Part shown: piece after piece, positions 1 through 64,000 of the stretch
Layout: each line of letters opens with the position of its first letter
How positions within the stretch are numbered: position 1 is the stretch's first letter
Source of the DNA: a virus
Virus record (IMG/VR): IMGVR_UViG_3300042731_008053
Reading direction: 5' to 3' (one strand)
Length of the DNA: 64,000 nt
Program-made: the position numbers and the translations under genes
The notes under the pieces: model-generated
The model's database searches: none
Told to the model about the DNA's origin: nothing
The model's input: the letters and a program-made list of their open reading frames with translations, nothing else

Positions 1-2227
1 CTGTAATGCAGTACGCGATGTAGTCCCGCTTAGCGATATTCGTCGCGATTTTGTCAGCAACGTCTCTATGCCAGGCCCAGACGACGACAGGCTCTTCACC
101 GGCAAGCACACGGGACGCCACGTCCACTGCCAACTTTGCCTTGTACTGCCCGATGAGGCGTCGAAACCGCACCATGTCGCCTGCGGCGACGCGGCGTTTA
201 CTCGGATCGCGAATTTTCTCGGCTGCAACTTCGAGCTTGAACAGCTGACTTTCTGTGAGGTCGGCCACCTCGACGGTTCGCTCCGACGGAGGTAGATCCT
301 CTAGTACGTCGCGCCATTCACGACGAATCATGACCTCAGCTATTCGTAGTTTGAATTCAGCTTCGTTCGAGCTACCATCGTAGCGTGTACCGTAGGCCGT
401 AAGCTTCGGGGCGCAGTATCGCTGAGCAAAATCGTAGTACGAATTCCAGGCTCCAGGGTTGACTACTGACAGAATTGTCCAAAGCCCGATGGGCCGATTC
501 CATAGCGGCGTGCCGGTCGCAGCGATGACACGCTCAGCGCGGGACGCAAGTAGAATTGCAGCCTGACTGCGTTTCGATCGACGGTTTTGTAGAATGTGCG
601 CTTCGTCGAATACGAGTGTTCCTGGACGGCGTAGACCCATATTCTGGTGAGCTTGGAGGATGTCGTAGTGGATGAAGATACACGGCGCATCGCTGATCTT
701 CGTCGGGTCATATTTTCGTCCCCGCAAGACGACAGGTTCGACGTCAGGCCAACGCCGTTTCATCCAACCGACCCAGACAGCACGTGTAGCCAGCGGTGCA
801 ACAATGACGAGAGGCCCGAGGCCCGGATCGTGGGACATCACGCTTGTGGCCGTGTTGTGCGTGACAATAAAGCCATCAGTGACGTAAAGCCCGCGCTTCG
901 TTGATACTTGGATGCAGCGCGTTTCTTTCTCACCAACGTACTCAACGCTTTCAAGGCCTCGCGCCAGGCGGCCCTTCGACCAGCGTTGCGTTTTTCGAGC
1001 CAACAGAAACGGGTTGGCGGGCAGCCGGATGTGAAGTCGATAAGACGGGCGCCCTTCACGTTTCTCGCCACGATACGAATACTGTGGCGCCGCCTTGTAG
1101 TAAACCGAGGCAAAACCTCCCAGGCTTTCAATCAACGCACGTACGTCATCTTTCAGACGTGTAGACACTGTATTGTACGACGTGATCCGCTCCTCGGTGA
1201 CGTCTCCGTCTGTGTCCATCAACCCGTGCAAGAGTGCTCGCCGCACAGGAACCGACGCGGAAAGATATTGGACTGGAATGAATTTGTCTTGTGCACCACA
1301 GCCCCACAACTTCAGCGCACGCAGTGCTGTCGTTAGCTTGTTTTCTTGCCCTGCTGGACTGGACAATCGCCAATCAACACCACCAGCAGCTTTGGGTACG
1401 ACGCCGTAAGCTGAGAGGGACGGACGAATGCGATCTAAAATCTCCCGCTCAGACGTTGAAATCTCGGGCGTGCCGCTGCGCAGCATGCCGTTTCCCAGCA
1501 AGCAACCCAACAAGTACGGTTCGACGAAGAGATCGGTATCTTCGCCTTCAGGCGGTCGGCACAAAGGTAAAAAGAAACGGCGGTTGCCGCGCCCCCACGA
1601 TCGGCTTGGCGTCTTGATCCAGAGGTTGTCTTTGAACGTTTTGAGCGCACGTGGACGCGGATCTCCGCCGCGCCACCGAGAATGCGCAGTATGCAACAAC
1701 CACAAATGATCTTCGTCGCACTCGGTACTCCGACCATCGCACGTCGTGACGCGGTAGACCCGTTGGCGTCCCCGAGGAAAAATATCTTCCACCACGCCTT
1801 CGCCACCGTCGGGATCAACGACTCGGCTGCCTACAATTAGATCGCCCATCGTTTTCCACCCTGTGGGCGTCAAAACGCATGCATCTAATGGCTGCCCTTT
1901 CCCCAGTCTCATCTGATCGGCCAGCAACGTCCCTCGTCGCGCATGGATAAACTCGCGACCTTCGTGTTGGTATGGACGCAGTTTGAACCCCAGTGGTTCT
2001 GTCGATGCATCTAGGCGACTACGCGCCGCCTGGTTCTCCAACGGCACGTTCAAAAACGGGTGCACTTCAGGGTGCGCTTGCGCCAGCAGGGGTAGATGAG
2101 AGCGGTGGACACCACCTGCACTGCCCAATAACGTCACGCCTGGTACGCCAGCCAGCTCCGGCAGCCATTCGGCGGGCACGACGAACCAGTCGGGTCGTCG
2201 AGCGAAAGGCGTGACGACGGGATTCAT
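1..2227 (-). CDS. SNF2-family DEAH-box helicase, N-terminal part (C-terminus runs off the left edge of the window); interrupted by an intein
   Basis: Manual translation of the reverse strand gives an open frame from ATG at complement(2225-2227) to the window edge with no stops. Motifs seen: RPYQHEG (Q motif), LADQMRLGK (P-loop), VIVAPLATRAVW (Ia), LVFDEAHILQN (DEAH box), AATGTPLWN (III), EPVVVWAWHRDVADKIA (IV region). The ORF track omits it because it lacks an in-window stop. Confidence 0.8.
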   Translation of the reverse strand, partial: MNPVVTPFARRPDWFVVPAEWLPELAGVPGVTLLGSAGGVHRSHLPLLAQAHPEVHPFLNVPLENQAARSRLDASTEPLGFKLRPYQHEGREFIHARRGTLLADQMRLGKGQPLDACVLTPTGWKTMGDLIVGSRVVDPDGGEGVVEDIFPRGRQRVYRVTTCDGRSTECDEDHLWLLHTAHSRWRGGDPRPRALKTFKDNLWIKTPSRSWGRGNRRFFLPLCRPPEGEDTDLFVEPYLLGCLLGNGMLRSGTPEISTSEREILDRIRPSLSAYGVVPKAAGGVDWRLSSPAGQENKLTTALRALKLWGCGAQDKFIPVQYLSASVPVRRALLHGLMDTDGDVTEERITSYNTVSTRLKDDVRALIESLGGFASVYYKAAPQYSYRGEKREGRPSYRLHIRLPANPFLLARKTQRWSKGRLARGLESVEYVGEKETRCIQVSTKRGLYVTDGFIVTHNTATSVMSHDPGLGPLVIVAPLATRAVWVGWMKRRWPDVEPVVLRGRKYDPTKISDAPCIFIHYDILQAHQNMGLRRPGTLVFDEAHILQNRRSKRSQAAILLASRAERVIAATGTPLWNRPIGLWTILSVVNPGAWNSYYDFAQRYCAPKLTAYGTRYDGSSNEAEFKLRIAEVMIRREWRDVLEDLPPSERTVEVADLTESQLFKLEVAAEKIRDPSKRRVAAGDMVRFRRLIGQYKAKLAVDVASRVLAGEEPVVVWAWHRDVADKIATNIAKRDYIAYCIT
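854..1879 (-). mobile_element. Intein (about 342 aa) with LAGLIDADG homing-endonuclease domain, inserted in the helicase P-loop region
   Basis: In-frame insertion between LGKGQPLDA and TATSVMSHDPGLGPLVIVAPL. Starts with Cys (CVLTPTGWKTMGDLIVGSRVV, block A-like). Contains EPYLLGCLLGNGML and LLHGLMDTDGDV (two LAGLIDADG motifs). Ends GLYVTDGFIVTHN followed by extein Thr (block G, HN/T). Confidence 0.65.
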
Positions 2228-2275
2228 GCCACTTAGCTATCACGTCGCGCTGACAACCGTTTTGCGTTCACGCAG

Positions 2276-2301
2276 CGTGTACATTTTTTTGTGTGTACAC
2301 G
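2276..2301. promoter_or_regulatory. Inverted repeat CGTGTACA-T7-GTG-TGTACACG in the divergent promoter region between the helicase and the VirE-like gene
   Basis: Two palindromic TGTACA cores 12 bp apart flanking a T7 run, in a 280-bp intergenic gap between divergently transcribed genes. Confidence 0.3.
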
Positions 2302-2506
2302 TTGTGGATAACTCCACGTTTTTGTCTATACATCGGTACCCTACGATTTCGCATGCCTGCAGCAACCTTGTGGACAACCGGCAAGACGCCAATCAACGGT
2401 TGACGGTCTGACTGTCAGTCGTGTTAGCTGCGCAGGCCGATGAGGACCGCTCGCTTGTGTCACACCAATTGTGTAAGGTCGATCGTCTCGCAGAAAGGAT
2501 CGACGC

Positions 2507-4135
2507 GTGTCGAACAACGTGATCCAGGGAAACTTCGGGACAACTGGACCAGCACAAACTACACCGCCCGGTGGAGGCGGGGGCAAAAGAGGCAGCGGTT
2601 CGTCTGCGGCGGTCAGCCGGTACGACGTCTGGACGCTCCGGCACAACAAAAAACGGTTCAAGACCAAGGACGCCGTTGTGCGCGCGTTGTTCAACTACAT
2701 CTGGAACCGCGAAGTCAACGTCGATGGCGGTTCGTTCATCCTGGCCGACGACGGGACGTGCTTTTTACTCACGGGCGACACCCACCAGCTCTATCGCGTT
2801 TCGGCCAAGGATCGCGATTTCTGCGCACACATCTGGTACAAGTACGGGCTGCTACAAACCGAGCAGGTCACACGTCACATCATGACCTCCATTGAACACT
2901 ACAGCCGTAAGCTCGGACGGCAACGCGAGCTGCGACGCTTCGTCCATTTTTGCAAGCGCACGTTGACACTCTACGTGTCCCGTTACGACGGCACGTGCTG
3001 GCGGATCGACGGCAGCGGCAAGTGGCGCGTGGTGCCGAACGGCACCGGTGGGGCACTGTTCATTGACGACGATGGTGGCGTTACGGTCGAAGATCCCCTT
3101 ATCGGCAACCACGGCGTGCTTTTGCCAACGCTGACCGAGGAGTTGAACTACGCCCCGAGCAACAACGGTATGGACGCTACGAGTCAAAAACTCGCGCTCA
3201 GCACGTGGCTGTTTGCGACAGCATTCCCGGATTTGATGCCCGCAAAACCCATGCTTCTGGTCGAAGGTGATCGCGGATCGGGCAAAACGACTGCGATCAA
3301 AATGATCCAGGTAGCTCTGCACGGAACGCTCAAGACGCACAACATCCGGCGCAACGACGAGAACGACTTTGCTATTTACGTACTTCGCTCGCCGTTGTGT
3401 TTACTCGACAACGCAGACTCGTTCGTGGACTGGCTTCAAGACACGCTGTGCACGTACGCTACGGGCGGCGTGTGGACACGTCGCAAACTGTTCACCGATT
3501 CAGATCAGGTCGAGCTGCGTCCGCAATCATTCATCGCGATTACCAGCCGCAACCCTGTCACGTTCAAACGCGACGACGTAGCCGATCGCTGCATCATCGT
3601 CCGCATGGGTCGCCGCACTGACTTCACACCCGAAGCGATCCTGATGCAGCAGATCGAAGACAAGCGCCACCTGCTGTATGGTGAGTGGCTCTGGTTTCTC
3701 GATCAGATCGTCAAACGCATCCGCGCGGGCGGCCTGAACAAGGTACCAGCCGGCTCGTTCCGCATGGCCGACTTCACGGCCATCGCACACGTCATCGGCA
3801 TGGCCATCGGCGCGACCAAGGACGAGGTCGCGACGATGCTCGAAGGCATGGAAGCCGAGCGCGACACGCTCGTCGCTGAGGGCGATCCTCTCCTCGACCT
3901 GCTCGACAAGTGGCTCGAAGACAGCCGCAATGTCGGCAAACCCATCACAGCCGCTGCACTCTTCAAAGCGTTGTCTGACATGGCGCGTGGTGGCAACCGG
4001 TCGTTCTACAAGTCACCGTCTACCCTCGCACAAAAGTTGCGACGCGACACGGTCTCGAAACACTTCGACGTCAGACAGGTCGGAGTGCAAGGAAACGCGA
4101 AGCTCTATGAAATCCGACGCAAGTCCGACAAGTAA
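2507..4135 (+). CDS. VirE-like / D5-type P-loop NTPase (primase-associated helicase-like)
   Basis: Walker A LLVEGDRGSGKTT, Walker B CLLDNADSF, then GGVWTRRKLFTD, FIAITSRNPV and ADRCIIVRMG, in the order and spacing typical of VirE (PF05272)-type NTPases of phages and plasmids. Confidence 0.6.
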   Translation: MSNNVIQGNFGTTGPAQTTPPGGGGGKRGSGSSAAVSRYDVWTLRHNKKRFKTKDAVVRALFNYIWNREVNVDGGSFILADDGTCFLLTGDTHQLYRVSAKDRDFCAHIWYKYGLLQTEQVTRHIMTSIEHYSRKLGRQRELRRFVHFCKRTLTLYVSRYDGTCWRIDGSGKWRVVPNGTGGALFIDDDGGVTVEDPLIGNHGVLLPTLTEELNYAPSNNGMDATSQKLALSTWLFATAFPDLMPAKPMLLVEGDRGSGKTTAIKMIQVALHGTLKTHNIRRNDENDFAIYVLRSPLCLLDNADSFVDWLQDTLCTYATGGVWTRRKLFTDSDQVELRPQSFIAITSRNPVTFKRDDVADRCIIVRMGRRTDFTPEAILMQQIEDKRHLLYGEWLWFLDQIVKRIRAGGLNKVPAGSFRMADFTAIAHVIGMAIGATKDEVATMLEGMEAERDTLVAEGDPLLDLLDKWLEDSRNVGKPITAAALFKALSDMARGGNRSFYKSPSTLAQKLRRDTVSKHFDVRQVGVQGNAKLYEIRRKSDK

Positions 4136-4406
4136 TCCCACCGCTGCTCAACTCATTCAGGACGCTCTCGAACAAGGTAACTACGTTGATCGTGAACGGA
4201 TGGCGCCCGTGTACGCTCAGCTCGCGATCGCTGAACGTCTACACGAGCTGACTATCGCCATCAACGAAGTCAATCGAACGTTGGCGGCCATGACCCTGGC
4301 TGGTCAAATGGATCTCGCCGTCAAAGGTGACGCCGTTAGAGTCGTAGGTGAGATTCTTCAAGGTGCTCTCAACGCCAACATGGTTGTGCACGAGGTTACG
4401 TCGTGA
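4107..4406 (+). CDS. hypothetical protein
   Basis: Internal ATG of ORF 3930-4406 lying just before the stop of the upstream gene; alpha-helical small protein. Confidence 0.35.
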   Translation: MKSDASPTSNPTAAQLIQDALEQGNYVDRERMAPVYAQLAIAERLHELTIAINEVNRTLAAMTLAGQMDLAVKGDAVRVVGEILQGALNANMVVHEVTS

Positions 4407-4684
4407 AAAACCTCACCCGCGTTGTCAATATGCACTTCGAGCGGTGCGATGTCATCGTCGATCGCTCGTCGATGTTCGGCAACCCGTTCAAGGCTGGTCG
4501 TGACGGCAATCGCCTTCAGGTCATCGAGCGGTACCGGAGTTGGTTCGTGAGCCGTCTTGCCGATCCAGCCTTTCACGCCGAGGCAGAAAAGCTCAAGGGC
4601 AAGGTGTTGGGTTGCCACTGCGTACCCAAGCCGTGCCATGCACACGTCATCGCTGCGTGGTGCAACGGGGAGCTGGCAGCATGA
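4403..4684 (+). CDS. DUF4326 family protein
   Basis: VVNM..CDVIVDRSSMFGNPF...IERYRSWF...LKGKVLGCHCVPKPCHAHVI matches the DUF4326 signature common in phages. ATGA overlap with the next gene. Confidence 0.7.
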   Translation: MKNLTRVVNMHFERCDVIVDRSSMFGNPFKAGRDGNRLQVIERYRSWFVSRLADPAFHAEAEKLKGKVLGCHCVPKPCHAHVIAAWCNGELAA

Positions 4685-4974
4685 GTCCCTATCACTGCCC
4701 AGGCTGCGGGCGACTTGTGGCGGATTGTTTGTGCGAAACACCCCACCCCAGAAGCCGCCGCGCGCTTCAGCAGCGGCTATCAACACGTCAGGGTGATGCA
4801 GCACCGGTCTACATGGATCTCATCCGGATCGAAGGCGTGGAGTTCGAGCGCACCGAAGTCGGCTCGCTCAAAATCCACGCACCCGGAGCGAAACCCAAGT
4901 ACGCGTCGGCTGCCAAGGCGCGCGATCTGTTGACGTTTTTACTCCAGAATTTTTCTGCGACGGGGGACGCATAG
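4681..4974 (+). CDS. hypothetical zinc-binding protein
   Basis: ATGA overlap with the DUF4326 gene; CPGCGRLVADCLCE cysteine cluster. Confidence 0.4.
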   Translation: MSPYHCPGCGRLVADCLCETPHPRSRRALQQRLSTRQGDAAPVYMDLIRIEGVEFERTEVGSLKIHAPGAKPKYASAAKARDLLTFLLQNFSATGDA

Positions 4975-4976
4975 CA

Positions 4977-5237
4977 ATGAAACCGTTGCCAGATGTCCTC
5001 GACGAGTGCCTCCCAGTCACAGCTGACACAGCTCGTCGCCGCGCTACCGCACCGAACTACCGCGTGGCTGTAAGGGTCACCCACACGATTGAGGTCGATG
5101 TCAAGGCCAAGCACAGCCGGGACGCTGCCCACGCAGCTGTGGATAAATTGAGGACAGCAAGAATCCGGATCGACGGGATCGAAGAGGAGATCTCAACACC
5201 AGAGATCGTTTCGGTACGAGCGCGCAGAATCGACTGA
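4977..5237 (+). CDS. hypothetical protein
   Basis: ORF track; starts 3 nt after the upstream stop. Confidence 0.4.
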   Translation: MKPLPDVLDECLPVTADTARRRATAPNYRVAVRVTHTIEVDVKAKHSRDAAHAAVDKLRTARIRIDGIEEEISTPEIVSVRARRID

Positions 5238-5297
5238 ATTTCGATCGCCAAAAACTTGCGTGATTAGATCGAAGCGTGTAGCAAAGACGGGTCGGGG

Positions 5298-5879
5298 ATG
5301 TTGGTCACCAAAAAACAAACTGTGACGGAAGAACGCGTTGTCACCGAGGACATCTTGTGCAACGTGTGCGGCGGCAGCTTGCTTCAGGGGGACTGCGGCC
5401 CGGAAGGTGTGGTCGAGCACGAAATGACGTGCGGCTACGACTCCCGTCTGTTCGGTGACATGACGCGCCTGAAGTTTTCCATTTGCGAGTCGTGCTTGTT
5501 CGAGTGGAGCCGCAACTGGAAGTACAGTCCGATCCATCCTACTGATGAGTGGTGGCGTTTTTGGAACGCGGGTTGCGTCTGTCGTCATCCTTCAGAGGGT
5601 TCTGAGTGCCCCGCTCTCGTTGAAGAAGACTGTCCCGTTCACGGTAACAGCGCACCTGGGGTAACACGCCTGCACTGCGACCCCACACCAAATTATTGCC
5701 TCAATCAGGACTACCGCTGCACGTGTCCTGGCAACCTTCTCGACAGTGTGTACTACCGCACTGCCATTAACCCTCGTTGTAACCAGCACGGCGAGCGTCG
5801 TCCAAGCGACGCGCGCAGCAAGGAAGGAACCGAAACCGATGACGAGAACCGTTCCCCAGTTCGCGATGACAGCCCGTGA
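5298..5879 (+). CDS. hypothetical Cys-rich protein
   Basis: 193-aa ORF with many CxxC pairs; SD-like GGGGA upstream. Confidence 0.5.
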   Translation: MLVTKKQTVTEERVVTEDILCNVCGGSLLQGDCGPEGVVEHEMTCGYDSRLFGDMTRLKFSICESCLFEWSRNWKYSPIHPTDEWWRFWNAGCVCRHPSEGSECPALVEEDCPVHGNSAPGVTRLHCDPTPNYCLNQDYRCTCPGNLLDSVYYRTAINPRCNQHGERRPSDARSKEGTETDDENRSPVRDDSP

Positions 5880-6234
5880 TGTTGTCCTGTTGCCCGACGT
5901 CCCGCAAGACGAACCCTTCATCGACTGGTTCGGTGTTCCACTTCACCGAGAACAGTTTGAGGGCGAAAACACGCTCGAAGCGTTCGCCGGCACCAGCGCG
6001 CCCCAAGGCGGTAACGTCGATCACGGTGCCCAGACCGTGTTGATGGTGAGCGATCTGGACGCCACAGCGTTCACGTCGATCCGGGTCTTGATGCACGAAG
6101 ATGCCGAAACGCCCAGTGGATTTGCAGTCATTCTCGGCGGCGACTCCGAGGCAGCAACGTTCGCTGACGCACTGGAGTTCGCGGCAAAAACGATCCGACG
6201 CCAGCTCAAACAGAACCACGCTGGTCAGGGTTGA
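5839..6234 (+). CDS. hypothetical protein
   Basis: Internal ATG of ORF 5746-6234 overlapping the end of the upstream gene; acidic protein. Confidence 0.4.
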   Translation: MTRTVPQFAMTARDVVLLPDVPQDEPFIDWFGVPLHREQFEGENTLEAFAGTSAPQGGNVDHGAQTVLMVSDLDATAFTSIRVLMHEDAETPSGFAVILGGDSEAATFADALEFAAKTIRRQLKQNHAGQG

Positions 6235-6430
6235 TCGATTTTGCAGTACTTCAAACCGATCGACACCCACGTGACGTATGCGCGCTGCGCTGAACCGTGG
6301 CGCCGCCACAGTCACGAGACCGGCACGTGTCGCGTCAGGAACACAGTCGCCCACATGGCCCTTCGGTAAACGGCAATGCGCTCAGAGATCTATGCTCACC
6401 TGGCGCCCGATGCGTTTGAGGGGGTGCGAC

Positions 6431-6459
6431 GTCTACCTGAGATGAATGCTGTTGGAAGA
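6431..6459 (+). promoter_or_regulatory. Conserved motif copy 1: GTCTACCTGAGATGAATGCTGTTGGAAGA
   Basis: One of three near-identical copies (see 6824 and 11375). Here the internal ATG opens only a 9-codon frame; the next gene starts 57 nt downstream. Confidence 0.5.
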
Positions 6460-6515
6460 TTGGCCGTGTGAGGTGTGCACTTCTTGCTGCTCTTGAACGG
6501 GGATCCAGGTAAGCC

Positions 6516-6854
6516 ATGGAACGGTACAAGACAACCCATGATCCAACCGGACGCGTATGGCAGATCGAAGATACGCTCGTCAGCGGGGGTCGCCAGCGCA
6601 ACAACCGAATCGTCGCCCAGAACCTCAACTACACTGACGCACATTGCATCGTCGATCTCCTGAATCTCGGCGACAACACCGAGCTGAAGCGTGACGTGGA
6701 AGTCTACAGCAACGCGCTGGCAGCAATCGTCGCGACAGGCGGCAAGGCACCTGAGTGGTATCGCCAAACGGCTGCGGATGCGTTCAGCCAACGCAACAAC
6801 GAACGGAACGCCGCCGCTGATACGTCTACCCGAGATGAATGCTGCCGGAAGTAA
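6516..6854 (+). CDS. hypothetical protein
   Basis: ORF track; the 3' end contains motif copy 2. Confidence 0.5.
   Translation: MERYKTTHDPTGRVWQIEDTLVSGGRQRNNRIVAQNLNYTDAHCIVDLLNLGDNTELKRDVEVYSNALAAIVATGGKAPEWYRQTAADAFSQRNNERNAAADTSTRDECCRK
6824..6851 (+). promoter_or_regulatory. Conserved motif copy 2: GTCTACCCGAGATGAATGCTGCCGGAAG
   Basis: 25/28 identical to copy 1. The ATG at 6835 is in frame with the downstream gene. Confidence 0.5.
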
Positions 6855-7464
6855 ACGGATCATGCCGCCCTGGAAGGGTTTGGGGCTCCGTGCCTACCCT
6901 GAAGCGGTCGATGACGCCCTTTCGCGAAAACTGGATTGTGCGCGCGTCTGTGCATTGATCGGCAACGCCGAAGATCGATGGCTGATGGGCAAGGTCGCTA
7001 TGACGAACACGTGGGACACGTACATGTTGTTCCATCTCACGAATGACAGCGCTGCGTTGCTGTCGTGGGTCAACGCGGCCCGTGGACGTGAGTGTCGAAC
7101 CTACGATTGGAAACTGGCTGAAGGATCGCTGTTGGATCTCTGGGAGACGCTTCCCACGACTGTTCAACGCCAGCTAATCACCGTGCCTTTGTTTCGTCTC
7201 AAAGAGGACGCTACGCCCCCGGATGGTTTGGCCGCTGCTGCCGCTGTCATTGACACTGTCGAACTCAACTTGCTTTCAGCCCTTCCACTTCAACCTGTCG
7301 CACGCACTCACAACCGATACCAACACCCGTTCGATCTGGCGTGGGCGCTCTACCTCAATTCGTTCTATCCGGGGAAACGGTTGTGGGTCGAGCGCACCGA
7401 TAAAAACCGCGTCGTTCACAAAGAGTACACACAGACCAACGTCAGCACGTTCTACAACGATTGA
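6835..7464 (+). CDS. hypothetical protein (alternative start 6862)
   Basis: Frame of ORF 6691-7464. The first ATG lies inside motif copy 2 (MNAAGSKRIMPPW...); no recognised domain. Confidence 0.5.
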   Translation: MNAAGSKRIMPPWKGLGLRAYPEAVDDALSRKLDCARVCALIGNAEDRWLMGKVAMTNTWDTYMLFHLTNDSAALLSWVNAARGRECRTYDWKLAEGSLLDLWETLPTTVQRQLITVPLFRLKEDATPPDGLAAAAAVIDTVELNLLSALPLQPVARTHNRYQHPFDLAWALYLNSFYPGKRLWVERTDKNRVVHKEYTQTNVSTFYND

Positions 7465-7488
7465 TCGATCGAACCCAAAGGAGAATCC

Positions 7489-16413: not shown

Positions 16414-16773
16414 ATGGCAGACACGAACGACATCTTTGGTGTAGATCAGGCGGACATTTCGGAGACTTCCTCTGTCGATTACCCGAGCGTCGAGATCAGA
16501 CAACTCACGATGGCCAGCCCCGGCTGGCGTGCTGTATACGAAGACGACGAAGGTATGGATGATGTCGTTGCCTTCCCGATCTGTGCTATTGGTGTCGTGG
16601 AGATCACGCCAGAGTCCGGTGTACCGTACGAAGATGTGCGACATTTCGTGGGCCTTCCCACCGGTGTTATCCAGGACGCGCGTCAGATCGAAAACTTTTT
16701 GTGCGTCGTGGCGCCAGATCAGCGTTTGGAAGACGTTGTTGCGGCGATCAAGACACAACGTCAATTGATGTGA
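16414..16773 (+). CDS. hypothetical acidic protein
   Basis: ORF track. Confidence 0.45.
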   Translation: MADTNDIFGVDQADISETSSVDYPSVEIRQLTMASPGWRAVYEDDEGMDDVVAFPICAIGVVEITPESGVPYEDVRHFVGLPTGVIQDARQIENFLCVVAPDQRLEDVVAAIKTQRQLM

Positions 16774-16784
16774 AAGGACTGATA

Positions 16785-17210
16785 ATGAGCAACGTAACCG
16801 TAAAAGCCGGCCTGTACGATCATTTCAAAGGCGAGAAAAAAGCCCTCGTGTTTGCCGTTGGTAAGCACAGCGAAGCACACCATCTGCGCTGCGTGTACTA
16901 CTTCGAGATCGACAAGGACAACGCCATCGTCGATGTATGGCACCGTCCCGTCGATGATTTCACCACGCGCATCATTCGCGACCTGGCCAAGCCCGGTGAC
17001 ACGCCCAAGCCGTATGACGGTCCCCGTTTTTGGCGGATTGGCACGCTTGACGATGGCCTCAAGCTCGTGGGCTGCACACTTCAGGAGCTGCTCGACAAGC
17101 TCGGCGCCAGCGACGCCGTCGAAGCCAAACCAGTCTTCGAGGAAACGGCACCAGAGAAGAAGCGTATCCACGACGCCTCGATGCCTGGCGGCGGCATCCA
17201 TATCGCGTGA
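16785..17210 (+). CDS. DUF1653 family protein
   Basis: GLYDHFKGEKKALVFAVGKHSEAHHLRCVYYFEIDKDNAIVDVWHRPVDDF matches the DUF1653 core (YRHYKG..Y.V...H.ET.E..VVY....WVRP...F). SD AAGGA upstream. Confidence 0.6.
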   Translation: MSNVTVKAGLYDHFKGEKKALVFAVGKHSEAHHLRCVYYFEIDKDNAIVDVWHRPVDDFTTRIIRDLAKPGDTPKPYDGPRFWRIGTLDDGLKLVGCTLQELLDKLGASDAVEAKPVFEETAPEKKRIHDASMPGGGIHIA

Positions 17211-17806
17211 GCTTCGAGCTAGGGCGTCCGCGTCTCCTCATGCGATGGGAGCACCCCGCTTACGCAGCGGGGTGTGCGGCCGAGATCGCGGAGTTCTTCT
17301 GTAAAACACCTAAAGCGCGGTGGTACGGCCAACTCAAGTGTTGGAACGCTTCCACCGCGCTCTGGCGGGGAGCGTTACGTGCAAAGACTGATGCAGAGCG
17401 GCGGCGGGTATTGCAACGCGTCGCGCGCATTTTAGGCTGGCACATCAGCAAACGTGGTGACTTTTCATTTCCGATCGGCGCCGCCGACGACCTACCCACG
17501 TATCCGCTTGCAGTGTTGCAACGTGAGTTGATGGAGGACGCGTGTGTTATGTTGGCGACGCAGCACACAGACGGCTTGTTCAACGCCAGACTGATACAAG
17601 CGCTCGACGAACAAGAGGGAAGTGATGACGAAACCCAACGGATCGAACTCAGATGGCGCATCCGGGACTGGCTCCACGACACGCCCGTCAACAACGTCCC
17701 ACCCAACATCCGTCTCGCTGCGGCAGCGGCTTGGTCCGCAGAACATGGAAAGATTGCTCGCTCGATCGTCGTGGAAGCAGCAATGGGAACAAGACATGGA
17801 CGGTGA
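17207..17806 (+). CDS. hypothetical protein
   Basis: ORF track; GTGA overlap with the upstream gene. Confidence 0.45.
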   Translation: MSFELGRPRLLMRWEHPAYAAGCAAEIAEFFCKTPKARWYGQLKCWNASTALWRGALRAKTDAERRRVLQRVARILGWHISKRGDFSFPIGAADDLPTYPLAVLQRELMEDACVMLATQHTDGLFNARLIQALDEQEGSDDETQRIELRWRIRDWLHDTPVNNVPPNIRLAAAAAWSAEHGKIARSIVVEAAMGTRHGR

Positions 17807-18539
17807 CTACGCTCCCTGGTTTAAGTTGCCGTGGAACCACGGTTCTCGTGCTGCCGGCCTCGCAGCCGACCTGTGTCGTCTCGTGCTTCCCCGTGCGCCA
17901 AAGCTACGCAGCATCGACGAGGGTCACGGGCCGTTCAGGGGCCGCGTAGAGGCCGAGACCGACGATAGTCATGTTGAGCTGCCGGACGCCCGAAAGGCCA
18001 TCACACGGGCTCTCCGGCTTGTTGAGGCATTCGCTAACGGTGAGATCATGGACGTCTTTTTGCCAGAAGCGCTCGAAGAGTACAACGGCGACGACCACAT
18101 CTCACGGATCTACTACACGGCCCGACAATACGGCGACGAGGCACGGCAAAGTGCCTACGGTATTGACCCGAACGCGTTGCCTGAGGCCCAACAGCCCATC
18201 GCGAGCCGTTGGTTTTCAGCAGGCGAGATCGCAGCACTTGCGACCGTCCTCATCCAAAAATGGGCATCACGTTCAGACGGTGGAGGGCACGCCTACAACA
18301 CGTTCCTTCACCGGATCGTCAAGCGTGTGCTGGACGAGGGACTACCGTTCCACGACGTCGCCGAACGGGTCGTACGTTGGCGCTACCGTGATGCGCTAGA
18401 CGGCCGCGAGTCTGTAGAAGAATACCGTCTGGCGTTTGAAGGTGCGTGGGAGATCGGCCGCTACGAGCTTGGCTATAAGCTGCTGGATATGCTCGGCGAA
18501 CTCAGTTCCGACGTGTTTCAGACAACCGACAGCGACTGA
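17745..18539 (+). CDS. hypothetical protein
   Basis: Internal ATG of ORF 17622-18539, chosen to limit overlap; the start is uncertain. Confidence 0.4.
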   Translation: MERLLARSSWKQQWEQDMDGDYAPWFKLPWNHGSRAAGLAADLCRLVLPRAPKLRSIDEGHGPFRGRVEAETDDSHVELPDARKAITRALRLVEAFANGEIMDVFLPEALEEYNGDDHISRIYYTARQYGDEARQSAYGIDPNALPEAQQPIASRWFSAGEIAALATVLIQKWASRSDGGGHAYNTFLHRIVKRVLDEGLPFHDVAERVVRWRYRDALDGRESVEEYRLAFEGAWEIGRYELGYKLLDMLGELSSDVFQTTDSD

Positions 18540-18540
18540 T

Positions 18541-18960
18541 CTATACGGGCTGGTCCCACAATTTCAAGATGCGTTCGACCATGTCCTGGACGTGCTCGTT
18601 TGTCATCGCACGGGTGACAGCTACGGACCAAAAATCGGCAGGCACGCCCTGAATGCCGGTCTTCATTGTTTCGAGCGCAGCAATGTCGAGCCACTTTGCT
18701 GCATCGTACTGAACACCAAGTGTCTCACAAACCCGTCGTTCTACAGCGCGTGCACGAACCTCGGCGGCAAGCAAGCGCCAACGCTCACCGCTATTGGCGT
18801 GAACGAGCGCTTCGTGGATTGTGTCGCGGTTCCACCTTTCGGCGTTCGCTTCAAGGGCGTGGCACGCTTCGTGCGTCGCGTCGCGCACCGTTTTAGCGTC
18901 AGATCCGTAGCGCTGTGCGGTCGCCACAATTCCTTGCGCGACGATGGCTTGAGGTAACAC
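18541..18960 (-). CDS. hypothetical protein (single reverse-strand gene inside the + block)
   Basis: 139-aa ORF with protein-like composition, convergent with the upstream + gene. The competing + strand ORF 18436-18957 is Cys/Arg-rich and looks like an artefact. Confidence 0.35.
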   Translation of the reverse strand: MLPQAIVAQGIVATAQRYGSDAKTVRDATHEACHALEANAERWNRDTIHEALVHANSGERWRLLAAEVRARAVERRVCETLGVQYDAAKWLDIAALETMKTGIQGVPADFWSVAVTRAMTNEHVQDMVERILKLWDQPV

Positions 18961-19018
18961 AGGTCAAGCGTTGCACATCCATCGAGCATTGTCACAGGCT
19001 GTCGGTATACTTCGAGAC

Positions 19019-19576
19019 ATGTCGTCAGAACTACCCGATGTTTCTCCAGCCGAGGTCATTCGCGTGGCCGACGGGATCCGACTCTCGGACTGGAAGTCGT
19101 TGCGTTACGGTCTGGAATTTTGCCGGGACCTGGCTACCTGTCTTCACCAAGAGTGCATCTTGCGTTCAGCGACACGCATCATCAATGGCCACACCGAACG
19201 TCGAGACTACTACCACGCCTGGGTACCCGACGGTATTACAACGAACCTCAAACAGTCGATCGTGACGACAACGGCGATGCTGGAAAACAAGGGTCCTTAC
19301 AAGTCGCTGATGGTCTCAGACTTGTGGGAGCAGTTGCGCCTACTGTCGCTCAATGTTCGTCCTCTCCATGTGCGTCGTTCGTACATCGTGGACATCGAAA
19401 CGCCCTGGCGCTGGCGCGACTTCAGCGGAAAGGACGAGCTACCAGATGAAACGATTCTCGAAGCCCTCAAAGCTATCATCGAGACAGAGGACTACAAATT
19501 CGCCGAGCAGTTTGTTCACCAGCACGTTCGCACCAATGCATGGAAAGGTGTTGTTCGGTTGCCGGTACCGTCATGA
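19019..19576 (+). CDS. hypothetical protein
   Basis: Internal ATG of ORF 18971-19576. Confidence 0.45.
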   Translation: MSSELPDVSPAEVIRVADGIRLSDWKSLRYGLEFCRDLATCLHQECILRSATRIINGHTERRDYYHAWVPDGITTNLKQSIVTTTAMLENKGPYKSLMVSDLWEQLRLLSLNVRPLHVRRSYIVDIETPWRWRDFSGKDELPDETILEALKAIIETEDYKFAEQFVHQHVRTNAWKGVVRLPVPS

Positions 19577-19911
19577 GCAACGCGCGTCCTATCGGTAGGC
19601 GACCATCTTTTGCTGTGTTGCTCAGCATTGAAGGGCTTCTTGACGGCGAACGCTCGTACGCCAGGTTGATGGAGTTTTACGTACTCAGCAACAGTGACAT
19701 CGTCCAGAACTTGGCTTTACCTACGACTCTCACCACTACACGCATTCGTGCACAGATTGCACGTGAAGGCGATCCAGACGCTGAAAGCAACGTTGCGCAA
19801 CACCTCGTAGACATGGTGCCTCAAGACATTTGGGATGCGTGCATCGCTGCTATGTCAGGGGGCAGTCCCGAGACATGTAAGCAAATTCTCGCCGACTGGA
19901 TCGGGGGATGA
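19573..19911 (+). CDS. hypothetical protein
   Basis: ATGA overlap with the upstream gene. Confidence 0.45.
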   Translation: MSNARPIGRRPSFAVLLSIEGLLDGERSYARLMEFYVLSNSDIVQNLALPTTLTTTRIRAQIAREGDPDAESNVAQHLVDMVPQDIWDACIAAMSGGSPETCKQILADWIGG

Positions 19912-19925
19912 TCGCAGCTGCGATC
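19910..19925. promoter_or_regulatory. Operator-like palindrome GATCGCAGCTGCGATC (copy 2 of 4)
   Basis: Identical 16-mer 17 bp upstream of ATG 19943, followed by CAGTACAATAG. Confidence 0.5.
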
Positions 19926-19942
19926 GGCAGTACAATAGCTCC

Positions 19943-21109
19943 ATGTCCAAGTCCCCGCTGGCGCAACCCGTTTATGGCGGCTCGGTGCCCACAGATGTCC
20001 AGAATCTGTGGTCGTTCGCCGAGACACACTACATGGGCGTCCCGGCCCAGCGACCAGGTTCAACCTGGACGCAAACTGAGGCCCAAAGCGCCGCAACGCT
20101 AACACGCCTGTACTACGATCAGTTTCTCAAAGCCATCAAAGCGCCTACGACGATGCTGTTGCCGGATGGCAGCGCTATCGAAGAAGGAGACGCTTACTGG
20201 GCGTGTGACACGCGGCTGTGTGAGTCAGGCTGCACCAACATGGCTTCGATTTGCCGTCCTGACGCCAGGGCGCAGGTTGTCGGCGGCCTGGTCCAGTGGC
20301 TTGGCCACAATAGCGGCAATAAACAGTTGATGCAGGCCGTCATCGGTACTGACACAACGATGATCGGTGACATCCTGGATGCCGAGACCAGTGATGCAGT
20401 CCGTCAGGCCGTAGCCGGTCAAGCAGGCAGCATTCCTGTTGAACGTATGCTTCTCAACGTGTACGGCAAGCCGGGTGAGTATGCCTCGTGGACGGTTAAC
20501 GGATTGCTGCGTATTTTGGGTGGCTGGCCTGCCAGCGGCAGTGTGGGCTTTCAGGGAGAAGCACCATCGTTTCAGACGATCATGAACGCCATCGATTCGC
20601 TCAGACGTATGGTGACGCCTGCAATGCCGGTGAACATTCGTATCCAGATCGCCAAGTACATCAGCGATACCATGCAAGGCAACCGGTACAAAGCCGACGG
20701 TACGTTGGTACAAGGCAAAGACATTCGGCTTCCTGGAGATCGGCCCGGTCCGTGGTCGAGTGCTGAGCGTGGCAAGTTGTTTGAGCAAGCGTCACAACTC
20801 GCGGCCGACGCGACTAGCCCCAAGCTGAATCCTCCGACGTCAGTTCCCGACACGATCCCGAATCCGTGGCGGCCCAGCTCGAAAGACATTCCAACTGAAG
20901 CGTGGCCGCCCAAAACAGGTGTTTTCGGGAAGCACACCAACCTCGTTTTTGGTATTGGTGCAGGCCTTCTTGCGTTTTTGGGTGCTGGCGCGCTCATCAC
21001 GGTTTACAAGCGTCGGTACAAACAGAACGCACCGCTTGCACTTCAACCTCTTGGGCGCGCCCACTTTCCGTCGGCCGCCAAGGTCCGTCAGTACATCCGT
21101 CGGAGGTAG
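19943..21109 (+). CDS. hypothetical C-terminally membrane-anchored protein (388 aa)
   Basis: Internal ATG of ORF 19835-21109 (MSKSPLAQ...). C-terminal TM NLVFGIGAGLLAFLGAGALITVY followed by KRRYKQN. Confidence 0.55.
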   Translation: MSKSPLAQPVYGGSVPTDVQNLWSFAETHYMGVPAQRPGSTWTQTEAQSAATLTRLYYDQFLKAIKAPTTMLLPDGSAIEEGDAYWACDTRLCESGCTNMASICRPDARAQVVGGLVQWLGHNSGNKQLMQAVIGTDTTMIGDILDAETSDAVRQAVAGQAGSIPVERMLLNVYGKPGEYASWTVNGLLRILGGWPASGSVGFQGEAPSFQTIMNAIDSLRRMVTPAMPVNIRIQIAKYISDTMQGNRYKADGTLVQGKDIRLPGDRPGPWSSAERGKLFEQASQLAADATSPKLNPPTSVPDTIPNPWRPSSKDIPTEAWPPKTGVFGKHTNLVFGIGAGLLAFLGAGALITVYKRRYKQNAPLALQPLGRAHFPSAAKVRQYIRRR

Positions 21110-21111
21110 GC

Positions 21112-21519
21112 ATGCCAGACACCGAAACCCCAACCAAGATCAAAACGACTGCCAGACAAAAAGCCCAAACGACAGCGCCGTGGGTTGCGCTTGCTGCAGC
21201 CATCGCGGTTCCCTTCTTTTCATATTTGGAGGCACGTGACACGGCGCGTGCAGCGCGAGACAAGGTCAACAACGTCCAACAGAGCGCGACCAAGATCGAC
21301 AAGCAGACTGACACGACCTTCAAGCTCGTGATGTTCGAGTTGCGGCGTCTGGGTAAGGACGTTGAGGCCTGTCACGCCAAGTACGCCGATCTACAGAAAA
21401 ACATTGACGAGCGTCGAGCCAGTCACCTACGTCGAATCAAGCGACCTCCGCCTCAGAAAGCGTTGCCAAAAAGCTACCACGATGTAAAATCGCCACCTGA
21501 TGGGGGCCAAAAACCTTGA
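21112..21519 (+). CDS. hypothetical protein with N-terminal TM segment
   Basis: GGAGG 6 nt upstream of ATG; WVALAAAIAVPFFSYL TM segment. Confidence 0.5.
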   Translation: MPDTETPTKIKTTARQKAQTTAPWVALAAAIAVPFFSYLEARDTARAARDKVNNVQQSATKIDKQTDTTFKLVMFELRRLGKDVEACHAKYADLQKNIDERRASHLRRIKRPPPQKALPKSYHDVKSPPDGGQKP

Positions 21520-21997
21520 GCAGTTTGTCTGCTATCTCGCTGAGTGTGGCATCGACGACAACTGCGACGACCTGAAAAAACTTGTTGAAGAAGGCCGCGC
21601 CGATGACATCAAGGCGCATTTGTCGAGTTGGGTACGCGAGAAGGCGCGTAACGCGCTTGCCGACAACCCGCGTGAGTCACGCAGCGATCTGAACATCGAC
21701 GAGTTGACGCATCAAGTGTCCAATGACGTTGCGGAACTCAGGATCGCGTTTGAAGACGGTGTAGACGCTATTCTTGAGCCGTTCGACGAAGCCACCCTTC
21801 ATGCGTTTATTGAACATTTTGGTGACCGTACACGCGTTCGTCGCAACGGTCCGGTTGCTGTTGACATCTGTTACCGGGCACAAGTTATGGCTAGTCGGCG
21901 CCGCCGTCTACGTGAAGCACAACGGCAACGGCTGAAAGCTGAAGACTACTGCGAACGACACGAATGCGTGGTCAAAGACTGCGCCGACAAGCATTAG
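21500..21997 (+). CDS. hypothetical protein
   Basis: ORF track. Confidence 0.45.
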   Translation: MGAKNLEQFVCYLAECGIDDNCDDLKKLVEEGRADDIKAHLSSWVREKARNALADNPRESRSDLNIDELTHQVSNDVAELRIAFEDGVDAILEPFDEATLHAFIEHFGDRTRVRRNGPVAVDICYRAQVMASRRRRLREAQRQRLKAEDYCERHECVVKDCADKH

Positions 21998-21998
21998 C

Positions 21999-22541
21999 AT
22001 GCCTGACAGCGGCGACTTTTCTATCGGCTCCAACCGTTGGCCTGGGATCAGTAAACTCATTGAGGAGTGCAATGAGGTGGGACAGGTCTGCGGCAAGCTC
22101 ATTGGTAGCAGCGGCGAAATCATGCACTGGGACGGTACAAACCTGAAAGACCGTCTCGAAGGCGAGTTGGGAGATGTCCTGGCAGCCATCGACTTCGTCT
22201 CGCAGTACTGTGGGCTGAACAAAGTACGCATCGCTGATCGGCGGGCATTCAAATTTGCGCGATTTCGTCGTTGGCAAAAGAATCCAATCCCTGTGCCCAA
22301 AATGCCGACAGCTGCCAAGGCGGTGCCGCCTCCTGGTACACCAGATGGTAACGATGGTGCTGTTTGGGGCGAAGACGGCATCTGGAGCAAAGACGGCAAG
22401 ACCTATTTGTCATGCGGCTTTGCTATGGTGGGTCCTGAGTGTAAATGCAACGGGTGCAAGTGGGAACGTGACGAGCTACCGCAATACAGCAGTCTCGATG
22501 AAGCCATGAAGGATCGTTCGGAGGAACGACAAAACAAATGA
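21999..22541 (+). CDS. MazG-like nucleotide pyrophosphohydrolase domain protein (tentative)
   Basis: LIEECNEVGQ...LEGELGDVLAAIDFVSQY resembles the E-E-x-x-E ... E-x-x-D metal-binding helices of MazG-type NTP pyrophosphatases. Confidence 0.5.
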   Translation: MPDSGDFSIGSNRWPGISKLIEECNEVGQVCGKLIGSSGEIMHWDGTNLKDRLEGELGDVLAAIDFVSQYCGLNKVRIADRRAFKFARFRRWQKNPIPVPKMPTAAKAVPPPGTPDGNDGAVWGEDGIWSKDGKTYLSCGFAMVGPECKCNGCKWERDELPQYSSLDEAMKDRSEERQNK

Positions 22542-22562
22542 ACGTATGGAAGGAAGATCAAA

Positions 22563-23099
22563 TTGGGTAGACAGTCTCACGGTAACCGTCCAAGACCAAC
22601 CGGGCCTCGCACCAATAGCCGCATCCGTTTTTCGCCGGTCTTCGTTGTCCTCGAAGACGGTACCAAGCTCGGTGTCATGCCAACTGACGACGCGCGCACG
22701 AAAGCAGCCGAGCTGGGACTTGACCTGGTTGAGGTGTCACCCAATGCACGTCCACCTGTCTGTAAGATCATGGACTTTGGTAAGTTCAAGTACGACGAAA
22801 AGAAGCGTAAGAACGAACAGAAAAAACGCCAAGCCAAAGTCGAGTTGAAGATCATCAAGCTGCGCCCAAAAACGGACACGCACGACCTGGCGTTCAAAGC
22901 CAAAGCAGCTCGCAAATTCCTCGAAGCCGGCAACCGGGTCCAGTTTGAAGTGCGATTTCGTGGCCGTGAAAATGCGCATCCCAGAACGGGTCGCGCCGCG
23001 CTCGACAAGTTGATGGCGGACCTGGTCGATGTTGCCAAGCTCGAACGAGCCGCTCGCTACGAAAACCGTGTCATGACGATGCTCGTCGGCCCAAAATAG
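22563..23099 (+). CDS. infC: translation initiation factor IF-3
   Basis: RTNSRIRFSPVFVVLEDGTKLGVMPTDDARTKAAELGLDLVEVSPNARPPVCKIMDFGKFKYDEKKRKNEQKKRQ...VRFRGRENAHPRTG is collinear with bacterial IF3 N- and C-domains. Non-AUG start (TTG) 6 nt after SD GGAAGGAAG, as in other IF3 genes with non-AUG starts. Confidence 0.85.
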   Translation: MGRQSHGNRPRPTGPRTNSRIRFSPVFVVLEDGTKLGVMPTDDARTKAAELGLDLVEVSPNARPPVCKIMDFGKFKYDEKKRKNEQKKRQAKVELKIIKLRPKTDTHDLAFKAKAARKFLEAGNRVQFEVRFRGRENAHPRTGRAALDKLMADLVDVAKLERAARYENRVMTMLVGPK

Positions 23100-23110
23100 G
23101 AGCCCACGCC

Positions 23111-23605
23111 GTGATTGAGATTTTGGTCGATGGTTTTTGGGTGAACGAAGCTGAACACGGCGGTGTTCGTGTTCGGGACGTGTTTCGCACGACAGACGTT
23201 CCTGGCTACGTTAGTCGTGTGACGGCCATTATTCCTGACGGCAATGGTGGTCACGAGATCAAAAGCGTTCCTATCGGGCGCAGCACAAAAAGTATTCCTG
23301 TCGGGCACAGCACAAAAAGTACGCCTCATCAGGATGTGACAGCCAATCGGACACGGCCAAAAACACTGCCGTGGCCTCCGGGTGCAGCCCGTGAGTTCTT
23401 GCTCAAGGTCTCGTGCCTCGCGTACTCCGCATTCCGTAACCTGGAAGTACCGCTGGCTGTTCCTGCACCCTGGGTAAGTCTTGCAACGCATGTCGCATGC
23501 TTAGAGGAAGACGTCCAGCGGCTTGTAGAAAAAGTTAACCGTCTTCATGACGAGCGCGATCACTACCGTGACCTTGTTCTGTCAAACGGTAAGAATGGCG
23601 AGTAG
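23111..23605 (+). CDS. hypothetical protein; contains a 27-bp tandem duplication (23268-23321)
   Basis: GTG start; repeat encodes SVPIGRSTK / SIPVGHSTK. Confidence 0.45.
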   Translation: MIEILVDGFWVNEAEHGGVRVRDVFRTTDVPGYVSRVTAIIPDGNGGHEIKSVPIGRSTKSIPVGHSTKSTPHQDVTANRTRPKTLPWPPGAAREFLLKVSCLAYSAFRNLEVPLAVPAPWVSLATHVACLEEDVQRLVEKVNRLHDERDHYRDLVLSNGKNGE

Positions 23606-23801
23606 GCTCTCCTTCGAGTTTCCTGATTGGCTGGCGGGACGATGGCGTATTAGGCAAGTCACGGATACGTGTTTCTTCATCGAAGTACTGACCGGCAACC
23701 AGCATGGCGATCCTTACTGGGCCCTGAGAGAAGAAGTGCACAAAGAACACGGTTGGAAGTGGTCGTTGTGTGCTGAGCTAACAAAGAACGAATCTGAATG
23801 A
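23595..23801 (+). CDS. hypothetical small protein
   Basis: Internal ATG of ORF 23547-23801. Confidence 0.3.
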   Translation: MASRLSFEFPDWLAGRWRIRQVTDTCFFIEVLTGNQHGDPYWALREEVHKEHGWKWSLCAELTKNESE

Positions 23802-24115
23802 CTGACGACTTATTCCAACAACCATCAACCCCTTTGCCGCTTCCACCAGCACACCATGTCGAATCTGCTGCGTGTCGCCACGGCTGGTCGGCCTACGATG
23901 AGAACGGTAATCCGGTTTGGTTGACGTGCGATTGCGAGGATCCAACGCATCCGTGGTCGCCTCGTTCTGCGACCGATGGGCCGCGCGACTGCGATTGCTA
24001 TCACTGTGGTATCAAGCCTCGTGCAGAGCGTGGTCGCGCGCCGTGCGAGTACGCTGACCACCACTGTCCGTCGTGTCACGAGCGTGGACTGTGCACTGCG
24101 GAGGTATGCAGGTGA
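23798..24115 (+). CDS. hypothetical Cys/His-rich protein
   Basis: ATGA overlap; CDCEDP..CDCYHCG..HHCPSCHERGLC. Confidence 0.4.
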   Translation: MTDDLFQQPSTPLPLPPAHHVESAACRHGWSAYDENGNPVWLTCDCEDPTHPWSPRSATDGPRDCDCYHCGIKPRAERGRAPCEYADHHCPSCHERGLCTAEVCR

Positions 24116-24285
24116 TGGAGGCTGACGTGTGATATACCGTTCGCCCCATATGGAAGTGCATCGTGGCCCCTTATGCTTGTTGTGCCTGTTCGGTTGGCAT
24201 CGCACACATGAAAACGTAGTCTGGGATTGGCCAATACGCACTTCCACGACAATTTGCTGCCGCTGGTGCGGTCGATGGCGCCCTC

Positions 24286-24651
24286 ATGAAACTCGTCCAA
24301 ACAACAAACGACGACATACTGCAACCATTCGATAATGGGCGAGACGATCCTGTTGTCTGGCGCTGCTACAGTTGTGGCAACACCAGTGATGACAAGACGA
24401 CCAACGGTTTCCACCAGGTCACGTACGACACTGCGTGCGGCTATGAGTACGACACTGAATGCGGGGAGTGCGGCAGTCTCAACACGTTCTTTGACGGCGA
24501 AGGCGAGCCCGAGTGCGAAGAGTGCAGCAACCTCGGCTGGTACTGTTACAAGTGCAACAAGAGCAAGTGCGGTGAGTGTTGGACCTGGTTTGTTGTCGAA
24601 AAAGAACCCAAGGATTACGTCTGCCCGGACTGTCAAGGAGTGCCTGAGTAA
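24286..24651 (+). CDS. hypothetical Cys-rich protein (multiple CxxC)
   Basis: ORF track. Confidence 0.45.
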   Translation: MKLVQTTNDDILQPFDNGRDDPVVWRCYSCGNTSDDKTTNGFHQVTYDTACGYEYDTECGECGSLNTFFDGEGEPECEECSNLGWYCYKCNKSKCGECWTWFVVEKEPKDYVCPDCQGVPE

Positions 24652-24879
24652 ATGTCGCGCAGCACCAATGAGCCGATCCGTCCTGCCATTTGTGGCGAAC
24701 CGTTCACGGACAAGCAGGGAGCAGCGTCTAGGTGCCATCGAGAGCCCGGGCACAAACAACCCCACGGATATGGTGGGGACCTTGGTGCTCTACGCTGGTT
24801 CCTTCACTACCTGCCAGCCCGAGATCCGATGCGGCCTTTGGTAGAAAAAACGTGGCGTGATCTCGGACAAGACGCCTGA
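24652..24879 (+). CDS. hypothetical protein
   Basis: Starts directly after the upstream stop. Confidence 0.35.
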   Translation: MSRSTNEPIRPAICGEPFTDKQGAASRCHREPGHKQPHGYGGDLGALRWFLHYLPARDPMRPLVEKTWRDLGQDA

Positions 24880-24883
24880 CTAC

Positions 24884-25369
24884 ATGGCGCGGGTGATCAA
24901 AGATGGCACACTCAAACGCGCGACGCACACGTGTGTCTGGCGCCAGTGTCTTACCCTGGTCACGATAGTGCGTACACGACTCGTCAAGACACCCCAGCAA
25001 TGCGAGGCGCATTACGCTGATGGTAGGGGTACGTGGCAGCGGTGCTCAAACGATGCAACACGGTGGACGTCACACGATGGCGATACCATCGCATACTGCA
25101 AGCGTTGTTTAGGTGGAGTCCGGCGCGACCCGACAATCATGAAGCTCGACCGCGTCTACCACGATCGTGCTCACCCTATCCCGGTAGAACGTGATTGCGT
25201 CAAACGGAAAGCTCAACGCGAAGCGAGTTTGGGATACGCTGAACTCCCCGATGACCTGAAGTGCGGCTGCTGCGGCTACTTTCACGATTGTGGTTTGCCT
25301 GACCGTTGTCTTGACGTGTACTGCCGCCACCCCACGTACTTCCTTGGGGAGCAGCTGTGGCAAAGATAA
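24884..25369 (+). CDS. hypothetical Cys-rich protein
   Basis: Internal ATG of ORF 24857-25369. Confidence 0.4.
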   Translation: MARVIKDGTLKRATHTCVWRQCLTLVTIVRTRLVKTPQQCEAHYADGRGTWQRCSNDATRWTSHDGDTIAYCKRCLGGVRRDPTIMKLDRVYHDRAHPIPVERDCVKRKAQREASLGYAELPDDLKCGCCGYFHDCGLPDRCLDVYCRHPTYFLGEQLWQR

Positions 25370-25731
25370 TCGCTCCTGCATGGACGTGTGTTGTTCCGTG
25401 TGGCGACGAAAAAGTCCTCAGGGTTTCTTCGCGGTTTTTCAAGTTGCTTCAGGACTGGGACGTTCCGTGTTACGCACCCCAAACAGACCCTCCGGGCTTA
25501 CCAATCCACTTTGCGCCTGAGTGGGCCGTCAACACCTACCATGATTGCCGGGCTGCCTTGCAGCGAGCACGTCAATTTGGCCAACCGTTCAGTTACGACG
25601 CAAGCCTAGAGTATGCGTTGAGACGTGCAACCAGAGATCCCGAATTCAGAGCGGCTTTGTGTGCTGCCCTCGCAGTCAAAGGCGGTGCTGCGCGTTTTAT
25701 CAAGGCTCAAATGAAGTCTGCGCCACTCTAG
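25357..25731 (+). CDS. hypothetical protein
   Basis: GTG start overlapping the upstream gene. Confidence 0.4.
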   Translation: MAKIIAPAWTCVVPCGDEKVLRVSSRFFKLLQDWDVPCYAPQTDPPGLPIHFAPEWAVNTYHDCRAALQRARQFGQPFSYDASLEYALRRATRDPEFRAALCAALAVKGGAARFIKAQMKSAPL

Positions 25732-25755
25732 ACGTATGCTATAGTCGCCAAAACC

Positions 25756-26425
25756 ATGAAGACATGCATCGTAGAGATTCGTGCTGCCGAGGGTGGCTCG
25801 GACGCAAAGCAGCTCGTCGAAGAGCAGCTGGCCATCTACACGCGCCTCGCTGCGCGGAGGGGTCTTTAGCCTTGATGTCGTGGACCAGCGTCCTGGTCTT
25901 ATCGTCGCCCACGTGAGTGGCGCAGGCGCCTGGAAGACCTTCCAGCACGAGCCTGGTGGCCACCGCTGGCAACGAGTCCCCAAGACAGAAAAACGCGGAC
26001 GCGTCCATACCAGTACCGTGACGGTCGCTGTGCTAGCTGAGCCAACACAGGTCGAGCTGCGGCTACCTGATCGTGACCTGGAATGGAGTACATGTCGCGG
26101 CTCGGGTGCGGGCGGTCAGCATCGCAACGTCACCAACAGTGCAGTGCAGGTCAAGCACCTACCGACAGGGACTCTCGTGCGCTGCGAATCGGGACGTTCC
26201 CAGCACGCAAATCGGGCAGCGGCGCTCGCACTTCTGCGCGCCAAACTCTGGGATCAGAAACGGTTGTCGGCGGCGAAAGCACGTGCGACAAAACGCAAAG
26301 CACAGGTAGGTTCAGGCCAGCGCGGCGACAAGCGTCGGACGATTCGGGTCCAGGATGGTCGCGTCACGGACCACATTACGGGCCGCTCGTGGCGGTTCAA
26401 GGATTACGTCAGGGGTCTTTGGTAG
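25756..26425 (+). CDS. Truncated class-I peptide chain release factor (PrfH/RF1-like, PKT tripeptide, GGQ) expressed via programmed +1 ribosomal frameshift at CUU UAG C (25864-25870)
   Basis: Frame A: ATG 25756, MKTCIVEIRAAEGGSDAKQLVEEQLAIYTRLAARRGL, then UAG. Frame +1 (frame of ORF 25781-26425) continues SLDVVDQRPGLIVAHVSGAGAWKTFQHEPGGHRWQRVPKTEKRGRVHTSTV...RGSGAGGQHRNVTNSAVQVKHLPTGT..SQHANRAAAL, collinear with RF1 domains 2-4. Shift site GGAGG-GGU-CUU-UAG-C has the same architecture as the E. coli prfB cassette AGGGGG-UAU-CUU-UGA-C. Confidence 0.8.
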
Positions 26426-26439
26426 TAGAATTCTCGTCA

Positions 26440-26838
26440 ATGGTAGACGATTCTATCGACCGTGTTCTGCGAACATGGCGCCACTACATCGACAATAAGG
26501 TCGAACCTGAAGACCTGATTAATACACGTGACTGGCTCGCGTATCGTCATGCTTGCGGTGAGGAATTAGCATCCGAAGAGGCTGCTGTTCTCAGCTCACT
26601 CAACCGCCTATTCAACGTGTTCCTTTCCGACAACACACCGTTGCCTGACGACGTGAAGCGTGCCATGACATCCGTACTCTCTGTGAGTAGTGAGGACGAA
26701 CAGATCGGAGAGCGAACTGTTAGCGAGCGTGACCTTCAACGACGTTACTACGAGACGCTAGAAGGCGAGCAGTCGAAAGAAGACACGCGCAGAGCGCTCG
26801 CTGAGGCGGCTGCCCTACTCAAACACGAAGACGGTTGA
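26440..26838 (+). CDS. hypothetical acidic protein
   Basis: Internal ATG of ORF 26083-26838, just after the RF stop. Confidence 0.45.
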   Translation: MVDDSIDRVLRTWRHYIDNKVEPEDLINTRDWLAYRHACGEELASEEAAVLSSLNRLFNVFLSDNTPLPDDVKRAMTSVLSVSSEDEQIGERTVSERDLQRRYYETLEGEQSKEDTRRALAEAAALLKHEDG

Positions 26839-27211
26839 GCCTGGTTGCACACTCATCGAGAACGTCTGACGCCTGATTGAACGAGTGCGCGACCTCTTCC
26901 AGGTGTTCGGCCTCTTCCTGGCTCTTTTGCGTGTCAGCTTCGTCATCGAGGTTCGACCCTTCTTCGGCCGCTAGCTCAGCTAGTGCTTGTACGATCTCAG
27001 TGTAACTGACGTCGTAGAGAAGTTCCCTGAGACTGTTTTCGAGCGCACGTCGAGACACGGTTCTATGGTACCAAAAACTCGGTCCACGCCGCATGAGTGG
27101 TTGCGGTTGGTTTCCGTAGCCGACGAAGGCAGACGTGGCATTGGTGTTTTGGCTCGGGACGCTTGTAGCTGAGGTCGCGTCCGCAACCAGGACATCGAGA
27201 CATGGTTCCAT
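26819..27211 (-). CDS. hypothetical acidic protein (reverse-strand, convergent)
   Basis: ORF 26819-27244 on the - strand, internal ATG; protein-like composition. Uncertain versus the + strand alternatives. Confidence 0.3.
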   Translation of the reverse strand: MEPCLDVLVADATSATSVPSQNTNATSAFVGYGNQPQPLMRRGPSFWYHRTVSRRALENSLRELLYDVSYTEIVQALAELAAEEGSNLDDEADTQKSQEEAEHLEEVAHSFNQASDVLDECATRLNRLRV

Positions 27212-27252
27212 GATACTGCATGTGGTAACGCCTGGAAAGTACACTAGCTTTT

Positions 27253-27268
27253 GATCGCGTCTGCGATC
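27253..27268. promoter_or_regulatory. Operator-like palindrome GATCGCGTCTGCGATC (copy 3 of 4)
   Basis: GATCGC-N4-GCGATC 24 bp upstream of ATG 27292, followed by GATATTGTCGATAT. Confidence 0.45.
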
Positions 27269-27291
27269 GACCTCCGTGATATTGTCGATAT

Positions 27292-27762
27292 ATGGCTCTT
27301 ACCGTAGCTCTCGTTGAACGCACTCCCAACCGTTTGCGGTATCTCGTCACTTCCGACGGTGGCGCAGGAGCGGCGCCTGATGTCACGGGGATCACCAATC
27401 GTCTGGCGGGCGGCGTTGCTGGCTCAGATCTCAACGTCGATTCGCTCGTCGTGAACGGCTCCCCGATCCAGCAGCTCGTGAGTACTCCTGTCGCCACTAC
27501 GGCAGCGGCTCGGACTCTCTTCGGCGATGGGCTCACGGCCGTGACGGACATCGACACGCCGCGTGGGCACATCAGTGTGCGGAACCGCAACTCGTTTGCG
27601 ATTGTATTGGCGACAGCGTCTTTGTGGTCAGCTGACGCCGTCGAAGGCAGTACGATCGATCCTGCCTCGGCAGGTCGCGTTGCGATCGTCATCAGCGGAC
27701 CCAATGTTGCGAACGCGGCATGTTACGTCGATCTCGTCTTCCAACACACCTACGATCGGTAG
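27292..27762 (+). CDS. hypothetical protein (Ala/Gly/Thr/Val-rich, possibly beta-rich structural)
   Basis: ORF track. Confidence 0.5.
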   Translation: MALTVALVERTPNRLRYLVTSDGGAGAAPDVTGITNRLAGGVAGSDLNVDSLVVNGSPIQQLVSTPVATTAAARTLFGDGLTAVTDIDTPRGHISVRNRNSFAIVLATASLWSADAVEGSTIDPASAGRVAIVISGPNVANAACYVDLVFQHTYDR

Positions 27763-27780
27763 CGCTGCTATACTCGGGCC

Positions 27781-28368
27781 GTGAGCAACCACCAGCTCAT
27801 GGCGAGCGAGATCCTCACCGTTCGGGTCCAAACACTCGGTAACTACCAGTGGAAAGACTACCGGAACCTGATCGGCTTTGCGTCGGGAATTGCGCACGTC
27901 GGTCACGACAAGCTTTTGGCGAAGCTAAAGGATGCGCGCCACCTCTTAGACAGTATTGAGCTACACAGCGTTCAGGTTGTGGGTACACGTCTTGAACAGT
28001 TTGCGTTGGGGCCTCCGTGGGATGCATCTACCGATAGCTGGTCCGACAAGCTCCTGCCCGAGTTGGCGGAATTGCGCCGTGGCCGCAACAGTTTTGAGGC
28101 ACGAGGCGGTCGTAACGCAGGTACGTGGGCACTCAAAGGCGGAGTTGCTGCTGTCATCGAAACAGTCACCAAGGGAGCTTCCCCAAAAGGCTCTCTCGAC
28201 TCGCTGATTCTTGGCGCCATAGCCGCTGACATTGACCGTGAAACGATTGGAAAAATCGCTCGCCCGTGGCGAATTCGAGACGGCAACCCTGACGCCGATG
28301 AAGCCCTGGCCTTTGAAGCCGCAATGAGCGTCGATCGAGCCTATGCGTATCGGTTGTTCGATCGTTAG
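27781..28368 (+). CDS. hypothetical protein
   Basis: ORF track, GTG start; last gene of the + block. Confidence 0.5.
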   Translation: MSNHQLMASEILTVRVQTLGNYQWKDYRNLIGFASGIAHVGHDKLLAKLKDARHLLDSIELHSVQVVGTRLEQFALGPPWDASTDSWSDKLLPELAELRRGRNSFEARGGRNAGTWALKGGVAAVIETVTKGASPKGSLDSLILGAIAADIDRETIGKIARPWRIRDGNPDADEALAFEAAMSVDRAYAYRLFDR

Positions 28369-28571
28369 TTGACGTCTTCGTCAGATCGTCGTGGTGGAAC
28401 CGATGCGTTGTCGAGTTCCCAGTCACCGGCCTTTGTTCGACTAACTCCGGGTCGTTGCGCAGCGCCTCGTAGGCTTCTTGCCCCAGCTGCCTTCTTCTTC
28501 GGCCCTGCGGCCTTGGCTTTGGATTTGGTGGCAGACTTGGAAGTCTTGGTGGAAGTACGGGGCATTCTCAA
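28365..28571 (-). CDS. small basic Lys/Ala-rich protein (histone-H1-like, nucleic-acid binding candidate)
   Basis: Start overlaps the dnaG stop; [23 protein letters not shown]. Confidence 0.45.
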
Positions 28572-30430
28572 TCGACCTGCCTTCTAGTAATCAAAATCTC
28601 GCGAACGAGTTTGCGTTCGAGTTCGACGTCGCCTCGCCGTTTTGCCGTCTGGGCTTCGCGCTTGAGAGCCGCCAACTTGGCGCGCTGCAACCGCTTGAGG
28701 CCGCCGATCGCTTCGATGAGACAATGCTTGGGGTCCTTAACATCTGCATATGCTCCAGCGAGCATTTGTTTGGCTACCAGGGCGCTGAGATCCTCGGGCC
28801 ACTCGCTGGGATTGGACAGATAAGATCGATTCTGACGTGCGGCGCAATACATGTCCCGAAGCCGCTCATCCGTCAAGAGGGAAAAAACACTATTCTGTTC
28901 GGCCGTTTCCCTCAATTGCGGGTGCTCGGCCAGGATCGCCAACAAGGCCAGCTCGTCGAGGTCGGGCGGGGGAGCCGCAGGGGCGGCAGGGGCGGCAGGG
29001 GCCCGGGACACGGGGCGTTGCTGTTGTTTTTGCTCGGAATTGCGCTGGCCTCGGGCTCGCGAGAGGCTCCGTTGTACCACTTGCGGGGGTATATTCAAGG
29101 CTTTGGCAAGGATGCCTACGACTAGATCTCGTTTGGTCGGGTTTCTGATGGCCAGAATGACGCTGGCAGCCTCGCTCAGCACTTGAGCCTGGCTGTGGTC
29201 CGAGCCGGTGTTCTTGCCCCAGATTTCGTACGCAAAATACTGAATACCGCCCTGGGCGCGTTCGAGCATCTCGCCGAACTTGTCCGGTCTGAGGCGTTTG
29301 ACCAGGGTATCGGGGTCGTCGCCGGGCGGCACGACCACAATGCGCACGTCCACGTCGGCCGCCACGAGCACGCGCAGGGCCTTGAGCGTCGCCGCCTGGC
29401 CGGCCTTGTCGCCGTCGTACATGAGCACGACCTTGTCGGCGAGCCGGCGCAGCTGATCGGCTTGTTCGCGGGTGAGCGCGGTGCCCAGAGGCGCCACGGT
29501 CTCGGCGAAGCCGGCCTCGTGCAGCGCCATGACGTCGAAGTTGCCTTCGACCAGCACCGCGCGCTTGCGCTTGCGGAACGCGTCGCGAGCCGCGTGCAGA
29601 CCGAACAGCAGGCGCGACTTTTTGTACACCGGGCTCTCGGGGGAGTTGATGTATTTGGCGCCCGCTTTGTCGTCGTCGCCCGAGCCGAGCCGGCGGCCGG
29701 AGAACCCGGCAATCTCACCGCCGGGCAACACGATGGGACACATCAGGCGGTCGCGGAAGCGATCGTAGTGGCCCTCGGACTTGCGCGGCACGACCAGACC
29801 GAGGGTCTCGGCCAAATGCATCGGCACGCGCTTGTGTGCGAGGTAGTCCGTCAACGTGCTCCAGCTATCGGGTGCTAGGCCCAATTGGAAGGTCTCCGCT
29901 ACGGTGTCGCCAATCCCCCTGTCGGCGAGGTAGCGCCGTCCGGCGCTGCCGTGGTCGGAACATAATTGCCGACGATAGAACTCCGTCGCCAGTTTATTGA
30001 CGCGCAGAAGCTGGACGCGTTCGTCGCGCTGCCGGCGCACGTGCTCGGGCTCTTCGGTGCGCTCGATGACGATGCCGAGCTGTCCGGCCAGGCTCTCGGC
30101 GGCCTCGACGAAGCTCTTGCCCTCGTACTCCATCACGAACGAAAACACGTCGCCCTTTTTGTGGCAGCCGAAACAGTAAAAGAAGCCCTTGGTGCCGTTG
30201 ACGTTGAACGACGGCGTGTTCTCGTTGTGAAACGGGCACAGCCCCTTGTGGTTCTGCCCAGCCTTGCGCAGCTGAACGTGCCGGCCGATGACGGCGACGA
30301 TGTCCGATCGCTTGCGGATCTCGCCGATTACATTGTCAGGGATTAGGCCCATATGCCCCACGTGCGTGCGGGTCCTTGCCTTCGGCGTGCGCCATGCGCC
30401 GACATTGCCGCAACGCGGCCGGCAAAGCAA
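28568..30430 (-). CDS. dnaG: DNA primase DnaG (bacterial type: zinc-binding, TOPRIM and C-terminal helicase-interaction domains)
   Basis: [13 protein letters not shown]...[14 protein letters not shown] zinc ribbon; [14 protein letters not shown] and [19 protein letters not shown] motifs; [12 protein letters not shown] linker before the C-terminal domain. Confidence 0.9.
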
Positions 30431-30460
30431 GCGGTCAGGGCTGCAGTCGTCGAACGAGTT

Positions 30461-30676
30461 TCAGTGTCCGCTTTTGGGCTCGCTGGCACCAAACAACGTA
30501 TTCGCCGCAGCTTGGTGCAGTGCCATGACTTCGGCGTCTTCGATGTCGTAGACGTCGTTGCTGCCGCAGAAAGGGCACGTTGTTCGGTTTACGTGATTGT
30601 GTTGACGTCGCTGCTCAGCATTGTCACCACCAAACCATTTGAAGCTGTACCAACGGTTGACGCGTTGACGCGGCAT
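30461..30676 (-). CDS. hypothetical zinc-ribbon protein
   Basis: ORF track; CPFCGS. Confidence 0.4.
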   Translation of the reverse strand: MPRQRVNRWYSFKWFGGDNAEQRRQHNHVNRTTCPFCGSNDVYDIEDAEVMALHQAAANTLFGASEPKSGH

Positions 30677-30804
30677 TTTGTTTTGTTGAGTTCCATGATT
30701 ACTGGCTGGAGTGTACCGTCTCGGGATTACAGGCCCGAGCGCCTTCTATCGATTGTAGGACGATTCTTCCGGCGCCAGGAAAATGCGGTAGTAGCCGGGC
30801 TCAG

Positions 30805-31020
30805 TCACGCCGCACACTCGTTACGAAAACGGACTTTGCAGCTGCCGCAACGGTAGATAGGCCAGTAGATCAGCGTTACGTGTTGTTGGCTTTTGCAGCG
30901 CGGACAGTCAACCTGCTCTTCGATGATTGCGGGGGTGTGTCTTTTCATGGTTCCTTTTTCGGTTCTCAGGCGTTTTTTGCGCTGTCTCATCGGGGTGGTC
31001 GAGCGTTCCGTGTGTCTCAC
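30805..31020 (-). CDS. hypothetical zinc-ribbon protein
   Basis: CPRC...CGSC. Confidence 0.4.
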   Translation of the reverse strand: MRHTERSTTPMRQRKKRLRTEKGTMKRHTPAIIEEQVDCPRCKSQQHVTLIYWPIYRCGSCKVRFRNECAA

Positions 31021-31023
31021 CAG

Positions 31024-31455
31024 CTAGGAGGATGAGCGCTCCTTGAGTTGTTCTTCCAGTCGTTTCGCCTTTTCGATGTAGTGTTCCAGTTCGACTTGTG
31101 CGTCACGCAACGCGTAGCCGACGTCCCAAAACTCGGTGTGCTTGGAGTTGAGACATTTTCCCGCGTAGCTTACCAGTCGTTGCATCAGCGCCGGACTGTC
31201 GTCGCCGGGAGTGAACTCGGGTGTGGGGGCGACTTCTTCTTGATGGTCCCACAAGGGCGCTAGTACCCAGCACCAGTGGTTTGTCTCAGCAACATACCCT
31301 TCCATGCTGCCGTCTTCTCCGCATGTAAGGCACGTCCGCTCTTGTCCAGACGTCCACACGTCATCGACGCAGTCGATCGCGCCGCACATCCCACAGTGAA
31401 CATAGGGCGGTGCAAGCACGAGCGCCGGTGGTGCCGTATTGCCTCGCTTGGACAT
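31024..31455 (-). CDS. hypothetical protein
   Basis: ORF track. Confidence 0.45.
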   Translation of the reverse strand: MSKRGNTAPPALVLAPPYVHCGMCGAIDCVDDVWTSGQERTCLTCGEDGSMEGYVAETNHWCWVLAPLWDHQEEVAPTPEFTPGDDSPALMQRLVSYAGKCLNSKHTEFWDVGYALRDAQVELEHYIEKAKRLEEQLKERSSS

Positions 31456-31724
31456 CAGTCGTAGTAGCCGTGGTACGCAAGACGCCGAGGCGCCTTCTCA
31501 GGATCTGCTCGTTCCAGGCGCCGTCGGAGGCGGTGCGTTTGTTGTTTGACCGTTTTGCGGCTACCGCCTCGATAGGGTCCTTTGCGCCCAATCTGTTCCG
31601 CTTTCAGTGCCATAGAGGAATCGTACAGTAGATGGATTCGATCAGACACTCCTTTTCGGCTACTTCTTCTGGTCTTGTTCATACAGTTTCCCAAGACGTT
31701 CGTAGTGTCTCTGAACAACACCAT
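31455..31724 (-). CDS. hypothetical basic protein
   Basis: ORF track; start uncertain. Confidence 0.35.
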   Translation of the reverse strand: MVLFRDTTNVLGNCMNKTRRSSRKGVSDRIHLLYDSSMALKAEQIGRKGPYRGGSRKTVKQQTHRLRRRLERADPEKAPRRLAYHGYYD

Positions 31725-31917
31725 TGCGCACCATTTCCAACGAGGCTATCGCGTTGTTTTTCAAATATTCTTCGAGGACCGTGAGAGCGTCCTTGGCGTG
31801 CTGAAATGCTGCCAACTCCTCAGCGACAGCGTCGAGGAAGGGTTGTTCGATCTCGATCGGTTTTCGGATGTCTATTGGCGGTTTGGGTGCCTTACGAAAA
31901 GGGTGCCACATCAACAT
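31660..31917 (-). CDS. hypothetical protein
   Basis: ORF track. Confidence 0.4.
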   Translation of the reverse strand: MLMWHPFRKAPKPPIDIRKPIEIEQPFLDAVAEELAAFQHAKDALTVLEEYLKNNAIASLEMVRNGVVQRHYERLGKLYEQDQKK

Positions 31918-32993
31918 TCACCGTCGTCTTGTCTGAGCGGCTCCTCAAACGACACGCGAAGACGATCAATGATCGCGTCAAGTTTGTTAGCCAGTTCTTC
32001 TTGGCCGTGTTTCATGAGTGGGACCCACACGTCGTCATGGAGTTCGAGACGTGCTTGTTCGACCGTTAGATGTACGTCTTCCATCTTCTCATCGTGCTGC
32101 TCAAGTCGTTCAACGGCGACTAGGATGTTCTGCACATCCTGCTCACGAACAACAAATGATCGGTCACGACACACTGCCCGGTAGTATTTGGCGAATTTAC
32201 GCAAGGCGCGTAGATCAACGGTACCATCATGGTTTCTGGGTTTCGGCTGACATGATCGATGGTCGTCGAGCCATTCTCTCAGTGTTTCGTTGTCCATCTC
32301 GATAGCGCAAAACGCGTCGTCCCCCGAACAGTGAAAGCCCGCAGCGTGAACGTTGACGGGGCTTGAAAAGTACAGCGCCGCGTAGTCGGACGAACTAGGT
32401 TTGTGATCGAGGCGGTTTTTGTCCTTTCGGTTCTTTTCATGAGCGTGCTCGTCGATAAGGTGCTGCACGACGATCTGGCAAAGATTGCTGGCGGTGTTCA
32501 TCAACGCATACATTTCGCCCCGAAGTTCTCCCCGCACGTACGAGTGTTCGGGGGCCGCCTCACTCGCTTGCCGTTTTTCTTCTGCAGTGCCTTCAACCGT
32601 TTTGATCAAGGCTTGCAACCGTTCTAACAACGTTGCAGTGCTATTTTCCTTCAAAGAGCGTTGTATCTGCTGTGTCAAAAAGCGTCGTACCTGCTGCGCC
32701 AAAAACTCCGTCGTGAACTCGGCTTCAGTAAGCGTTTGTCCCGTGGCGTCCACCCACGCTTGCGCATACTCGCGTCGCGCGGCCATCAAGCCGTCGGCGT
32801 AACGCTGCTCGTGTGCACGCTCTATCTCCATTTGCAGACCCGCGACTTGGTGTTCGAGCGAAGCAACGGCAGCGTGCGCGTCGATCACCACGGCGTCTGT
32901 TTCCACAGAGGGCCCTTCGCCGCTCGAAACCATACGGTTAAGCATCGAGAGGGCTTGTGTGATCTTAGGTCCCCACGTTGTGTTGGTGGCCAT
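31911..32993 (-). CDS. hypothetical protein with N-terminal coiled coil (360 aa)
   Basis: ORF track. Confidence 0.5.
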   Translation of the reverse strand: MATNTTWGPKITQALSMLNRMVSSGEGPSVETDAVVIDAHAAVASLEHQVAGLQMEIERAHEQRYADGLMAARREYAQAWVDATGQTLTEAEFTTEFLAQQVRRFLTQQIQRSLKENSTATLLERLQALIKTVEGTAEEKRQASEAAPEHSYVRGELRGEMYALMNTASNLCQIVVQHLIDEHAHEKNRKDKNRLDHKPSSSDYAALYFSSPVNVHAAGFHCSGDDAFCAIEMDNETLREWLDDHRSCQPKPRNHDGTVDLRALRKFAKYYRAVCRDRSFVVREQDVQNILVAVERLEQHDEKMEDVHLTVEQARLELHDDVWVPLMKHGQEELANKLDAIIDRLRVSFEEPLRQDDGEC

Positions 32994-33264
32994 GCTGCAT
33001 GTCCTTTTCTCGTCGCTGCGCCCACGAGTCTCCTACGTGGTCCCGTAGCCACGTTCTGATCTCTTCGTGGTGTGCGGCTCCATAGTACCCAGCATGGCGA
33101 AGCGGACTGTACGGATAACAGCTGTGCACAAACCGGATGCGCCTGGCGTCAAGCCACGCTCGGAATTCAGTGATTACTTGTGCAGCCGCCTGGACCTCGA
33201 TGTAGACCAAGCGCGTGATGCGCCAACCTTCCTCAAACGGGCTCTCTTTATCTTCCATCGACAT
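32965..33264 (-). CDS. hypothetical protein
   Basis: ORF track. Confidence 0.4.
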   Translation of the reverse strand: MSMEDKESPFEEGWRITRLVYIEVQAAAQVITEFRAWLDARRIRFVHSCYPYSPLRHAGYYGAAHHEEIRTWLRDHVGDSWAQRREKDMQHGHQHNVGT

Positions 33265-33603
33265 TCATCCCAATCCGGCGTGCTCGGCCTCGAAGTGTAG
33301 CGGTCCAAACTTCACTCCGCCTGGACTGAACGCAAGGCACGCGATACCTTCCGCCAATGCGTTGAACGCTTTGGCTGTCTCGCCCTTCTTTTTGCTCCTG
33401 AATTGGATGATGTCTCCCTTCTCAGCAACCGTGTCACCGCACACGCGCGCACGCTCCTGGACGTAGTCGTAGGGCTTGCACTTGAGTTCTTCGATCCACA
33501 GAGGCACTGCTGCGCTCAGCGTAATGTAAAGCAAGTCTGCGTTCGGTCCCGAACGAAACGGGTGGTCGGCCTGTATAGGCTTGTAGCGCTTTTTACCGCC
33601 CAT
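33265..33603 (-). CDS. hypothetical protein
   Basis: Internal ATG overlapping the upstream stop. Confidence 0.4.
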   Translation of the reverse strand: MGGKKRYKPIQADHPFRSGPNADLLYITLSAAVPLWIEELKCKPYDYVQERARVCGDTVAEKGDIIQFRSKKKGETAKAFNALAEGIACLAFSPGGVKFGPLHFEAEHAGLG

Positions 33604-33847
33604 TGTGGTCCTCGTCGAGTGTTGCCAGGATTGCTCGAATCTCGTCGCCGCAGTCCATCTGTGGCGTTCTCCATCGACCATCGTGCCAGCGACGCGGCAG
33701 TTCACGTATACGCTCGATCACAACCCGTTGGCGTTCAATTACTGCCTGTAGGCGCTGTATCTTGCGATCCTTTGGGTCGCCTGTACAATTCCCACGAGGG
33801 GGTGGACCCGTACAGTCGCCGCCGCAAGTCAAACAGGGGTGTAGCAT
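33593..33847 (-). CDS. hypothetical Cys-rich protein
   Basis: Internal ATG of ORF 33593-33889. Confidence 0.35.
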   Translation of the reverse strand: MLHPCLTCGGDCTGPPPRGNCTGDPKDRKIQRLQAVIERQRVVIERIRELPRRWHDGRWRTPQMDCGDEIRAILATLDEDHNGR

Positions 33848-34194
33848 CAAGAACCCTTCCCGAGCAGCTTGCGCGCTGCATCGACCCATTCGTCCACGAC
33901 CTCAACTAGACCCGCGCGTGTGCCTTCGTGACCGGGGTAACCATAGTCGGCGATCATTTTGACAAACTCCTCGGCCTGTGCAGCATTCTGAGCCTTCCCT
34001 TCGAGCGAGACGCAGTGGCACTTCAATTGCTCAATCTCGTCCTCCAGCCGGCCGAGTTCTGTCAGCGCAGCAATCACGCGACCGCTAGAACGGAATTCCA
34101 GCTCAAATGGGCACCTTGTCGCGGTGCACGATGTTCCTGACAGTCCGCGCAGCTCCACCACATCCTCTGGACCCCAACGGGTGCTACCGCTCAT
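33847..34194 (-). CDS. hypothetical protein; N-terminus MSGSTRWG paralogous to the gene at 34441-34776
   Basis: ATGA overlap; first roughly 40 nt near-identical to the start of the gene at 34776. Confidence 0.4.
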   Translation of the reverse strand: MSGSTRWGPEDVVELRGLSGTSCTATRCPFELEFRSSGRVIAALTELGRLEDEIEQLKCHCVSLEGKAQNAAQAEEFVKMIADYGYPGHEGTRAGLVEVVDEWVDAARKLLGKGS

Positions 34195-34451
34195 CCGGTC
34201 ACCTCCCGTGAAACACCGCAGCATGTACACACCGTGCCGTTCTCGAACGAGCGTTCATAGCTGTGGCCGTGAAGCGCGCAGTACACGTGCTTACGGGCAC
34301 GACCTTGCTCAAGCAACTCGGTAGCAGTCGCGATCCGCTTGTCGCGTTCCGTAATTTCCCGTGTGAGCCACTTATTCTCGGCGCGCAGGCAAACCTCGCA
34401 GTGGTTAGCGTTGCCGGCCAGCGTGTGCGGGCACGTGCGTTCATCGGGCAT
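34191..34451 (-). CDS. hypothetical Cys-rich protein
   Basis: Internal ATG; CPHT..CEVC...CTCCG. Confidence 0.4.
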   Translation of the reverse strand: MPDERTCPHTLAGNANHCEVCLRAENKWLTREITERDKRIATATELLEQGRARKHVYCALHGHSYERSFENGTVCTCCGVSREVTG

Positions 34452-34776
34452 CAAAAAACCTCCCCCAGCGGACGCGCAACTCGCCAACAGTCTGGTCGCT
34501 CGGCGCCAGGTGCACCATGCGCTGCAAGCGCCGATGCTCAACGCATGCGCTATGTTTGGCCGCCACGTCAGCCGTCAACGCTTCGTTTTCGCGGTTGAGC
34601 CGCTGAACTTCCCTTCGCAGTACTTTGAAGGACTCCAACACCCGAGCGGCCCCCTCGCGGTCAGCGGCGCCCAGGGTCACGGTCGGGTGTTGCCGCAGTT
34701 CTTCAATCATGCGGTCAAGGTCGGCGTCACGAAACGCCGGACGCAAGTGGTGTCCCCACCGAGTGTTATCGCTCAT
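34441..34776 (-). CDS. hypothetical protein, N-terminus MSDNTRWG
   Basis: ATGA overlap; coiled-coil region. Confidence 0.4.
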   Translation of the reverse strand: MSDNTRWGHHLRPAFRDADLDRMIEELRQHPTVTLGAADREGAARVLESFKVLRREVQRLNRENEALTADVAAKHSACVEHRRLQRMVHLAPSDQTVGELRVRWGRFFDAR

Positions 34777-35023
34777 CAGAACCCTCCCCGCCGGGCGCAA
34801 GTTTTGCCAGTCGATCCTCTAAGCGCGCGAGGCTGTTGCCGCACCGTTCTAATTCGTCGCCGATACGGCGCAGGTGTTGAGCGATAGCATCGTTTGACGC
34901 AAGTCGCTCGCGATGTCGCTGCTCTTGCTGCACGCGCTCTAGGCGGTCTTGCCGCTGTTTGGGCGTCTCTATGGGCTCAACATCAACCCACCCATCATAG
35001 GGCCACGGATAGCCACCCGACAT
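34766..35023 (-). CDS. hypothetical protein
   Basis: TGATG overlap with the upstream gene. Confidence 0.4.
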   Translation of the reverse strand: MSGGYPWPYDGWVDVEPIETPKQRQDRLERVQQEQRHRERLASNDAIAQHLRRIGDELERCGNSLARLEDRLAKLAPGGEGSDER

Positions 35024-36351
35024 CAGGAACGCTCCCCGCCAGGTAGCACACCGACAGTCTCAGGGCCATACCGATGCCAATCTGCCAGTTGCAGCGGTAG
35101 GTCTTCGTCACATGTCCCACAATGCAACGACGCGCCACGTCCCTTGGGTGCATGGAGCGAGCCATCGTTTCCGATGCGGTGCTGAAGAACAGAGGCGTGC
35201 CCAGCAGAGCACATGACAAGACAGGATCCCCACGGATCAGGAAAATCTCCGCACCAGTTGTTGCGGTTGGACCAACACCACGATCGCGGTTCTTTTGTCT
35301 TGGAGTACTTCAACATCAGGAACTCTCCTCCGTCAGCACGCGCTTGCGACCCTCGGCTATGCGACGTGCCTCCTCGCGGCCGAACTGCTTGGCATCGATC
35401 ATTTCGGTCGCTCGGCAGCGGCGCGGGATCCGCCGGCTTTGCGAGAGTGGGAGCACTCGGCTGCACGAGATCGCGCAGCTCCTTGGCGGCCCGGCGCAAC
35501 CCCTCGGCAAATCCTTCATCCCGGGGGTCAAAGCATCGCTCGTGTTCGTCGGCGTCGTCCATCCCGCACTCGATCTCGTGCGCTTTGGCGTTCCACTTGG
35601 CGACCAAAGCACGCAGGGTGGTGGTTTGCTTCGGGGGGAAGTTTTGCTTCTCCGATTTATCGTCCTGTTGGACGCTGGGATCGTAGAAGCGCACCGTTAT
35701 CTCGCCAGCCTCCTCCAGCGGACGCCACTGGTTTTCAAAGCAGGGAGCGCACGCGTACACTCTCCTCGAACCGCGATCGGCGGCGGTTAGGTCGGTGACG
35801 ACGTACCACGCGCTCAACACGGCACCGCAGGAGCACGTGATGGTTTTGCCGTAAAGAGAGTCCCGTCGCTCGTGTACAGCACGATCGACCATCCGTTCGT
35901 CAGCTTCGCAAACGCCGAAGGCGTTGGCGTCCTCCGAAGAAGCAGCGTCGCGGGTCTTGTCAGCGGCTACTGACAGTCGGTGCGATGCTTGTACCCTCAG
36001 TCCGTGAGGCCAACGTTTCACGGTTGCGCTAGGTATGATGCACTCGACACCGGGCTCGGCTTTACATTCTGGGCATTCCACATCGAGTGGTGGTTTCGGC
36101 GGAGGAAGGTTGGTGCGCTTCGCGGCGTTTGCGAGTCGTTGACGCTGCGACCATGTCAGGTGCTGCCGATATGGCTCCAGGCGTTTGCGTAGCGCAACCT
36201 CGTTGTCGGTGATGACCTGACGCACGAGTTCATCGAGGTCGGCCGGTGGTTCCAGGTCGGTGAACGGCTCATCGTCGCTGACTGGCTGATCCCACGGCGA
36301 TCCGAGAGCAGTTTCGTTAATGAGAGTATTCTTTTCGTCGTCGTTACTCAT
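35023..36351 (-). CDS. hypothetical protein (442 aa) with Cys clusters; carries the AKPADPAPLPSDR repeat segment
   Basis: ORF track; 44-nt segment shared with the gene at 38721-39353. Confidence 0.5.
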   Translation of the reverse strand: MSNDDEKNTLINETALGSPWDQPVSDDEPFTDLEPPADLDELVRQVITDNEVALRKRLEPYRQHLTWSQRQRLANAAKRTNLPPPKPPLDVECPECKAEPGVECIIPSATVKRWPHGLRVQASHRLSVAADKTRDAASSEDANAFGVCEADERMVDRAVHERRDSLYGKTITCSCGAVLSAWYVVTDLTAADRGSRRVYACAPCFENQWRPLEEAGEITVRFYDPSVQQDDKSEKQNFPPKQTTTLRALVAKWNAKAHEIECGMDDADEHERCFDPRDEGFAEGLRRAAKELRDLVQPSAPTLAKPADPAPLPSDRNDRCQAVRPRGGTSHSRGSQARADGGEFLMLKYSKTKEPRSWCWSNRNNWCGDFPDPWGSCLVMCSAGHASVLQHRIGNDGSLHAPKGRGASLHCGTCDEDLPLQLADWHRYGPETVGVLPGGERS

Positions 36352-36355
36352 GCTC

Positions 36356-36565
36356 TCACCATTGCTTGATGTAGCCGTAGCCGGGACACTTGGGGCGGGG
36401 ACACTTCACACGCTCGTAACCGTCTGCGCCGCCTGTGTAGTCGGTGCCGTCGTGTCGCTGCACGTGCTCAGGCATATACTCAATCACGGCGCCGCACGCG
36501 CGACACTTCACCCGCCTGCCGGTGGGTGGTTCAACAATACGAGGAGGATTTTGTTCTTGGCTCAT
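36356..36565 (-). CDS. hypothetical zinc-ribbon protein
   Basis: CRACG...CPRPKCPG. Confidence 0.45.
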   Translation of the reverse strand: MSQEQNPPRIVEPPTGRRVKCRACGAVIEYMPEHVQRHDGTDYTGGADGYERVKCPRPKCPGYGYIKQW

Positions 36566-36585
36566 GGAATTTTCTCAGTGTTGCT

Positions 36586-36768
36586 CTAGTTGGACGAGCG
36601 CCGGATAAACAACGATACGCGTTGCTCGTGTGGCGCGCCTCGCTGCTGGCCGTAGTTCTTACCTCCCAGCTTGATGCAGCCTTGTCTCGGCTCAGCCCCG
36701 CAAACTGGGCAAACGGTCGTTCCGGTTGCATTCGCTGCGGTGGTTTTGTCCTGTTTCTTGTTGCTCAT
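36586..36768 (-). CDS. hypothetical zinc-finger protein
   Basis: CPVCG. Confidence 0.4.
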   Translation of the reverse strand: MSNKKQDKTTAANATGTTVCPVCGAEPRQGCIKLGGKNYGQQRGAPHEQRVSLFIRRSSN

Positions 36769-36983
36769 TTCTTACACCTCGGACAGCGAGCACGGTTTGC
36801 GCGTTTGTTGACGCTCCAGCCGGCAGCACGCGCAGCTCGGATGCACTCCGCCTCCGTGCGGCCAGTAAATTCGCCGAGGCCACGACCGAATGCTTCACCT
36901 TCATAGCAGGCACAATAAAGGTCCAGCGTGTAGCAACCAACAATACCGATACCGGTGTTGGGGTTTTGTTTGTTACTTGCCAT
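36765..36983 (-). CDS. hypothetical protein
   Basis: Internal ATG; CPRCKK at the C-terminus. Confidence 0.4.
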   Translation of the reverse strand: MASNKQNPNTGIGIVGCYTLDLYCACYEGEAFGRGLGEFTGRTEAECIRAARAAGWSVNKRANRARCPRCKK

Positions 36984-37149
36984 TGTTCGGAGAAGGCATG
37001 CGCGTGATTTCCCGTTCGTCGTGGACTGCACCACAACGACAATGCCAAAGCAGTGTTTCGATCTTGATCATGCGTACCAGGCCTGAACACCGCAAACAGT
37101 AGGGACTGTAGTTTGGATCGCGGGCAGCGTTTTGTTGGATGACATTCAT
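36973..37149 (-). CDS. hypothetical zinc-ribbon protein (58 aa, below the ORF-track cutoff)
   Basis: Manual translation MNVIQQNAARDPNYSPYCLRCSGLVRMIKIETLLWHCRCGAVHDEREITRMPSPNNGK. Confidence 0.3.
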   Translation of the reverse strand: MNVIQQNAARDPNYSPYCLRCSGLVRMIKIETLLWHCRCGAVHDEREITRMPSPNNGK

Positions 37150-37155
37150 CGCGGC

Positions 37156-37554
37156 TCACAGATAAGGTGCGGATAGTGTTGGGCAGTCGCCTCCGCACAT
37201 CCAAATGCCGTCGTGTAACCGCATTGCGATCATTGCTGTGCCTGCGACAACAATTTCTATGAGCAGTACGGCTATGAGCACTGCCAAAACAAAACCACTG
37301 ACAGGGTAATGCGAAGATCTAGTCCCATAGCGTGCCCAGTACCAGGCGCTTCGCAACCGAGAAGGACGTGGCTCGGACACCCAAAGATACGCGACGAAGC
37401 ACACGCCCATCCACGCAGCCATCGTAAGAGAAGCTACGTTTGTAGGACCAAGCATGACAAGGTCGAAAAGGTAGATCACGGCTGCCGTGATCATTCCGCT
37501 GTACCAAAACCGTGCACGGCGCCAAAAAGGTAGGCGGTTGTCATTCATAGGCAA
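37156..37554 (-). CDS. integral membrane protein (3-4 TM)
   Basis: Hydrophobic segments ITAAVIYLFDLVMLG, MAAWMGVCFVAYLWV, FVLAVLIAVLLIEIVVAGTAMIA. Confidence 0.5.
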   Translation of the reverse strand: MPMNDNRLPFWRRARFWYSGMITAAVIYLFDLVMLGPTNVASLTMAAWMGVCFVAYLWVSEPRPSRLRSAWYWARYGTRSSHYPVSGFVLAVLIAVLLIEIVVAGTAMIAMRLHDGIWMCGGDCPTLSAPYL

Positions 37555-37604
37555 ATCCAGCTCGGCACGCTGGGCAGCGTTGATCCTCTGTCATCGTATC
37601 GCCC

Positions 37605-38198
37605 TTAGCCATCTGTTTTCTTCCGATCAAACCGATCTGACAGCTGCCACAAAAGATCGATTTGGTCTGTAACAGCCTTTTTGGTCAGCCCCATAGCGCG
37701 GGCGGTAACCACGAGCAGAGTCGTTAGTGGCGGTGCGGTGTAATCAGGTGCGTACCGATCAACAACGCTACGCAACTCAGCGTTGATTTGATCTTTGAGT
37801 TGGGTTTCGCTCAGGCCTGGTTCTGCCGAGATGGAGTACCCCAAGTCGTTCGCGACGTAGCGAAACAACGTCTCGTTGACGACCTCTTCAGCGGAGCTTT
37901 TTCCTGCAACAATGTCAGCGCAGCTTTGTCGAAATGCCGCGAGACGCTCCAGGTGATCGGCTGCTTGATGTTGGTACGCAACCAGCTCAGGAAGCAGCAC
38001 TGGATCAATTTCGTCTCCGGGTACTACCTTGGTATTGGCAGCACGAAGAAATTCGATGCAGCGGTCGATCGTAAAACGATGGGGCGTCTGTTTGTGAGGC
38101 GGATGATCTTCGTAGAGCTGGTTGCAATGCGTGCAGTGTGTGCATGCATCGTTGTCAGGTGCAAAGACAGGACAGTCAGCGAGAGGGACGAGTGCCAT
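37605..38198 (-). CDS. hypothetical protein
   Basis: ORF track. Confidence 0.5.
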   Translation of the reverse strand: MALVPLADCPVFAPDNDACTHCTHCNQLYEDHPPHKQTPHRFTIDRCIEFLRAANTKVVPGDEIDPVLLPELVAYQHQAADHLERLAAFRQSCADIVAGKSSAEEVVNETLFRYVANDLGYSISAEPGLSETQLKDQINAELRSVVDRYAPDYTAPPLTTLLVVTARAMGLTKKAVTDQIDLLWQLSDRFDRKKTDG

Positions 38199-38203
38199 GG
38201 CGA

Positions 38204-38416
38204 TTACGATTCCTTTGTAGCGTCGAGTTGGCGTCGCCAGTACTCATCAAGAGTGACGCCACCGTCGCCAACCGGTTTGGAACAAGGATTTGCCAGCTCG
38301 CCCCACCCTCCAGGAACTTGGTCGGTCGCTCCACAGTTGACGCATACTTCATCGTACGTGGAAGCGCCCCACGAAAAACGAGTGACGTGACTCGGGTGTT
38401 TTTGGCCGTACATCAA
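38204..38416 (-). CDS. hypothetical protein
   Basis: ORF track. Confidence 0.4.
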   Translation of the reverse strand: MMYGQKHPSHVTRFSWGASTYDEVCVNCGATDQVPGGWGELANPCSKPVGDGGVTLDEYWRRQLDATKES

Positions 38417-38721
38417 TACAAGTCGTTTTCCGGATCGTTTTCGTTCATCGATAAACCTTCCCCCCTGGACGCGAGCAGTGCATCGATCTCACGTATTAGG
38501 CGCGCTTGTTCGCGCTGCCCTCTGCGCCTCCGTTCACGCTCCTCCTGTTGCCGCTTCTTGCGTTCAGCGTACTCCCCAGACGCAATCTCGTTGGCGCGTT
38601 CCTGTGCGGCAGCGAGTCGTTCGGCCGCCACGGCGTGGCGCCGCGCCACCGCCGCTTGGCGATTCAACGCAGCAGCTTTGCATGTTTCGACCCATGACTG
38701 CTCAGCGTCCCAGCTTCGCAT
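38413..38721 (-). CDS. hypothetical Arg/Glu-rich coiled-coil protein
   Basis: ATGA overlap. Confidence 0.4.
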   Translation of the reverse strand: MRSWDAEQSWVETCKAAALNRQAAVARRHAVAAERLAAAQERANEIASGEYAERKKRQQEERERRRRGQREQARLIREIDALLASRGEGLSMNENDPENDLY

Positions 38722-39353
38722 CAGGAACCCTCCCTGCGCGCCTGCTCGGCTACGATCCACCCATCGAGGACCGCAGCGATTTCATCGTTCGTGATCGTGC
38801 CGGCGCGGATGGTATCGCGAAGCAGTTCGATCTCGGCATTGTCGGCCACACGCTCGGCGCGCCAGCGCTGAACCTCCCCCTCAAGCTCGATGATTCGATC
38901 GACGTGGGCCGCGCACGTGATGCAAACGTCACTGCCACCCACAGTCATCGGTTTGTCGTCGCGCAGGTGAAGAGTCGCCATCGCATGTGCCGCCGACACC
39001 GCGACATCCGGATCACGTTGACCAGTGCTGGTCTTGTCTCGGTCGCTCGGCAGCGGCGCGGGATCCGCCGGCTTTGCGGGAGTGACCGACAAGGCGTACT
39101 CGGTCCCCAGTGCTGCTGCGTCGAGCCTAAAGATCCAAGACCGCAGATGTCCGTGTACTGCCCCCAGTGTTGCGGCCCACTCGACCCACTGATCCGTTCC
39201 GTGAGCGGGCGGCTGGGCCAGGTCGAACGCTCGCCGAATCGCCATCGCAAGCTCGACACGGGTAGGTGGTTTGTTCTGGAGGACGTTTGTCTTGTCGTGT
39301 TTGGGCATTTTGATGCGTTCTGATAGAGGTGGCAGCATCAGGTATGACTCCAC
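38721..39353 (-). CDS. hypothetical protein carrying the AKPADPAPLPSDR repeat segment
   Basis: ORF track; start uncertain (alternative 39308). Confidence 0.45.
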   Translation of the reverse strand: MESYLMLPPLSERIKMPKHDKTNVLQNKPPTRVELAMAIRRAFDLAQPPAHGTDQWVEWAATLGAVHGHLRSWIFRLDAAALGTEYALSVTPAKPADPAPLPSDRDKTSTGQRDPDVAVSAAHAMATLHLRDDKPMTVGGSDVCITCAAHVDRIIELEGEVQRWRAERVADNAEIELLRDTIRAGTITNDEIAAVLDGWIVAEQARREGS

Positions 39354-39742
39354 TGTTGGTACGCCTCGAACGTTGGCTGACCATAACCTGCCTTGACGAG
39401 TAACTCGATCCAGGTCGGCAGCTTGTACTCAGCCTTTTCGTAGATGAGATCTTCGGGCTCGATGGTTGCCGACGGGACACAGTATTTGACGTCCGACCAG
39501 TAGCGGCCTCGTGCTGAAGGGCTGAGTTTCATGTCCTGACGCGTAAACCGTTCGACCAGACGCAGGTCTTTGACCAGACCCTGGCAGAAATAGAATTGTT
39601 GTTGTTGGAGCACGTGCAGTTGCTTTGCTTGTTGCGCTTTTTCGCGCCGTTGGTCTTCGACGGTAACCGTCACCCAGTAGAGCGTTCCCAATAATGCTGC
39701 GAGTACGGCTACGGGGGCAGCGTAGAACAGTGCCGGTTTCAC
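39338..39742 (-). CDS. hypothetical protein with N-terminal TM/signal segment
   Basis: GTGA overlap; PALFYAAPVAVLAALLGTLYWV. Confidence 0.45.
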   Translation of the reverse strand: MKPALFYAAPVAVLAALLGTLYWVTVTVEDQRREKAQQAKQLHVLQQQQFYFCQGLVKDLRLVERFTRQDMKLSPSARGRYWSDVKYCVPSATIEPEDLIYEKAEYKLPTWIELLVKAGYGQPTFEAYQQWSHT

Positions 39743-41172
39743 TTGGTGTCCTTCGGCATTCCACGAACACGTGGACCTGAGGATCCCTCGGTGAGCATAT
39801 CGCGTAGGTTGACGCCTTTGAGGCCTTTGTCGAGGTTGATCTCGATGACCTTCGCGCCTCCGGTGGCGCCTTGCGTTTTTGCGATAGCCAACTCTTCCAT
39901 GTCGTTGTCAATCCAACGGACGAACCACGTTGTCATCAATTCGGCCTGCGCTGCAAACAGTTTGCGGCGCTTTTCGTTTCGTACCCGACGATCGTGGACG
40001 TGGCTTTTGGACCAGTGGTTGGTCTCCCAGTAGCCGCCGTCATTTTTGAGTCCTGGACCGGATGGGTACCGATTCGTGAACGGCTTGTCGTAATCGTACG
40101 CTCGATCTGGATCCGTTTTGCGGATGCGGGCTTCTTCGGCCTGGAACTTTTGAAGCGGTGTGATGTCGTTTTCGCACAGGGCCAGACGGCGCTTGCCTTT
40201 GTAGGTGAGCCACACGGCTTGTTGGGTCGTGCGGTGTTTGCCTTGTTTGCCGACCGCATTGACCTGCTGCTCGTAGCGAGCAATGAGGTTTTTGATTTGA
40301 CCTTCGTAGTATGAGATGTCGAGTTTGGCTGCGCGAAGATACGCGTAAAGACCAAGTAACTGGATGTCATTGAGCGTACGTAACTCGGCGCTAGCTTCGG
40401 AAACCCATGCGGCTGTCTTGTTCTGGACGTGTGTGAGGAACTCGCTGGGTTTGGTGTAACGCAACATCGCATTGGACGCTGCCGTACGGGCGCTACGTCC
40501 CAAGCCGCTCAACGTCATCGACACGACGTCTTTGCGAACGGCGTATCGGGTTGCTGCTTCTTTCAACGCGTAGCTGTCACCGTATCGTGCAAGCGGTTTG
40601 ATGCGTTGTAGAATCTTGAGTGCGGGTGCGCCAAGACCCCGCGAGGCAACAGTAAAGACGATGCCGAAGATCATCTTCCAGCCTTTGCCTTTGACCTTGA
40701 GCAGCTTCGACCGCTCGATGTTGTCTACGGCTTGACCGAACTGGTGCAACATGATCGTAAGTTGTATTCCGATTCGCCGCGCATACTCTTGGCGTTCGTC
40801 GGCGGTCAGCAGGCAGGTGAGACCTTCGTCGCCTGGCTTGCAGGCAAACGCCGTGTCGTCGCCGTTCCCTTTCGGCGTGAGCGCACCACCAAAGACGTCA
40901 GGGACCGGGCCCGAAGGCTTGGTTGGTTTTGCTGGCCTAGCTGCGCCAGACACCTTGGGAGGTCGTTTGGGAGGCGCGACGCTGCCATACCGCGTACGTG
41001 TGGTGTTGCCCTTCCCCGCTGAGCGGCTTGGTGTGTACTCGTTGAGGCCGATATTCCGGCCGGCGATTCGTGGGCGGCGATCGCTGTGTTGGCTTTCGTC
41101 TGACATCGCCCTTGTTACGACCGCGTCACGGCTGAGCTGCCTTCGAGGTGCGTCTTTTTCTCGTGGTCGCAT
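39739..41172 (-). CDS. hypothetical protein (477 aa), first gene of the - block leaving the 41.2-42.0 kb intergenic hub
   Basis: ORF track; Pro/Lys-rich N-terminal region. Confidence 0.5.
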   Translation of the reverse strand: MRPREKDAPRRQLSRDAVVTRAMSDESQHSDRRPRIAGRNIGLNEYTPSRSAGKGNTTRTRYGSVAPPKRPPKVSGAARPAKPTKPSGPVPDVFGGALTPKGNGDDTAFACKPGDEGLTCLLTADERQEYARRIGIQLTIMLHQFGQAVDNIERSKLLKVKGKGWKMIFGIVFTVASRGLGAPALKILQRIKPLARYGDSYALKEAATRYAVRKDVVSMTLSGLGRSARTAASNAMLRYTKPSEFLTHVQNKTAAWVSEASAELRTLNDIQLLGLYAYLRAAKLDISYYEGQIKNLIARYEQQVNAVGKQGKHRTTQQAVWLTYKGKRRLALCENDITPLQKFQAEEARIRKTDPDRAYDYDKPFTNRYPSGPGLKNDGGYWETNHWSKSHVHDRRVRNEKRRKLFAAQAELMTTWFVRWIDNDMEELAIAKTQGATGGAKVIEINLDKGLKGVNLRDMLTEGSSGPRVRGMPKDTK

Positions 41173-41470
41173 CGCACGAGGCGTGGTGGATCGCTTATGC
41201 TAGAGGTGTTCACGGCCTGCCTTCCTCAGGTAGTGGACTCGCGGCGGTGCGCGTCCAACGTGCCGCCGCACTTCGTTGAGGTCCCAGCGTAGCGAAGCGT
41301 GCTGCCGGAATCAACCGTCGAACGGTGTTTCGAGCTGTCGCGCGCTTTAACCTCGTTTCAACAGGTTACAGTGCTGATCACGAAAACCTGAGTGATTACT
41401 TCTTGGTACAACAACACCAAGAAAAAAGTACGCAGTTTCAGTGAGCTACGCTCGTCGCTCGATCCGTCGA

Positions 41471-41739
41471 GGGGGGATCTACTGACATCTAACGGACTTC
41501 TAACTGAACCTTGATCTATGAAATTACTGAGGAAAAGGTCGATTTAAGTAGATCCCCCCCTCTCCTATTCCCCCACAGTTTCGGCCTTCATTTATTCTAT
41601 TTATCTATCCATGGATAAATACTTGTCGGATCTTTTAGTATAAAGGGGGGATCTACTTCTACTAAATAAGCTTCAGATCGCTAATGTTGCAAGCACTTAA
41701 GGCGAGTAGAAGTAAATATAATGCCAACGAGGATCTACT
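41471..41739. repeat. Iteron cluster: GGGGGGATCTACT (41471-41483), inverted copy AGTAGATCCCCCCC (41547-41560), GGGGGGATCTACTTCTACT (41645-41663), GAGTAGAAGTA inverted partner (41704-41714), GGATCTACT (41731-41739)
   Basis: Read directly from the sequence. Confidence 0.7.
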
Positions 41740-41820
41740 TTTTTTGTTGTGTAACACACAGCCGAAAAACGGCGAGATCGACTGTTTTGTGGTGAAGAGT
41801 ACGTTTCACTATTCAAAATC

Positions 41821-41940
41821 GGGCCTGCATTGGGCCTGCATAAGGCCCAACCGGGCCTGTATACATCCCCGTCAGGGCCTGCATACGGGCCCAACCGGGG
41901 CCCGACTGGGCCCAATTCGGGCCCAATTGGGGCCCAACTG
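41821..41940. repeat. GC-rich degenerate tandem array: GGGCCTGCAT x3-4 followed by GGGCCCAAYYGG x5
   Basis: gggcctgcattgggcctgcataaggcccaaccgggcctgtatac...gggcctgcatacgggcccaaccggggcccgactgggcccaattcgggcccaattggggcccaactgg, immediately upstream of the RHH-AP2 regulator gene. Confidence 0.7.
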
Positions 41941-41990
41941 GGACCGTTTATGCATAAATTGTCAGCGCTGGGGTGTATAACGAGGGGGAT

Positions 41991-42587
41991 ATGACACAGC
42001 AACGCAAATTCAACGTTTTACCGGAGCTGTACGCCTATCTGGAAGAACGTGCGGAACGCAATTTTCGTAGTGTTAACAACGAGCTAAACGCGATTCTGGC
42101 AATGCTGCAGACGCAAGATCAGCGCACGACGGCGCCCACGCAGCCTATGGCGACCGTCACGCCCCTGTTCGGCAACCCGACAGAGCCGTCAGACGAGCAC
42201 GGTCCCAAACGCGGTCCCCTAAACACCATTAGCGGCTACAGGGGCGTCTATCCGTACGGCAAGCGCTGGAAGGTCGTCGTGTACGAAAACGGCCGCCAAC
42301 GCCGCCTGAGCGCCTACGACACGCCTCAAGAAGCAGCCCTGGCCTACGACGCCTACGTTCGTGCGCTCGACCCCCAGGCGCCGCTGAACTTCCCCGACGC
42401 AAACGAGGTCAGTGTTGCCGACACCGACGAAATCGCGATCCGCCCCGAGGCGCTCGCTGCTATTGAGCAAGGGCCCGTCCAAGAAGCACCCTTCCCCGAT
42501 TTCGAGGATGTGTCGCCCCCCTTCGATTTTGAGAACCCGCCACCAGGCATTGTCCGCCGACCCCGTGACTCCAGTGATCTGGACTGA
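41991..42587 (+). CDS. transcriptional regulator: N-terminal ribbon-helix-helix (Arc/CopG-like) plus AP2 DNA-binding domain
   Basis: KFNVLPELYAYLEERAERNFRSVNNELNAILAML (RHH pattern); ISGYRGVYPYGKRWKVVVYENGRQRRLSAYDTPQEAALAYDAYVRAL (AP2 pattern). SD GAGGGGGA upstream of ATG 41991. Confidence 0.6.
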   Translation: MTQQRKFNVLPELYAYLEERAERNFRSVNNELNAILAMLQTQDQRTTAPTQPMATVTPLFGNPTEPSDEHGPKRGPLNTISGYRGVYPYGKRWKVVVYENGRQRRLSAYDTPQEAALAYDAYVRALDPQAPLNFPDANEVSVADTDEIAIRPEALAAIEQGPVQEAPFPDFEDVSPPFDFENPPPGIVRRPRDSSDLD

Positions 42588-43266
42588 CACCTCGGATTTG
42601 CTAGACCCCTCGCAGCTCACTGATTGGACGTTGCCGAACCTATCGCAGATCGACGTCCTTCTCGGACCTGAACGGTACGCTACTAAGCCGTGGAGCGACT
42701 GCCGCAACTTCGTCGGCTTCGTGGGTGGTCTCGTGCATGCGTGTGCACGCGAAATCGAAACCCTGGAGGGACCGCTACAAAAAGCCGTCCTATGGGGACC
42801 GCACGGTGTTGTCCATCGCTTCGACTACATCGCCAACGTCATTTATGCTGCGAGTCGTCTCGAAACCGTCGGCCACATGACACAACGAGGGGCCAACACA
42901 GTCACGGGCAAACTCTTGATTGCGGAACACGAAGCTGCGACGTTGTCGGACTACACATCCAAAGAGACGCCAACACGCTTGATGGTAGCAGCAGCCAACT
43001 GTGCTCACTCACTGATGTTCGCCATCGAAAATCTTGGCGCAATGATCGCCCGCATACAAGATGAGCCGATGGCAGCCGTGAGTATTCGTATCTCAGATGA
43101 TCTTCTAGTGTCTGCAGCTACGCTCGAACGACTTGAACGTGCATGGCAGTACTGCGACAAAAACCCCAACACTGAGCTGACACTAGCGTTCGAGGCAGCG
43201 CTTGACGCACGTGAGGCGCGGTTCGCCTACGCGCTCTTCGATGATGTCGGCCACCGATGTGCGTAA
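42574..43266 (+). CDS. hypothetical protein
   Basis: Frame of ORF 42412-43266; the start (GTG) is uncertain. Confidence 0.4.
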   Translation: MIWTDTSDLLDPSQLTDWTLPNLSQIDVLLGPERYATKPWSDCRNFVGFVGGLVHACAREIETLEGPLQKAVLWGPHGVVHRFDYIANVIYAASRLETVGHMTQRGANTVTGKLLIAEHEAATLSDYTSKETPTRLMVAAANCAHSLMFAIENLGAMIARIQDEPMAAVSIRISDDLLVSAATLERLERAWQYCDKNPNTELTLAFEAALDAREARFAYALFDDVGHRCA

Positions 43267-43274
43267 GGATAGCA

Positions 43275-43448
43275 ATGAGCCAAATACTAAAAGCCAGAAA
43301 ACTAAAGCGGAGGCGGCGCCAAGACAAGATGCGGCGCAAGAGCCGCGCTAACCAGCTTGCTCAAGGGAAAGCTATTGCTCCCCCGTTCAACTTCGTTGGG
43401 GTAGAGACAGGTAGGTTCAGTGCTAGCTTGGTTGAGAACCCTGGTTAG
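43275..43448 (+). CDS. small basic protein
   Basis: KLKRRRRQDKMRRKSR. Confidence 0.3.
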   Translation: MSQILKARKLKRRRRQDKMRRKSRANQLAQGKAIAPPFNFVGVETGRFSASLVENPG

Positions 43449-43477
43449 CCGTTCTAAGTTGCGACTAGCTGCCCAAT

Positions 43478-43669
43478 ATGGTGTCAGTGAAAAACATTTG
43501 CTCACACGTGAGTACCAACACCTATGTCGTTGGCTGCACACGTTGCCCATCGTGTGGTCACTGGAAGCTACTGCCCGCGTCGTACACACCTAAACTGGAG
43601 TACGTTGCGGTGCCTTACGCCATGCCGTTTTCTACCAACGCCGTAGAGTTTACCGCAAAGATCAGGTAG
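43478..43669 (+). CDS. hypothetical zinc-ribbon protein
   Basis: CTRCPSCGH. Confidence 0.3.
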   Translation: MVSVKNICSHVSTNTYVVGCTRCPSCGHWKLLPASYTPKLEYVAVPYAMPFSTNAVEFTAKIR

Positions 43670-43733
43670 ACGTCGTACTGTCATACCCACCTGGTAGGCT
43701 CGTTGTGTGACATGGACGAGGTTTCCAGGCACC

Positions 43734-44213
43734 ATGCAGACGACGCTGGCGACGGCGCGTCTCTGGCTTGATCAGGTCAGACGTAACGGTGCGATCTGTC
43801 CGTGTTGTGATCAACCCGCCAAGGTGTACAAACGCAAACTCAACGGCACCATGGCATATGCGTTGGCTCAGCTCTACCGCAACTATCGGACGACCGGACG
43901 AGCCGACTGGCTCCACGTACCGAACTTTTTGTCGAGTATAACGACGACAGCTACGATCCGAGGCGGCGATTGGGCAAAGCTACGCCTGTGGGACCTGATT
44001 GAGCCGCAACCAGGTGAACGAGATGACGGCAGCACACGAACCGGCTACTACCGAATCTCGCAAACCGGCATCGCGTTCGTTGAGCTGCGCTGGCAAACTC
44101 CTCGACACGTGTTGATCTACAACCAGGAGGTCTTGGGCTACGAAGGTCCCGACGTGCTCTTCACGGACGTCATCGGTGACAAGTTCGACTACAACGAGTT
44201 GATGGCGGCATGA
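43734..44213 (+). CDS. hypothetical protein
   Basis: Internal ATG of ORF 43707-44213; CPCCDQ. Confidence 0.45.
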   Translation: MQTTLATARLWLDQVRRNGAICPCCDQPAKVYKRKLNGTMAYALAQLYRNYRTTGRADWLHVPNFLSSITTTATIRGGDWAKLRLWDLIEPQPGERDDGSTRTGYYRISQTGIAFVELRWQTPRHVLIYNQEVLGYEGPDVLFTDVIGDKFDYNELMAA

Positions 44214-44425
44214 GACGACGACGCGTCATCGATCGTCTGCGTGCGGCGTACCCCAACGTCCACTGGCAGTACAAAGACGGCGTTTGGAAAAACTCTGACG
44301 GGTGGCACGTCTACCGCTGTGCATCCGTCGTGTGGGGTGACGATACCTACGAAACACACTACCGCCGATCGGACACCGGCGACCGAATCTATATAGGACA
44401 CTTCAGTGAAACAACCCACACCTGA
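44210..44425 (+). CDS. hypothetical protein
   Basis: ATGA overlap. Confidence 0.4.
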   Translation: MRRRRVIDRLRAAYPNVHWQYKDGVWKNSDGWHVYRCASVVWGDDTYETHYRRSDTGDRIYIGHFSETTHT

Positions 44426-44603
44426 CATCATCGAGACAATCGGGACGCTCGATCAGTGCCTGTCGCGTCTCAAGGTGCTTGCAAAATCACCCCTGGACGA
44501 GGCCGATCGGCAAACCGTCAAACATCACGCCGAGGACTGCATTTTGTTGGGCCGACACGTGCTCGACATTCTCGGCGAGACGTACCCGCCGGTAGAAAAA
44601 TGA
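44406..44603 (+). CDS. hypothetical protein
   Basis: GTG start. Confidence 0.35.
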   Translation: MKQPTPDIIETIGTLDQCLSRLKVLAKSPLDEADRQTVKHHAEDCILLGRHVLDILGETYPPVEK

Positions 44604-45130
44604 AGATCGACACAACGACAATCACAACAGCCGATGGCTGCACGTACCGTCTTGCTGGATTCGACGGACGCATCGAGCACGTCACCGTGCCATGGGGAGG
44701 CACCGTTAGCTCACAGGGTCTTCACAAAGACGAACAGGGTTTCATTTCCAGCATTCTTGTCGTCCCGTTTACACAAGTGTTGACCCAAGATCTCGGGACA
44801 CTCACGTTTACGTATGGCGGGCAGCTACGCTATGCGACGCCCGTCATCGCGTCGATGAACCGGTATCACCGACTCGTTTCTCTACAAGGGCTCATCAACC
44901 GCCTGCGGGTCGTTGTCGATCCAGCAGCAGCCAAAAGCGACTTTGCCGACGACGGTTTCCACAATGGTATCGTAGAGCCAATCCACATCCGCGAACGTTT
45001 GCGGTGCGAGCTTTCGCATCAGGCCCCCGACGGGGTTGATTCGCTCGATCCACTGACGGTCGAGTTCCAGTGGCTCGTAGCCACCAGACGTATTTCTCCA
45101 TTGTGGGAAAACCCGCAGGTGATGCCGTGA
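44600..45130 (+). CDS. hypothetical protein
   Basis: ATGA overlap. Confidence 0.45.
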   Translation: MKIDTTTITTADGCTYRLAGFDGRIEHVTVPWGGTVSSQGLHKDEQGFISSILVVPFTQVLTQDLGTLTFTYGGQLRYATPVIASMNRYHRLVSLQGLINRLRVVVDPAAAKSDFADDGFHNGIVEPIHIRERLRCELSHQAPDGVDSLDPLTVEFQWLVATRRISPLWENPQVMP

Positions 45131-45384
45131 TTGTTCGTGCAGGGAAGATCATCGAGGTTGACGTAGGAGATTTTCATCTGCAGCGCTCATGCGCAACACC
45201 CGGCATGGTGCGTTTGAGCCGAAGAGGTCACGGGAGCATCGAGTTACCTGCAAATCAGCAGGAAGCGCTAGAATTCATCAAAGCGTACTGGCGCACTGTG
45301 ACTGAAGACATTAGCTATGTTGAAAGAAAGAATGAGTGGCCTGTAACGCTCACAGACGTCAAACACGATCTCGGAATAACGTAG
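45127..45384 (+). CDS. hypothetical protein
   Basis: GTGA overlap. Confidence 0.35.
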   Translation: MIVRAGKIIEVDVGDFHLQRSCATPGMVRLSRRGHGSIELPANQQEALEFIKAYWRTVTEDISYVERKNEWPVTLTDVKHDLGIT

Positions 45385-45582
45385 ATGCGGTGCGGGTGTC
45401 CAAAGAAGCGAGACGTGACGACAGGCCTTATGTACTGCCCGAAGCACGAATCCAGGCCGATGTGGTGTCAATGCGGAGGGCTACTTCACCCGTCTATGCG
45501 ACGATGGGTCGAGGGTACCGTTTGTCGTTGCGCTCAACCCCAGTGGCAAATCTACCCAGCGCTCGACATTCATCGACTATGA
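45385..45582 (+). CDS. hypothetical zinc-binding protein
   Basis: CGCPKK...CPKH...CQCGG...CRC. Confidence 0.4.
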   Translation: MRCGCPKKRDVTTGLMYCPKHESRPMWCQCGGLLHPSMRRWVEGTVCRCAQPQWQIYPALDIHRL

Positions 45583-45860
45583 CGTCTTCGCCACAGTTTC
45601 TTTACCGCTCCATTGTCTTTGGTGACACCGGTAAAATCGTCGCCGGTAGTTTCGTCGAAGGCGGTGTTGCTTCTCGTGAAGAAGCGCTTCGCCTGGGTCG
45701 AATGCTTGATGGAGTAGCAGTCGGCATCTTGTCCCTACGCGACCACACGTTCGAGCTGATCATCTTACGCGCCGACAAGGTGACTGCACGTCTTCACGAC
45801 GTCTGGACAGCCGTCAGAGCGGGCACACTCCCCTGGCCAAAAACGAAAGACCATGGTTAA
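45579..45860 (+). CDS. hypothetical protein
   Basis: ATGA overlap; internal start of ORF 45336-45860. Confidence 0.4.
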   Translation: MTSSPQFLYRSIVFGDTGKIVAGSFVEGGVASREEALRLGRMLDGVAVGILSLRDHTFELIILRADKVTARLHDVWTAVRAGTLPWPKTKDHG

Positions 45861-46158
45861 CCCGACGGCGGTATGGCCCATACCCGTTTTGGGTCTAAGT
45901 GTTTACTACGCCCCACGCGAAATGGGCAGGCGGTTAGAGCGACTAGGAATTTCATGTGTAAGTAGAACGCCCGCAGGTAGTTACGTGATACCGGGCTGGG
46001 TCGGTCAACTGATTAGCATCGTAGATGACGCAATCCTCGACGACGTTCTTCGGCGCGTCGTCACGGACGACACGTTTTGTGATGCACTGTCTGCGTTGAT
46101 CTTCGTTGACAAGCTTGCTGTCCAAACGTTTCTCGAACAGCAAGGATTCGCTGTATGA
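45853..46158 (+). CDS. hypothetical protein
   Basis: ORF track. Confidence 0.45.
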   Translation: MVNPTAVWPIPVLGLSVYYAPREMGRRLERLGISCVSRTPAGSYVIPGWVGQLISIVDDAILDDVLRRVVTDDTFCDALSALIFVDKLAVQTFLEQQGFAV

Positions 46159-46583
46159 GTCCCGTTGATCCCATCCTCTGTCCCAAACAGGTCGGTGCAG
46201 CATTCGTCTGTGCGCGTGTATTGATCGGCCTGCGCTCTCTTTGTGTGCAAGATGTCGAGAAGCTCGTGCCAGCGCTATTGAAGATGCCGTTTCGTGCATG
46301 CAGGTTCACTTACAAAGAGACAGCAGGAGGGCCCAGCTCGTCAGCGATCCGCGCCTTCTTTTCGTTCCTACGTCAAAACGGCTACGGCAGCGAGCACCGC
46401 GCCAAATTTCCGGCTGTAGAAGACATCACAGACCCGTTCGACGTAGAGCTGTTCGTCGTCTCCAGTAAGGGCGTGCAATACTGCAAAGAAATCATGGAAC
46501 GGTATCGCGAAGAGTACCCGACGGGCGCTGCCCGCCTCGCGCGTTTTTTGAACTTTCGGATCGACGACATCGATCAGCTTTAG
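46155..46583 (+). CDS. hypothetical protein
   Basis: ATGA overlap. Confidence 0.45.
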   Translation: MSPVDPILCPKQVGAAFVCARVLIGLRSLCVQDVEKLVPALLKMPFRACRFTYKETAGGPSSSAIRAFFSFLRQNGYGSEHRAKFPAVEDITDPFDVELFVVSSKGVQYCKEIMERYREEYPTGAARLARFLNFRIDDIDQL

Positions 46584-46605
46584 TCGTCCTGCCGTCTACA
46601 GCACG

Positions 46606-46890
46606 TTAGGTGTCTTGCTCCAGATCCTGAAGCTTTTTTAAGACCGCTTTTTTGATCTTGATCTGGGTCGCTACAGGTATAGGTTTGCCGCTACCGCTAG
46701 CGCGATTGACGCGTGTGATTTTGTTAGCGAGCGCATAATCGATACGATCGAGGCCGACGTATACAGGTGTCGTTTCTCCGCTTACTGCAATCTTACCTAC
46801 ACACCCGCTAATCCGTACCTTGTACGTCGGTCCGTGTTTGGATTTGATCACGTCCAGGTTTAGCGGACAACTGGGTTTGCGTTTGGCCAT
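46606..46890 (-). CDS. hypothetical basic protein
   Basis: ORF track. Confidence 0.45.
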   Translation of the reverse strand: MAKRKPSCPLNLDVIKSKHGPTYKVRISGCVGKIAVSGETTPVYVGLDRIDYALANKITRVNRASGSGKPIPVATQIKIKKAVLKKLQDLEQDT

Positions 46891-46893
46891 GCT

Positions 46894-47241
46894 TCACTTG
46901 CCCCACTTGCGGAGACCGCCTCGACAAAGATCGCGTACGACGAAACCGACCGCTTCAGCGTCGGTTCCTCGACTGTCGGCGACGGGAAGAAACTTGCGTA
47001 CGCGGCCCTTCGTGTCAGCACGGTACGCCGCCGTTTCATCGTTGGACCCACGACCAATAGCAAAATGGTCGCCGTTCATACTCACGTGAACCATATGTCC
47101 ACGATGGGGGACCTTACCGCGAACACGTAACGGACAACCTTTCGGCCGTGCCTGGGTGACAGCTTTGGTCAACCACGCCCGCTCGTCCTTGTGGCTCTGT
47201 AACCAGGGACCGTCGGGATCGGAGCGACGTTTGCGGGCCAT
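46894..47241 (-). CDS. hypothetical basic protein
   Basis: ORF track. Confidence 0.45.
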   Translation of the reverse strand: MARKRRSDPDGPWLQSHKDERAWLTKAVTQARPKGCPLRVRGKVPHRGHMVHVSMNGDHFAIGRGSNDETAAYRADTKGRVRKFLPVADSRGTDAEAVGFVVRDLCRGGLRKWGK

Positions 47242-47545
47242 GAGCGTATCGTATCACAGCGCCTGAAAAGTCTGTGTGGGCGCCCCCGATGGGTGGTCGA
47301 GGGCGCCGGGGTGAGCAGTGTTGCCAACCGGGCAGGTGGGCAGCCGGATCACCGTCGGCCAGTACAGGTCTACCAAATTTGTACTACTTGACGCAAATAA
47401 ATCCCCCGCAACACCCCGAAAGGCGTTCACAACCCGTTGCTTTGTTGTAGTACTTCAGCGTAAGCTGGGCTGTCAAAAAAGTGCGGCGACACGCTAGAGA
47501 CGCATCGCCGCGAAGCCCACAAACCTGATCGGAGGTCGTGAACTG

Positions 47546-48484
47546 ATGTTTGATTCCACCAAATTTTTGCGCCGAATGCGAGCCCTCGTTTGGGCTTTTT
47601 CTGGGTTCTTTGTATCAGCTTGCGGAGGCGTCCAGGACGCCCCTAGCGACGCAGGGCTTGACGCTCCCGTCGTTGACGGCTGGACGACACAAACGCCTGA
47701 CGGCCCGCGTACGGATGCTGTGATGCCCGACGCAGGCGTGCAGCCCCTCACGGCGTGGGGCGACCCCGAACTGATCACCGAGATTAGCTCGACTACGCTC
47801 CACGACTTCAAACCCACCGTACGTGGTGACCTGCTCGAATTGTACTTGTATCGACCAGGCACCGTGCAGGAAGGCGGCCAGCAGGTCTTCCGTTCTATCC
47901 GAACAACAACAGACGAGCCGTGGCAACCTACAACGGTAAGTGGGTTGGGCAACCAGGGTACACCCGAGCTGTCCTATGACGGCACCGAGATGTTCGTGGT
48001 GCGCAGCACAGATGAAGTATGGACCAGTGTGCGACTTACTGTAGAAGCAAACTGGAGCGCCTTTATGTTCGTGTTCAACGGCCAATCACCGTCGTTGTCA
48101 GGTGATGGCCTGACCCTGTATTACGTGGACGCCGTTACTCATGAGACCATGAAACGTACGCGCACAGCAATTGGAGGGACGTGGGGCGGCGCCGTCAACG
48201 CAGGCTTACCGGGAAACCCACGCTACGCGGCTGCTGCAGTTTCGCCGGACGAACGCGTGTTCGTGCTTTCCGGTCCCGATGACATGGGTCAAGCCTTCAA
48301 TGTCGAATTCAAGCGCGAAACGATCGGCGACGCGTGGGACAACGCACAAGAAGTGCAACCGCTCACCTCAGCCGGAGGAGGCAACTGCAACTTGGCCACA
48401 GCCTATGAGATGTATTGTGGCATGGTGAATCCGGGCAGCGGCCTTGCAGACGTGTACAGGCTTCGGCGCCTACCGGCTCAGTAA
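47546..48484 (+). CDS. secreted lipoprotein, possibly beta-propeller (TolB/PD40-like repeats)
   Basis: Signal peptide ending in lipobox VSAC-GG; repeated DG.E.FVVRS / DGLTLYYVD / DERVFVLSGP motifs. Confidence 0.55.
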   Translation: MFDSTKFLRRMRALVWAFSGFFVSACGGVQDAPSDAGLDAPVVDGWTTQTPDGPRTDAVMPDAGVQPLTAWGDPELITEISSTTLHDFKPTVRGDLLELYLYRPGTVQEGGQQVFRSIRTTTDEPWQPTTVSGLGNQGTPELSYDGTEMFVVRSTDEVWTSVRLTVEANWSAFMFVFNGQSPSLSGDGLTLYYVDAVTHETMKRTRTAIGGTWGGAVNAGLPGNPRYAAAAVSPDERVFVLSGPDDMGQAFNVEFKRETIGDAWDNAQEVQPLTSAGGGNCNLATAYEMYCGMVNPGSGLADVYRLRRLPAQ

Positions 48485-48495
48485 CACAGCCGCGA

Positions 48496-49011
48496 TCAAA
48501 TCAGGTAGGTCGGCGTGCAGACATAATACCGACGCCGCATTTCACCAACATCCTTAGGCATCTTGATGTTGTTCTTCCGCATGAATTCATCGCGTGCCGC
48601 TTCATCGGGAAACACAACCGTCAACGTCGTGTTGCCCTGAAAACGTGCTGCGTCCGCACTGTAGCGCTCTGCTTCGAGTGCACGACCCTCGGCGATGAAG
48701 TTGCGAAACTCCAACGCAAGTTCTTTGTACGCCGGATCTGCGGTCGGCAGTTCATCGAGGACGTGTGACAGCGTCTCCAGCTGCTCATACGGCCAGCCAC
48801 GAACGGTACGAGGGTCAAGGTTACCGGTCGCAAATTTAACGACTGGCAACGCTGCGTTGAACGCTTCCAGCACGCGCGCAATACGGCCCTCGGGGTCGGC
48901 GAGGTGTGCCTTCTCCAGACGTTTTTCCAAATCCGTCGCACGCTCCAATGCAACATCTCGCTGGCGTTGAAACTCCTGAAACTCTTCGATACTCATCTTG
49001 ATCTCAGCCAC
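48496..49011 (-). CDS. hypothetical protein
   Basis: ORF track. Confidence 0.5.
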   Translation of the reverse strand: MAEIKMSIEEFQEFQRQRDVALERATDLEKRLEKAHLADPEGRIARVLEAFNAALPVVKFATGNLDPRTVRGWPYEQLETLSHVLDELPTADPAYKELALEFRNFIAEGRALEAERYSADAARFQGNTTLTVVFPDEAARDEFMRKNNIKMPKDVGEMRRRYYVCTPTYLI

Positions 49012-49021
49012 GAAGCGCTCC

Positions 49022-49432
49022 TCACTTGAGTCCGAAAATGTCGTCGCCGCTGTCTTTAGCGGCTAACTCCTCAGTAGGTTTGCCAGCACTAGCGTTACTG
49101 TCAGCATCAGCTGCAGGTTCGGCGGTTTCAGCCGTGCCGTCAGCGTCGTTGACGTTCGCAGCATTGATTTTTTGGAGCAGCTCCTCACGTTCCTTTGTGG
49201 TCGCCTCCAGGTAATGCGCTTCTTGTTGAACCAGAGGCAAGATGCCTTGAACGCGTTGCGCAACCTGAATAGCGAGTTGCTCCAAAGCAGGCGGAGGTGT
49301 TGCGTTCAGCTCCGCGAAGGTCGCGGCAACCTGACTGAGAAGCTGCAATTCGAGTTGGGCAATGGCGAACGTCTCGACAACCATAATGCCGATACGATCG
49401 AGCCGAACGGTAAGCTGATCAATAGGGTCCAT
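49022..49432 (-). CDS. hypothetical acidic protein
   Basis: Internal ATG of ORF 49022-49486. Confidence 0.4.
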   Translation of the reverse strand: MDPIDQLTVRLDRIGIMVVETFAIAQLELQLLSQVAATFAELNATPPPALEQLAIQVAQRVQGILPLVQQEAHYLEATTKEREELLQKINAANVNDADGTAETAEPAADADSNASAGKPTEELAAKDSGDDIFGLK

Positions 49433-49779
49433 TAGTTGTTTCCTCCAAGAAGGTTTTCGGCTAGCTGACACGCATCGCAGGAGCACGGACCACTGAGGGG
49501 GAAACGGTATCGATGATTGCGCAGCATAGCCGCCAGGGCCCCGCGCAGTTCCTCGGTCTCAGACAATACAGCCTCGTCGATCAGCTTCTGGATGGCCGAT
49601 GTTGCTGCCTGTGCAGCCTCGTCGGTTGAGTCCTCAGCATAAATAGCGTCGGTGAGATCCAGGATCCGTCCGACCGTGATCGACTGCTTTTCCACGTCTT
49701 CTACCGTAGCATTCAAGCAGGTAAACTCCCTATGGATTCTTGGGTCAGGCACGTGTCGGGTAAAAAGAGTCGCTGGCAA
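49432..49779 (-). CDS. hypothetical protein
   Basis: ORF track. Confidence 0.4.
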   Translation of the reverse strand: MPATLFTRHVPDPRIHREFTCLNATVEDVEKQSITVGRILDLTDAIYAEDSTDEAAQAATSAIQKLIDEAVLSETEELRGALAAMLRNHRYRFPLSGPCSCDACQLAENLLGGNN

Positions 49780-51496
49780 AGTAAAGGTTGTTGCGCTTCT
49801 CGACTAGCTTGTTCGATGTCAGTGCAGACAAATAGTTAGCGAACGTAGAGGACCGCGTCGAATGTCCAGCGGCCTCTGCAATTTCATTTCGACCCATTCC
49901 CTGGGGATAACACTCAACGAGCAGCCTGAGCATCGTCTTGGCGTTTCCCGGCAGTTTGGGTAACCACAACTCCAGCAATCGTTGAGTCGTCATGACGGGT
50001 ACAGTGTCGCGACCACCGACTGCATCAAGACCTGTTTTGGTCAGGACGTAAGGCGCGTTTCGGCCGCCGTCAATGTATCCGGCCGTACGCAACGTCGAAA
50101 GGTAGTTGTTGAACGTGCTCGACTTGATGCTGAAACCCGACAAGGTGGACACCTGGCTACGTGTCAACGGGGTGGGGTGCAAAGACGCAATGGCCATGAG
50201 GATCTTGGTTGGGCCGCTTCCCAATCCGTTGGGCTTAGGTGTTGAGGACGCAACGCTAGTTTCGACTGTTGGTGATGGCGCTGGAGGTTTTGCGACACCG
50301 TTAGAGCGTTTGGGGACTGCGGAACTACGCGGCGGTGTCGATGTCGATGAAGGTGAGCCCAGTTGCACGCCGGCCTCATGCAGGGCGCTGCGGATCGACA
50401 TGATTGTGTCCTGAACGACCTGACCCATTCCGTGCAACCTGTCTATCGCGTGCTTGAACTGACGCATCTGATCGTCGGTAATCACTGGGACCGCTACCTG
50501 CTCGACGTCAGTGACACGAGTTGCAAGCTCGTTCTTCAGTCGAGACACAGTAGCCTGCGCCGACGACAAGAGTTTGCGAAGGTGCTGCGGATCGCGTTGT
50601 TTTGCTGCCTCAATGGTTTCAGCCATCGCCGCCGACATGGCGTCCAGATCGATCTTGGCGAGCTTTCGCTTGGGCTGTTTGGTGCCAGCTTTTGGTGTCG
50701 CTGAGGTATCGGCTGTGCGCTTTTTGGCGATTTTCACGCGGCCGTAAAAATCAAGCCACTGAGGGCTCCACACGATAGCAGTGCCCGTCGGCAGCTTCGT
50801 AATCACAGCCGCGTCCGCGTCGTGGATTCCCTTATCAGCGATCCACTCTTTGATCGCCTTGCGCTCGTGTGGACCTGTCATCTGGAAGGCGAACAAACAC
50901 TCCGTCTGATTCAGGACGTCCTTGTTGACCTTCTGCGGACGTTGCGAAATGAGCGACACGCCAATGCCGTAATTGCGGCCCATCAACGTCAAATCGCTCA
51001 CGGCGCCAAGCAGACGCTCATCGCCGCCAAGCACTCGCTGTGGAACGAAGTGTTGCGCTTCGTCGATGATCACGTGCAGGGCCGAAGGGGCGTCTTTCTT
51101 TTTGTGGAACAACTCTTCAGCGAAATCGACGACGAACCGTTTGCGGTCGTTTTTGCGAAACCGGCTGAGATCGATGACCATCGACGTGCCCGTTTTGACG
51201 ACAAAATCCGCTACGACGGTACCGCCCGTCGGTTCGAGCGGAATATCTCCGTTGGCGCCACCGAGCACGGGGATCGAGTAGCCGGGCTTGCCGTTTTCGA
51301 GTGTACGTAAGCCCCACCAGTTTCCTACGGGGTCCAAAACAACAACCTGAGTACCAATATCAAGAAGCTCTTCAGCGAGCTTTCCGCACGCATAGGTCTT
51401 GCCGCTACCTCTGCGTCCCATAAACGCGAACGTCTGGGTGACAGCGTCGGTCGGAAGCTTCAGGTTTCGTGCAAGATTAATGGTTCTCTTCTTCAT
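49745..51496 (-). CDS. FtsK/HerA/VirB4-superfamily P-loop ATPase (DUF87/AAA_10-like) with two C-terminal winged-helix repeats
   Basis: FAFMGRRGSGKTYACGKL (Walker A) followed by VVVLDPVGNWWGL; HVIIDEAQHF (Walker B); two repeats of ...TRSQVSTLSGFSIKSSTFNNYLSTLRTAGYI / ...GRNEIAEAAGHSTRSSTFANYLSALTSNKLV (wHTH-like). Confidence 0.65.
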   Translation of the reverse strand: MKKRTINLARNLKLPTDAVTQTFAFMGRRGSGKTYACGKLAEELLDIGTQVVVLDPVGNWWGLRTLENGKPGYSIPVLGGANGDIPLEPTGGTVVADFVVKTGTSMVIDLSRFRKNDRKRFVVDFAEELFHKKKDAPSALHVIIDEAQHFVPQRVLGGDERLLGAVSDLTLMGRNYGIGVSLISQRPQKVNKDVLNQTECLFAFQMTGPHERKAIKEWIADKGIHDADAAVITKLPTGTAIVWSPQWLDFYGRVKIAKKRTADTSATPKAGTKQPKRKLAKIDLDAMSAAMAETIEAAKQRDPQHLRKLLSSAQATVSRLKNELATRVTDVEQVAVPVITDDQMRQFKHAIDRLHGMGQVVQDTIMSIRSALHEAGVQLGSPSSTSTPPRSSAVPKRSNGVAKPPAPSPTVETSVASSTPKPNGLGSGPTKILMAIASLHPTPLTRSQVSTLSGFSIKSSTFNNYLSTLRTAGYIDGGRNAPYVLTKTGLDAVGGRDTVPVMTTQRLLELWLPKLPGNAKTMLRLLVECYPQGMGRNEIAEAAGHSTRSSTFANYLSALTSNKLVEKRNNLYFASDSFYPTRA

Positions 51497-51533
51497 GCCT
51501 TGCGGCTGACCATAACCCGTCGGTGTGACAGAT

Positions 51534-52025
51534 CTAGTCGTAGGTGCCGAAGTCGGGCATGTTGGTCTCGACGATCAAATCGTCAGCAGCGGAGGTGAGA
51601 CTGCGTTTTACGTCTGTCGTTGTGGCAGGAAACGGGCCGGTTAGACGCAAAATGGCCCACGCAGGTTCTGCGCCGAAAAGCGTTTCGTCGAGCTGATCGA
51701 TAGCGTCCCAGTCGCCCTGACCGGTGAACTCCAAACAGACGATACCCGCTTCGTCACCCAACTGGCGGCCGATCGCATCGCCGCCAGGAGACATGATCAA
51801 CCAGTGCAGTGCCAGCTCCTCGTAACCGCTCTTCAACGCGCGGTAGTACATCAACGACTCGAAAAACGGCCGCTCGAAAAGCCACAACCGCGAAATCACA
51901 TGATCGACATCGCAGCTCTCTTCGTGTTTACCAAAAAGCTGAGCGAGTGGGTGAACGATCCCCTTTCGGTAGTCGTTCACGATCCACTCGGCTGCGCTGA
52001 AACCAGATCCCCATGATGTGGTCAT
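51534..52025 (-). CDS. hypothetical protein
   Basis: Internal ATG of ORF 51534-52061. Confidence 0.4.
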   Translation of the reverse strand: MTTSWGSGFSAAEWIVNDYRKGIVHPLAQLFGKHEESCDVDHVISRLWLFERPFFESLMYYRALKSGYEELALHWLIMSPGGDAIGRQLGDEAGIVCLEFTGQGDWDAIDQLDETLFGAEPAWAILRLTGPFPATTTDVKRSLTSAADDLIVETNMPDFGTYD

Positions 52026-52987
52026 TACGCCAACCCGTATGAGTAGTTGATCGAAAGGCAATCTTCGATGCCCTCAAACCAGATGTGACCGCGCTCGGGG
52101 ATGTGCGCCGCGTCGCCCCATTCCCGCGAACCCGTGAAGACGTCGAAGTGTGCACCGTAGATGCCTCCGCCCGTGTCGTTCACGGTGAACCAACCATCGT
52201 GCACAGTCCCGTCCGGCAACGTCTTGCCGACGAACTCCAGAATGAAGACCTTGGTGCCGGCCGGAACGACGCCACCCTTCCCTTTGAACGAAGGATCGTG
52301 GTGACGCATCCGGCCGTTGTCGGCCGCCAGCGAACGGAACGGATCCATTGGAATGCCTTTGGCCTCCACAGGGTAACCGGTCTCGGGTGACGCAGGCTTT
52401 TCATAGAACCGTCGTGCAGCATCGACGCCGCTTTGGTCAGGTGTGAGCGACACACCGCCCCAATTCGGTTTGTGGAGCCAGCCGTTGGCCTTGATAATCG
52501 AATACACCCCGGTCCAGTCGCTTGGATCAACGGAGATGTAAGAACCATCAGCGACGTTGATCAAACGGCCGTCCCGAAGCTTGGTTGTTCCTTCAAGGGC
52601 AGCCTCGACGAAACAACCAGCCTCGACAGTAGCGATCACGCTGCCGTCAGAACCGAACATCGGATACGCCTCGGGACCGCTCCACCGCGACTGGTCGCCG
52701 ATGTAGTAGTAGGTGAGCTGCCAACGGCGCATCGATTTGATGTCCACACCGGCAGCCGTCAGATCACACTCTGCCTGCTTGAACTTGTCCACGAGCGGCA
52801 GCAGTGCACTCTCAGACTTGGGGCCGTACCACCCATCCGCCGCGCCGGCTTTGGAGCGATAATCGCGCTGGAACTTCTTCAAGTCTGTCCGAAATTCAGG
52901 CTCCATGTAGTTGCCGTCGATGGGCCCGTCGTAGTATCCGAAACGGGCCAACCACTCCTGGACTTCAGTGATGCTCAGCTGTGTCAT
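52025..52987 (-). CDS. cell-wall hydrolase candidate: N-terminal peptidoglycan-binding domain (PG_binding_1) plus C-terminal 3D-domain (MltA-like) lytic transglycosylase; endolysin candidate
   Basis: VQEWLARFGYYDGPIDGNYMEPEFRTDLKKFQRDY (PG_binding_1 pattern); DTGGGIYGAHFDVFTGS (3D-domain signature). Confidence 0.7.
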   Translation of the reverse strand: MTQLSITEVQEWLARFGYYDGPIDGNYMEPEFRTDLKKFQRDYRSKAGAADGWYGPKSESALLPLVDKFKQAECDLTAAGVDIKSMRRWQLTYYYIGDQSRWSGPEAYPMFGSDGSVIATVEAGCFVEAALEGTTKLRDGRLINVADGSYISVDPSDWTGVYSIIKANGWLHKPNWGGVSLTPDQSGVDAARRFYEKPASPETGYPVEAKGIPMDPFRSLAADNGRMRHHDPSFKGKGGVVPAGTKVFILEFVGKTLPDGTVHDGWFTVNDTGGGIYGAHFDVFTGSREWGDAAHIPERGHIWFEGIEDCLSINYSYGLA

Positions 52988-53016
52988 TTGGGTCTCCTTG
53001 TCAGGGGGTCTACTGG

Positions 53017-53105
53017 GTGCCGACCGGGGTGCCGACCGGGGGTGCCGACCGGGGGTGCCGACCGGGGGTGCCGACCGGGGGTGCCGACCGGGGTGCCGAC
53101 CGGGG
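53017..53105. repeat. 7 tandem copies of a 12-13-nt unit TGCCGACCGGGG(G), flanked by GGTCTAC(T) direct/inverted repeats (53006, 53146-53184)
   Basis: Read directly from the sequence, in the intergenic gap upstream of the lysin gene. The + strand ORFs over it translate to ADRGCRPG repeats and are spurious. Confidence 0.85.
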
Positions 53106-53183
53106 TCGTGTGGGTCTAAGGGCGTTCACCGCATAAAGGCAGCCGTGGTAGACCTGCCCGGTCTACTGTCCGGTCTACGTCTA

Positions 53184-53393
53184 CTAGAACGTCGTGCCAC
53201 ACTGTGGACAGGTCGAAAAATCGGTCGTTTGTACATGACCGCAGACTCCACAGCGGTACTTCTCGCGTGCGGGCGTAGGCGTAACAAGTCCGGCGGCCTT
53301 CGCAGCCAGATAATTGGGACAGTAGCGTAGATGGGCACGCACTGATTGTTTGTTCTGAAACCAACGCTGACAAAAACCACATCGACGCGACAC
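53184..53393 (-). CDS. hypothetical double zinc-ribbon protein
   Basis: CGFCQ...CPNY...CGVCGH...CPQCG. Confidence 0.45.
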   Translation of the reverse strand: MSRRCGFCQRWFQNKQSVRAHLRYCPNYLAAKAAGLVTPTPAREKYRCGVCGHVQTTDFSTCPQCGTTF

Positions 53394-53774
53394 CTATTGC
53401 TCGTCTCCTGTTTTGATGCGTGGTGCGTTCGCGGCGTAGATCGCCTGCATGATCGTTTGCGCGGCCCGTTGGATCAGCGCCGGACGGTTATCGGGGTCTT
53501 GAAGCAGTCCGAAGAACCGCTTCCACGGTAAAAGGCCCAGCGAAACGAGGCGACGTGGCGCCACCACAAGGATATACGGTACGGGGTGATCGGAATCATT
53601 TTGTAGAATGATTTTGGTACGGTACGTGCGAGCGATGTGGAGGTGTGTCGGCTGGCGAGTAATCACAACGGGCTGCTCGTGATCACCTAGCGGCTTTTCG
53701 ATCGTAACTACGATCGCGTCTTGTGGCGGCACGATGCCAAAGGCTGGCGTCCGCATCGTACCGGAGTGGTTCAT
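53394..53774 (-). CDS. hypothetical protein
   Basis: ORF track. Confidence 0.4.
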   Translation of the reverse strand: MNHSGTMRTPAFGIVPPQDAIVVTIEKPLGDHEQPVVITRQPTHLHIARTYRTKIILQNDSDHPVPYILVVAPRRLVSLGLLPWKRFFGLLQDPDNRPALIQRAAQTIMQAIYAANAPRIKTGDEQ

Positions 53775-54163
53775 GCACTTTCGGGAGGTAAGTCGCCAGA
53801 ATCTGCCGCACCGTAATCCTCAACCTCAACGACGTTTTCAGGGAGAGCGGGCCGCGAGAAGTGTACTACGTTATTGGGCGGAAAGACCTCATCAGGAGGC
53901 GGCTGAGACGGCTCTGTCTTCGCCTTTTTTGTTGATTTCTTTGCGGTCTTCTTGGCGTTCGAGGCCTTCTTGTTGTCTTCGGGTTTTCCCGTGACCCCTA
54001 ACGCCTTCGCTCGGGTGATCAAAAACGAGACTCCGACGCCCAATAACGGCGCTGCCGCACGAAGCGATCCAGCTTGCTGCACCGCGTATTCGATCATCTG
54101 TTTCTCTACGTGACGAAGCGTCCGTTCGTACGCCGAGTTTTCATTCTTTTTCCGTCGAGCCAT
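53771..54163 (-). CDS. Fis-family HTH DNA-binding protein with Lys-rich tail
   Basis: LRHVEKQMIEYAVQQAGSLRAAAPLLGVGVSFLITRAKALG matches the Fis/HTH_8 C-terminal helix-turn-helix; followed by a KKASNAKKTAKKSTKKAK tail. Confidence 0.55.
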   Translation of the reverse strand: MARRKKNENSAYERTLRHVEKQMIEYAVQQAGSLRAAAPLLGVGVSFLITRAKALGVTGKPEDNKKASNAKKTAKKSTKKAKTEPSQPPPDEVFPPNNVVHFSRPALPENVVEVEDYGAADSGDLPPESA

Positions 54164-54497
54164 CGTCCTCCTCCGGGGCTGGACCCGTGTAATCAAAAGC
54201 CCGCAAATGAATTGCGGCTACAAGAGGGGTCCACACGATCGAGCACAATGCGATCACGAATGGTGTTACCCAAAGGCGTCCGGGGAGACCTAAAAAGGGC
54301 AGATCACGCCACCATCCGATCGAAAAACCGATAGCCAGGCCGTACCAGAAGCCAGAGCACGCTGTGCACATCATGAAGTTGTCGAGCCATTTTGGGTACC
54401 TCGACCATAACCATTGGGTGATCTTGGCGCGCACTCCCAGGTAGTACAGCGACGTCGTCAGGAGAGCGTAAAGGACAGGAACAGCGAAAACACTCAT
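54141..54497 (-). CDS. small membrane protein with CxxC (DUF1360-like, tentative)
   Basis: 3 TM segments; MCTACSGFWYGLAIGF. Confidence 0.45.
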   Translation of the reverse strand: MSVFAVPVLYALLTTSLYYLGVRAKITQWLWSRYPKWLDNFMMCTACSGFWYGLAIGFSIGWWRDLPFLGLPGRLWVTPFVIALCSIVWTPLVAAIHLRAFDYTGPAPEEDDGSTEKE

Positions 54498-55174
54498 CGG
54501 GCTGATCGCTTTCTCCGCCGTGAGCCTTGCTGTTTGGGACGACGGTCCAGACGCCGACGGAACTTGGCCATCTTCTTTTCGATCATTTGTTGTTTGAGTC
54601 CTGCCGTATGATCGATAAGAAGGCCACCGTCGAGGTGTTCGATCTCATGGCAGAGCGCACGCGCGAGAAATCCGTAGGCTTTGATCTCGAAAGCGTCACC
54701 GGCTGGTGTACATGCGCCAACATGAACCCAAACCGGACGCGGCACACGTACCCATACTTTGGGAAACGACAAGCAGCCTTCTCGATCCAGGACAACGTCC
54801 TCGGAGCGGTCCATGATTTTGGGATTGATCAACCCAAACGGGTAACCTTGGGTGAGATTATCTGCGACGTCGCCGGAGACGACCACGACGCGCTCGGTGA
54901 TGCCCACCTGAGGTGCGGCGATGGCGGCGCCGTCATGTCGATCGAGGGCTGCTGCTAGAAAGCGCAGGCCTTGGCGCAGTGTGCTGTGGTCGTCATTGCC
55001 AAAGGCGTCGGACTCGACAGACGTGCATACCTTGCGCAGCCGCGCGTCTCCAAAGACAAGCACGGCCGGGACCGCCTCAGGCGGCAACGCGCCCCAACCG
55101 TAGATCGGCTCGGGCGTCCCCATGATCAGTTTTGAGCGTGGCAGGGGGTTTGTGTTGGCGTCGTCGAGACTCAC
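54494..55174 (-). CDS. def: peptide deformylase
   Basis: Motifs GAAIAAPQVG (motif I), EGCLSFP (motif II), HEIEHLDGGL (motif III). About 40-aa N-terminal extension. Confidence 0.85.
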   Translation of the reverse strand: MSLDDANTNPLPRSKLIMGTPEPIYGWGALPPEAVPAVLVFGDARLRKVCTSVESDAFGNDDHSTLRQGLRFLAAALDRHDGAAIAAPQVGITERVVVVSGDVADNLTQGYPFGLINPKIMDRSEDVVLDREGCLSFPKVWVRVPRPVWVHVGACTPAGDAFEIKAYGFLARALCHEIEHLDGGLLIDHTAGLKQQMIEKKMAKFRRRLDRRPKQQGSRRRKRSAR

Positions 55175-55602
55175 GTCTTGATCTTCTCCCCGCTGTCCAC
55201 GAGGTCACGCAGCTCGTCGGGAAGCTTGTCAAGAGGGTGTCCGGCCGTTGCGAGAGAGTGCCCGTCACGCCCCGTCCAGCCGTCACACAGGTACTGGCAG
55301 TGGACGAAGTCGGTGTTTACCTTACCTCGCATACACAGTCCTGCCGTCCCGGCGCGCATGAGTTTGTTCATCATTTGGAAGCGGGCGTCTTCTTCTTTGG
55401 TAGCAGGATTTTCCTGATCGCCGAGACGTGTCAGTGCGACAGCGCCTTGCTCGATTAAGGCCGCTACCTCTTGCTTACGGGTCTCTTCCCAACGTTTTTG
55501 GGCCAGGGCGCCGTTCTCAAAACTCTTACAATTCCAACACCCTCGACCGCGTTCGACGGTACGGTTGGCAGGTAGGATCACCCGGCCGGCTTTAGGCTTC
55601 AT
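55171..55602 (-). CDS. hypothetical protein
   Basis: ORF track; CWNC...C..C. Confidence 0.45.
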   Translation of the reverse strand: MKPKAGRVILPANRTVERGRGCWNCKSFENGALAQKRWEETRKQEVAALIEQGAVALTRLGDQENPATKEEDARFQMMNKLMRAGTAGLCMRGKVNTDFVHCQYLCDGWTGRDGHSLATAGHPLDKLPDELRDLVDSGEKIKT

Positions 55603-55673
55603 TGATCACCTCCGTGATCGGATTATCACGACAGCATAACGTATCGCAAACGAATTACCGATCGTCGTCTGTC

Positions 55674-55689
55674 GATCGCAGCAGCGATC
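55674..55689. promoter_or_regulatory. Operator-like palindrome GATCGCAGCAGCGATC (copy 4 of 4)
   Basis: GATCGC-N4-GCGATC about 50 bp upstream of ATG 55740; an extra GATCGC half-site at about 55712. Confidence 0.45.
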
Positions 55690-55739
55690 GACTCCGAATT
55701 ATTTGATTTTGATCGCATCTGTGATTAAGTTCCATAGCT

Positions 55740-58202
55740 ATGGCGACCAAGACCAAAAGTCCGCTCCAGTTCGATCAAGCGAAACTCCAGGGAATGCAGG
55801 AGCCTTTGACGGTTCGTGTAGAGAAGATCAAAGGCAATACGCCATCGGCGATCTCGTTGCCAGCAAAGGAGGGTTACGCGCCCGGTGCGGGCTGGTCACG
55901 GGACGAGATCCTCAAAATCGAAGAGTGGTTGGTCACCGATTGGTCCGGCGGAGGGTATTACCGGATCAGCGTTACTGACGCCAACGGCGATACCATGCGG
56001 TGGGATACGATCTACGATCCGCGTACGTTCCCTGAGCAGGTCCCGCCGTCTCTACAAAAGGCCGCCGTTCCGAATCCCGTCGTGAACGTCGCCCAGGGTC
56101 AACAGCAGCAGGCCGCACCACAACAACAGCAAACGCCACCGCAACCGCACGGCACGCCATTTCAGCAGCAGGGCTTTCCGGGGATGTGGCCGCCCCCTGG
56201 CGCTGCGTTCTCTTCGGCACCGGCACAAATGCGGCCAAACCAACAGGTCCCTCCACAGGGGCCGTGGGCCACGCAGGGGCCGACACAGCAGCCCGGTCCG
56301 TGGGGCGCTCCTCCATGGGGCACGCCGCCGTCGGGTCCATGGGGCGCACCGCAGACGACGTTTCTCGGCTACAACCCGATGGGACAACCGATGTGGGGGC
56401 CGCCTCAACCACCTATGCACACCCCGCGTGGATCACTACGGGCGTTCGGCGATCGTCCTGCCCCTGCTCGACGTGACCGTGATCGGGACCGCGAGGAGTA
56501 CGAGCGCCGCCAACGAGAAGAAGAACGCCGCCGTCGGGAACAGGATGAGCAGCGTAAGCGGCACACTGAGGAGCTTCGCGCCCGCGACGAGCAGCTGCGT
56601 CAGATGCAGCTCCAGCAAAAAGAGACAGCGCACCAAGCTGCACTCGAACGCCAGGCCCAGCAGCATGAACAGCAGTTGGCGGCACTCAAAGAAGAGCTTC
56701 GCCGTCTTGGTGAGGGGTCCAAAAACAAAGAGGCCGATGAAGTCCGTGCAGCACGCGAAGCAAAAGAACGGCTCGAACGTGAGCGTGAGCGTGAGCGGAT
56801 CGAAGCGCAGTTCCGGGCACTCCAGGAGGTGATCGCCAAAGTCGCTGAGAAACCCACCGACGATCCCAAAATGCGGTTGATGGAGCAGCAGCTGCAACAA
56901 CAGCGCGCTGAAGCAGAACAGCGCGCCCGCGAGTACGCCGAGCAACTGCGTCGGACTGAGGAACAACGTCAGCGCGACATGGAGCGCGCACAGTGGGAAA
57001 AGGCGCAAGAGCAACTCCAACAACAACTGGCAGCACAGGAGCATCGGACCAAAGAGATGCTCCGCGAGGTGTCATCTACACGGCCCGATCCAATGGTCGA
57101 GTTCATGAAGGAAAATGCGCGGCTTTCACAGGAGCAGGCACGTATGCAAGCCGAGAACATGCGTGAGATCGCCCGCATGCAGCAGACGTCGGCTGATCGC
57201 ATGTCGCAGATGATGATGACACCGCAAGCGCTGGCGTCTATGATCCGCGATTCCAGTTCGGGCGCTGACATGATGCTCAAGAACGTCGTCGGCTCCATGT
57301 CGGGCGTCTTCGACGTCTTCCGGGGCGCGGTCGAACAGATCACGCAGCTCACGGGTGGCGCGCCTGAGCCGCCAGCTGCCCGCATCATCGAGCAGGGTGT
57401 TGCCCGTGCCGGCGAACTTGCCGACCGCTACCTCGCCGTGAAACGCGAGGAGGTGATCAGTAAAGCCCGTGTCGAAGCTGCACAGGCGCAAGCAGATGCG
57501 CATGTCAAGGCGACCGCCGTTCAGGCGCAAATGCAAGCGCAAGCTGAGGCCGCCAACCGCGCAGCGCAACAACAGCAGGCCGCCGCTCGGATGGCATCAC
57601 AACAAGCAGAGACCGTCGGACGCAAACCGACCAACGGTGTGTCGTCAGACAGCGGCCTGGGTGGCGCTGCCCCGCCGCCTCCGACAAAACCTGTACAGGA
57701 AGCCAAAAAGTCAACGCAACCGATCGACGACGGTCAGCAAGACCCGCAGACAGGTCAAACAATCGCCAAGGTCGTGCCGATTCAAGGCAAAAAACGGCAG
57801 GGCTACACCGACGAGGAATGGTTCGGCCCGGCACTCGAATCCGTACGTCGCCTGCGCGCAGGAGTCAAGACGTTCATGGACAACCTGCGGGTCGCACAAG
57901 AAGGAGGCGAGCCCGAGATTGGTGATGACGGTGAACCCACTGGCCTCAACCCGGACAAGGCTGTAGACGCTATTCTCAAGGGCGTCAACTACGTCAGTGT
58001 CAACAGCATCGCTGTCAAAGCATTCGACGACTTGTTCAAGCAAGGCATGTTCGCCGACTTCATGGACATCTGCCTGCCAGAAGCACCCCAGCCGTATCTC
58101 GATGACTGCGTGAAGATCTTGACCGAGGAGGTCGAGATGAATATCACCGACACTCCGCCGGCTGATCTGGTGGATCCCAGTCTTGCGCCGCCTCCGGCGT
58201 AA
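55740..58202 (+). CDS. 820-aa Pro/Gln-rich low-complexity plus long coiled-coil protein (structural/scaffold-like)
   Basis: About 130-aa PQ-rich region (QQQQAAPQQQQTPPQP...PWGAPPWGTPPSGPWGAP), then about 350 aa of charged heptad-like coiled coil, then a C-terminal globular part. Confidence 0.6.
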   Translation: MATKTKSPLQFDQAKLQGMQEPLTVRVEKIKGNTPSAISLPAKEGYAPGAGWSRDEILKIEEWLVTDWSGGGYYRISVTDANGDTMRWDTIYDPRTFPEQVPPSLQKAAVPNPVVNVAQGQQQQAAPQQQQTPPQPHGTPFQQQGFPGMWPPPGAAFSSAPAQMRPNQQVPPQGPWATQGPTQQPGPWGAPPWGTPPSGPWGAPQTTFLGYNPMGQPMWGPPQPPMHTPRGSLRAFGDRPAPARRDRDRDREEYERRQREEERRRREQDEQRKRHTEELRARDEQLRQMQLQQKETAHQAALERQAQQHEQQLAALKEELRRLGEGSKNKEADEVRAAREAKERLERERERERIEAQFRALQEVIAKVAEKPTDDPKMRLMEQQLQQQRAEAEQRAREYAEQLRRTEEQRQRDMERAQWEKAQEQLQQQLAAQEHRTKEMLREVSSTRPDPMVEFMKENARLSQEQARMQAENMREIARMQQTSADRMSQMMMTPQALASMIRDSSSGADMMLKNVVGSMSGVFDVFRGAVEQITQLTGGAPEPPAARIIEQGVARAGELADRYLAVKREEVISKARVEAAQAQADAHVKATAVQAQMQAQAEAANRAAQQQQAAARMASQQAETVGRKPTNGVSSDSGLGGAAPPPPTKPVQEAKKSTQPIDDGQQDPQTGQTIAKVVPIQGKKRQGYTDEEWFGPALESVRRLRAGVKTFMDNLRVAQEGGEPEIGDDGEPTGLNPDKAVDAILKGVNYVSVNSIAVKAFDDLFKQGMFADFMDICLPEAPQPYLDDCVKILTEEVEMNITDTPPADLVDPSLAPPPA

Positions 58203-58213
58203 AGGAGTCTTTC

Positions 58214-58405
58214 GTGATCAAAACTGTAACGGTCTGCGATGGATGTCAGGCCGAAACGCGTACTGAGTATGAAGAGTCGCCGCTCGATTGGGGTTACGTT
58301 GAGGTAGTGCACCCTCAAGACGAGCGCAGCAACCGAGCATTACGCAAGGTAAACCTGTGTGGAACTTGCATGGGCAATTTGCCCGTTGCCTTACAACCCG
58401 AATGA
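58214..58405 (+). CDS. hypothetical zinc-ribbon protein
   Basis: CDGCQ...CGTC; GTG start. Confidence 0.35.
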   Translation: MIKTVTVCDGCQAETRTEYEESPLDWGYVEVVHPQDERSNRALRKVNLCGTCMGNLPVALQPE

Positions 58406-58914
58406 CTGATCTTCTACACACACCCATCCACGCGTTGCTCAACGAGGGAGATCTCGACGCCAGCGCTGTCAGCACACAGTTTGACGACGAACGAAACCTG
58501 TTTGTCATGGTAGCAACGGGCGGCTTTGCCGACCAAATGCAACAAATGACAGGTGCGTTTTTGCATCAGATCAAAACACAACAGGCGGTGGAACAGTCTA
58601 CTGCGCCAACGATGTCGCCCGACGAAATCAAGGCGGCCTTCAAAGCCAAGATCGATCAAGTCGAGACGCAGATGGCGTGTCCTGAGTGTGCTGCTACGTT
58701 CCACGCCAAAACATGGATGCGAGCCAACCCTAAAGCAAAGGGGATGCTAAACCTGTTTACGGCGCTGACAGATCTGTTTGCGTTACCGTCAATGACACCA
58801 CTATTGGGTCAGCTCTTGCCGCAAATTGGTGCAGCCGTCATGCGTGAAAACGAAGACGTTGGCAATCGGTTGATGGACGCTCTGCAAGAAGTCATCGGTG
58901 TGATGTCAGACTAG
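58402..58914 (+). CDS. hypothetical protein
   Basis: ATGA overlap; CPEC. Confidence 0.45.
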   Translation: MTDLLHTPIHALLNEGDLDASAVSTQFDDERNLFVMVATGGFADQMQQMTGAFLHQIKTQQAVEQSTAPTMSPDEIKAAFKAKIDQVETQMACPECAATFHAKTWMRANPKAKGMLNLFTALTDLFALPSMTPLLGQLLPQIGAAVMRENEDVGNRLMDALQEVIGVMSD

Positions 58915-59852
58915 ACATCTGCGGGCGCCGCAGTGGCAATACGACGCCATGCCTTCATGTCCGGTTCTTTCGCATCGAGTGAGATCGTACGGGACTCTTT
59001 GGTCCACGTACTTTTGCCGTCGTTGGTACCTGCAACACGCGTCCAACCTTTCGCCTCCAGGTAGGCAGCTGGAGAGCCGTAGTCGATTGGCGCACGCTTT
59101 TTCGGATCGAGATAACGCGACGAACAGTGTAAGGCGCGTAAACGTTCTGCCCAGAGCGAGCCAAAAGCTGCGCATAGCACATCGGGCTGCTCCATAACGG
59201 CGCCGTGCTGTAACATCCGATCGAACGGCCAAATGTTCCGGGCTGTCTTTACATCCACGACAGGAGCGGCCAGGTGTTTGTGCTGCAAGATGCTCCACTC
59301 GACACCTATCGCAGCCAACACGGCATCCATTGATGCGTCTAGTCCGCGCTGCCTGGCGTCTGAACGAGGTGACCAATTGAGTTGCTCTAGAACACGACGC
59401 TGAAGAATCCGTCCCGCTCCACTTGGACGGCGGTGCTGCCCTGGAGGTCTCTTGAAATGCGCGGCGCGCCAGGATTGCGTGCACAAAAAGTACGTACCGA
59501 CGAAACCGACAGCAGGGTGACGTTCGCCAGTATCACACAACAGGTCGAAGGCGTACGGATGTGCCAGGTCGTCTGAGCCGAGCGTGATCACGTGTGTGAT
59601 GTTACCGGCAGCCGATCCCAGGGCACGCATGGCCGTGTTGAGTTTGAGACCTAACGGCGCACTGGGACAGTAAAATAGTTCCCAGCCCCGCGCATACGCG
59701 TGTTGAACGGTTGATACCTGTGTCTCGGCTGAGTACGCGGCGTAAAGGCTGATTGATCGCGGAGACGCGTCTCGAAGCTCCGCGTAGTAGTCGATCGTGA
59801 TTGACTCAATGGCAGGTCGATCCCAAAAAGACGTGAGGAGCGCGACCCTCAT
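58911..59852 (-). CDS. putative glycosyltransferase-like protein (GT-A-like, tentative)
   Basis: Internal ATG (MRVALLTSFWDRP...) with ATGA overlap to the upstream acyltransferase; VITLGSDDL acidic motif. Weak assignment. Confidence 0.4.
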   Translation of the reverse strand: MRVALLTSFWDRPAIESITIDYYAELRDASPRSISLYAAYSAETQVSTVQHAYARGWELFYCPSAPLGLKLNTAMRALGSAAGNITHVITLGSDDLAHPYAFDLLCDTGERHPAVGFVGTYFLCTQSWRAAHFKRPPGQHRRPSGAGRILQRRVLEQLNWSPRSDARQRGLDASMDAVLAAIGVEWSILQHKHLAAPVVDVKTARNIWPFDRMLQHGAVMEQPDVLCAAFGSLWAERLRALHCSSRYLDPKKRAPIDYGSPAAYLEAKGWTRVAGTNDGKSTWTKESRTISLDAKEPDMKAWRRIATAAPADV

Positions 59853-60604
59853 GGCTTCACGTGGTCGATGCAGCGAGCGGGGTTTCCAGCCCAGATTTCG
59901 CCGGGGCCAACATTTTTGGTGACGACAGCACCCATGCCGATGATGGCGTCGTCTCCGATACGAACGCCGTTTCGGATCATCGCGCCCTGGTAGATACGGC
60001 AACGCTTACCGACGCGAACCCATCCTGCCAACGAGGCGTGGGACACAATCAACGTGTGCTGATCAAGACGTGTGTCGTGTCCGATGTTGACGTAACGACC
60101 GATACGACAACCATCTTCGATCGTCGTGTTGCCGACGGTCCCACGAACGACGGTCGTGTAGTCCAGGATGTGTACGTCTTTACCGATGAAGACCCCGCCG
60201 ACTGCCGGAATCGGTTGCCAGCGACCGTCGATGCACTCGTAGTTTTGTGCTTCAACACCCAAGAGGGCAGTTTTTTGTACTAGCGCAGACGGTGCGCGGA
60301 TGATAGCAGCAGCGTTATGCAGAAAAAACTGCTTCAACGTGGCGGTGACAAGCGTTCTAGGGGACGAGTGTTGAACAATGAGTTGTTCGGGCAAACAGTG
60401 GTGAGGGTACGGATCGTTGAGAATGAGTACCGTCCCTTCATACGCTTTGGACGGGGGATGTCGCATCCACGTGATGCTGCCCGACGTAGCATCTTCGTAG
60501 TGCGCAAAAGAATTGATGTAGATCGACGCACAGTTTTCGCCGTCATGGACGATGCGTGCACCGTGCGCTAAGAAGAATTGACGGAAGTACTCAACGTTCA
60601 TCAT
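59849..60604 (-). CDS. left-handed beta-helix hexapeptide-repeat acyl/acetyltransferase (LpxD/PglD-like)
   Basis: Tandem hexapeptide repeats VGNTTIEDGCRIGRYVNIGHDTRLDQHTLIVSHASLAGWVRVGKRCRIYQGAMIRNGVRIGDDAIIGMGAVV. Confidence 0.7.
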   Translation of the reverse strand: MMNVEYFRQFFLAHGARIVHDGENCASIYINSFAHYEDATSGSITWMRHPPSKAYEGTVLILNDPYPHHCLPEQLIVQHSSPRTLVTATLKQFFLHNAAAIIRAPSALVQKTALLGVEAQNYECIDGRWQPIPAVGGVFIGKDVHILDYTTVVRGTVGNTTIEDGCRIGRYVNIGHDTRLDQHTLIVSHASLAGWVRVGKRCRIYQGAMIRNGVRIGDDAIIGMGAVVTKNVGPGEIWAGNPARCIDHVKP

Positions 60605-61194
60605 CGAAGTTTGGTTCGTCGAAGCGTGGCTGGAATACCTACGTAGACACCGGCGACGTCGCAGTCTTTGGTGACGAGTGCCTTCGCCCCGATCGTGACG
60701 TCATCGGCAATACGGATGCCAGGATGCAACACGGCTGCGGTACCGATGTGACAACGTTTTCCGATGTGAGCGCCACCAATGGCCTCGCCCGTATGCGTCA
60801 GGTTGATCGTCATGACTTGAGGAGAGATGAACGTATGGTCCTCAACGTCACAACCCCGGGCGATGATAGCATCGTAACGGACAGTGACATTGTTGCCGAT
60901 CACGCAGTCACCGCTCATCTTGACACCGCTGTCGATGTAACAGTCGCGGCCGATACGTGTGCCTTTACGCAGCTCGATGTAGGCCCGCAACACGGTTCCA
61001 GGTCCAACGACAACATCCTCCTCGATGATGCAAAACGGACCGACTGTGATGTCGTCAATCGGCGACTGGATGATCGAGGACGGATGGATGCCCCGGATAG
61101 TCACGATAGACGTCAGCGTAACACGAACGCCGGTCAATCGTAGTCGTAGAAGCTTTCGATTCCGTAGAAGATGAGTAGAGCCGGAATGCCGCAA
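60601..61194 (-). CDS. second hexapeptide-repeat (LbH) transferase
   Basis: IHPSSIIQSPIDDITVGPFCIIEEDVVVGPGTVL...IGNNVTV...IGGAHIGKRCHIGTAAVLHPGIRIADDVTIGAKALV; the true start may be an internal GTG/TTG. Confidence 0.6.
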   Translation of the reverse strand: MRHSGSTHLLRNRKLLRLRLTGVRVTLTSIVTIRGIHPSSIIQSPIDDITVGPFCIIEEDVVVGPGTVLRAYIELRKGTRIGRDCYIDSGVKMSGDCVIGNNVTVRYDAIIARGCDVEDHTFISPQVMTINLTHTGEAIGGAHIGKRCHIGTAAVLHPGIRIADDVTIGAKALVTKDCDVAGVYVGIPATLRRTKLR

Positions 61195-61328
61195 AGAAGT
61201 GCGAGCGCTATGATGCCAGGCCGGTCCAGGACGTCAACCAATGCTGCGCCCGTAGCCACGCCCAAAAAATAGGCGATCCATTTGTAGACGGTTGGAAGCC
61301 GCAGAAGGCGTTTCTTCTTTACCGGCAT
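61134..61328 (-). CDS. small membrane protein
   Basis: 2 TM segments. Confidence 0.35.
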   Translation of the reverse strand: MPVKKKRLLRLPTVYKWIAYFLGVATGAALVDVLDRPGIIALALLCGIPALLIFYGIESFYDYD

Positions 61329-61564
61329 TTCGGACGCACGTTGTGGCTAGCTGCCAATAACGCCTCTTCTAGTCGTGCAAGCGTATGCTCACACTTGGTG
61401 CGCACACGAGGAGGCACACCATTGACAAGACCGCACGCAACGCCGAAATCGCGCGTCGCCAAAAGCAGGTCGCTGTAGGCAGCCTCACACGATTTTTGTT
61501 TCGTCGCACGACGCATCCAACGTCGAGCACTGCGGACGCGTTGTTTGAATAGTCGAGAACTCAT
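61319..61564 (-). CDS. hypothetical basic protein
   Basis: ORF track. Confidence 0.35.
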   Translation of the reverse strand: MSSRLFKQRVRSARRWMRRATKQKSCEAAYSDLLLATRDFGVACGLVNGVPPRVRTKCEHTLARLEEALLAASHNVRPKCR

Positions 61565-61977
61565 CGTTGGTAACGACGCTGCATTCGGTCGCGACGACGT
61601 TTAGCAGTTCGTAAAACGCGCTCGCGCCGACGACTCCAGGTGTCGTCCCAATCAGCAAGCTTGCGGTCGCGTTTCATCTGAGCCCAGCGCTCAGCATCCT
61701 GTTCAAAGCCGGCATTGTAGATGCGGACCAACGTCAGAACAGAAATGATGCTCGACGAGATCAATGATCCAAGAAACGCCTTTTTGGGTTGTACGCCTAC
61801 AGCCAACATGCCAGGCATGATGAGAAGCGTACGTGCGAGCGTCCATCCTACGAGACGGACCCCAGAGCCGTTCTTCTTTTCAAGGACGTCTGCGATGGTC
61901 GCGTACGTTGGTAACGCTGCACGCGATTCAACGATGTCAGTCTCGCCCAGACCCCAGGCATCCATGTCGTCGGTCAT
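61561..61977 (-). CDS. hypothetical membrane protein
   Basis: TM segment LLIMPGMLAVGV...LISSSIISVLTLV. Confidence 0.45.
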   Translation of the reverse strand: MTDDMDAWGLGETDIVESRAALPTYATIADVLEKKNGSGVRLVGWTLARTLLIMPGMLAVGVQPKKAFLGSLISSSIISVLTLVRIYNAGFEQDAERWAQMKRDRKLADWDDTWSRRRERVLRTAKRRRDRMQRRYQR

Positions 61978-62032
61978 GTTCCTCTCAGGCTACCAGTAGA
62001 TTACAGATGCGATCAATGATACATCTAGTAGC

Positions 62033-62254
62033 ATGGTAGTTGCCGAATGCCGTCAATGTTCAGGACAAGCTGTGGAGGTCTGGCAACGTAAGACTTCACA
62101 CCTGGATGGGTCGTCGCTGCTTGGAATTGATATTCCAGGAGTAGACACCCTAACGTCTGGCGCCAAGGCCGTGTTTTATGTCGGGATCGGCACTGCACTA
62201 ATCGTTGGCAGCATGTTTGTGTGGCGCTTGATCGACACATTTATGGGGGATTGA
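62033..62254 (+). CDS. hypothetical small protein with C-terminal TM
   Basis: ORF track. Confidence 0.3.
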   Translation: MVVAECRQCSGQAVEVWQRKTSHLDGSSLLGIDIPGVDTLTSGAKAVFYVGIGTALIVGSMFVWRLIDTFMGD

Positions 62255-62303
62255 TGCATCAGAAGGTACCTCGGGGGATTGCCCTCAGTATGTTACGCTG
62301 AGG

Positions 62304-62609
62304 GTGATGGCTAGACGGCGAGCGTCCAAAGCAGAACGATGTAGCGTACGTGACGGGTTGACGATCGCGGACGCAAAACGCTACTGGAATCGTCCAGGAC
62401 CCGGCCATGGATCACGCCAACGCACCCAGCGTGGAGCGGACTGGGAACGACGGGGAAATAAGGTCGCGATGTTTGACCGCGACGACAACCGCACGACGTT
62501 TACGTGCGAAGGTGGGCGCATCGTTGCTCGTACCGACTACGTAGAAGACCTTCCCTCCCTTACCCGTAGCCGTCGTCGTACCAAACGGCGCCGAGTTGCG
62601 AAACGCTGA
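62304..62609 (+). CDS. hypothetical basic protein
   Basis: ORF track. Confidence 0.35.
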   Translation: MMARRRASKAERCSVRDGLTIADAKRYWNRPGPGHGSRQRTQRGADWERRGNKVAMFDRDDNRTTFTCEGGRIVARTDYVEDLPSLTRSRRRTKRRRVAKR

Positions 62610-62645
62610 ACACAACACTCATCTCTACTCGAAACGAACGCTGTT

Positions 62646-63218
62646 GTGAAGATTGCGTGGACAGAAGAGAAAGAACACAGTCACGGAACACTTGGTCCGT
62701 GTTTCATCTCGATCGATCACCCAACGTGGTACATCCAAACCTACCGGATCTCGATCGGCCTGCGTTCAGATGAAAGGGAACCCGATTGGCATCGATACGA
62801 GATCGCCGAAAGCGACGTTGACGACCTGAACCACGCTAAAGAGATCGCCGTGCAATACGCGCGCGATCTGGGCTGTCGGCGCCGCCATCGACGTCACGAA
62901 TACGACGAAGACCTGCTAGACGGCATTCGTGCTGTCGTGCTCGAACAACTCCAACGGGCTATCGATCGGTACGACAACGACATGGCGTGGTGGGAGAGGC
63001 AGGGCGGCTGGGCGACACGGCCAAATCTTCTGGATTATGGAACGTCCACGAGCTACTTCACTGGTTATCTCGAACAACACCGGCTTGGCATCAATCAGAC
63101 CCGCAAAGAGTTACAGCGAGCTGTCAATGTCGTCTTGGGTCGTCTCGAACGTGCAGGCGAGATCGAAGCCGAGAAGTGGGACCGAAAACGCTATTGGTAT
63201 CTGGCGGGTGTTTTCTAG
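62646..63218 (+). CDS. hypothetical protein
   Basis: ORF track, GTG start. Confidence 0.45.
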   Translation: MKIAWTEEKEHSHGTLGPCFISIDHPTWYIQTYRISIGLRSDEREPDWHRYEIAESDVDDLNHAKEIAVQYARDLGCRRRHRRHEYDEDLLDGIRAVVLEQLQRAIDRYDNDMAWWERQGGWATRPNLLDYGTSTSYFTGYLEQHRLGINQTRKELQRAVNVVLGRLERAGEIEAEKWDRKRYWYLAGVF

Positions 63219-63469
63219 TCGTCGCCGTTCTCTTCGAGCCACGCGTACTTGGTGTTCATCCGAGCGGGACGTTCCTCGATAGGTTCGCCGATTAGTAGCT
63301 CTTCGGTACAAACGGTAACGCCGTCCTTACGGACTTTCTCAGCGATGCAGACATCACCGTCTTTGCGGGTACGTTTGTAGCGTCCGGGTGCGAGCTTGAT
63401 CGCCCAATACCACCGTGGCTTTTTGCCGGCTGGACGAAACTTGATCCGAACGTATCGGCGGCGACTCAT
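63215..63469 (-). CDS. hypothetical basic protein
   Basis: ATGA overlap with the upstream gene. Confidence 0.35.
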   Translation of the reverse strand: MSRRRYVRIKFRPAGKKPRWYWAIKLAPGRYKRTRKDGDVCIAEKVRKDGVTVCTEELLIGEPIEERPARMNTKYAWLEENGDD

Positions 63470-64000
63470 TTGCCTTTGGTGATGCGTCGTGCACCGACCG
63501 GGCAACGCTTGCGTTTGTTTGTCGGCGACAAAAGCGTATAGCCCCGCGTGCCGACACGACAGTACTGCTCCTTCGCGTCCCACTTCCCGCGTGGACAGCC
63601 TGTCATCAACCACGACGAACCTGTACGCTTCCATCGAAAACTGCGTGAGTCGAAGCCGCGTTTGGGTGCCAGCTCCTCTTCACAGAAGGTACCAACGATC
63701 TTGCGGCCACGCAGTCCGTTGACGGTCAACTGCTCGCCTGTACCACGCCCGACAAGAACGCCGATGAGAATAGCAAGCCCCGCACCCCCCGCTGCCCAAT
63801 ACGTCCAGGGGATCTCTTCGAGCATCGTCTTGACAGGTTTTTTGGGTGGATACGGATCGAGTAACTTCAAACCATCGTCAGGCTCGTCGGCGGCAGCCCT
63901 GAGCGTAGGCGTGCGACTAGGATCGCGAAAACGCCCGGTTGTGTCCTCGACGATAGGTACCGTGATGGGTTTGATGGCAGTAACAGGCTCAACTGCCGGC
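63466..64000 (-). CDS. hypothetical protein with TM segment, 5' end beyond the right edge of the window (partial)
   Basis: Reverse-strand frame is open from 64000 through the listed ORF 63466-63870. Confidence 0.45.
   Translation of the reverse strand, partial: PAVEPVTAIKPITVPIVEDTTGRFRDPSRTPTLRAAADEPDDGLKLLDPYPPKKPVKTMLEEIPWTYWAAGGAGLAILIGVLVGRGTGEQLTVNGLRGRKIVGTFCEEELAPKRGFDSRSFRWKRTGSSWLMTGCPRGKWDAKEQYCRVGTRGYTLLSPTNKRKRCPVGARRITKGK

Follow-up and report, generated by a model that had tools for sequence, protein, structure and literature searches.

Class 3 inteins are defined by a non-nucleophilic residue 1 in combination with a block B Trp, a block F Cys, a block G Thr and a Thr at the +1 position (PMC2807308; definition and mechanism are also covered in PMC3196547, PMC7664689 and PMC6195587). 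The Cys at F:4 is the obligate nucleophile in this class, with a block F branched (thioester) intermediate (PMC2807308), and a DxxH motif has been described as a further feature (PMC6195587). Most inteins without an N-terminal nucleophile are located in an ATPase P-loop, and SNF2 proteins are among their hosts (PMC2807308). The mycobacteriophage Bethlehem DnaB intein (341 aa; Tori et al. 2010, PMC2807308) begins with Pro and carries Trp B:12, Cys F:4, Thr G:5, His-Asn and Thr +1. The Deinococcus radiodurans Snf2 intein is, as Brace et al. 2010 are cited in PMC3196547, a class 3 intein that splices efficiently. DnaB intein 1 of M. smegmatis and M. chimaera (6bs8, 6rix) are P-loop-inserted mini-inteins without endonuclease, and for the M. 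smegmatis intein (MsmDnaBi1) redox control by a Cys48-Cys118 disulfide has been established. Bifunctional LAGLIDADG inteins such as PI-SceI (the Sce VMA intein) consist of a HINT domain with an inserted endonuclease, PI-SceI being a class 1 intein (Cys1, Asp F:4, Cys +1).

The DNA analysed here, referred to below as the window, is a stretch of 64,000 nucleotides from IMG/VR virus record IMGVR_UViG_3300042731_008053. At its left end the minus strand carries an SNF2-type helicase gene, which starts with an ATG at 2227 and stays open through to the left window edge (742 codons). Judged from its sequence, this phage-type helicase very probably harbours a class 3 intein with a LAGLIDADG endonuclease between Lys110 and the Walker A Thr (GLGK/T, the slash marking the insertion point). 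The features are as follows:

1898..2227, minus strand: N-extein, helicase residues 1-110, from the translation and the alignment to intein-free homologues up to GK
854..1897, minus strand: predicted class 3 intein with LAGLIDADG homing endonuclease, 348 aa, Gly111 to Asn458, from homologues, the relatives' profile and PDB sequence and fold matches
1856..1897, minus strand: block A, GQPLDACVLTPTGW, with Gly111 (1895..1897) as intein residue 1 and Cys117 (1877..1879) as position 7
1700..1717, minus strand: block B core D171-E-D-H174-L-W176, with the class 3 DxxH and the Trp of the WCT triplet at B:12 (H174, 1706..1708; W176, 1700..1702)
953..1552, minus strand: LAGLIDADG homing endonuclease domain, residues ~226-425, from Pfam LAGLIDADG_3 and Hom_end and fold matches to PI-SceI and I-DmoI
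1487..1513, minus strand: first LAGLIDADG motif, LLGCLLGNG, with Asn246 (1490..1492) at the catalytic Asp position
1205..1234, minus strand: second LAGLIDADG motif, LLHGLMDTDG, acidic residue intact
905..925, minus strand: block F core ETRCIQV, with Cys438 (914..916) at F:4 as predicted first nucleophile and branch point
851..868, minus strand: block G and C-junction I-V-T456-H457-N458 / T459, with the WCT Thr at G:5, the penultimate His and the terminal Asn
1..853, minus strand: C-extein, residues 459-742, beginning TATSVMSHDPGLGPL, cut at the left window edge

By its motifs, the host protein is an SNF2-family ATPase. A single Pfam SNF2-rel_dom match (E 1.6e-18, residues 147-661) spans the insertion, the N-extein ends with LADQMRLGK, that is, with Walker A as far as the Lys, and motif II is present as DEAH within FDEAHIL. 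Motif I would be regained as GKT when the insertion is spliced out. The frame ends at residue 742 with the window; homologues run ~146 aa further and contain Helicase_C (PF00271).

The boundaries of the insertion were set by comparison with helicases lacking it. About 90 intein-free homologues read LADxMRLGK-TATxV, so that removal of G111 to N458 regains a canonical P-loop; among the 99 homologues with a recognisable motif, GK-T crosses the insertion site in 90 and GK-S in 7. The best helicase homologue, P0001 (81% identity, 540 aa, site sequence LADMMRLGKTATCVMSHDPGLGPLI), represents a syntenic allele with an empty site (locus L007), which the DNA of the fused exteins of the window matches. 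A profile built from intein relatives maps onto residues 111-458, and the frame of the insertion is uninterrupted within the 742 codons. The segment is thus an in-frame insertion at a conserved host site, absent in homologues, whose removal regains the host motif. An earlier note on this DNA had proposed a LAGLIDADG intein within the P-loop of an SNF2 helicase, which is borne out by the Pfam (SNF2-rel_dom, LAGLIDADG_3) and PDB intein matches. The two LAGLIDADG motifs it had mentioned are present, and so is the in-frame end in ...VTHN followed by Thr (...GFIVTHN; Asn458, 854..856; Thr459, 851..853). Of its two versions of the N-terminal end, the second, a start with Gly six residues ahead of Cys117 and ligation to GLGK-T, agrees with the boundaries seen in homologues.

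The complete class 3 signature is present in the window, namely Gly1, DEDH-L-W, ETRC-IQV and V-T-H-N/T, and its residues were found in all 27 aligned relatives. Homologue boundaries and alignment to solved inteins make Gly111 residue 1, a position thus without a nucleophile (Cys, Ser or Thr). In phmmer against PDB, L114 falls on residue 4 of the class 3 intein MsmDnaB1 (ALALDTPLPTPSGW; 6bs8), and the match to gp41-1 starts at the same Leu, although residue 1 is set by 6bs8 alone. Relatives have A, G, S or P as residue 1, and their N-junction for the most part reads GK/[AGS]QPL. The block B H-x-W occurs in every aligned relative, its counterparts in the alignment being HLW in gp41-1_WCT and HQW in MsmDnaB1; likewise, the block F Cys is common to every aligned relative and lines up with a Cys in both gp41-1_WCT (D107C) and MsmDnaB1. 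Every relative with a C-junction found has [TS]HN/[ST], with THN in all except one. In the window, the +1 residue of the class 3 definition is Thr459, the Walker A Thr itself. The junction had been called unusual in the earlier note, but it does not lack an explanation, as the signature corresponds to the published definition. All four splicing blocks (A, B, F and G) are present in the insertion, whose alignment with inteins had also been suggested there.

Nothing in the present analysis contradicts the class 3 explanation. The splicing pathway can be drawn up from the published class 3 mechanism. As residue 1 is Gly, the usual N-S acyl shift is impossible. Instead, with the block B DxxH-x-W and Thr456 (G:5) holding it in position, Cys438 (F:4) would attack the Lys110-Gly111 bond and take the N-extein onto its thiol, forming the block F branched intermediate. 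Thr459 (+1) would then receive the N-extein on its side chain, cyclisation of Asn458 would free the intein, and an O-N shift would yield the mature helicase, predicted to read LADQMRLGKTATSVMSHDP. Since the P-loop is split as long as the intein is present, the ATPase of the unspliced helicase should be inactive.

In engineering work the WCT triplet alone was insufficient for splicing (PMC7664689), and the class 3 signature therefore predicts splicing activity but does not prove it. This point, the existence of non-splicing class 3-like inteins (PMC3196547) and the probably inactivating Asp-to-Asn exchange in the endonuclease would all suit a pseudogene, a decayed, non-splicing remnant comparable to the class 3-like intein Arth_1007 of Arthrobacter FB24; the helicase of the window would in that case be permanently inactive. 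We consider this very unlikely, as Arth_1007 is without the Cys at F:4, whereas the present intein retains all splicing residues (DxxH, W, C, T, H, N and T+1), 742 codons are open and the exteins are well conserved. Moreover, identity to a syntenic relative (P0002) is 73-82% in the splicing domains, compared to 65% in the N-extein and 77% in the C-extein, which suggests continued selection on splicing.

Cys117 followed by VLTPTGW has the superficial look of a block A start, and the earlier note had accordingly placed the beginning of the intein there (1879; 342 aa), between helicase motifs I and Ia. A class 1 intein starting at Cys117 would leave GQPLDA in the mature helicase and give it an atypical Walker A, GLGKGQPLDA-TATSV. 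We regard this as extremely improbable. The helicase homologues were compared across the site, as that note had advised, and GQPLDA as ordinary sequence occurs in none of the intein-free ones, ~90 of which have GK-T directly; the insertion interrupts motif I itself, splitting GKT after the K, and the proposed start is six codons off. When the segment is aligned with gp41-1 and with the intein MsmDnaB1 (6bs8), CVLTPTGW occupies block A positions 7-14. Position 7 is variable: among relatives that bear an intein, the closest two have Lys (GQPLDAK and AQPLDAK) and more distant ones have P, E, W or K. In addition, block F:4 is Cys, in contrast to the Asp usual for class 1 inteins. Cys117 as residue 1 is therefore rejected on homologue boundaries, the variable position and the alignment to solved inteins. 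For annotation this is of practical value, as a search for "Cys1" can mis-bound a class 3 intein, the true mature helicase having a normal Walker A. A false N-junction produced by an error of sequencing or assembly, such as a frameshift or chimera near 1880-1900, deserves practically no credence. It is backed only by the advice of the earlier note to check for frameshifts there, and it is contradicted by the continuous reading frame, by the same junction (GK/GQPLDA or GK/AQPLDA) in two independent metagenomic relatives and by the fact that the junction segment belongs to the block A consensus found throughout the subfamily.

Compared with the described systems, the predicted class 3 intein of the window resembles the Bethlehem DnaB intein in its non-nucleophilic residue 1 (Gly in place of Pro), in sharing all of the other residues listed above, in its near-equal size and in having a phage-type helicase as host; it differs in that this host is an SNF2 protein instead of DnaB and in its block A of the [AGS]QPL type. 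With the D. radiodurans Snf2 intein it has in common that a class 3 intein resides in an SNF2-family protein, a likeness that goes as far as the published description cited above. DnaB intein 1 of M. smegmatis and M. chimaera matches in sequence (E 1.5e-6) and fold and likewise combines P-loop insertion, DxxH-x-W and the block F catalytic Cys, but, unlike the window intein, it starts with ALALDTP and has Ser at +1. The intein of the window is an ordinary addition to a known intein class and implies no new mechanism.

The AlphaFold2 model of the intein (pLDDT 90.8, pTM 0.89) has a HINT fold, and phmmer matches to gp41-1 and DnaB inteins together with Foldseek support the assignment of splicing blocks A, B, F and G. 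The top Foldseek matches in PDB were PI-SceI, the TliVMA and PhoVMA inteins and PI-PfuI, and the class 3 mini-inteins MchDnaB1 and MsmDnaB1 matched the model with target TM-scores of ~0.5-0.8, depending on the chain. PI-SceI and other bifunctional LAGLIDADG inteins, whose two-domain architecture the window intein shares, were the best fold matches (E 7e-17), and PI-SceI was also among the sequence matches of the insertion in PDB; unlike PI-SceI, the window intein lacks the class 1 residues, and in its first LAGLIDADG motif Asn replaces the catalytic Asp. The endonuclease domain, with Pfam LAGLIDADG_3 matching at residues 328-388 (E 3e-7), shows two LAGLIDADG helices and the pseudo-dimeric alpha-beta fold of PI-SceI and I-DmoI. 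The acidic residue that ends each motif is missing from motif 1 (Asn246) and intact in motif 2 (MDTDG). GDG was found in the first motif of 25 out of 27 aligned relatives, GNG being confined to the window and P0123, and the second motif, GLMDTDG, retained its acidic residue in all 27 (as GLLDTDG or GLMDSDG in three). From Asn246, the copy of the endonuclease in the window may be inactive or nicking.

The relatives of the intein form a well-defined [AGS]QPL-type subfamily, which is added here to the class 3 inteins. Their hosts are PhoH-like, AAA, terminase, SNF2 and other proteins, and members with a readable N-junction mostly lie right after the P-loop Lys (GK), across many different ATPases; some follow other motifs. 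The nearest SNF2-borne relative found, P0121 (~38% identical), has the junction ILADEMGLGK/SQPLSS in a canonical bacterial DEMGLGK-type SNF2 host. In P0002 the endonuclease is gone (187 domain residues are gapped), leaving a mini-intein. Hence, one syntenic helicase is available in three states: with an empty site, with a full intein including endonuclease and with a mini-intein. Such a set fits the homing-cycle model as well as the association with phages that has been proposed for class 3 inteins. The endonuclease would formerly have driven homing into empty GK/T alleles, and the present copy is possibly crippled by the Asp-to-Asn exchange in its first active-site motif.

A scan of contigs for intein relatives yielded distant ones only, and no second intein of the family was detected when the six frames of the window were searched with a profile. 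Intein GC (0.562) and GC3 (0.580) are like those of the exteins (GC 0.567-0.606), giving no compositional signal of a recent horizontal arrival. Positions 1-8000 of the window had no blastn match in the phage collection, and PHROGs and Pfam searches of 20 large ORFs returned hardly more than primases and one terminase-like ATPase, with no structural phage genes among them. The assignment of the window to a phage is based on the synteny of its replication module with L005 and L007 and on its IMG/VR relatives.

Several non-catalytic Cys residues lie near the active site of the intein: Cys117 (position 7 of block A), Cys163 and Cys170, the last of which precedes the block B His by four residues. 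In analogy to the Cys48-Cys118 pair of MsmDnaBi1, a reversible disulfide might join one of them to Cys438. That the helicase of this phage-like element is under conditional control by its intein, acting as a redox-sensitive switch, and, separately, that the Asn-bearing endonuclease is a nickase and not dead are proposals we judge unlikely. The position of Cys170 is often occupied by Cys within the subfamily.

In the minus-strand frame running from an ATG at 2227 to the left window edge, translation yielded 742 codons with zero stops, and the product reads ...FKLRPYQHEGREFIHARRGTLLADQMRLGK(110)-GQPLDACVLTPTGWKTMGDL...GFIVTHN(458)-TATSVMSHDPGLGPLVIVAPL.... The SNF2-related domain was obtained as a single Pfam match bridging the insertion (E 1.6e-18), and the endonuclease domain LAGLIDADG_3 / Hom_end was found within it; NCBIfam models for intein-containing proteins and for the C-terminal splicing region of inteins matched weakly. 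The large in-frame LAGLIDADG insertion that interrupts motif I of an SNF2 helicase and ends in HN, with Thr next, had been described from the sequence alone; it is real and far beyond chance.

The earlier note took Cys117 (1879) as intein residue 1, noted that the resulting P-loop would lack the canonical Ser/Thr after the Lys, and offered a Gly start with GK-T ligation as second alternative. The protein database was searched with both helicase flanks fused as GK-T, and where motif I could be recognised in a homologue, the residue directly after its Lys is Thr in 90 cases and Ser in 7. The intein-free motif reads LADMMRLGKTATCVMSHDPGLGPLI in P0001 (81% identical, 540 aa) and LADQMRLGKTATVVAAHDP in P0008. 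Homologous helicases carrying the same segment as ordinary sequence, the case named as refuting an intein, were looked for, and GQPLDA occurs as such in none of the homologues so compared. Only two homologues deviate, P0002 and P0041, each with an insertion at the same point as the window (junctions GK/GQPLDAKILTPTGW... and GK/AQPLDAKILTPTGW..., the slash marking the insertion point here and below), and both have Lys at the position of the supposed first Cys. Independently, a phmmer search of solved structures pairs Leu114 with the fourth residue of a class 3 intein, that of M. smegmatis DnaB (ALALDTPLPTPSGW, 6bs8); the gp41-1 match starts at the same Leu114, but of the two chains only 6bs8 fixes the register. 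Because Leu114 aligns with residue 4 of 6bs8, intein residue 1 is Gly111, and CVLTPTGW therefore represents block A positions 7-14, with the Cys at position 7. The Cys-first start, which gives an impossible P-loop, was rejected on the basis of the GK-T homologues, the Lys in P0002 and P0041 and the 6bs8 alignment, and the Gly start proved correct. After excision the helicase reads LADQMRLGK-TATSVMSHDP, a normal Walker A motif.

Boundaries of the intein
854..1897, minus strand: intein, Gly111 to Asn458, 348 aa
1895..1897, minus strand: GGG codon of Gly111, adjoining the AAA codon of Lys110
854..856, minus strand: codon of Asn458

With Gly at position 1 the canonical acyl shift is unable to start splicing. 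The puzzle of the junction is already explained in the literature: the element is a class 3 intein, with Gly1. The criteria of class 3 were set by Tori et al. (PMC2807308) and repeated in PMC3196547.

Class 3 motifs of the intein
Block B, D171-E-D-H174-L-W176: Trp two residues past the block B His
Block F, ETR-C438-IQV: Cys at block F position 4
Block G, T456-H457-N458: Thr at position 5, with His-Asn next
Position +1, Thr459: the Thr of the Walker A motif

That block B reads DxxH rather than TxxH is another mark of class 3, known from MsmDnaBi1 (PMC6195587). In the phmmer alignments the window Trp and Cys pair with the natural Trp and Cys of MsmDnaB1 (6bs8) and with the engineered WCT residues of gp41-1_WCT (6riz). 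Judged by its sequence, the insertion is a class 3 intein with Gly1, carrying every sequence feature by which the class is defined. The intein, flanked by 10 extein residues per side, was modelled with AlphaFold2 from a 30-sequence alignment, giving a mean pLDDT of 90.8 and a pTM of 0.89. Foldseek comparison with the PDB matched this model to PI-SceI (E 7e-17), to the endonuclease-containing TliVMA and PhoVMA inteins and to PI-PfuI, and its endonuclease lobe to I-DmoI; the class 3 mini-inteins MchDnaB1 and MsmDnaB1 as well as gp41-1_WCT gave target TM-scores of ~0.5-0.8, depending on the chain.

Boundaries, motif set and fold come from the sequence, whereas the steps of splicing are inferred from what has been published on class 3 inteins. 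Cys438 would attack the Lys110-Gly111 peptide bond, forming the block F branched thioester, the Thr459 hydroxyl would receive the N-extein, cyclisation of Asn458 would free the intein, and an O-N shift would yield a helicase with intact GKT. As the Walker A loop is interrupted before splicing, the helicase ATPase should be off; the same has been argued for other P-loop inteins (PMC6195587). Cys170 (1718..1720, minus strand) lies four positions ahead of the His of block B, and a Cys is found at this position in many subfamily members and in gp41-1 (C-x-x-x-H-x-W); it is a conceivable disulfide partner of the catalytic Cys.

A database search with the intein only returned 55 proteins, all ≤40% identical. 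Every relative with locatable junctions has H-x-W, Cys at F:4 and a [TS]HN/[ST] C-junction, and nearly all begin with A, G, S or P. Most relatives with a readable N-junction carry the insertion directly behind the P-loop Lys; in some it follows a VDWK motif of nuclease type or the EGK of dCTP deaminase.

N-junctions of relatives inserted behind a P-loop Lys
PhoH-like relative: GPAGTGK/AQPLD
AAA relative: GEAGVGK/AQP
Second SNF2 relative: ILADEMGLGK/SQPLSS
Terminase-like relative on an IMG/VR viral contig: GNRGGGK/GLLPSEKVLTPRGW

These junctions indicate that Gly1 right after the P-loop Lys recurs in the subfamily and is not peculiar to the window copy. The window intein is of practical value for annotation, adding one more example to the [AGS]QPL-type P-loop class 3 subfamily. 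A 2.3-Mb bacterial contig (L006:4001-6989) holds a canonical DEMGLGK-type SNF2 gene with a related class 3 intein, starting SQPLSS at the same GK/ site as in the window. This gene is broken into several calls and the adjoining ClpB is fragmented too; the gene split is probably explained by frameshift errors in the assembly. A profile search of all six frames detected no further intein of the family in the window.

The acidic residue of the second LAGLIDADG motif, GLMDTDG, is conserved throughout the relatives; in three of them the motif is GLLDTDG or GLMDSDG. The first motif and the related loci are as follows.

Endonuclease motif and compared loci
1487..1513, minus strand: first LAGLIDADG motif, LLGCLLGNG; Asn246 codon at 1490..1492
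L007:2501-4123, syntenic locus with P0001: empty GK/T site
L005:8001-10055, syntenic locus with P0002: mini-intein of ~150 aa at the same site, endonuclease cleanly deleted

At the position of Asn246, 25 of the 27 aligned relatives have Asp (LLGDG), and Asn is shared only by P0123. The catalytic metal of LAGLIDADG enzymes is bound by the acidic residue that closes each motif; since Asn246 replaces Asp, the endonuclease of the window copy is likely inactive or at best a nickase. P0002 is without 187 residues of the endonuclease region, and its identity to the window is 73-82% in the splicing domains, compared to 65% in the N-extein and 77% in the C-extein. GC and GC3 of the intein equal those of the exteins, and this together with the comparison of L005 and L007 indicates a long-resident intein that has diverged along with the helicase gene. 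These data further indicate an endonuclease decaying in one lineage and lost in another, the standard pattern of the homing cycle.

Both syntenic loci have the same neighbourhood, with a divergent 543-aa gene beside the helicase and downstream genes for AAA_24, a family A DNA polymerase and thymidylate kinase; with a PD-(D/E)XK-like protein and DUF4326 the neighbours look like a phage replication module. In the window, the neighbours comprise a P-loop primase-like protein, a DnaG-type primase and a terminase-like HerA ATPase. These genes, the synteny with L005 and L007, and the IMG/VR viral contigs, which hold one helicase relative and one intein relative, speak for a phage or a mobile element of phage-like kind. 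Blastn with window 1-8000 revealed no DNA similarity to deposited phages, and PHROGs and Pfam scans of 20 large window ORFs identified no clear capsid or tail genes. The sole packaging-like gene among these ORFs encodes a 583-aa HerA/DUF87-like ATPase with a match to a PHROG terminase large subunit family (49745..51496, minus strand; E 3.5e-18). Adjoining the helicase, a divergently transcribed 542-aa P-loop NTPase with GDRGSGKT (2507..4135, plus strand) gave weak matches only, to phrog_47 DNA primase and ORC-CDC6-like proteins; its counterpart in both syntenic loci is the 543-aa gene, which has zero Pfam matches. An 881-aa ORF (7489..10134, plus strand) gave significant Pfam matches to the shoulder domain of the Major Vault Protein (E 5.5e-26) and to a vault repeat (E 7.6e-11), which is unexpected for a phage-like prokaryotic element.

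Follow-up and report, generated by a model that had tools for sequence, protein, structure and literature searches.

The prfB frameshift is the textbook example of a gene that senses its own product via recoding. At this site, base pairing between a Shine-Dalgarno (SD)-like element and the tail of the 16S rRNA forces the tRNA-Leu in the P-site to move from CUU to UUU. The stop codon of the prfB cassette was reported to be TGA in 98.6% of the cases, TAA in 1.4%, and never TAG in 8,164 genomes, and prfA was reported to be without programmed frameshifting (PMC12421855). In RECODE, CUU-stop sites are listed for prfB alone (PMC10885494). No published description of the frameshift presented below was found in the literature searched.

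Among the release factors, PrfH is divergent in its decoding region, and its gene always follows an rtcB-like gene (PMC1586002). In the part of Baranov 2006 (PMC1586002) that cites Mora 2003, domain 1 of release factors is described as dispensable for release and codon specificity and as needed for the coupling to RF3. IF3, peptide deformylase (PDF), and RF1/RF2 are encoded by large phages (Al-Shayeb 2020, PMC7162821), as the preliminary description of the present sequence had stated in general terms. The same set of functions is found on the element analyzed here, and because of that publication, its presence on a phage is not new. The paper makes no mention of a frameshift in a release-factor gene or of the loss of domain 1, and one of its genomes (LR745208.1) yielded a two-piece match to the release factor described below. 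The frameshift is a second, novel form of the known prfB mechanism, whereas translation genes on phages were already known.

A frameshift cassette in a release-factor gene

The analyzed window is a stretch of 64,000 nt of viral DNA (IMGVR_UViG_3300042731_008053). The release-factor gene has the following parts:

25756–25869, plus strand: short release-factor gene, frame-0 part, ATG and 37 codons (MKTCIVEIRAAEGGSDAKQLVEEQLAIYTRLAARRGL) followed by TAG
25856–25870, plus strand: programmed +1 frameshift cassette GGAGG GGT CTT TAG C, one occurrence in the window
25868–26425, plus strand: short release factor, +1-frame part, 185 aa, with PKT decoding loop, GGQ, and domains 2–4

A frameshifted release factor at 25756–26425 had been noted before, and this was confirmed: frame 0 extends from the ATG at 25756 to a TAG at 25867–25869, and the remainder lies in the +1 frame (25868–26425). 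The frameshift had been mentioned as a passing attribute; we judge it to be the most interesting feature. The ORF reads ATG...CGG AGG GGT CTT TAG C, i.e., an SD-like GGAGG, a spacer of 3 nt, the slippery CTT_T, the stop codon, and a 3′ C. The GGAGG (25856–25860) ends 6 nt before the stop and 3 nt before the CTT. The CTT TAG is located at 25864–25869 and is followed by a C at 25870, which is a weak termination context. The pattern GGAGGNNNCTTTRR was found at a single position of the window (25856–25869), compared to 0.05 occurrences expected by chance. The ATG at 25756 is not preceded by an obvious SD motif. The cassette of the closest relative (L166, 81% identical) is identical to that of the window.

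All four cassette elements that are given for prfB (PMC12421855) occur in the window. The similarity to prfB (CUU UGA C) comprises the SD-like GGAGG 6 nt before the stop, the CUU codon in the P-site, the in-frame stop, and the 3′ C, and in both cases the gene encodes a class-I release factor. However, the site in the window is at codons 37/38 in domain 2, equivalent to about residues 121–122 of Thermotoga maritima RF1, whereas the prfB site is at codon 26 in domain 1, so that the cassette is of independent origin. Further differences are that the product is of the RF1 type and lacks domain 1, and that the stop is TAG in the window and TGA, TAG, or TAA across the family.

The product is a short RF1-type factor

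A +1 slip on CTT_T would result in a joined product of 222 aa, with ...AARRGL-SLDVV... across the two frames, which aligns without gaps to residues 88–309 of T. maritima RF1. It contains GGQ and all RF1 decoding residues (Q-R-V-P-K-T...H-T-S). Pfam matches in the +1-frame part were the C-terminal part of PCRF and the RF-1 domain. Phmmer comparison with the PDB gave E-values of 1e-46 for RF1, 1e-27 for RF2, and 1e-12 for PrfH. The prfA model matched with 224 bits at model positions 104–316 of 347 alone, which is below the equivalog cutoff of 400 because domain 1, i.e., some 110 residues at the N-terminus, is missing from the factor, as is the C-terminal tail; the PxT loop (PKT), the conserved Q and HTS, the GGQ, and the fold of domains 2–4 are shared with canonical RF1. 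The AlphaFold model of the 222-aa product (pLDDT 81.7) had a TM score of 0.82 to free RF1 (1rq0, Foldseek). In this model, the frame-0 segment provides one strand and one helix of domain 2, and the frameshift junction is situated in a confidently modelled loop between helix 15–34 and strand 38–45. The frame-0 segment aligns to the region of RF1 that reads U1. In the family, the decoding tripeptide is PPT or PPN, followed by basic residues (TEKRGR), in contrast to PAT or PVT in canonical RF1.

The factor had been described as PrfH/RF1-like. The RF1 part of this assignment agrees with the results above, whereas the PrfH part does not. Like PrfH (RFH), the factor is a class-I paralogue of about 200–220 aa without domain 1. 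However, the PrfH model (TIGR03072) scored 81.5 bits compared to a cutoff of 166.65, the decoding residues are RF1-like, and a conserved neighbor is lacking; the adjacent upstream ORF (25357–25731) had no Pfam match, and an rtcB-like gene was not present there. Therefore, a PrfH identity was rejected. An upstream ORF that could encode domain 1 was also not found. In summary, on the basis of its sequence, the factor is a short RF1 type without domain 1, and it is named RF1deltaN here. The arrangement of the two frames shows that RF1deltaN is not obtainable by ordinary decoding.

Conservation and variation of the cassette

For the analysis of the family, 161 homologous loci from IMG/VR contigs, Myxococcota genomes, and the window were collected, which represent 137 distinct products. 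A +1 shift was needed at 144 of the 161 loci, and in 143 of these 144, a CTT-stop was present at the same codon. The family HMM matched the frame-0 segment in frame 0 at 151 of the 161 loci, and this segment of 33–37 aa is conserved at the protein level across the family. Judged from this conservation, the interruption is a conserved, putatively programmed frameshift site.

The stimulator is more variable. The exact GGAGG three bases upstream was found in 81 of the 137 distinct products and a purine core of 4 nt or more in 109, while an SD-like stimulator was missing altogether in 16. The base after the stop was C in 112 products and G in 22. The stop itself was TGA in 92 products, TAG in 41, and TAA in 4. 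It was independent of the decoding tripeptide (PPT: 50 TGA and 21 TAG; PPN: 27 and 9), and it flips between near-identical pairs, e.g., L103 (TGA) and L106 (TAG) with 96% identity. Covariation of the stop with columns of the protein alignment was not detected, except for the codon made by the shift itself. An all-against-all BLAST of the flanking ORFs of the 161 loci did not reveal a conserved operon partner, but just the release factor itself and shadow ORFs. For the variants with an in-frame stop, a crude comparison of ORF lengths gave no separation of recoded-genome origin.

A model for the short factor and its alternatives

We consider it rather probable that the window belongs to a large, phage-like, and probably Myxococcota-infecting element with IF3, PDF, and a frameshift-gated RF1deltaN that is possibly autoregulated at UAG. 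The element would have carried the three genes for a long time. Ribosomes would start at the ATG at 25756, read 37 codons, and meet CTT TAG C, and the GGAGG at prfB spacing would, as in prfB, shift the P-site tRNA-Leu from CUU to UUU. If slippage and termination compete at the internal stop, again as in prfB, the factor would be made while UAG termination is slow, and fast termination would stop its synthesis. We infer that synthesis of the factor is tied to termination capacity. Because the product is of the RF1 type and UAG is an RF1-specific codon, the loop in the window would close on itself at UAG and constitute negative autoregulation, so that self-regulation is plausible for this element. 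Without domain 1, RF1deltaN is predicted to release peptides independently of RF3, and this may be why the dose of the factor needs to be limited.

The window combines a UAG cassette stop with an RF1-type product (PKT), whereas in the family TGA is found in 92 of the 137 products, with RF1-type loops. A product with strict RF1 specificity would be unable to regulate itself at the TGA sites that make up the majority, so that self-regulation is not a general rule of the family, and it may not hold in the window either. Another reading, which we regard as possible but rather unlikely, is that the cassette senses a shortage of host RF1 (TAG) or host RF2 (TGA). The short factor would then be a back-up terminator, induced when the termination capacity of the host drops, e.g., late in infection or under stress. 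Both the use of all three stops, roughly as expected for GC-rich genomes, and the switches between close relatives without covariation with the protein would fit to such a sensor, but an RF1-type back-up would bring no relief for an RF2 shortage signaled by TGA unless it reads UGA.

That the short factor is omnipotent and reads UAA, UAG, and UGA appears doubtful. Any cassette stop would then represent true autoregulation, which could explain that TGA, TAG, and TAA are interchangeable, and the unusual tripeptide (PPT/PPN) with the following basic residues would be in line with it. However, the Q, PxT, and HTS that confer UAA/UAG specificity on RF1 are conserved, and the TGA/TAG ratio is equal for PPN and PPT. 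An extended version, according to which Myxococcota and large phages share a third class-I release factor that is devoid of domain 1, independent of RF3, able to read all stops, and self-limiting via a convergent prfB-like frameshift at any stop present in the cassette, is likewise improbable; if it were true, phages would use the short factor to take over termination. In a few phages, read-through would take the place of the frameshift.

IF3 and peptide deformylase

The second translation factor of the model is IF3:

22563–23099, plus strand: infC-like gene, IF3 of 178 aa with TTG start (Pfam IF3_N and IF3_C, NCBIfam infC)
22548–22556, plus strand: SD-like GGAAGGAAG, read from the sequence, 6 nt 5′ of the IF3 start

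As previously proposed, the ORF encodes IF3 and starts with TTG behind an SD motif (GGAAGGAAG). Both Pfam domains matched at full length, and the NCBIfam infC score of 195.8 bits was above the equivalog cutoff of 60. The TTG at 22563 is the sole ATG, GTG, or TTG between the upstream in-frame stop (22539–22541) and the conserved N-terminal tail RPRPTGPR, which is kept in 178-aa homologues. In the closest relative (L166), the homologous codon is CTG, with GGAAAGGAA in front of it at the same spacing. Because of this, a weak start codon may be a trait of the sub-lineage of the window. Among the 35 relatives that retain the N-terminal tail, the start is ATG in 32 and TTG in three.

It had also been suggested that the start mirrors the autoregulation of bacterial infC. 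In agreement with this, the start codons of the window (TTG) and of the closest relative (CTG) are both non-AUG and follow a good SD motif, resembling the autoregulated E. coli infC with its AUU start. However, UUG is a canonical start codon in E. coli and is not known to be discriminated against by IF3, in contrast to AUU, AUC, CUG, and similar codons, and the start in the window is thus outside of the discriminated class. In addition, most relatives start with ATG, and the thrS-infC-rpmI-rplT operon context of E. coli is missing; neither thrS nor rpmI nor rplT adjoins the gene. The analogy is weak.

The third gene and its surroundings are:

54494–55174, minus strand: def-like gene, peptide deformylase with basic C-terminal tail (Pfam Pep_deformylase, TIGR00079, motifs)
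49745–58202: conserved gene block around def, defined by shared gene order and Pfam matches
49745–51496: HerA/DUF87 ATPase of the def block
52025–52987: PG_binding_1+3D lysin-like protein of the def block
53771–54196: HTH_50 protein of the def block
55740–58202: 820-aa protein of the def block

The assignment of a PDF to 54494–55174 was verified. The protein has 226 aa counted from a GTG or 209 aa from an internal ATG, its scores were 116.8 bits with Pfam Pep_deformylase and 105.8 bits with TIGR00079 (cutoff 103.95), and it has all three catalytic motifs, IAAPQ, EGCLS, and HEIEH (pattern G(I/L)AAxQ, EGCLS, HExxH). Six closer relatives have identities of 48–65%, followed by generic bacterial PDFs at about 40–45%. 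An fmt gene adjoining def was not found. The gene order of the block is common to a 90-kb contig (L168) and a 50-kb contig (L169). During infection, IF3 and PDF probably keep initiation and N-terminal processing running. The earlier proposal that the combination of IF3, RF, and PDF reshapes initiation fidelity, termination, and N-terminal processing is speculative.

A further claim, a basic protein of the size of S21, was not supported. It had been made without coordinates, and therefore our own candidates were used: ten small basic ORFs of the window gave no match to Ribosomal_S21 (Pfam, E ≤ 1), and tblastn with S21 of E. coli and Bacillus subtilis yielded noise only.

The genes are carried by a phage-like element

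The GC3 values of IF3 (0.63), RF (0.63), and PDF (0.64) are equal to the mean of the window (0.636 ± 0.05), so that the codon usage is that of the element. The genes of the window, which has a GC content of 57%, are short, tightly packed, and mostly without known relatives, and the neighbors of the three genes do not belong to any Pfam family. Synteny was found between the IF3-RF block and a 39-kb metagenomic contig, and between the PDF block and the 50-kb and 90-kb contigs. The translation genes are indeed scattered among genes of the element, as had been described. Neighbors without relatives, the element's own codon composition, and the absence of the bacterial operon partners together indicate that, at the sequence level, the three genes are element-borne, and that IF3 and PDF are intact, element-adapted copies; the release-factor gene, too, looks intact.

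It is very improbable that the window is a bacterial chromosome and that infC, the prfA-like gene, and def belong to the host. In favor of such an origin, IF3 and RF have their nearest cellular relatives exclusively in Myxococcota, and Myxococcota chromosomes carry the short release factor among ordinary genes; Archangium gephyra and Minicystis rosea are among the carriers. However, the cellular homologues are only 65–70% identical, the GC3 of the chromosomal copies is 0.86–0.94 and that of the window 0.64, and gene density, missing operon partners, and synteny with contigs of a like kind are also in conflict with a chromosomal origin.

Capsid, portal, and terminase genes were not identified in the 64-kb window, of which 30 ORFs were searched against PHROGs. 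These ORFs, together with ten neighbors of ATPase homologues, yielded nothing beyond a primase, a lysin-like protein, an HNH nuclease, and weak matches to tail proteins; the HerA-type ATPase partially matched a "terminase" PHROG (3.5e-18), and relatives of it are present on 11 IMG/VR contigs. In tblastn searches with the primase and the ATPase, no relative from a cultured phage exceeded 39% identity, and none covered 80% of the primase. tRNAs and Rfam families were not detected in the window. The label "phage" thus rests on IMG/VR relatives and gene architecture, which point to a large phage-like mobile element as the source of the window. Its host is most likely a member of the Myxococcota, because 54 of 80 genome loci with the short release factor are labelled Myxococcota (7 more "Deltaproteobacteria") and the named cellular relatives nearest to IF3 are Kofleriaceae and Nannocystaceae (67–70% identity).

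Implications

Gene callers annotate the C-terminal ORF alone (P0001, 214 aa; P0002, 181 aa), as if the interruption reflected a sequencing error or a pseudogene and the ORF from GTG 25781 or 25880 were a real or defunct gene. This is scarcely credible, because the same +1 site recurs in 143 loci that are independent and stem from various samples and phyla, and because the frame-0 segment is conserved and contributes one strand and one helix to domain 2. In databases, the short factor is systematically truncated, with products of 181–214 aa.

Taken together, the prfB-type cassette has originated twice, the second time in a gene of the RF1 type and with any of the three stops. Through its variable stop, the family offers a natural experiment on the signal to which the cassette responds, and a widespread natural "RF1 without domain 1" provides direct test material for RF3-independent termination. 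The results suggest that large phages keep track of termination capacity as a resource and add to it.

A frameshifted RF1-type gene

The short release factor (short RF), an RF1-type factor without domain 1, and the two other translation factors are encoded at the following positions.

Translation factor genes of the window
22563-23099, plus strand: infC, initiation factor IF3; full-length Pfam matches to IF3_N and IF3_C
25756-26425, plus strand: short RF; Pfam matches to the RF-1 domain and to PCRF (C-terminal part)
54494-55174, minus strand: def, peptide deformylase (PDF); Pfam Pep_deformylase, 116.8 bits

Frame 0 of the short RF gene runs from the ATG at 25756 to CGG AGG GGT CTT TAG C, and the remainder is in the +1 frame from 25868. 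Joining the frames after CTT yields a 222-aa protein, which aligns to residues 88-309 of T. maritima RF1 (E = 1e-46) without a gap over the junction (AARRGL/SLDVVD, aligned with AERKGWNLEVAE). The preliminary description had proposed a frameshifted PrfH/RF1-like factor; the frameshift and the RF1 likeness were borne out, whereas the assignment to PrfH was not, as the match to PrfH was much weaker (1e-12; RF2, 1e-27) and the protein scores under both the prfA and the prfH equivalog cutoffs. GGQ and the decoding residues of RF1 (WQRVPKTE..GRVHTS) are retained, and domain 1 is absent. In the AlphaFold model (pLDDT 81.7), the junction falls within a loop that is modelled with confidence and connects helix 15-34 to strand 38-45, and Foldseek retrieved RF1 structures, with a TM score of 0.82 to free RF1 (1rq0). 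Published work on truncated RF1 (PMC1586002) shows domain 1 to be dispensable for release and codon specificity and required for RF3 coupling, which makes it plausible that the short RF is an active, RF3-independent terminator.

A conserved frameshift site

A protein search returned thousands of RF-family matches. The best 120 were short (about 170-240 aa), and query coverage was 100% in some of them and about 84%, the extent of the +1 ORF by itself, in others. A locus collection was generated with an alignment of 18 members as the query, and 80 of 387 relatives from IMG/VR (mainly contigs of 50-620 kb) and 80 of 143 relatives from GTDB species genomes were sampled. The genome loci were labelled Myxococcota in 54 and 'Deltaproteobacteria' in 7 cases; among them are loci on the closed Minicystis rosea and Archangium gephyra chromosomes. 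Including the window, 161 loci were parsed with an HMM.

Short RF genes in the 161 loci
+1 shift needed: 144, of which 143 shift at CTT-stop in the same codon position
No interruption: 7
One in-frame stop in place of the shift: 7
Cut by the contig end: 3

Positions -12 to -7 were CGGAGG in 74 of the 137 distinct frameshifted products. An exact GGAGG was present in 81 and a purine core of 4 nt or more in 109, and an SD-like tract was missing in 16; the stop was followed by C in 112. In GC-rich genomes, arginine is rarely encoded by AGG; the dominance of this codon at the site is a sign of selection acting on the nucleotide sequence itself. At the protein level, conservation also extends to the frame-0 segment (33-37 aa), and the site is identical in L166, the closest relative (81% identity). 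Together with the conserved +1 site, this excludes that the short RF gene is a pseudogene or a sequencing error.

In seven loci (L004, L007, L069, L070, L075, L147, and L152), both RF halves are in one frame with one stop between them. In L004 (3001-3678, ..HGL TGA CTG..) and L007 (3001-3663, ..KGY TAG ATG..), the stop is exactly at the frameshift position of the other loci and the SD-like tract is absent, and four of the other five have TGA CTx a few codons downstream of that position. These loci may represent read-through, a recoded stop or a split gene.

LR745208.1 (H1), an unannotated record of a 485-kb huge-phage genome published by Al-Shayeb et al., also matches the short RF (63468-64122, 55% identity), in two pieces separated by a frameshift.

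The frameshift site of the window (the cassette, GGAGG GGT CTT TAG C, 25856-25870) has all four elements of the prfB cassette (PMC12421855), namely a CTT codon, an in-frame stop directly behind it, a C after the stop and, ending 6 nt ahead of the stop, an SD-like tract. By chance, 0.05 occurrences of the pattern would be expected in the window, which has one. In contrast to prfB, for which the stop in 8,164 genomes is TGA (98.6%) or TAA (1.4%) and never TAG (PMC12421855), the short RF family uses TGA, TAG or TAA, and the window has TAG. No evidence for programmed frameshifting was reported for prfA (PMC12421855), and the CUU-stop entries of RECODE are prfB without exception (PMC10885494). The frameshift in this RF1-type gene is a conserved and apparently undescribed variant of the prfB mechanism.

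IF3 and peptide deformylase

The proposed infC and def genes were both confirmed. IF3 passed the NCBIfam infC equivalog with 195.8 bits (cutoff 60). The TTG at 22563 is the sole canonical start that keeps the conserved basic tail, and GGAAGGAAG lies 6 nt upstream. In L166, IF3 (about 9916-10453) has the non-canonical CTG at the homologous codon, preceded by GGAAAGGAA at the same spacing; a relative on a 200-kb IMG/VR contig starts with ATG, and the first residue of tail-keeping database relatives is M in 32 and L in 3. The TTG start after an SD motif was confirmed. The suggested parallel to infC autoregulation is not established, because UUG counts among the canonical starts and is tolerated by IF3. 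Cellular relatives with a name belong to the Kofleriaceae and Nannocystaceae (67-70% identity to IF3). The ORF directly upstream of infC (21999-22541, plus strand) has a weak match, below the cutoff, to MazG-like nucleotide pyrophosphohydrolases (E 0.009).

PDF just exceeds the TIGR00079 cutoff and keeps all three catalytic motifs (IAAPQ, EGCLS, and HEIEH). Six relatives have 48-65% identity, followed by generic bacterial PDFs at about 40-45%; these matches point to no particular donor clade. An S21-sized basic protein had also been listed, without coordinates, and candidates were therefore self-chosen; no S21 homologue was found among these small ORFs of the window, and the claim was not supported.

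A phage-like genomic context

The window (57% GC) contains about 105 short, tightly packed genes according to our own rough gene caller, with the stop codons TGA (61), TAG (27) and TAA (17). It contains no tRNAs and no Rfam matches. Only a few of about 50 scanned ORFs could be assigned to a family.

Other family matches in the window
7489-10134, plus strand: major-vault-protein-like protein, 881 aa; Major Vault Protein shoulder domain over its full length (5.5e-26) and vault repeat (7.6e-11), encoded by a phage-like element
28568-30430: DnaG-type primase
49745-51496: HerA/DUF87 ATPase
52025-52987: PG_binding_1+3D lysin-like protein
In the window: HNH nuclease

No Pfam family was assigned to the genes that adjoin infC, def and the short RF gene, and the operon partners thrS/rpmI/rplT and fmt are absent from the surroundings of infC and def. 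The GC3 values of IF3 (0.63), RF (0.63) and PDF (0.64) equal the window mean (0.636 +/- 0.05), and RF homologues on Myxococcota chromosomes have values of 0.86-0.94. L166, a 39-kb metagenomic contig, is collinear with 15.7-26.4 kb of the window, which spans IF3 and RF. The def block (49745-58202) shares its order with 50-kb and 90-kb contigs: a Gln/Pro-rich, coiled-coil 820-aa protein, a small ORF, def, a small ORF, HTH_50, the lysin-like protein and the HerA ATPase. From these neighbours, GC3 values and synteny it follows that infC, RF and def are not chromosomal genes but have long belonged to a mobile, phage-like lineage, in line with the element-borne reading of the preliminary description. 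The general claim of translation factors on an element is correct but not new, as IF3, PDF and RF1/RF2 have been published for huge phages (PMC7162821).

The HerA/DUF87 ATPase has 34-39% identity to proteins on 10 of 11 IMG/VR contigs (20-408 kb) and 29% on the eleventh, and possibly serves this lineage as its packaging ATPase. Capsid, portal and classical terminase genes were not found in the 64-kb window, and thus the label 'phage' rests on gene architecture and the IMG/VR relatives.

Possible role and origin of the short RF

For the window, the simplest reading is that UAG and an RF1-type product would form a closed negative-feedback loop. In the 137 distinct products, the cassette stop is TGA in 92, TAG in 41 and TAA in 4 cases. 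This stop shows no covariation with the tripeptide (PPT, 50 TGA/21 TAG; PPN, 27/9) or any other protein column, and it differs within close pairs (L103/L106, 96% identity; L125/L132, 90%). For the whole family, the short RF may read all three stops, the cassette may report the host's own RF1 or RF2 capacity, or it may merely set a fixed expression level.

The terminal stop of the short RF gene is TAA in 63 of the 137 family members, and no neighbouring gene is conserved across the 161 loci. The Myxococcota chromosomal copies lie among ordinary genes and have host composition. In Minicystis rosea, Archangium gephyra, a Kofleriaceae and a Nannocystaceae genome (L084, L099, L100, and L143), the frameshifted short RF is a resident gene of the chromosome; its GC3 is that of the host, and its neighbours are unrelated. 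Viral and genomic short RFs intermingle in part, as the nearest neighbour is from the other source in 16 of 143 cases, and the short RF of the window has 63-66% identity to its best viral and best genomic matches alike. This pattern indicates that Myxococcota and their large phages have exchanged the gene repeatedly, and it does not fit a single recent capture.

Follow-up and report, generated by a model that had tools for sequence, protein, structure and literature searches.

The stretch of viral DNA analysed here (IMG/VR record IMGVR_UViG_3300042731_008053; 64,000 nucleotides, hereafter called the window) contains a release factor gene whose coding sequence is split over two reading frames. 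This raises the question of whether the gene is damaged or is translated by a programmed frameshift, and, in the latter case, what the stop codon at the frame break senses. The initial annotation had placed the start at ATG 25756, followed by 37 codons up to a UAG, with the remainder of the protein in the +1 frame and two tandem UAG codons at the end. All of these coordinates were confirmed, and the reading frames and protein motifs are as follows.

25756..25866, + strand: frame-0 segment, start ATG and codons 1-37 (M...RRGL), MKTCIVEIRAAEGGSDAKQLVEEQLAIYTRLAARRGL, homologous to RF1
25792-25797, + strand: GG pair inside the frame-0 segment, part of release factor domain 2
25867..25869, + strand: frame-0 stop codon UAG, read from the sequence, the proposed sensor codon
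25868..26425, + strand: +1-frame segment, codons 38-222 (SLDVVDQRPG...RGLW), with the stop codon TAG at 26423-25
Across the two segments: predicted trans-frame junction peptide, GLSLDVVDQRPGLIVAHVSGAGAWK
25979..25987, + strand: PKT (CCC AAG ACA), tripeptide of the RF1 type, situated in the loop QRVPKTEKRGRVHTST
26111..26119, + strand: GGQ (GGC GGT CAG), the motif for peptidyl-tRNA hydrolysis

Of release factor domain 2, the frame-0 segment codes for the first strand and for the region of helix alpha-5, and the +1-frame segment codes for the remainder of domain 2/4 plus domain 3. Fused, the two frames give a protein of 222 amino acids. One codon past the UAG at 25867-25869 frame 0 meets another stop codon (TGA), and the +1 frame is closed by TAG TAG at 26423-26428 (second TAG 26426-28).

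The gene product is a phage RF1-type class I release factor consisting of domains 2, 3, and 4 only. The Pfam PCRF domain spans residues 2-90 of the fused protein and continues uninterrupted through the junction; residues 98-206 match the RF-1 domain. Furthermore, residues 88-309 of T. maritima RF1 align unbroken to residues 4-218 (E = 1e-46), a continuous alignment which requires both frames. Among the RF1, RF2, and PrfH profiles, to which both frames were compared as suggested in the initial annotation, RF1 scores highest. The match to the RF1 equivalog (TIGR00019 / NF001859) is limited to profile positions 104-316 of 347 and stays under the curated cut-offs, with 224.3 bits for a cut-off of 400 and 215.5 bits for one of 423.25. 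For RF2 (TIGR00020) the score is 135.4 bits with a cut-off of 370, and the loop reads QRVPKTE without an SPF tripeptide. For PrfH (TIGR03072) it is 81.5 bits with a cut-off of 166.65. Membership in PrfH, RF2, or ArfB was rejected in each case by scores and motifs. Domain 1, with about 105 residues, is absent, as had been stated before, and the gene begins with the first domain 2 strand, around RF1 profile position 104. In the ORF located upstream (25357-25731) neither PCRF nor any other Pfam match was detected.

The assignment as RF1-type, originally based on PKT and GGQ, is also supported by the decoding loop (GGHRWQRVPKTEKRGRVHTST), which is RF1-like throughout and retains PKT, the conserved Gln and HTS. 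The residues G119, G120, and Q121 of the GGQ motif are invariant in alignment A1. An AlphaFold model built from this alignment has a mean pLDDT of 87.9, with values of 92-97 near the junction. In this model a long helix (residues 15-34) precedes the junction and a strand (38-45) follows it. The model superimposes on T. thermophilus RF1 bound to the 70S ribosome with a TM score of 0.92 (rmsd 1.8-1.9 A), on RF2 with 0.85-0.87 and on PrfH with 0.66. In the relatives the tripeptide is mostly PPT or PPN, and in these shortened factors the tip of alpha-5 carries Asp instead of Glu. When domain 1 is lacking, E. coli RF1 and RF2 reportedly keep codon-dependent release in vitro and lose the interaction with RF3.

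The initial annotation had compared the protein to PrfH, and this likeness holds for the absent domain 1 and does not extend to kinship. The shared absence of domain 1, the loss of the PxT loop in some family members (L001, L004/5, L090) and the tmRNA genes which adjoin the release factor gene in some relatives could be explained by a PrfH- or ArfB-like rescue factor, freeing stalled or damaged ribosomes, e.g., after the action of host defence nucleases. However, the protein of the window keeps PKT, the Gln, HTS, the GG pair, and GGQ, its RF1 score of 224 bits and its structural match to RF1 exceed those for PrfH, and the neighbouring ORFs and the large ORFs scanned did not contain RtcB. A function in ribosome rescue is accordingly regarded as rather unlikely.

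Textbook control of RF2 is a programmed +1 frameshifting at CUU_UGA_C. At the frame break of the phage gene the sequence is CGG AGG GGT CTT TAG C, in which GGAGG, three bases, CUU, the stop, and a C follow each other. The parts of this cassette are located at:

25856..25860, + strand: internal Shine-Dalgarno-like GGAGG (within the codons CGG AGG), 6 bases before the stop
25864..25867, + strand: slippery CUU_U, formed by the P-site Leu codon (CTT 25864-66) and the first base of the stop
25870, + strand: C directly following the stop, which gives a weak context for termination

Parts and spacing (GGAGG-GGU-CUU-UAG-C, six bases to the stop) agree with the prfB cassette, as had been noted at the outset. 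The GGAGGNNNCTTTRR pattern has a single occurrence in the 64 kb window, with 0.05 expected. Shine-Dalgarno-like motifs precede 31% of the crude gene starts in the window compared to a background of 9.6%, and therefore a stimulator of this kind can work on the ribosome of the host.

The search for the same cassette in related genomes, proposed in the initial annotation as the key test, was carried out on DNA from IMG/VR, GTDB genomes, JGI metagenomes, and exact-protein look-ups. This gave 234 unique loci with DNA, comprising 134 genes of the truncated family and 100 full-length bacterial RF1 genes, which are divided into the following classes.

Frameshifted at CTT_TGA: 68 of 234 unique loci
Frameshifted at CTT_TAG: 32 of 234 unique loci
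Frameshifted at CTT_TAA: 4 of 234 unique loci
Frameshifted at CCT_TGA: 1 of 234 unique loci
In-frame stop at the same codon: 4 of 234 unique loci
Frameshifted at CTT TGA, mis-registered by the script (L155) and counted outside the 105: 1 of 234 unique loci
Uninterrupted genes of the truncated family: 24 of 234 unique loci
Full-length bacterial RF1 genes: 100 of 234 unique loci, 0 interrupted

A +1 shift at the same codon is thus needed in 105 of the 134 truncated-family genes. Within the viral loci 73 of 88 require it at exactly the same codon, 99 nt past the IVEIR motif, and a requirement for a -1 shift was found in none of the 88. The closest relative with DNA is L166, which has 81% identity and carries the identical UAG cassette CGGAGGGGTCTTTAGCCTTGA. 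Close members of the family are essentially viral and are located on contigs of 50-620 kb; the GTDB bins contributed two close matches only, both on short MAG contigs. The best match in the phage database, a record of a 485-kb uncultured phage (LR745208.1), is also in two pieces and has CGGAGGGGTCTTTGACCTTG at the same place. When the phage collection was searched for DNA nearly identical to the 23 kb surrounding the gene, no match was obtained.

The same signal can be recognised in protein databases. Among the best 120 homologues 59 are +1-frame fragments, in which the junction residues xFD, xFE, or xFS betray it, and 53 are intact. A protein with 97% identity (P0001), for which the exact look-up returned no record, was annotated by gene callers for the +1 part only. 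This kind of annotation, together with the fact that single-base frame breaks most commonly point to decay or error, could be taken to mean that the gene is a pseudogene or that the additional T is an assembly or sequencing error. However, the 105 frameshifted loci were assembled independently, have a protein identity of about 45-80%, and show zero other disruptions, and the CTTT run is too short for typical homopolymer errors.

In addition, the signal is conserved beyond what the protein demands. CTT precedes the stop in 104 of the 105 frameshifted unique loci, and in all 64 genes tested, whereas it accounts for 17.8% of the other Leu codons in the same genes. GGAGG was found at the Shine-Dalgarno-like position in 56 of the 105 and GGGGG in another 7. 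The Arg-Arg pair is spelled CGG AGG in 55 of 59 relatives compared to about 1.8% expected, the background in these genes being 16% CGG and 11% AGG among the Arg codons elsewhere. The base after the stop is C in 86 of the 105 loci and G in 13. Three uninterrupted relatives with the same RRG(L/V)(D/E/S) peptide have neither GGAGG nor CTT (CGA AGA GGT CTC GAC; CGC CGC GGG GTC GAG; CGG CGT GGA TTA TCG). The Shine-Dalgarno-like block is missing in some family members, e.g., L102 and L165, and therefore this stimulator is not universal. Taken together, the codon comparison indicates that selection acts on the nucleotides of the signal, beyond the protein.

Since the break is conserved in 105 loci and selection is visible at the nucleotide level (CTT_T nearly invariant, GGAGG), a pseudogene or an error is excluded for practical purposes. 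The pseudogene alternative named in the initial annotation is hardly credible, and the prfB-type +1 frameshift which it had proposed is needed in 105 unique loci with a conserved signal. Uninterrupted relatives, which had been thought to speak against a programmed shift, do exist (the 24 loci and the 53 database proteins). They do not refute it and rather mirror the evolution of prfB, because these relatives have lost GGAGG and CUU. Judged from these alignments, a programmed +1 shift in this gene is very likely.

Two further readings of the frame structure would do without a frameshift. In the first one, the locus encodes two separate products, a 37-amino-acid peptide and a shorter factor that begins in the +1 frame, for which an ORF with a GTG start (25781-26425) does exist. 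The +1-frame residues upstream of the junction, however, are not conserved as protein, whereas the N-terminal segment is kept in frame 0 across the 88 viral loci, with conserved residues, among them the GG pair, that correspond by homology to the beginning of RF1 domain 2. A factor starting at a site such as GTG 25781 would also miss the decoding element (GG pair) and the first strand of the fold, so that two separate products are very improbable.

In the second one, UAG is read as an amino acid, either by a reassigned code or by readthrough. Recoding of stop codons is known in large phages, and four relatives have an in-frame stop at this codon (L086 with CTA TGA, L089 with TAT TAG, L090 and L177 with CTC TGA). 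In the window, however, frame 0 runs into the TGA one codon later and homology continues in the +1 frame only, and by this frame structure the amino-acid reading of UAG is refuted, leaving it a negligible probability. Moreover, TAG ends many long ORFs of the window including the release factor gene itself, and no tRNA gene was detected in the 64 kb. For the four in-frame-stop relatives a diagnosis of recoding by ORF coverage under alternative stop sets was attempted, and this measure did not discriminate.

Having arrived at a programmed shift, the stop codon itself has to be considered. UAG is read only by RF1-type factors, and reading of UGA is not expected of an RF1-type factor. The stop at the shift site is UAG in the window as well as in L166 and L087, each with an RF1-type product, and for these three a direct negative feedback is plausible from the codon and the motifs. 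The same codon is UGA in 69, UAG in 32, and UAA in 4 of the 105 frameshifted loci, and the 69 relatives with UGA have RF1-like decoding residues. Because UGA stands in two thirds of the relatives and is not expected to be read by an RF1-type factor, self-feedback is not the general rule. The UAG-tied autoregulation of an RF1 proposed in the initial annotation therefore fits this window and does not describe the family.

The stop follows none of the properties of protein and locus with which it was compared. Across viral and metagenome loci there is no covariation with the tripeptide motif, PPT and PPN each occurring with both stops, and no association with residues of the decoding region in 120 unique frameshifted members (90 UGA, 30 UAG). 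When alignment columns were compared, only the trivially linked residue 38 stood out, and weaker signals outside the decoding region probably reflect shared ancestry. The use of stop codons by the flanking genes is not related to it either, with 30% TAG in UAG-type and 27% in UGA-type loci. In a neighbour-joining tree, which is crude, the frameshifted state fills a large clade, UAG occurs in no fewer than eight separate positions, and genes without interruption are found both basal to and scattered inside the frameshifted clade. This crude tree suggests that UGA and UAG have been switched repeatedly at the sensor codon.

These results leave room for a cassette without feedback from its own product, which either senses host factors only or acts as an attenuator giving a fixed low output or a delay in timing. 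This is possible, though clearly the lesser alternative. In its host-sensing version, which is likewise no more than tentative, the cassette would report the termination capacity of the host, i.e., RF2 in the UGA lineages and RF1 here. UGA in 69 of 105 relatives with RF1-like decoding residues, the lacking covariation between stop and decoding residues, and the repeated switches suggested by the crude tree are in agreement with a cassette lacking feedback, and the fitness of B. subtilis is lowered by release factor overexpression, which gives a reason to limit output. However, the product should read the sensor codon of the window, and an active factor would hardly escape feedback. For attenuation a weak start site could suffice, but over 100 lineages have retained the composite signal. 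In addition, UAA is avoided, as expected if the sensitivity to one class of factor matters.

The rarity of UAA at the shift site, as in prfB, together with the replacements by in-frame stops suggests, at the level of codon patterns, that termination is sensed and that slippage is not maintained for its own sake. That the gate senses termination is considered likely. Common to the family would be a gate which lets the factor be made only upon failed termination at a weak stop, one that a single factor class reads. A further possibility is that the shortened factors (PPT, PPN, PKT; Asp at the tip of alpha-5) recognise each of the three stop codons. This is doubtful. If true, each sensor variant would form a genuine loop of self-regulation, and the family would represent a natural omnipotent release factor of the bacterial type.

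The preferred explanation, a frameshift-gated RF1-type factor whose synthesis responds to termination and whose loop closes at UAG in this window, is regarded as probable as a whole. According to this model, ribosomes would initiate at ATG 25756 and after 37 codons would hold Leu-tRNA on CUU in the P site with UAG-C in the A site, while the GGAGG six bases upstream would pair with the tail of the 16S rRNA. If a UAG-reading factor is available, termination would occur and a 37-residue peptide would be released. If not, the Leu-tRNA would slip from CUU to UUU, AGC (Ser) would enter the A site, and the factor of 222 residues would be made. In this way, the synthesis of the factor would depend on failed termination at a weak stop which is read by one class of factors. 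RF1-type activity, composed of host RF1 and the phage factor, would repress further synthesis, so that the loop could close on itself, and the outcome would be a capacity for UAG/UAA termination in a phage with unusually frequent TAG ends. Slipping on host ribosomes, the response to the release factor level, and the reading of UAG by the product are deduced from the genomic data, and for self-feedback at UAG in this window the chances appear evenly balanced.

The genome context was analysed with respect to such a need. Besides IF3 and DnaG, the window encodes a HerA/terminase-like ATPase together with a lysin-like protein; for most of the remaining ORFs no family was matched. The designation as a mobile element in the initial annotation is hence replaced by that of a large phage-like genome. 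A second gene connected to translation was identified 2.7 kb upstream of the release factor gene on the same strand:

22563..23099, + strand: homologue of translation initiation factor IF-3 (Pfam IF3_N and IF3_C, about 1e-29 each)

In L166 an IF3 gene is likewise located upstream of the release factor gene. Genes for tRNAs were found within 4 kb of the release factor gene in 32 of 75 relatives, 18 of these 32 having five or more, and in L087 it is flanked by 34 tRNA genes and a tmRNA gene. Suppressor tRNAs were not found near the release factor gene in the 75 loci.

With one crude ORF caller applied to both sets of loci, TAG is used as ORF stop in 24-28% of cases in loci of the phage family (GC 0.45-0.62) compared to 10-12% in bacterial loci of matching GC. 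This corresponds to 111 of 426 stops in phages and 26 of 235 in bacteria, about twice as many (p = 3e-6), and in the window the value reaches 39%. As UAG is read only by RF1-type factors and the genes are rich in TAG, an additional RF1-type capacity is a reasonable need.

The mechanism itself is known from prfB, and what is new is an independent cassette in an RF1-type phage family. Both systems share the Shine-Dalgarno-like block six bases before the stop, CUU_U, a weak stop followed by C, and the rarity of UAA, and both are found in a class I release factor gene; in-frame relatives lack the Shine-Dalgarno-like block and CUU in both cases (mBio 2025 survey). In contrast to prfB, the phage cassette lies in an RF1-type and phage-borne gene. 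The prfB site is codon 26 in domain 1, whereas the phage site is codon 38, at about RF1 position 140 and at the end of the domain 2 helix alpha-5. An independent origin is concluded from this location in domain 2 of an RF1-type protein instead of domain 1 of RF2. The stop differs as well, since the phage family uses UGA, UAG, and UAA and has some in-frame-stop replacements, while prfB is without UAG: in 8,164 prfB motifs no TAG was present, with 98.6% TGA and the rest TAA (mBio 2025 survey).

For bacterial RF1, the same survey of 12,753 genomes contained no programmed frameshift in prfA, and a reviewer comment to the RFH paper describes the RF1 family as being without the mechanism. Every CUU-stop case in RECODE is a prfB gene (PRFect paper). 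The phage factor shares with bacterial RF1 the PxT-type loop, GGQ, the domain 2-3-4 fold, and its best matches in sequence and structure, but it lacks domain 1, has a shorter C-terminus, and scores under the equivalog cut-offs, and the 100 full-length RF1 loci are free of a frameshift. PrfH/RF-H proteins are also class I release factor homologues without domain 1, but the phage factor differs in its PKT loop, which is not of the PrfH type, in the lack of a detected RtcB gene and in its score under the cut-off. Genes for RF1 or RF2 are known among the translation genes of very large phages, and the available text of the two reports mentions neither a missing domain 1 nor a frameshift (Al-Shayeb 2020; Borges 2021 preprint). 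In the same available text RF1 is tied to UGA-recoded phages, whereas the window is without a sign of recoding. In the openly accessible full-text literature no description was found of a frameshift in release factor genes of phages or of the RF1 type. The circuit would be the first natural frameshift-gated control of an RF1-type factor.

With more than 100 phage lineages, three stop codons, and in-frame-stop variants, the family constitutes a natural experiment on what such a cassette senses, and also on the avoidance of UAA and on the termination capacity of large phages during infection. As gene callers truncate these genes, the annotations of phage release factors contain a systematic error. 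Furthermore, engineered genetic codes could make use of a compact factor which lacks domain 1 and carries its own sensor.

Finally, a second copy of AGGGGTCTTT is located at 26411-26420 on the + strand, where it codes for RGL-W at the C-terminus; the window contains 2 copies with 0.06 expected. Its presence, as described in the initial annotation, was confirmed. The 10-mer is not kept in L166 (81% identity), which has CGC GGT CTA TGG, nor in L087 with CGA GGC GTC TGG, and it was rejected as a second shift site owing to this lack of conservation. The RGxW ending of the C-terminus is a feature of the family with varying nucleotides, and the second copy, being unconserved, probably represents a chance reuse of the same codons.

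The release factor gene lies in a neighborhood with further genes connected to translation. A full homologue of IF-3 is encoded 2.7 kb upstream of it, and both IF-3 domains were matched in this ORF, each with an E-value of about 1e-29. The same layout of IF-3 and release factor genes was found in L166, the locus of an 81% identical relative, where the IF-3 gene is located at 1327-1779. Between the two genes of the window lies a series of small cysteine-rich ORFs, and the single member of it that was scanned against Pfam (24857-25369) gave no match.

Translation-related and other ORFs in the window
22563-23099, + strand, full IF-3 homologue
23798-25369, + strand, series of small cysteine-rich ORFs with many CxxC pairs, between the IF-3 and release factor genes
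7489-10134, + strand, 881-aa ORF, matched by the shoulder domain of the Major Vault Protein at 5.5e-26 and by a vault repeat at 7.6e-11

In the related loci L087 (178-7827), L086, L089, L105, L124, and L149, the release factor gene is enclosed by tRNA arrays. The array of L087 comprises 34 tRNAs, and a tmRNA gene (4666-5017) follows immediately 3′ of the release factor gene. At least one tRNA gene within 4 kb of the release factor gene was found in 32 of the 75 loci, and no suppressor tRNA was seen near it in this set.

TAG is unusually frequent as a stop codon in the window and in the phage-family loci, as estimated with a crude ORF caller: it closes 26 of the 67 long ORFs of the window, and its share in the phage-family loci is about twice that in GC-matched bacterial loci.

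Four relatives, L086 (~4111), L089 (~4111), L090 (~4099), and L177, carry an in-frame TGA or TAG at the exact shift codon of the others. The CTT ahead of this stop is absent in all four, and readthrough or a reassigned code may be needed there. In L002 (LR745206.1), which is AT-rich, as well as in L158 and L163, all relatives from other phage contigs, TGA occurs in frame elsewhere in the gene, which suggests that TGA is a sense codon in L002, L158, and L163. At the shift site itself, CCT_TGA replaces CTT_TGA in one relative only (L201, ~1320), whose locus is incomplete, as the contig end cuts through it.

The PxT loop, the RF1-type decoding loop, is deleted in some family members, namely L001 (~6200-6260), L004/L005, and L090. 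These members show loop sequences like QRTSNGRIHSS, QEKSGGRMQTS, and MRDRTGKVHTS, and retain both the GGQ motif and the prfB-like frameshift cassette. Their codon recognition would have to be different.

Finally, the 881-aa Major Vault Protein-like ORF is unusual for a phage-like window.

Follow-up and report, generated by a model that had tools for sequence, protein, structure and literature searches.

At R1 parC, two sets of five iterons of 11 bp flank the promoter, each iteron is bound by a ParR dimer, binding is cooperative, and the system is autoregulated with its promoter repressed (PMC2241845). The locus analysed here, a gap of about 0.8 kb in a 64-kb stretch of viral DNA (the window; mean GC 57%), resembles ParR-parC of R1, as well as omega of pSM19035, ParG-parH and Arc/Mnt of P22, in that a gene for an RHH-like protein lies directly downstream of about ten one-turn (11 bp) repeats, and it resembles ParR-parC also in that each protein lineage has its own repeat sequence. 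By analogy with these systems, a one-helical-turn array directly 5′ of an RHH gene is a classic operator layout. In contrast to ParR-parC, the operon encodes no ParM/ParA motor, an AP2 DNA-binding domain is added to the protein, no recognisable promoter divides the array, a large array is absent from most relatives, and a further conserved dyad core, AT-rich and 0.4 kb long, is found upstream.

In iteron origin and rep cassettes (P1 oriR/repA, pPS10, F, RK2), likewise, a DNA-binding protein is encoded immediately 3′ of repeats and an AT-rich stretch, and their inverted repeats near the gene start, like those found here, could serve autoregulation. GATC is embedded in the repeats of the gap, as in P1 oriR and oriC, and the SaPI and P4 origins, in which short repeats flank an AT-rich stretch, were also compared. 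Unlike in the iteron cassettes, the neighbouring gene encodes no winged-helix Rep, primase or helicase domain, the conserved sites lie 76–98 bp apart in mixed orientation, DnaA boxes are missing, and the only regular repeats, those of the array, are not conserved.

AP2 domains are best known from transcription factors of plants and Apicomplexa, and those of bacteria and phages have been tied to homing endonucleases. Their occurrence in phage-encoded proteins is recorded (Magnani et al. 2004, as cited in PMC5318435). The architecture at this locus departs from that of the AP2-HNH endonucleases, since AP2 is fused to an RHH-like dimerisation/DNA-binding domain and a conserved C-terminal peptide, as would suit a regulator. 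The GGGCC and GCCGAC units recall the plant GCC-box and DRE cores, which is a resemblance only.

Anatomy of the intergenic region

Judged by comparison with its relatives, the gap (hereafter the hub) is a real, conserved non-coding control module (Table 1). The features that a sequence-only reading had listed in it were all present, either where they had been placed or a few bases away, and they were non-random. The left border proposed there, 41173, agrees with a start of the leftward gene at 41172, whereas the JGI start at 41106 implies that the border may be 41107. The section that would be added, 41107–41382, is presumed to be the leader or promoter region of the leftward gene; homology to two relatives, L003 and L087, begins only at about 41383, and the L087 contig starts exactly there.

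Table 1. Features in and around the hub, with positions in the window
Feature	Position	Strand	Remarks
Leftward gene, 455 aa (477 aa if start 41172)	39739–41106	−	ORF list, JGI gene call
Left section of gap	41107–41382		Lineage-specific; GC normal; absent from relatives' homology
Left-border motif of conserved core, AAAACCTGAGTGAT	41383–41396	+	Shared with relatives
Site 1, GGGGGGATCTACT	41471–41483	+	Followed by 11-bp tandem pair GACATCTAACG / GACTTCTAACT at 41484–41504
Site 2, inverted copy of 13-mer GGGGGGATCTACT	41547–41559	−	Followed by invariant TCCTATTCC at 41563–41571
AT-rich centre	41587–41626		23% GC
Dyad TATTTATC / GATAAATA around palindrome TATCCATGGATA	41598–41605 / 41614–41621 (palindrome 41606–41617)		In AT-rich centre
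GGATCTTTT, then site 3	41628–41663	+	GGATCTTTT at 41628–41636; site 3 GGGGGGATCTACT at 41645–41657, plus TCTACT repeat
AGTAGAAGTAAAT, inverted partner of ATCTACTTCTACT	41705–41725	+	Overlaps conserved T(A/T)TAATGCC block (41717–41725)
Site 4, GGATCTACT (partial copy)	41731–41770	+	T x7 run, two small hairpins, GCCGAAAAAC (41761–41770)
Helically phased array, 11–12 units	41821–41951	+	Mean period 10.9 bp
RHH-AP2 gene, 198 aa	41991–42587	+	SD-like GAGGGGGA at 41982–41989
Second hub of similar style	52988–53190	−	Upstream of minus-strand peptidoglycan-hydrolase / HerA-ATPase operon

Four copies of GGGGGGATCTACT in direct and inverted orientation had been proposed. Those at sites 1, 2 and 3 were exact, and no further copy was found in the 64 kb even allowing two mismatches (0.41 expected), whereas the fourth proved to be partial, with the 9-mer GGATCTACT in place and 79% of the 14-mer matched. 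Four of the five copies of this 9-mer in the window lie in the hub (0.13 expected). Sites 2 and 3 form a perfect inverted repeat of 14 nt with 85 nt between the arms, matched by none of 60 shuffles, and the inverted pair TACTTCTACT / AGTAGAAGTA was recovered at 41651–41663 and 41705–41717 (13 nt, 92% complementary). The segment described as AT-rich is the lowest-GC 40-mer of the window, and the lowest-GC 80-nt and 200-nt windows of the 64 kb also fall in the hub, which is one of the two most repeat-dense 400-bp stretches in the window; the other lies at 53.0 kb. The T(A/T)TAATGCC block resembles a −10 element; a sigma-70 scan called no promoter there.

The array ends about 40 bp 5′ of the RHH-AP2 ATG and is made of two unit types, GGGCCTGCAT(A/T) in four copies and GGGCCCAAYYG in six to seven, with one non-repeat 11-mer at 41864–41874. 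Tandem GC-rich repeats had been expected in this block, and 10 of the 12 matches to GGGCCYRNNT in the window fell within 41821–41939. TRF gave a period of 11, and autocorrelation at lags 11 and 21 reached 0.43–0.45, compared with a shuffle 95th percentile of 0.36; direct repeats of about one helical turn, as in a ParR/parC-type operator, were found immediately 5′ of the RHH-AP2 gene. The palindrome TTTATGCATAAA, likewise anticipated, is perfect (41948–41959), and TGCATA is common to it and the first array unit type. A 98-aa ORF called by JGI in the hub merely reads through the GGGCC repeats, and a small conserved hub ORF was rejected, as the ORFs differ between lineages.

To the left, the gene at the border heads a minus-strand block (28.5–41.2 kb) that includes dnaG, and its 455-aa product had no match in Pfam, PHROG, NCBIfam or PDB. 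The second hub contains GGGGGTCTACT, four GGTCTAC sites and a 13-bp array with seven units of GGGTGCCGACCGG; its L003 homolog has only 2 × 11 bp of a GCCGACCGGG-type unit and no GGTCTACT. This hub may belong to the same regulon as that at 41 kb.

The RHH-AP2 protein and its upstream module in relatives

The product of the downstream gene consists of an N-terminal strand and two helices (RHH-like), an AP2 domain at residues 80–130, a disordered tail and a C-terminal PPGIVRRP, and a terminal peptide of this type is conserved in all RHH-AP2 proteins. Profile comparison of the AP2 part with PDB retrieved WRI1 (8.6e-8), TEM1 (3.6e-7) and AtERF1 (3.6e-4), and Pfam AP2 matched 18 of the 22 family members, the window protein scoring 25.9 bits, below the 33.3-bit cutoff. 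In the AF2 model, pLDDT was >90 for residues 81–130, and superposition on 1gcc_A gave an rmsd of 1.3 Å over 58 columns (TM 0.76). The model shows the AP2 fold, a three-stranded antiparallel sheet on one helix with YRG and RAYD-type elements, as in plant AP2/ERF factors and phage and bacterial HNH homing endonucleases.

The N-terminus is assigned as RHH-like from sub-threshold matches and a monomer model. The K-I-T-L-S-L-P strand and the two helices matched the Arc and FitA RHH models weakly (for the window protein, FitA-like RHH 0.0043 and Arc 0.0056 in Pfam, both sub-threshold), and FitA-like RHH was matched by three of the 22 family members, at best with 3.3e-6. The AF2 monomer has an unstructured basic N-terminus and helices at 11–23 and 28–47 with pLDDT >90; a Foldseek search with it retrieved no RHH structures. 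The putative DNA-reading residues of the RHH strand vary between lineages, and the AP2 strands are conserved. No nuclease domain was detected in the 198-aa protein or in the 22-member family, and an identity as a phage AP2-HNH homing endonuclease was rejected: there is no HNH, GIY-YIG or NUMOD, and the PHROG 'HNH endonuclease' matches cover the AP2 part only. No description of an RHH-AP2 fusion was found in the literature searched, and both the fusion and the conserved upstream core appear to be undescribed.

Seven lineages were compared, namely the window, L003 and L087, which are close to one another, and L008, L237, L238 and L242. An AT-rich non-coding region of 330–640 bp lies directly 5′ of the RHH-AP2 gene in all seven, and in it the AT-rich core (41383–41770), its half-sites and colinear motifs recur, even where the RHH-AP2 proteins share only 30–36% identity and the left neighbours differ. 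The neighbour is a divergent block in the window, a small minus-strand gene in L003 and, in the L008 type, a gene of about 245 aa that runs in the same direction as RHH-AP2; the position of the hub between divergent major gene blocks, correctly described for the window, is thus not conserved.

Among the three close lineages, invariant blocks of 8–22 nt were found, GGGGGATCTACT and CTTCTAAC in the site 1 region being invariant in all three, and sites 1 and 2 are 76–77 bp apart in each. The window and L087 have 34 10-mers in common (0.5 expected). With respect to the left-border motif, ACCTGAGTGAT is exact in L087, whose contig begins two bases into the 14-mer, and in the distant L008, whose copy of AAAACCTGAGTGAT is the full 14-mer (746–759), and a near-identical motif is present in L003; we estimate the chance of a 14-mer common to two such regions at about 0.003. 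Motifs found in colinear order in the lineages at 30–36% identity are AAAACCTGAGTGAT, CTCCTAT, the AT-rich centre, the site-3 block, TTCAG.T.G.TAG and GCCGAAAAAC. The site-3 block, A.TAG.GG..GGA.C.A, is present in L003, L087, L008, L237, L238 and L242, and GCCGAAAAAC is common to L008 and L238, with a close version in L237. A very AT-rich centre of about 25–45 bp occurs in all seven lineages, and its sequence differs.

The gene-proximal repeats are lineage-specific, with GGGCC units in the window, GTTGACA inverted repeats plus two copies of CAGTCCATGC in L003, and two copies of TTGGCGTAC in L087. The GGGCC array sequence was not conserved in L003, L087 or L005, and a phased array was significant only in the window and in L010, marginal in L003 and absent in six other lineages. 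L010, a distant homolog, carries an independent large array with a period of 11 bp and at least 11 GTGTGCACTAA units 5′ of its RHH-AP2 gene. An array present in only some lineages cannot provide the core function of the module.

Outside these lineages, known phage records contained no close relative of the element and no DNA match, and dnaG matches were below 40% identity. No match was found in IMG/VR scans for the RHH-AP2 protein, for the 477-aa neighbour or for either of two hub DNA patterns; at least 120 IMG/VR matches to the 14-mer AAAACCTGAGTGAT were discarded as chance, none being near an AP2 gene. Most of the 80 metagenome loci with an AP2 motif have the AP2 domain only and no other gene in common, and distant HerA-ATPase relatives in IMG/VR and MAGs have only the ATPase in common, with no hub-like sequence.

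Regulation, replication and other readings

The best explanation, to which we give about even chances, is that the hub is the promoter/operator complex of the RHH-AP2 gene, whose phased repeats would be bound cooperatively, as in ParR-parC or Arc. The gap would then be the cis control region of this gene and of the rightward operon headed by it, built in two layers. The first (41383–41770) is an old, conserved AT-rich core, in which direct and inverted half-sites flank the very AT-rich centre; the centre most likely carries the promoter and, in some relatives, also the terminator of the upstream operon. The second (41821–41959) would be a fast-evolving operator of 11–12 GGGCC-type units, spaced by one helical turn so that all lie on the same side of the DNA, together with the TGCATA palindrome just 5′ of the ribosome-binding site. 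RHH-AP2 dimers would occupy the phased units in a cooperative manner, their RHH ribbons entering successive major grooves and their AP2 domains providing a second contact, and the resulting filament-like complex would repress or gate transcription into its own operon. The half-sites by the AT-rich centre would allow the promoter DNA to be bridged or wrapped by RHH-AP2 or by a partner, and RHH-AP2 may act at the 53.0-kb hub too. The data show the anatomy, that it is non-random and conserved, its fixed place 5′ of RHH-AP2 genes, the turnover of the proximal repeats from lineage to lineage and the AP2 fold; the binding partner of each site, the sign of the regulation and the position of the promoter are inferred.

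The sequence-only reading had offered an origin or a regulatory centre. Its regulatory half gains comparative support: the module accompanies the RHH-AP2 gene in seven lineages whatever adjoins it on the left, and the gene-proximal repeats change with the protein lineage, both of which support a regulatory centre. The origin half obtained no positive test result. Furthermore, a second similar hub upstream of another operon fits a multi-target regulator better than a unique origin. No sigma-70-type promoter was detected in the hub, and promoter and terminator calls in the relatives were weak and inconsistent; the promoter type of the host may differ. A promoter in the AT-rich centre would give an unusually long leader of about 340 nt. 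As a counterpoint, a 0.4-kb core still recognisable at 30–36% protein identity is usually more constraint than a simple autoregulated promoter would show.

The main rival, possible but in our view doubtful, is an origin-initiator cassette in which the conserved core is a replication origin. The dyad half-sites would load an origin-binding protein on both sides, the AT-rich centre would melt as an unwinding element, and RHH-AP2 would be the origin-binding protein, autoregulating through the proximal repeats like the Rep proteins of iteron plasmids, with its conserved C-terminal peptide recruiting helicase or primase; in a variant, transcription from the hub would activate the origin, as in the T7 and T4 origins. 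Consistent with this, the AT-richest point of the 64-kb window lies in the hub, its core in L003 is the lowest-GC point of that locus, and a candidate AT-rich unwinding element was found at 41587–41626 (23% GC), homologous to the L003 minimum. Repeated sites of 12–14 bp in both orientations surround the AT-rich centre, and the core matched its own reverse complement in nhmmer (1e-7 in L087, 0.008 in L003, 0.057 in the window). Inverted repeats 85–95 nt apart with lineage-specific arms reached significance in the window and L238, those of L242 and L237 being suggestive. In the standard ori-rep layout (P1 oriR/repA, pPS10) the gene of a DNA-binding protein directly follows a cis site, and the fixed place of the hub reproduces this. 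The module is also a core feature of a virus family whose other replication genes come and go, and the terminal peptide is present on all RHH-AP2 proteins. GATC lies inside every site (nine in 400 bp, compared with 3.1 at window density), although such density is not specific to the hub, with 11 in 400 bp at 55.6 kb.

Against an origin, neither the RHH-AP2 protein nor its operon contains a Rep, DnaA-like or helicase-loader domain, and no gene of a known Rep, helicase or primase family lies beside the hub, the neighbours being RHH-AP2 and proteins without a family match. Downstream, the 230-aa and 159-aa products lack a P-loop, and their only family match was to PHROG 2693 (function unknown). 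The sites are few and irregular (12–14 bp, spaced 76, 98 and 82–84 bp; forward, reverse, forward, forward) and are not the regular iterons of the origin type that had been thought plausible; regularly spaced direct repeats are found only in the array (41821–41951), which is lineage-specific. DnaA, IHF and CtrA boxes and oriC-type 13-mers were not conserved in the window, L003 and L087. The GC-skew check suggested with that proposal was uninformative: the curve is flat and has no inflection at the hub, and its cumulative extremes, of tiny amplitude, lie near 9 and 31 kb, whereas AT skew follows transcription direction across the window. A similar motif-plus-array hub at the start of a second operon also speaks against an origin.

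Two replication-type genes had been cited in support of an origin. The dnaG gene is solid (Pfam 1e-35), and the 'VirE-like NTPase' is a P-loop protein whose more specific matches are weak (ORC-CDC6-like, 8.7e-5; helicase part of phrog_47, 9.8e-8). These genes are 11 and 37 kb distant from the hub, and beside the hub of L003 no dnaG block is present, it being absent at the homologous place in this sole relative with a comparable left flank. Iterons, an AT-rich stretch and dnaG nearby are insufficient to call an origin. A further proposal, which we regard as unlikely, is that RHH-AP2 and the upstream dyad/AT-rich core are a new self-contained origin-initiator or motor-less centromere cassette of an uncharacterised HerA-packaging virus family; AP2 would then be the origin-recognition module, and the PPGIVRRP / RRQLRRG..P.I.RP peptide would recruit the replisome.

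We consider it quite improbable that the hub is centromere-like or a segrosome site, or that some other large nucleoprotein assembly, for example for packaging recognition, forms on it; the RHH protein would then coat the array as ParR coats parC, and its C-terminal peptide would couple to a motor encoded elsewhere or by the host. The 11–12 units of 11 bp before an RHH gene closely mimic R1 parC, and the conserved C-terminal peptide is like the motor-contacting tails that centromere-binding proteins have. However, no ParA, ParM or TubZ-type protein and no P-loop was found in the operon, the array is missing in most relatives, though all would need a centromere, and the element has the look of a lytic-type virus, its HerA-type packaging ATPase lying 8 kb from the hub. 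Contigs of relatives end at differing points in or near the hub and reveal no defined physical terminus. The forward-reverse-forward arrows of the sites recall lambda cosB and P1 parS, as a lead only. A genome terminus in the hub was rejected, with contig ends of L004, L005, L006 and L087 at different positions, and no terminal overlap was found in the 6.6 kb obtained beyond the right end of the window (78-kb parent contig). An attP was also rejected, no integrase being present among the proteins scanned (a subset of ORFs).

Least probable is a structured RNA, with the core, or a long leader containing the GGGCC array, acting as an sRNA, a riboregulatory 5′ UTR or a thermosensor. Compared with shuffles, folding was far better for the array RNA (z = −4.5) and modestly better for the core (z = −2.5, plus strand), the stem between sites 1 and 2 tolerates a G-U pair on the plus strand only, and a ROSE-like match was weak (27 bits, threshold 45 bits); however, the strong array fold is to be expected of self-complementary GGGCCC units, the array is not conserved between lineages, the conserved blocks are primary-sequence motifs with variable spacers between them, Rfam gave nothing at gathering scores, four L008-type leaders had no common fold (consensus −1.85 kcal/mol), and the reading was rejected for want of covariation (RNAalifold terms of +1.22 for three lineages and +0.19 for four, positive values being unsupportive).

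The AP2-RHH fusion occurs in some 20 or more viral proteins, each behind a related non-coding module of 0.3–0.6 kb. It provides an AP2 protein of a prokaryotic virus that has the look of a regulator, with probable DNA targets in GGGCC, GTGCAC and GGATCTAC units, and since protein and probable targets are both in hand, the specificity of AP2 and RHH can be tested by simple binding assays. If the core does prove to be an origin, it would represent a new initiator class. Almost nothing in the element can be annotated, and its regulatory, possibly replicative, hub offers a first entry point to such viruses.

Anatomy of the hub and its conservation

The hub occupies a gap of 0.8-0.9 kb, from the edge of the leftward gene (41106/41172) to the start of the gene encoding RHH-AP2, a ribbon-helix-helix-like N-terminus fused to an AP2 domain. 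Every feature that the sequence-only reading had listed there was present, except that the repeat copy claimed at site 4 was merely GGATCTACT. With up to two mismatches allowed, no copy of GGGGGGATCTACT other than sites 1-3 was found in the 64 kb (0.41 expected). No 40-mer in the window had a lower GC content than the AT-rich stretch (23% versus a mean of 57%), and the minima for 80-nt and 200-nt segments also lay inside the hub. Ten of the window's 12 GGGCCYRNNT matches fell in 41821-41939, within the GGGCC array, whose autocorrelation showed maxima at lags 11 and 21-22 that exceeded all shuffles. When 400-bp stretches of the window were compared by repeat density, the hub was in the top two; it was also enriched in GATC, though not uniquely. 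A 98-aa ORF annotated there by JGI arises from reading across the GGGCC repeats; relatives lack a counterpart, and it is thus most likely spurious.

Features of the hub and of the surrounding element
Feature	Position	Detail
RHH-AP2 gene	41991-42587 (+)	198 aa
Conserved core	41383-41770
Site 1	41471 (+)	exact GGGGGGATCTACT
Site 2	41547-41559 (-)	exact GGGGGGATCTACT
Site 3	41645 (+)	exact GGGGGGATCTACT; block 41628-41663
Site 4	41731	partial
AT-rich stretch	41587-41626
98-aa ORF	41684-41980
GGGCC array	41821-41939	11-12 units, mean period 10.9 bp
Perfect palindrome	41948-41959	TTTATGCATAAA
881-aa vault-domain protein	7489-10134
MazG-like pyrophosphohydrolase	21999-22541
IF3	22563-23099	translation-related
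RF-1/PCRF-like protein	25781-26425	translation-related
DnaG primase		full-length
Conserved non-coding region	47264-47400	divergent intergenic
HerA/FtsK-type ATPase	49745-51496	DUF87; PHROG 2666 'terminase large subunit'; C-terminal winged-helix-like repeat
Peptidoglycan hydrolase	(-)	operon with HerA ATPase
Second repeat hub	52988-53190	peak repeat density of the window
Peptide deformylase	54494-55174	translation-related
GATC/CGATCG-packed region	55603-55739	divergent intergenic
820-aa protein	55740-58202

Three close relatives, the metagenome loci L003/L088, L087 and L005/L089, encode a homologous protein at 39-52% identity, and the core could be aligned with L003 and L087. Blocks invariant among the window, L003 and L087 were CTGAGT, GGGGGATCTACT, CTTCTAAC, TAGATCC.CC followed by TCCTATTCC, GGATCTTTT, GGGGA.CTAC.TCTA and T.TAATGCC. 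The window shared 34 10-mers with L087 and five with L003 (about 0.5 expected), the distance between sites 1 and 2 was 76-77 bp in all three, and the core HMM matched its own reverse complement.

The gene-proximal part showed no conservation among the window, L003, L087 and L005. L003 carried GTTGACA inverted repeats and two copies of CAGTCCATGC, L087 two copies of TTGGCGTAC at 22 bp, and L005 two copies of CGCAAGGT at 11 bp, the last read by eye where the repeat finder gave no direct repeats. In L010, a separate distant homologue, the 260 bp next to the start codon held a tandem run of GTGTGCACTAA with at least 11 units of 11 bp, and also three 11-bp units of TTGACAGCACG. By autocorrelation, phasing reached significance in the window and in L010; L003 was marginal, and six other lineages showed no such array. 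Large phased arrays, of which that of L010 is an independent case, are thus recurrent, not universal.

The strongest comparative evidence on the hub came from distant family members. L008, L237, L238 and L242 encode RHH-AP2 proteins 30-37% identical to that of the window (L237 also encodes the 820-aa protein), and directly 5' of the gene they carry a region of 330-420 bp whose GC content is 49-52%, against 62-63% for the loci. Its centre is very AT-rich, and motifs of the window recur along it in the same order: AAAACCTGAGTGAT (exact in L008), CTCCTAT, the site-3 block, TTCAG.T.G.TAG and GCCGAAAAAC. Inverted repeats 85-95 nt apart, with lineage-specific arms, flank the AT-rich centre; the perfect 14-nt repeat of the window and the 21-nt repeat of L238 were significant (in each case none of 60 shuffles did as well), and those of L242 and L237 were suggestive.

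The left neighbour was a co-directional gene in these four loci and a small - strand gene in L003, where the corresponding place (8466-9361) lacks the 12.7-kb - strand block of the window (28400-41200), which holds dnaG, a zinc-finger protein gene and numerous small ORFs. The L087 contig ends exactly where homology has its right-hand boundary (window 41385). Such comparisons suggest that the left edge of the hub is a module junction or an indel polymorphism. Because the left neighbours differ and the dnaG block is gone in L003, the hub belongs to the RHH-AP2 gene rather than to the divergent junction or dnaG.

The RHH-AP2 protein

Pfam alone gave the AP2 domain of the 198-aa protein 25.9 bits, under the 33.3-bit cutoff, and a four-sequence profile matched the solved AP2 domains of WRI1 (8.6e-8), TEM1 (3.6e-7) and AtERF1. 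In an AlphaFold model built on 22 homologues, residues 81-130 had pLDDT >90, and the model superposed on the GCC-box domain of AtERF1 at 1.3 A over 58 columns. At the N-terminus, a strand of basic, alternating character preceded two helices (pLDDT >90). This part matched the RHH proteins Arc and FitA weakly, and 3 of 22 family members matched FitA-like RHH (best 3.3e-6), so that an RHH fold is likely here but unproven. No nuclease domain was found in the product. A collection of 5.8 billion proteins yielded about 20 full-length family members. In all of them a disordered acidic linker leads to a short conserved peptide at the C-terminus, which reads PPGIVRRP in proteins of the window type and RRQLRRG.GP.I.RP in those of the L008 type; it is likely a docking motif for a partner.

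The element and its other non-coding sites

The window is a metagenomic contig present in JGI 3300035128 and Logan SRR11696381 (loci L001 and L002 are identical to it). No DNA relatives were found among deposited phages, and hardly any window proteins matched family databases. The protein that the sequence-only reading labelled VirE-like can be called only a P-loop protein; it weakly resembled primase-helicases in their helicase part. Unusually for a prokaryotic virus-like element, the 881-aa protein contained the shoulder domain of the Major Vault Protein (5.5e-26) and a vault repeat (7.6e-11). IF3 was 87% identical in amino acids to that of L003, and the HerA/FtsK-type ATPase 71-73% identical to the L003 protein; in L005 the ATPase gene was missing from the syntenic place. 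ATPase relatives (35-56% identity) occurred on 18-110 kb IMG/VR viral contigs and in MAGs of several phyla, with no other genes in common with the window. We infer that the element is a virus of an uncharacterised group.

The second hub, upstream of the hydrolase/ATPase operon and similar in style to the first, contained GGGGGTCTACT, four GGTCTAC sites and a seven-unit 13-bp tandem array, GGGTGCCGACCGG (which includes GCCGAC), ending about 30 nt 5' of the start codon; two 11-bp units are left in the L003 counterpart. The conserved non-coding region was 90.6% identical to L003 and 81% to L005, compared with 66-77% for coding DNA, and held a GGGCGCCC...GGGCGCC hairpin, CAACCGGGC and AGGTCTACCAAATT (again the GGTCTAC motif). 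It had no Rfam match, and covariation was uninformative because its pairs are almost invariant; the region may encode an ncRNA or serve as an important cis site. GATC occurred at 7.8 per kb across the window, about twice the 3.7 expected from base composition, and was densest around the GATC/CGATCG-packed region (11 in 400 bp), which has a possible TTGATT-N17-TAAGTT promoter just 5' of a start codon without a Shine-Dalgarno sequence.

Interpretation of the hub

The best-supported reading, to which we give an even chance, is that the hub is a two-layer promoter/operator of the RHH-AP2 operon. A sigma-70-type promoter scan called none in the hub, and calls in relatives' upstream regions were inconsistent; in L237, a weak promoter was called within the AT-rich centre, and terminator-like hairpins face each other at the two half-sites.

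Three features, namely the AT minimum, the dyad symmetry and a conservation of unusual depth, are better explained by the main rival, an origin-initiator cassette, than by the operator model. This rival is nevertheless unlikely, as it needs an unprecedented initiator and lacks direct support. GC skew was flat and AT skew followed transcription direction, no DnaA, IHF or CtrA boxes were conserved in the hub, the conserved sites are not regular iterons, and no known initiator domain adjoins them. Where the sequence-only reading had proposed an origin or regulatory centre, the latter fits the evidence and the origin is at present the weaker option. A centromere-like or packaging-like assembly site is improbable, and for lack of a motor the hub falls outside the ParR-parC centromere class. 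That the hub acts as an RNA element is very improbable, as Rfam gave weak sub-threshold matches and nothing at gathering scores, covariation terms were unsupportive, the four L008-type leaders had no common fold, and the strong fold of the GGGCC array (z = -4.5) arises because its GGGCCC units are self-complementary.

In the promoter/operator reading, the first layer would be the AT-rich core, which is old, carries half-sites and probably includes the promoter, and the second a fast-evolving operator, resembling those of Arc and Mnt, that in the window would have expanded to an array phased at one helical turn. Along this array RHH-AP2 dimers would polymerise on one DNA face, much like ParR on R1 parC, an autoregulated system in which each of the 2 x 5 11-bp iterons binds one ParR dimer (PMC2241845). 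The literature searched made no mention of an RHH-AP2 fusion, and what is new here is this architecture together with its conserved upstream core.

Follow-up and report, generated by a model that had tools for sequence, protein, structure and literature searches.

A tandem array of 12-13-nt units between a Zn-ribbon gene and a lysin gene of a virus-like element, and its possible origin by replication slippage

The lysin gene on the virus record IMGVR_UViG_3300042731_008053 is preceded by a GC-rich tandem array, and the locus raises the question of whether this array is a dedicated control element or a product of local duplication. We analyzed the whole 64,000-nt stretch of DNA in which it lies (hereafter, the window). 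An original prediction, made from the sequence alone, had described seven tandem repeats of 12-13 nt beginning at 53017 and had suggested a second regulatory or origin-like site, a binding array or a phase-variable spacer. The seven repeats were confirmed: TGCCGACCGGGG is present seven times on the plus strand, exact and head-to-tail, with copies starting at 53018, 53030, 53043, 53056, 53069, 53082 and 53094, and the predicted start was one base early. The start-to-start spacings are 12, 13, 13, 13, 13 and 12, the 13-nt spacings reflecting one additional G after units 2-5. TRF delimited the array at 53015-53105 (period 13, 7.2 copies, 96% matches) with a score of 168, the top score in the window. 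Shuffled sequences held a mean of 0.55 matches to the unit at ≤1 mismatch, and 0 of 100 shuffles reached seven. A search for the unit elsewhere, proposed with the original prediction, returned no further copy in the 64-kb window outside the array, with ≤1 mismatch allowed. Read along the minus strand, which is the sense strand for both flanking genes, the array is (CCCC(C)GGUCGGCA)7, also written as CCCC(C)GGTCGGCA repeated seven times. The mixture of 12- and 13-nt units preserves no reading frame, and the array is non-coding, lying between the Zn-ribbon stop codon (53184) and the lysin ATG (52987). The features of the locus are collected in Table 1.

Table 1 Features of the lysin gap, of the surrounding gene string and of the RHH-AP2 gene, in window coordinates
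Feature	Position	Strand	Basis or remark
Unassigned 143-aa ORF, first of the gene string	55171-55602	-	
Peptide deformylase	54494-55174	-	
Unassigned 118-aa ORF	54141-54497	-	
HTH_50 protein	53771-54196	-	
Upstream gene: 69-aa protein, C2H2-like finger and C-terminal Zn ribbon	53184..53393	-	weak Pfam and PDB zinc-finger matches
Doublet TCTACGTCTACTA overlapping the Zn-ribbon stop codon	53174..53186	+	sole other window copy in the hub, at 41652
Second small tandem repeat, 12 nt x 2.1: CTGCCCGGTCTA / CTGTCCGGTCTA (sense strand GTAGACCGGACA / GTAGACCGGGCA)	53154..53178	.	TRF and direct-repeat scan
Inverted repeat GTAGACC-N5-GGTCTAC	53148..53166	.	arms 53148-53154 and 53160-53166
Partly conserved gap core GGTCTACCACGGCTGCCTTTATGCGGTGAACG	53123..53154	-	aligns with GGGTCTACCGAATGGTCCTTATGTTGAAAAG in L007 and with the corresponding L005 stretch
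Tandem array of seven exact TGCCGACCGGGG units	53018..53105	.	exact copies and TRF
Proximal GGTCTACT (sense strand AGTAGACC), between array and ribosome-binding site	53007..53014	+	direct reading
Shine-Dalgarno AAGGAG preceding the lysin ATG (52987) by 6 nt	52994..52999	-	direct reading
Downstream gene: 320-aa lysin, PG_binding_1 and 3D (MltA-like) domains	52025..52987	-	domain matches, weak PHROG endolysin matches
RHH-AP2 protein	41991-42587		

The array occupies part of a 196-nt gap, the sole sizeable one in a tightly packed minus-strand gene string that extends from 55602 to about 49745 and whose members overlap or abut. After the HTH_50 protein, the order is a 126-aa protein, the Zn-ribbon protein, the lysin, a 163-175-aa protein and a HerA/FtsK-like ATPase. 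The placement of the repeats upstream of a lysin gene was thus correctly predicted, the array ending 30 nt from the lysin ATG and the lysin assignment being backed by its domain and PHROG matches (Table 1). In the sense direction the gap opens with the stop TAG, TAGAC, GTAGACCGGACA and GTAGACCGGGCA, followed by GGTCTACC and ACGGCTGCCTTTATGCGGTGAACG, and closes with the seven array units, CCCAGTAGACCCCC, TGAC, AAGGAG, ACCCAA and the ATG. Its GC content is 70%, and that of its non-array part 59%. Because the array lies inside a gap of a same-strand gene string, immediately before the lysin gene, it should be transcribed. In a consensus scan, sigma-70-like sites (55725-55622) preceded the gene that opens the string, and neither a sigma-70-like promoter nor a terminator-like site was detected within the gap, which fits the array as an internal transcribed spacer. 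As for a contingency repeat in a promoter spacer, the array was found outside any recognizable promoter or ORF and downstream of the conserved core. An intrinsic terminator at the GTAGACC hairpin was ruled out by the same scan of the gap, and the CCTTTATGC core, tried as a recurrent promoter motif, gave 36 matches against 30 expected, with no promoter family emerging.

Four syntenic relatives share the gene order PDF - x - HTH - x - Zn ribbon - gap - lysin, the Zn-ribbon gene being kept. Their lysins are 78% (L002), 67% (L003/4), 62% (L005/6) and 60% (L007/8) identical to that of the window, and their gaps measure ~200, ~81, ~122 and ~86 nt, respectively. The array is absent from every one of these gaps. 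A MAFFT alignment shows it as inserted sequence in comparison with L003, L005 and L007, and a core in the 5' part of the gap is common to the window, L005 and L007 and weaker in L003. This core, which reads GGTCTACC-ACGGCTGCCTTTATG in the window and GGGTCTACCGAATGGTCCTTATG in L007, may be a regulatory or promoter element, and TCCTTATGT is confined, among all loci, to the lysin gaps of L005-L008. At the array position L002 has non-repetitive sequence; its local alignment with the array units scored 17, compared with 12.5 +/- 2.2 for shuffled sequence (p about 0.05), a marginal value with two units matched. The nearest lysin homologue, P0002 (L002 1564-2748), had been called as a 394-aa protein extended upstream through the 200-nt gap. 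This call is a gene-calling artefact, and a Shine-Dalgarno-preceded ATG at 1781 gives a protein of ~320 aa.

Directly after its Zn-ribbon stop, L005 carries a tandem repeat of its own (4881-4905, 11 nt x 2.3, GACTGTCGCAC) together with an inverted CGACAG. These repeats occupy the same position as the GTAGACCGG repeats of the window, indicating that different lineages bear different short repeats there. With small tandem duplications in both gaps (12 nt x 2.1 in the window, 11 nt x 2.3 in L005), the spacer looks duplication-prone and fast-evolving. Outside the syntenic group, GenBank phages searched by blastn and with the lysin by tblastn yielded no match, and neither did IMG/VR searched by protein and by repeat pattern. 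The lysin relatives recovered in a metagenome scan were all at ≤54% identity, and 0 of the 10 with upstream sequence have a Zn-ribbon ORF ahead of the lysin or the array. Two units side by side, sought in 185,579 GTDB species genomes, gave 20 scattered matches with unrelated flanks, mostly in high-GC actinobacterial genomes; at each of these, 2-7 unit-like copies lie within 200 nt when up to 2 mismatches are allowed. The occurrence of adjacent units in 20 unrelated genomes suggests that the unit is a generic GC-rich sequence that duplicates readily, and not the marker of a family.

The relatives found all lack the array, and the likeliest account is therefore an ordinary repeat formed by replication slippage, not a conserved control element. 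We give about an even chance to the fuller reading that it is a lineage-private minisatellite of the VNTR type, which slippage created in a regulatory spacer that is transcribed and evolves fast. Its source would have been slipped-strand mispairing or unequal recombination in the untranslated interval between the Zn-ribbon and lysin genes, and its unit-length blocks (12, four of 13, 12, 12) would record stepwise duplication of a 13-nt variant. Presumably carried in a polycistronic or leader RNA, the array would have a single certain effect, placing ~90 nt of C-rich, ribosome-free RNA between the lysin ribosome-binding site and the partly conserved core and GTAGACC sites upstream of it. Its copy number is probably unstable, and if lysin expression is influenced at all, this would follow from the length of the leader, with no dedicated conserved function. 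The array shows three of the features by which minisatellites are recognized: tandem copies of high identity, a non-coding and frame-independent position, and absence from more distant relatives. The phase-variable tandem repeats of Mycobacterium tuberculosis are intergenic VNTRs of a high-GC bacterium and resemble the array in having a near-perfect tandem unit of >6 nt in non-coding DNA by a gene start, with lineage specificity and a plausible origin by slippage (PMC12817950). VNTRs are defined by copy-number polymorphism, whereas the array is known only from identical seven-copy contigs and its nearest relative is 78% identical; its unit falls short of classical MIRUs in length, and it is carried by a virus-like metagenomic contig.

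Some considerations weigh against slippage. Phage-like genomes are compact, and selection could act on a perfect 91-nt array that lies so near a start codon (30 nt) and is bracketed by two copies of GGTCTACT. Several DNA-binding proteins of the element could use it, namely the RHH-AP2 protein, the HTH_50 protein, the Zn-ribbon protein and the ATPase with its weak winged-helix match. The identity of the units fits recent expansion and purifying selection equally. Because the relatives without the array all have ≤78% lysin identity, there is also room for a function that evolved recently. If the array is a mere slippage repeat, it offers a strain-typing marker, marks a breakpoint of short-read assembly, and indicates that local duplication is how the Zn-ribbon/lysin spacer evolves in this virus group. 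If instead it binds a regulator or loads Rho, it would provide a handle on lysin timing in an uncharacterized virus group.

The copy number of seven is very unlikely indeed to be an assembly artefact. Two further sequenced copies of the array are available, one 100% identical and one truncated inside it. The former, on a second JGI contig of 42 kb, matches the window at 100% identity over 12,963 nt, the seven copies included. The latter comes from the k-mer-based Logan assembly of SRR11696381, which agrees base for base until its contig ends within the array, so that the start of the array is independently confirmed and its copy number is not. Such a break is what an artefact would lead one to expect, as short k-mers cannot resolve four consecutive identical 13-nt units; against this, the JGI contigs agree with each other, the Logan contig agrees to its end, and 91 nt is less than a typical read length. 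At 90% identity the lysin cluster has a single member, represented by two contigs.

The array is surrounded by copies of GGTCTAC and its complement. GGTCTAC occurs nine times in 64 kb, only a marginal excess over the 4.46 expected, and four of the nine copies fall within 172 nt (53007-53178). These counts give ~0.024 copies expected per 172 nt, which puts the local clustering far beyond chance. Two exact copies of GGTCTACT, at 53007 and 53160, bracket the array 153 nt apart, in agreement with the predicted flanking direct repeats; a third copy, GGTCTACG, begins at 53172 and is followed by GTCTACT at 53179. The inverted repeat that had been described with a 7-nt spacer is present, but its 7-nt arms are separated by 5 nt, a spacer of 7 nt being obtained only with 6-nt arms. 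Tested genome-wide, GTAGACCSG was not enriched (29 copies against 23 expected), and the clustering is local only.

Similar motifs recur in a second non-coding region, the hub (41173-41990), which spans ~800 nt, is AT-richer and lies between divergent gene blocks. It contains GGGGGGATCTACT motifs at 41471, 41548 (inverted), 41645 and 41730 and, at 41821-41942, directly upstream of the RHH-AP2 gene, short tandem arrays of GGGCCTGCAT (3-4 copies) and GGGCCCAACTG (5 copies). The doublet TCTACNTCTACTA, expected 0.04 times, has just two copies in the window, one in the hub (41652) and one at 53174, and this restriction suggests a site for a shared regulator. GRTCTACT occurs nine times in the window against 1.47 expected, with four copies in the hub and two in the lysin gap. 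The original prediction had the array unit itself resemble the iterons of the hub. These rare motifs are indeed common to both regions, but the unit is not significantly similar: its best match to a hub unit was 10/13 (GGGTGCCGACCGG against GGGGCCCGACTGG), shuffled units did as well in 248 of 500 cases, and p was about 0.08 by Smith-Waterman alignment. The GGTCTAC/GTAGACC cluster is a feature separate from the array and most likely consists of binding sites for a regulator that would also act at the hub, and the shared motifs support a regulatory link between hub and lysin gap whose likeliest form is shared protein-binding sites. The suggestion of a regulatory site is accordingly plausible for this cluster, with its rare doublet common to the hub, in a gap that is kept and whose core recurs in three relatives. 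In L051, whose RHH-AP2 protein is 47% identical, the hub keeps the motif GGGGGATCTACT and a short array (9544-9556 and 9895-9915). The lysin gap of L007 has a single GGGTCTACC in the corresponding position, and the strict GGTCTAC-type 7-mer shows no clustering in the lysin gaps of the relatives, so that the multiplied sites of the window appear to be lineage-specific as well.

Could the array itself be read by a protein? It would then be a putative multi-site platform for the RHH-AP2, HTH_50 or Zn-ribbon protein, and cooperative occupancy of the seven units, close ahead of the ribosome-binding site, would gate transcription of, or read-through into, the lysin gene and so time lysis; we consider this unlikely. 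RHH proteins usually target tandem short repeats (ParR/parC, omega heptads, Arc/MetJ): ParR binds the 11-bp repeats of parC of plasmid R1, and pSM19035 has arrays of omega-protein heptads. Like these systems, the array consists of short uninterrupted direct repeats that precede a gene, and its element has an RHH protein of its own. Unlike them, it has no partition operon beside it, its period is non-helical, and the relatives do not conserve it. The RHH-AP2 gene is itself preceded by the hub arrays, and its L051 homologue by an 11-nt repeat; the AP2 domain is genuine (PDB WRI1 match, 3e-5), and the GGTCTAC motifs flanking the array are common to the hub. Every array unit contains GCCGAC, which matches the plant DREB/AP2 core RCCGAC and serves as a lead only. 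RCCGAC is, however, not over-represented, and among intergenic sites it forms a cluster in the array alone; the unit is found nowhere else in the window, and its similarity to the hub units is at chance level. The mean period of 12.7 nt is moreover out of phase with the DNA helix, and the relatives that keep the gap lack the array, an RHH-AP2 homologue being confirmed among them only on the L003 contig (39% identical). The more specific proposal, in which the GCCGAC cores make the units a dedicated RHH-AP2 landing pad and, with the hub-shared GGTCTAC sites, a copy-number-tunable switch of lysis timing, we regard as distinctly improbable; if true, it would represent an early example of a cis-element for a viral or bacterial AP2 domain that regulates transcription instead of serving in a homing endonuclease. 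An origin of replication with iterons, a partition centromere or a packaging-recognition site would likewise present a tandem direct-repeat array, and the HerA/FtsK-like ATPase with its PHROG match to a 'terminase large subunit' family is encoded 1.5 kb downstream. In phage and plasmid origins, iterons are direct repeats of ~17-22 bp beside an AT-rich unwinding region, with the cognate initiator adjacent. The array, although also made of direct repeats in a non-coding region, has units of 12-13 nt in a GC-rich gap with no AT-rich stretch; the adjoining Zn-ribbon and lysin genes are not initiators, and the DnaG primase is 23 kb distant. Genes for ParA, ParM, ParB or an initiator neither flank the array nor occur among the 40 ORFs scanned, and relatives with the same ATPase and lysin are without the array. 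In the tests that could be run, the array fell outside origins, centromeres and packaging sites alike, so that the predicted origin-like site was not borne out and all three roles are extremely unlikely. The hub fits iterons far better and is a better candidate than the lysin gap for an origin or a master regulatory region.

At the level of RNA, folding of the array gave -36 kcal/mol, compared with -45.4 +/- 3.1 for shuffled sequence (z = +3.1), and was weaker than in 200 of 200 shuffles; the whole gap gave z = +1.7 on either strand. With Rfam 15, the interval 52000-54500 gave no match at E <= 1, and across the whole window nothing reached the gathering threshold. These positive z-scores, for both strands and for the array alone, together with the Rfam result, ruled out a selected RNA element. 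Low structure would, on the other hand, suit a putative rut-like site, at which the C-rich, periodic and ribosome-free RNA past the Zn-ribbon stop would recruit Rho and attenuate transcription into the lysin and later genes unless read-through were permitted. In RhoTermPredict, a rut site is a 78-nt window in which C/G exceeds 1 and cytosines recur every 11-13 nt (PMC6407284), and the array formally satisfies this definition, being a 91-nt stretch within the 196-nt untranslated gap with a sense strand of 53% C and 30% G (TRF composition; C/G about 1.8) and C tracts every 12-13 nt. The definition is permissive, however, and the C/G skew of the array stands at only the ~88th percentile of the 78-nt windows in this DNA. 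Unlike rut sites, the array at 30% G is not G-poor, and its RNA still pairs appreciably, the core CCGGUCGG being self-complementary via G-U pairs and so forming three nested 8-bp helices. The relatives, again, are without the array, and we assign Rho loading a low probability. The lysin template strand carries seven G4-5 tracts, which might as DNA form a putative G-quadruplex (or an i-motif on the opposite strand) that slows RNA polymerase or replication. G4Hunter scores of 1.0-1.2 over 50-90-nt windows place the array in the top 0.1% of the window, and only one other region reaches 1.2 at a window of 50. A canonical G-quadruplex has at least four tracts of at least three G, separated by loops of 1-7 nt, and scores above about 1.2-1.5 in G4Hunter. 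The loops of the array (TGCCGACC) are 8 nt long and thus beyond the canonical range, its score is at or below the usual threshold, the C runs in the loops favour duplex, and the same absence from relatives applies; a quadruplex is very unlikely.

Several other features of the element were recorded. Five 6-bp palindromes are absent from the window, namely GTCGAC (33.8 copies expected), CTCGAG (30.6), TTCGAA (20.2), GAGCTC (16.2) and CCGCGG (15.6), a strong signature of restriction avoidance. CCGG, considered in connection with a restriction-decoy role of the array, has an observed/expected ratio of 0.9 and is not avoided. An 881-aa ORF at 7489-10134 (+) matches the Major Vault Protein shoulder (PF11978, 5.5e-26) and Vault_3 (PF17795, 7.6e-11), and a vault-protein-like gene is unusual in a virus-like element. 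The virus group appears to carry several translation genes: a full IF3 is predicted at 22563-23099 (+), with IF3_N and IF3_C at about 1e-29 each, in addition to the peptide deformylase (54494-55174, -), and L051 has IF3 and a PCRF/RF-1 release-factor-like gene at 4709-5161 and 6383-6895. The HerA/FtsK-like ATPase (49745-51496, -; 583 aa) has DUF87 and HerA_C domains, matches PHROG 2666 'terminase large subunit' at 3.5e-18 and is 36% identical to the 'hera helicase' of Caudoviricetes sp. MW202482. Its C terminus gives a weak winged-helix match (HTH_45, below the Pfam cut-off), and its gene is next to the lysin gene in L002, L005, L007 and L051. Among the 40 ORFs scanned, none matched a capsid family, and the PHROG match of this ATPase was the sole terminase-like one. 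Divergent from the string that runs from the peptide deformylase to the lysin, a gene at 55740-58202 (+) encodes an 820-aa protein that is Q/P/E/R-rich, low-complexity and coiled-coil-like, without a family match, and whose size and position are kept in L005 and L007 and partly in L003.
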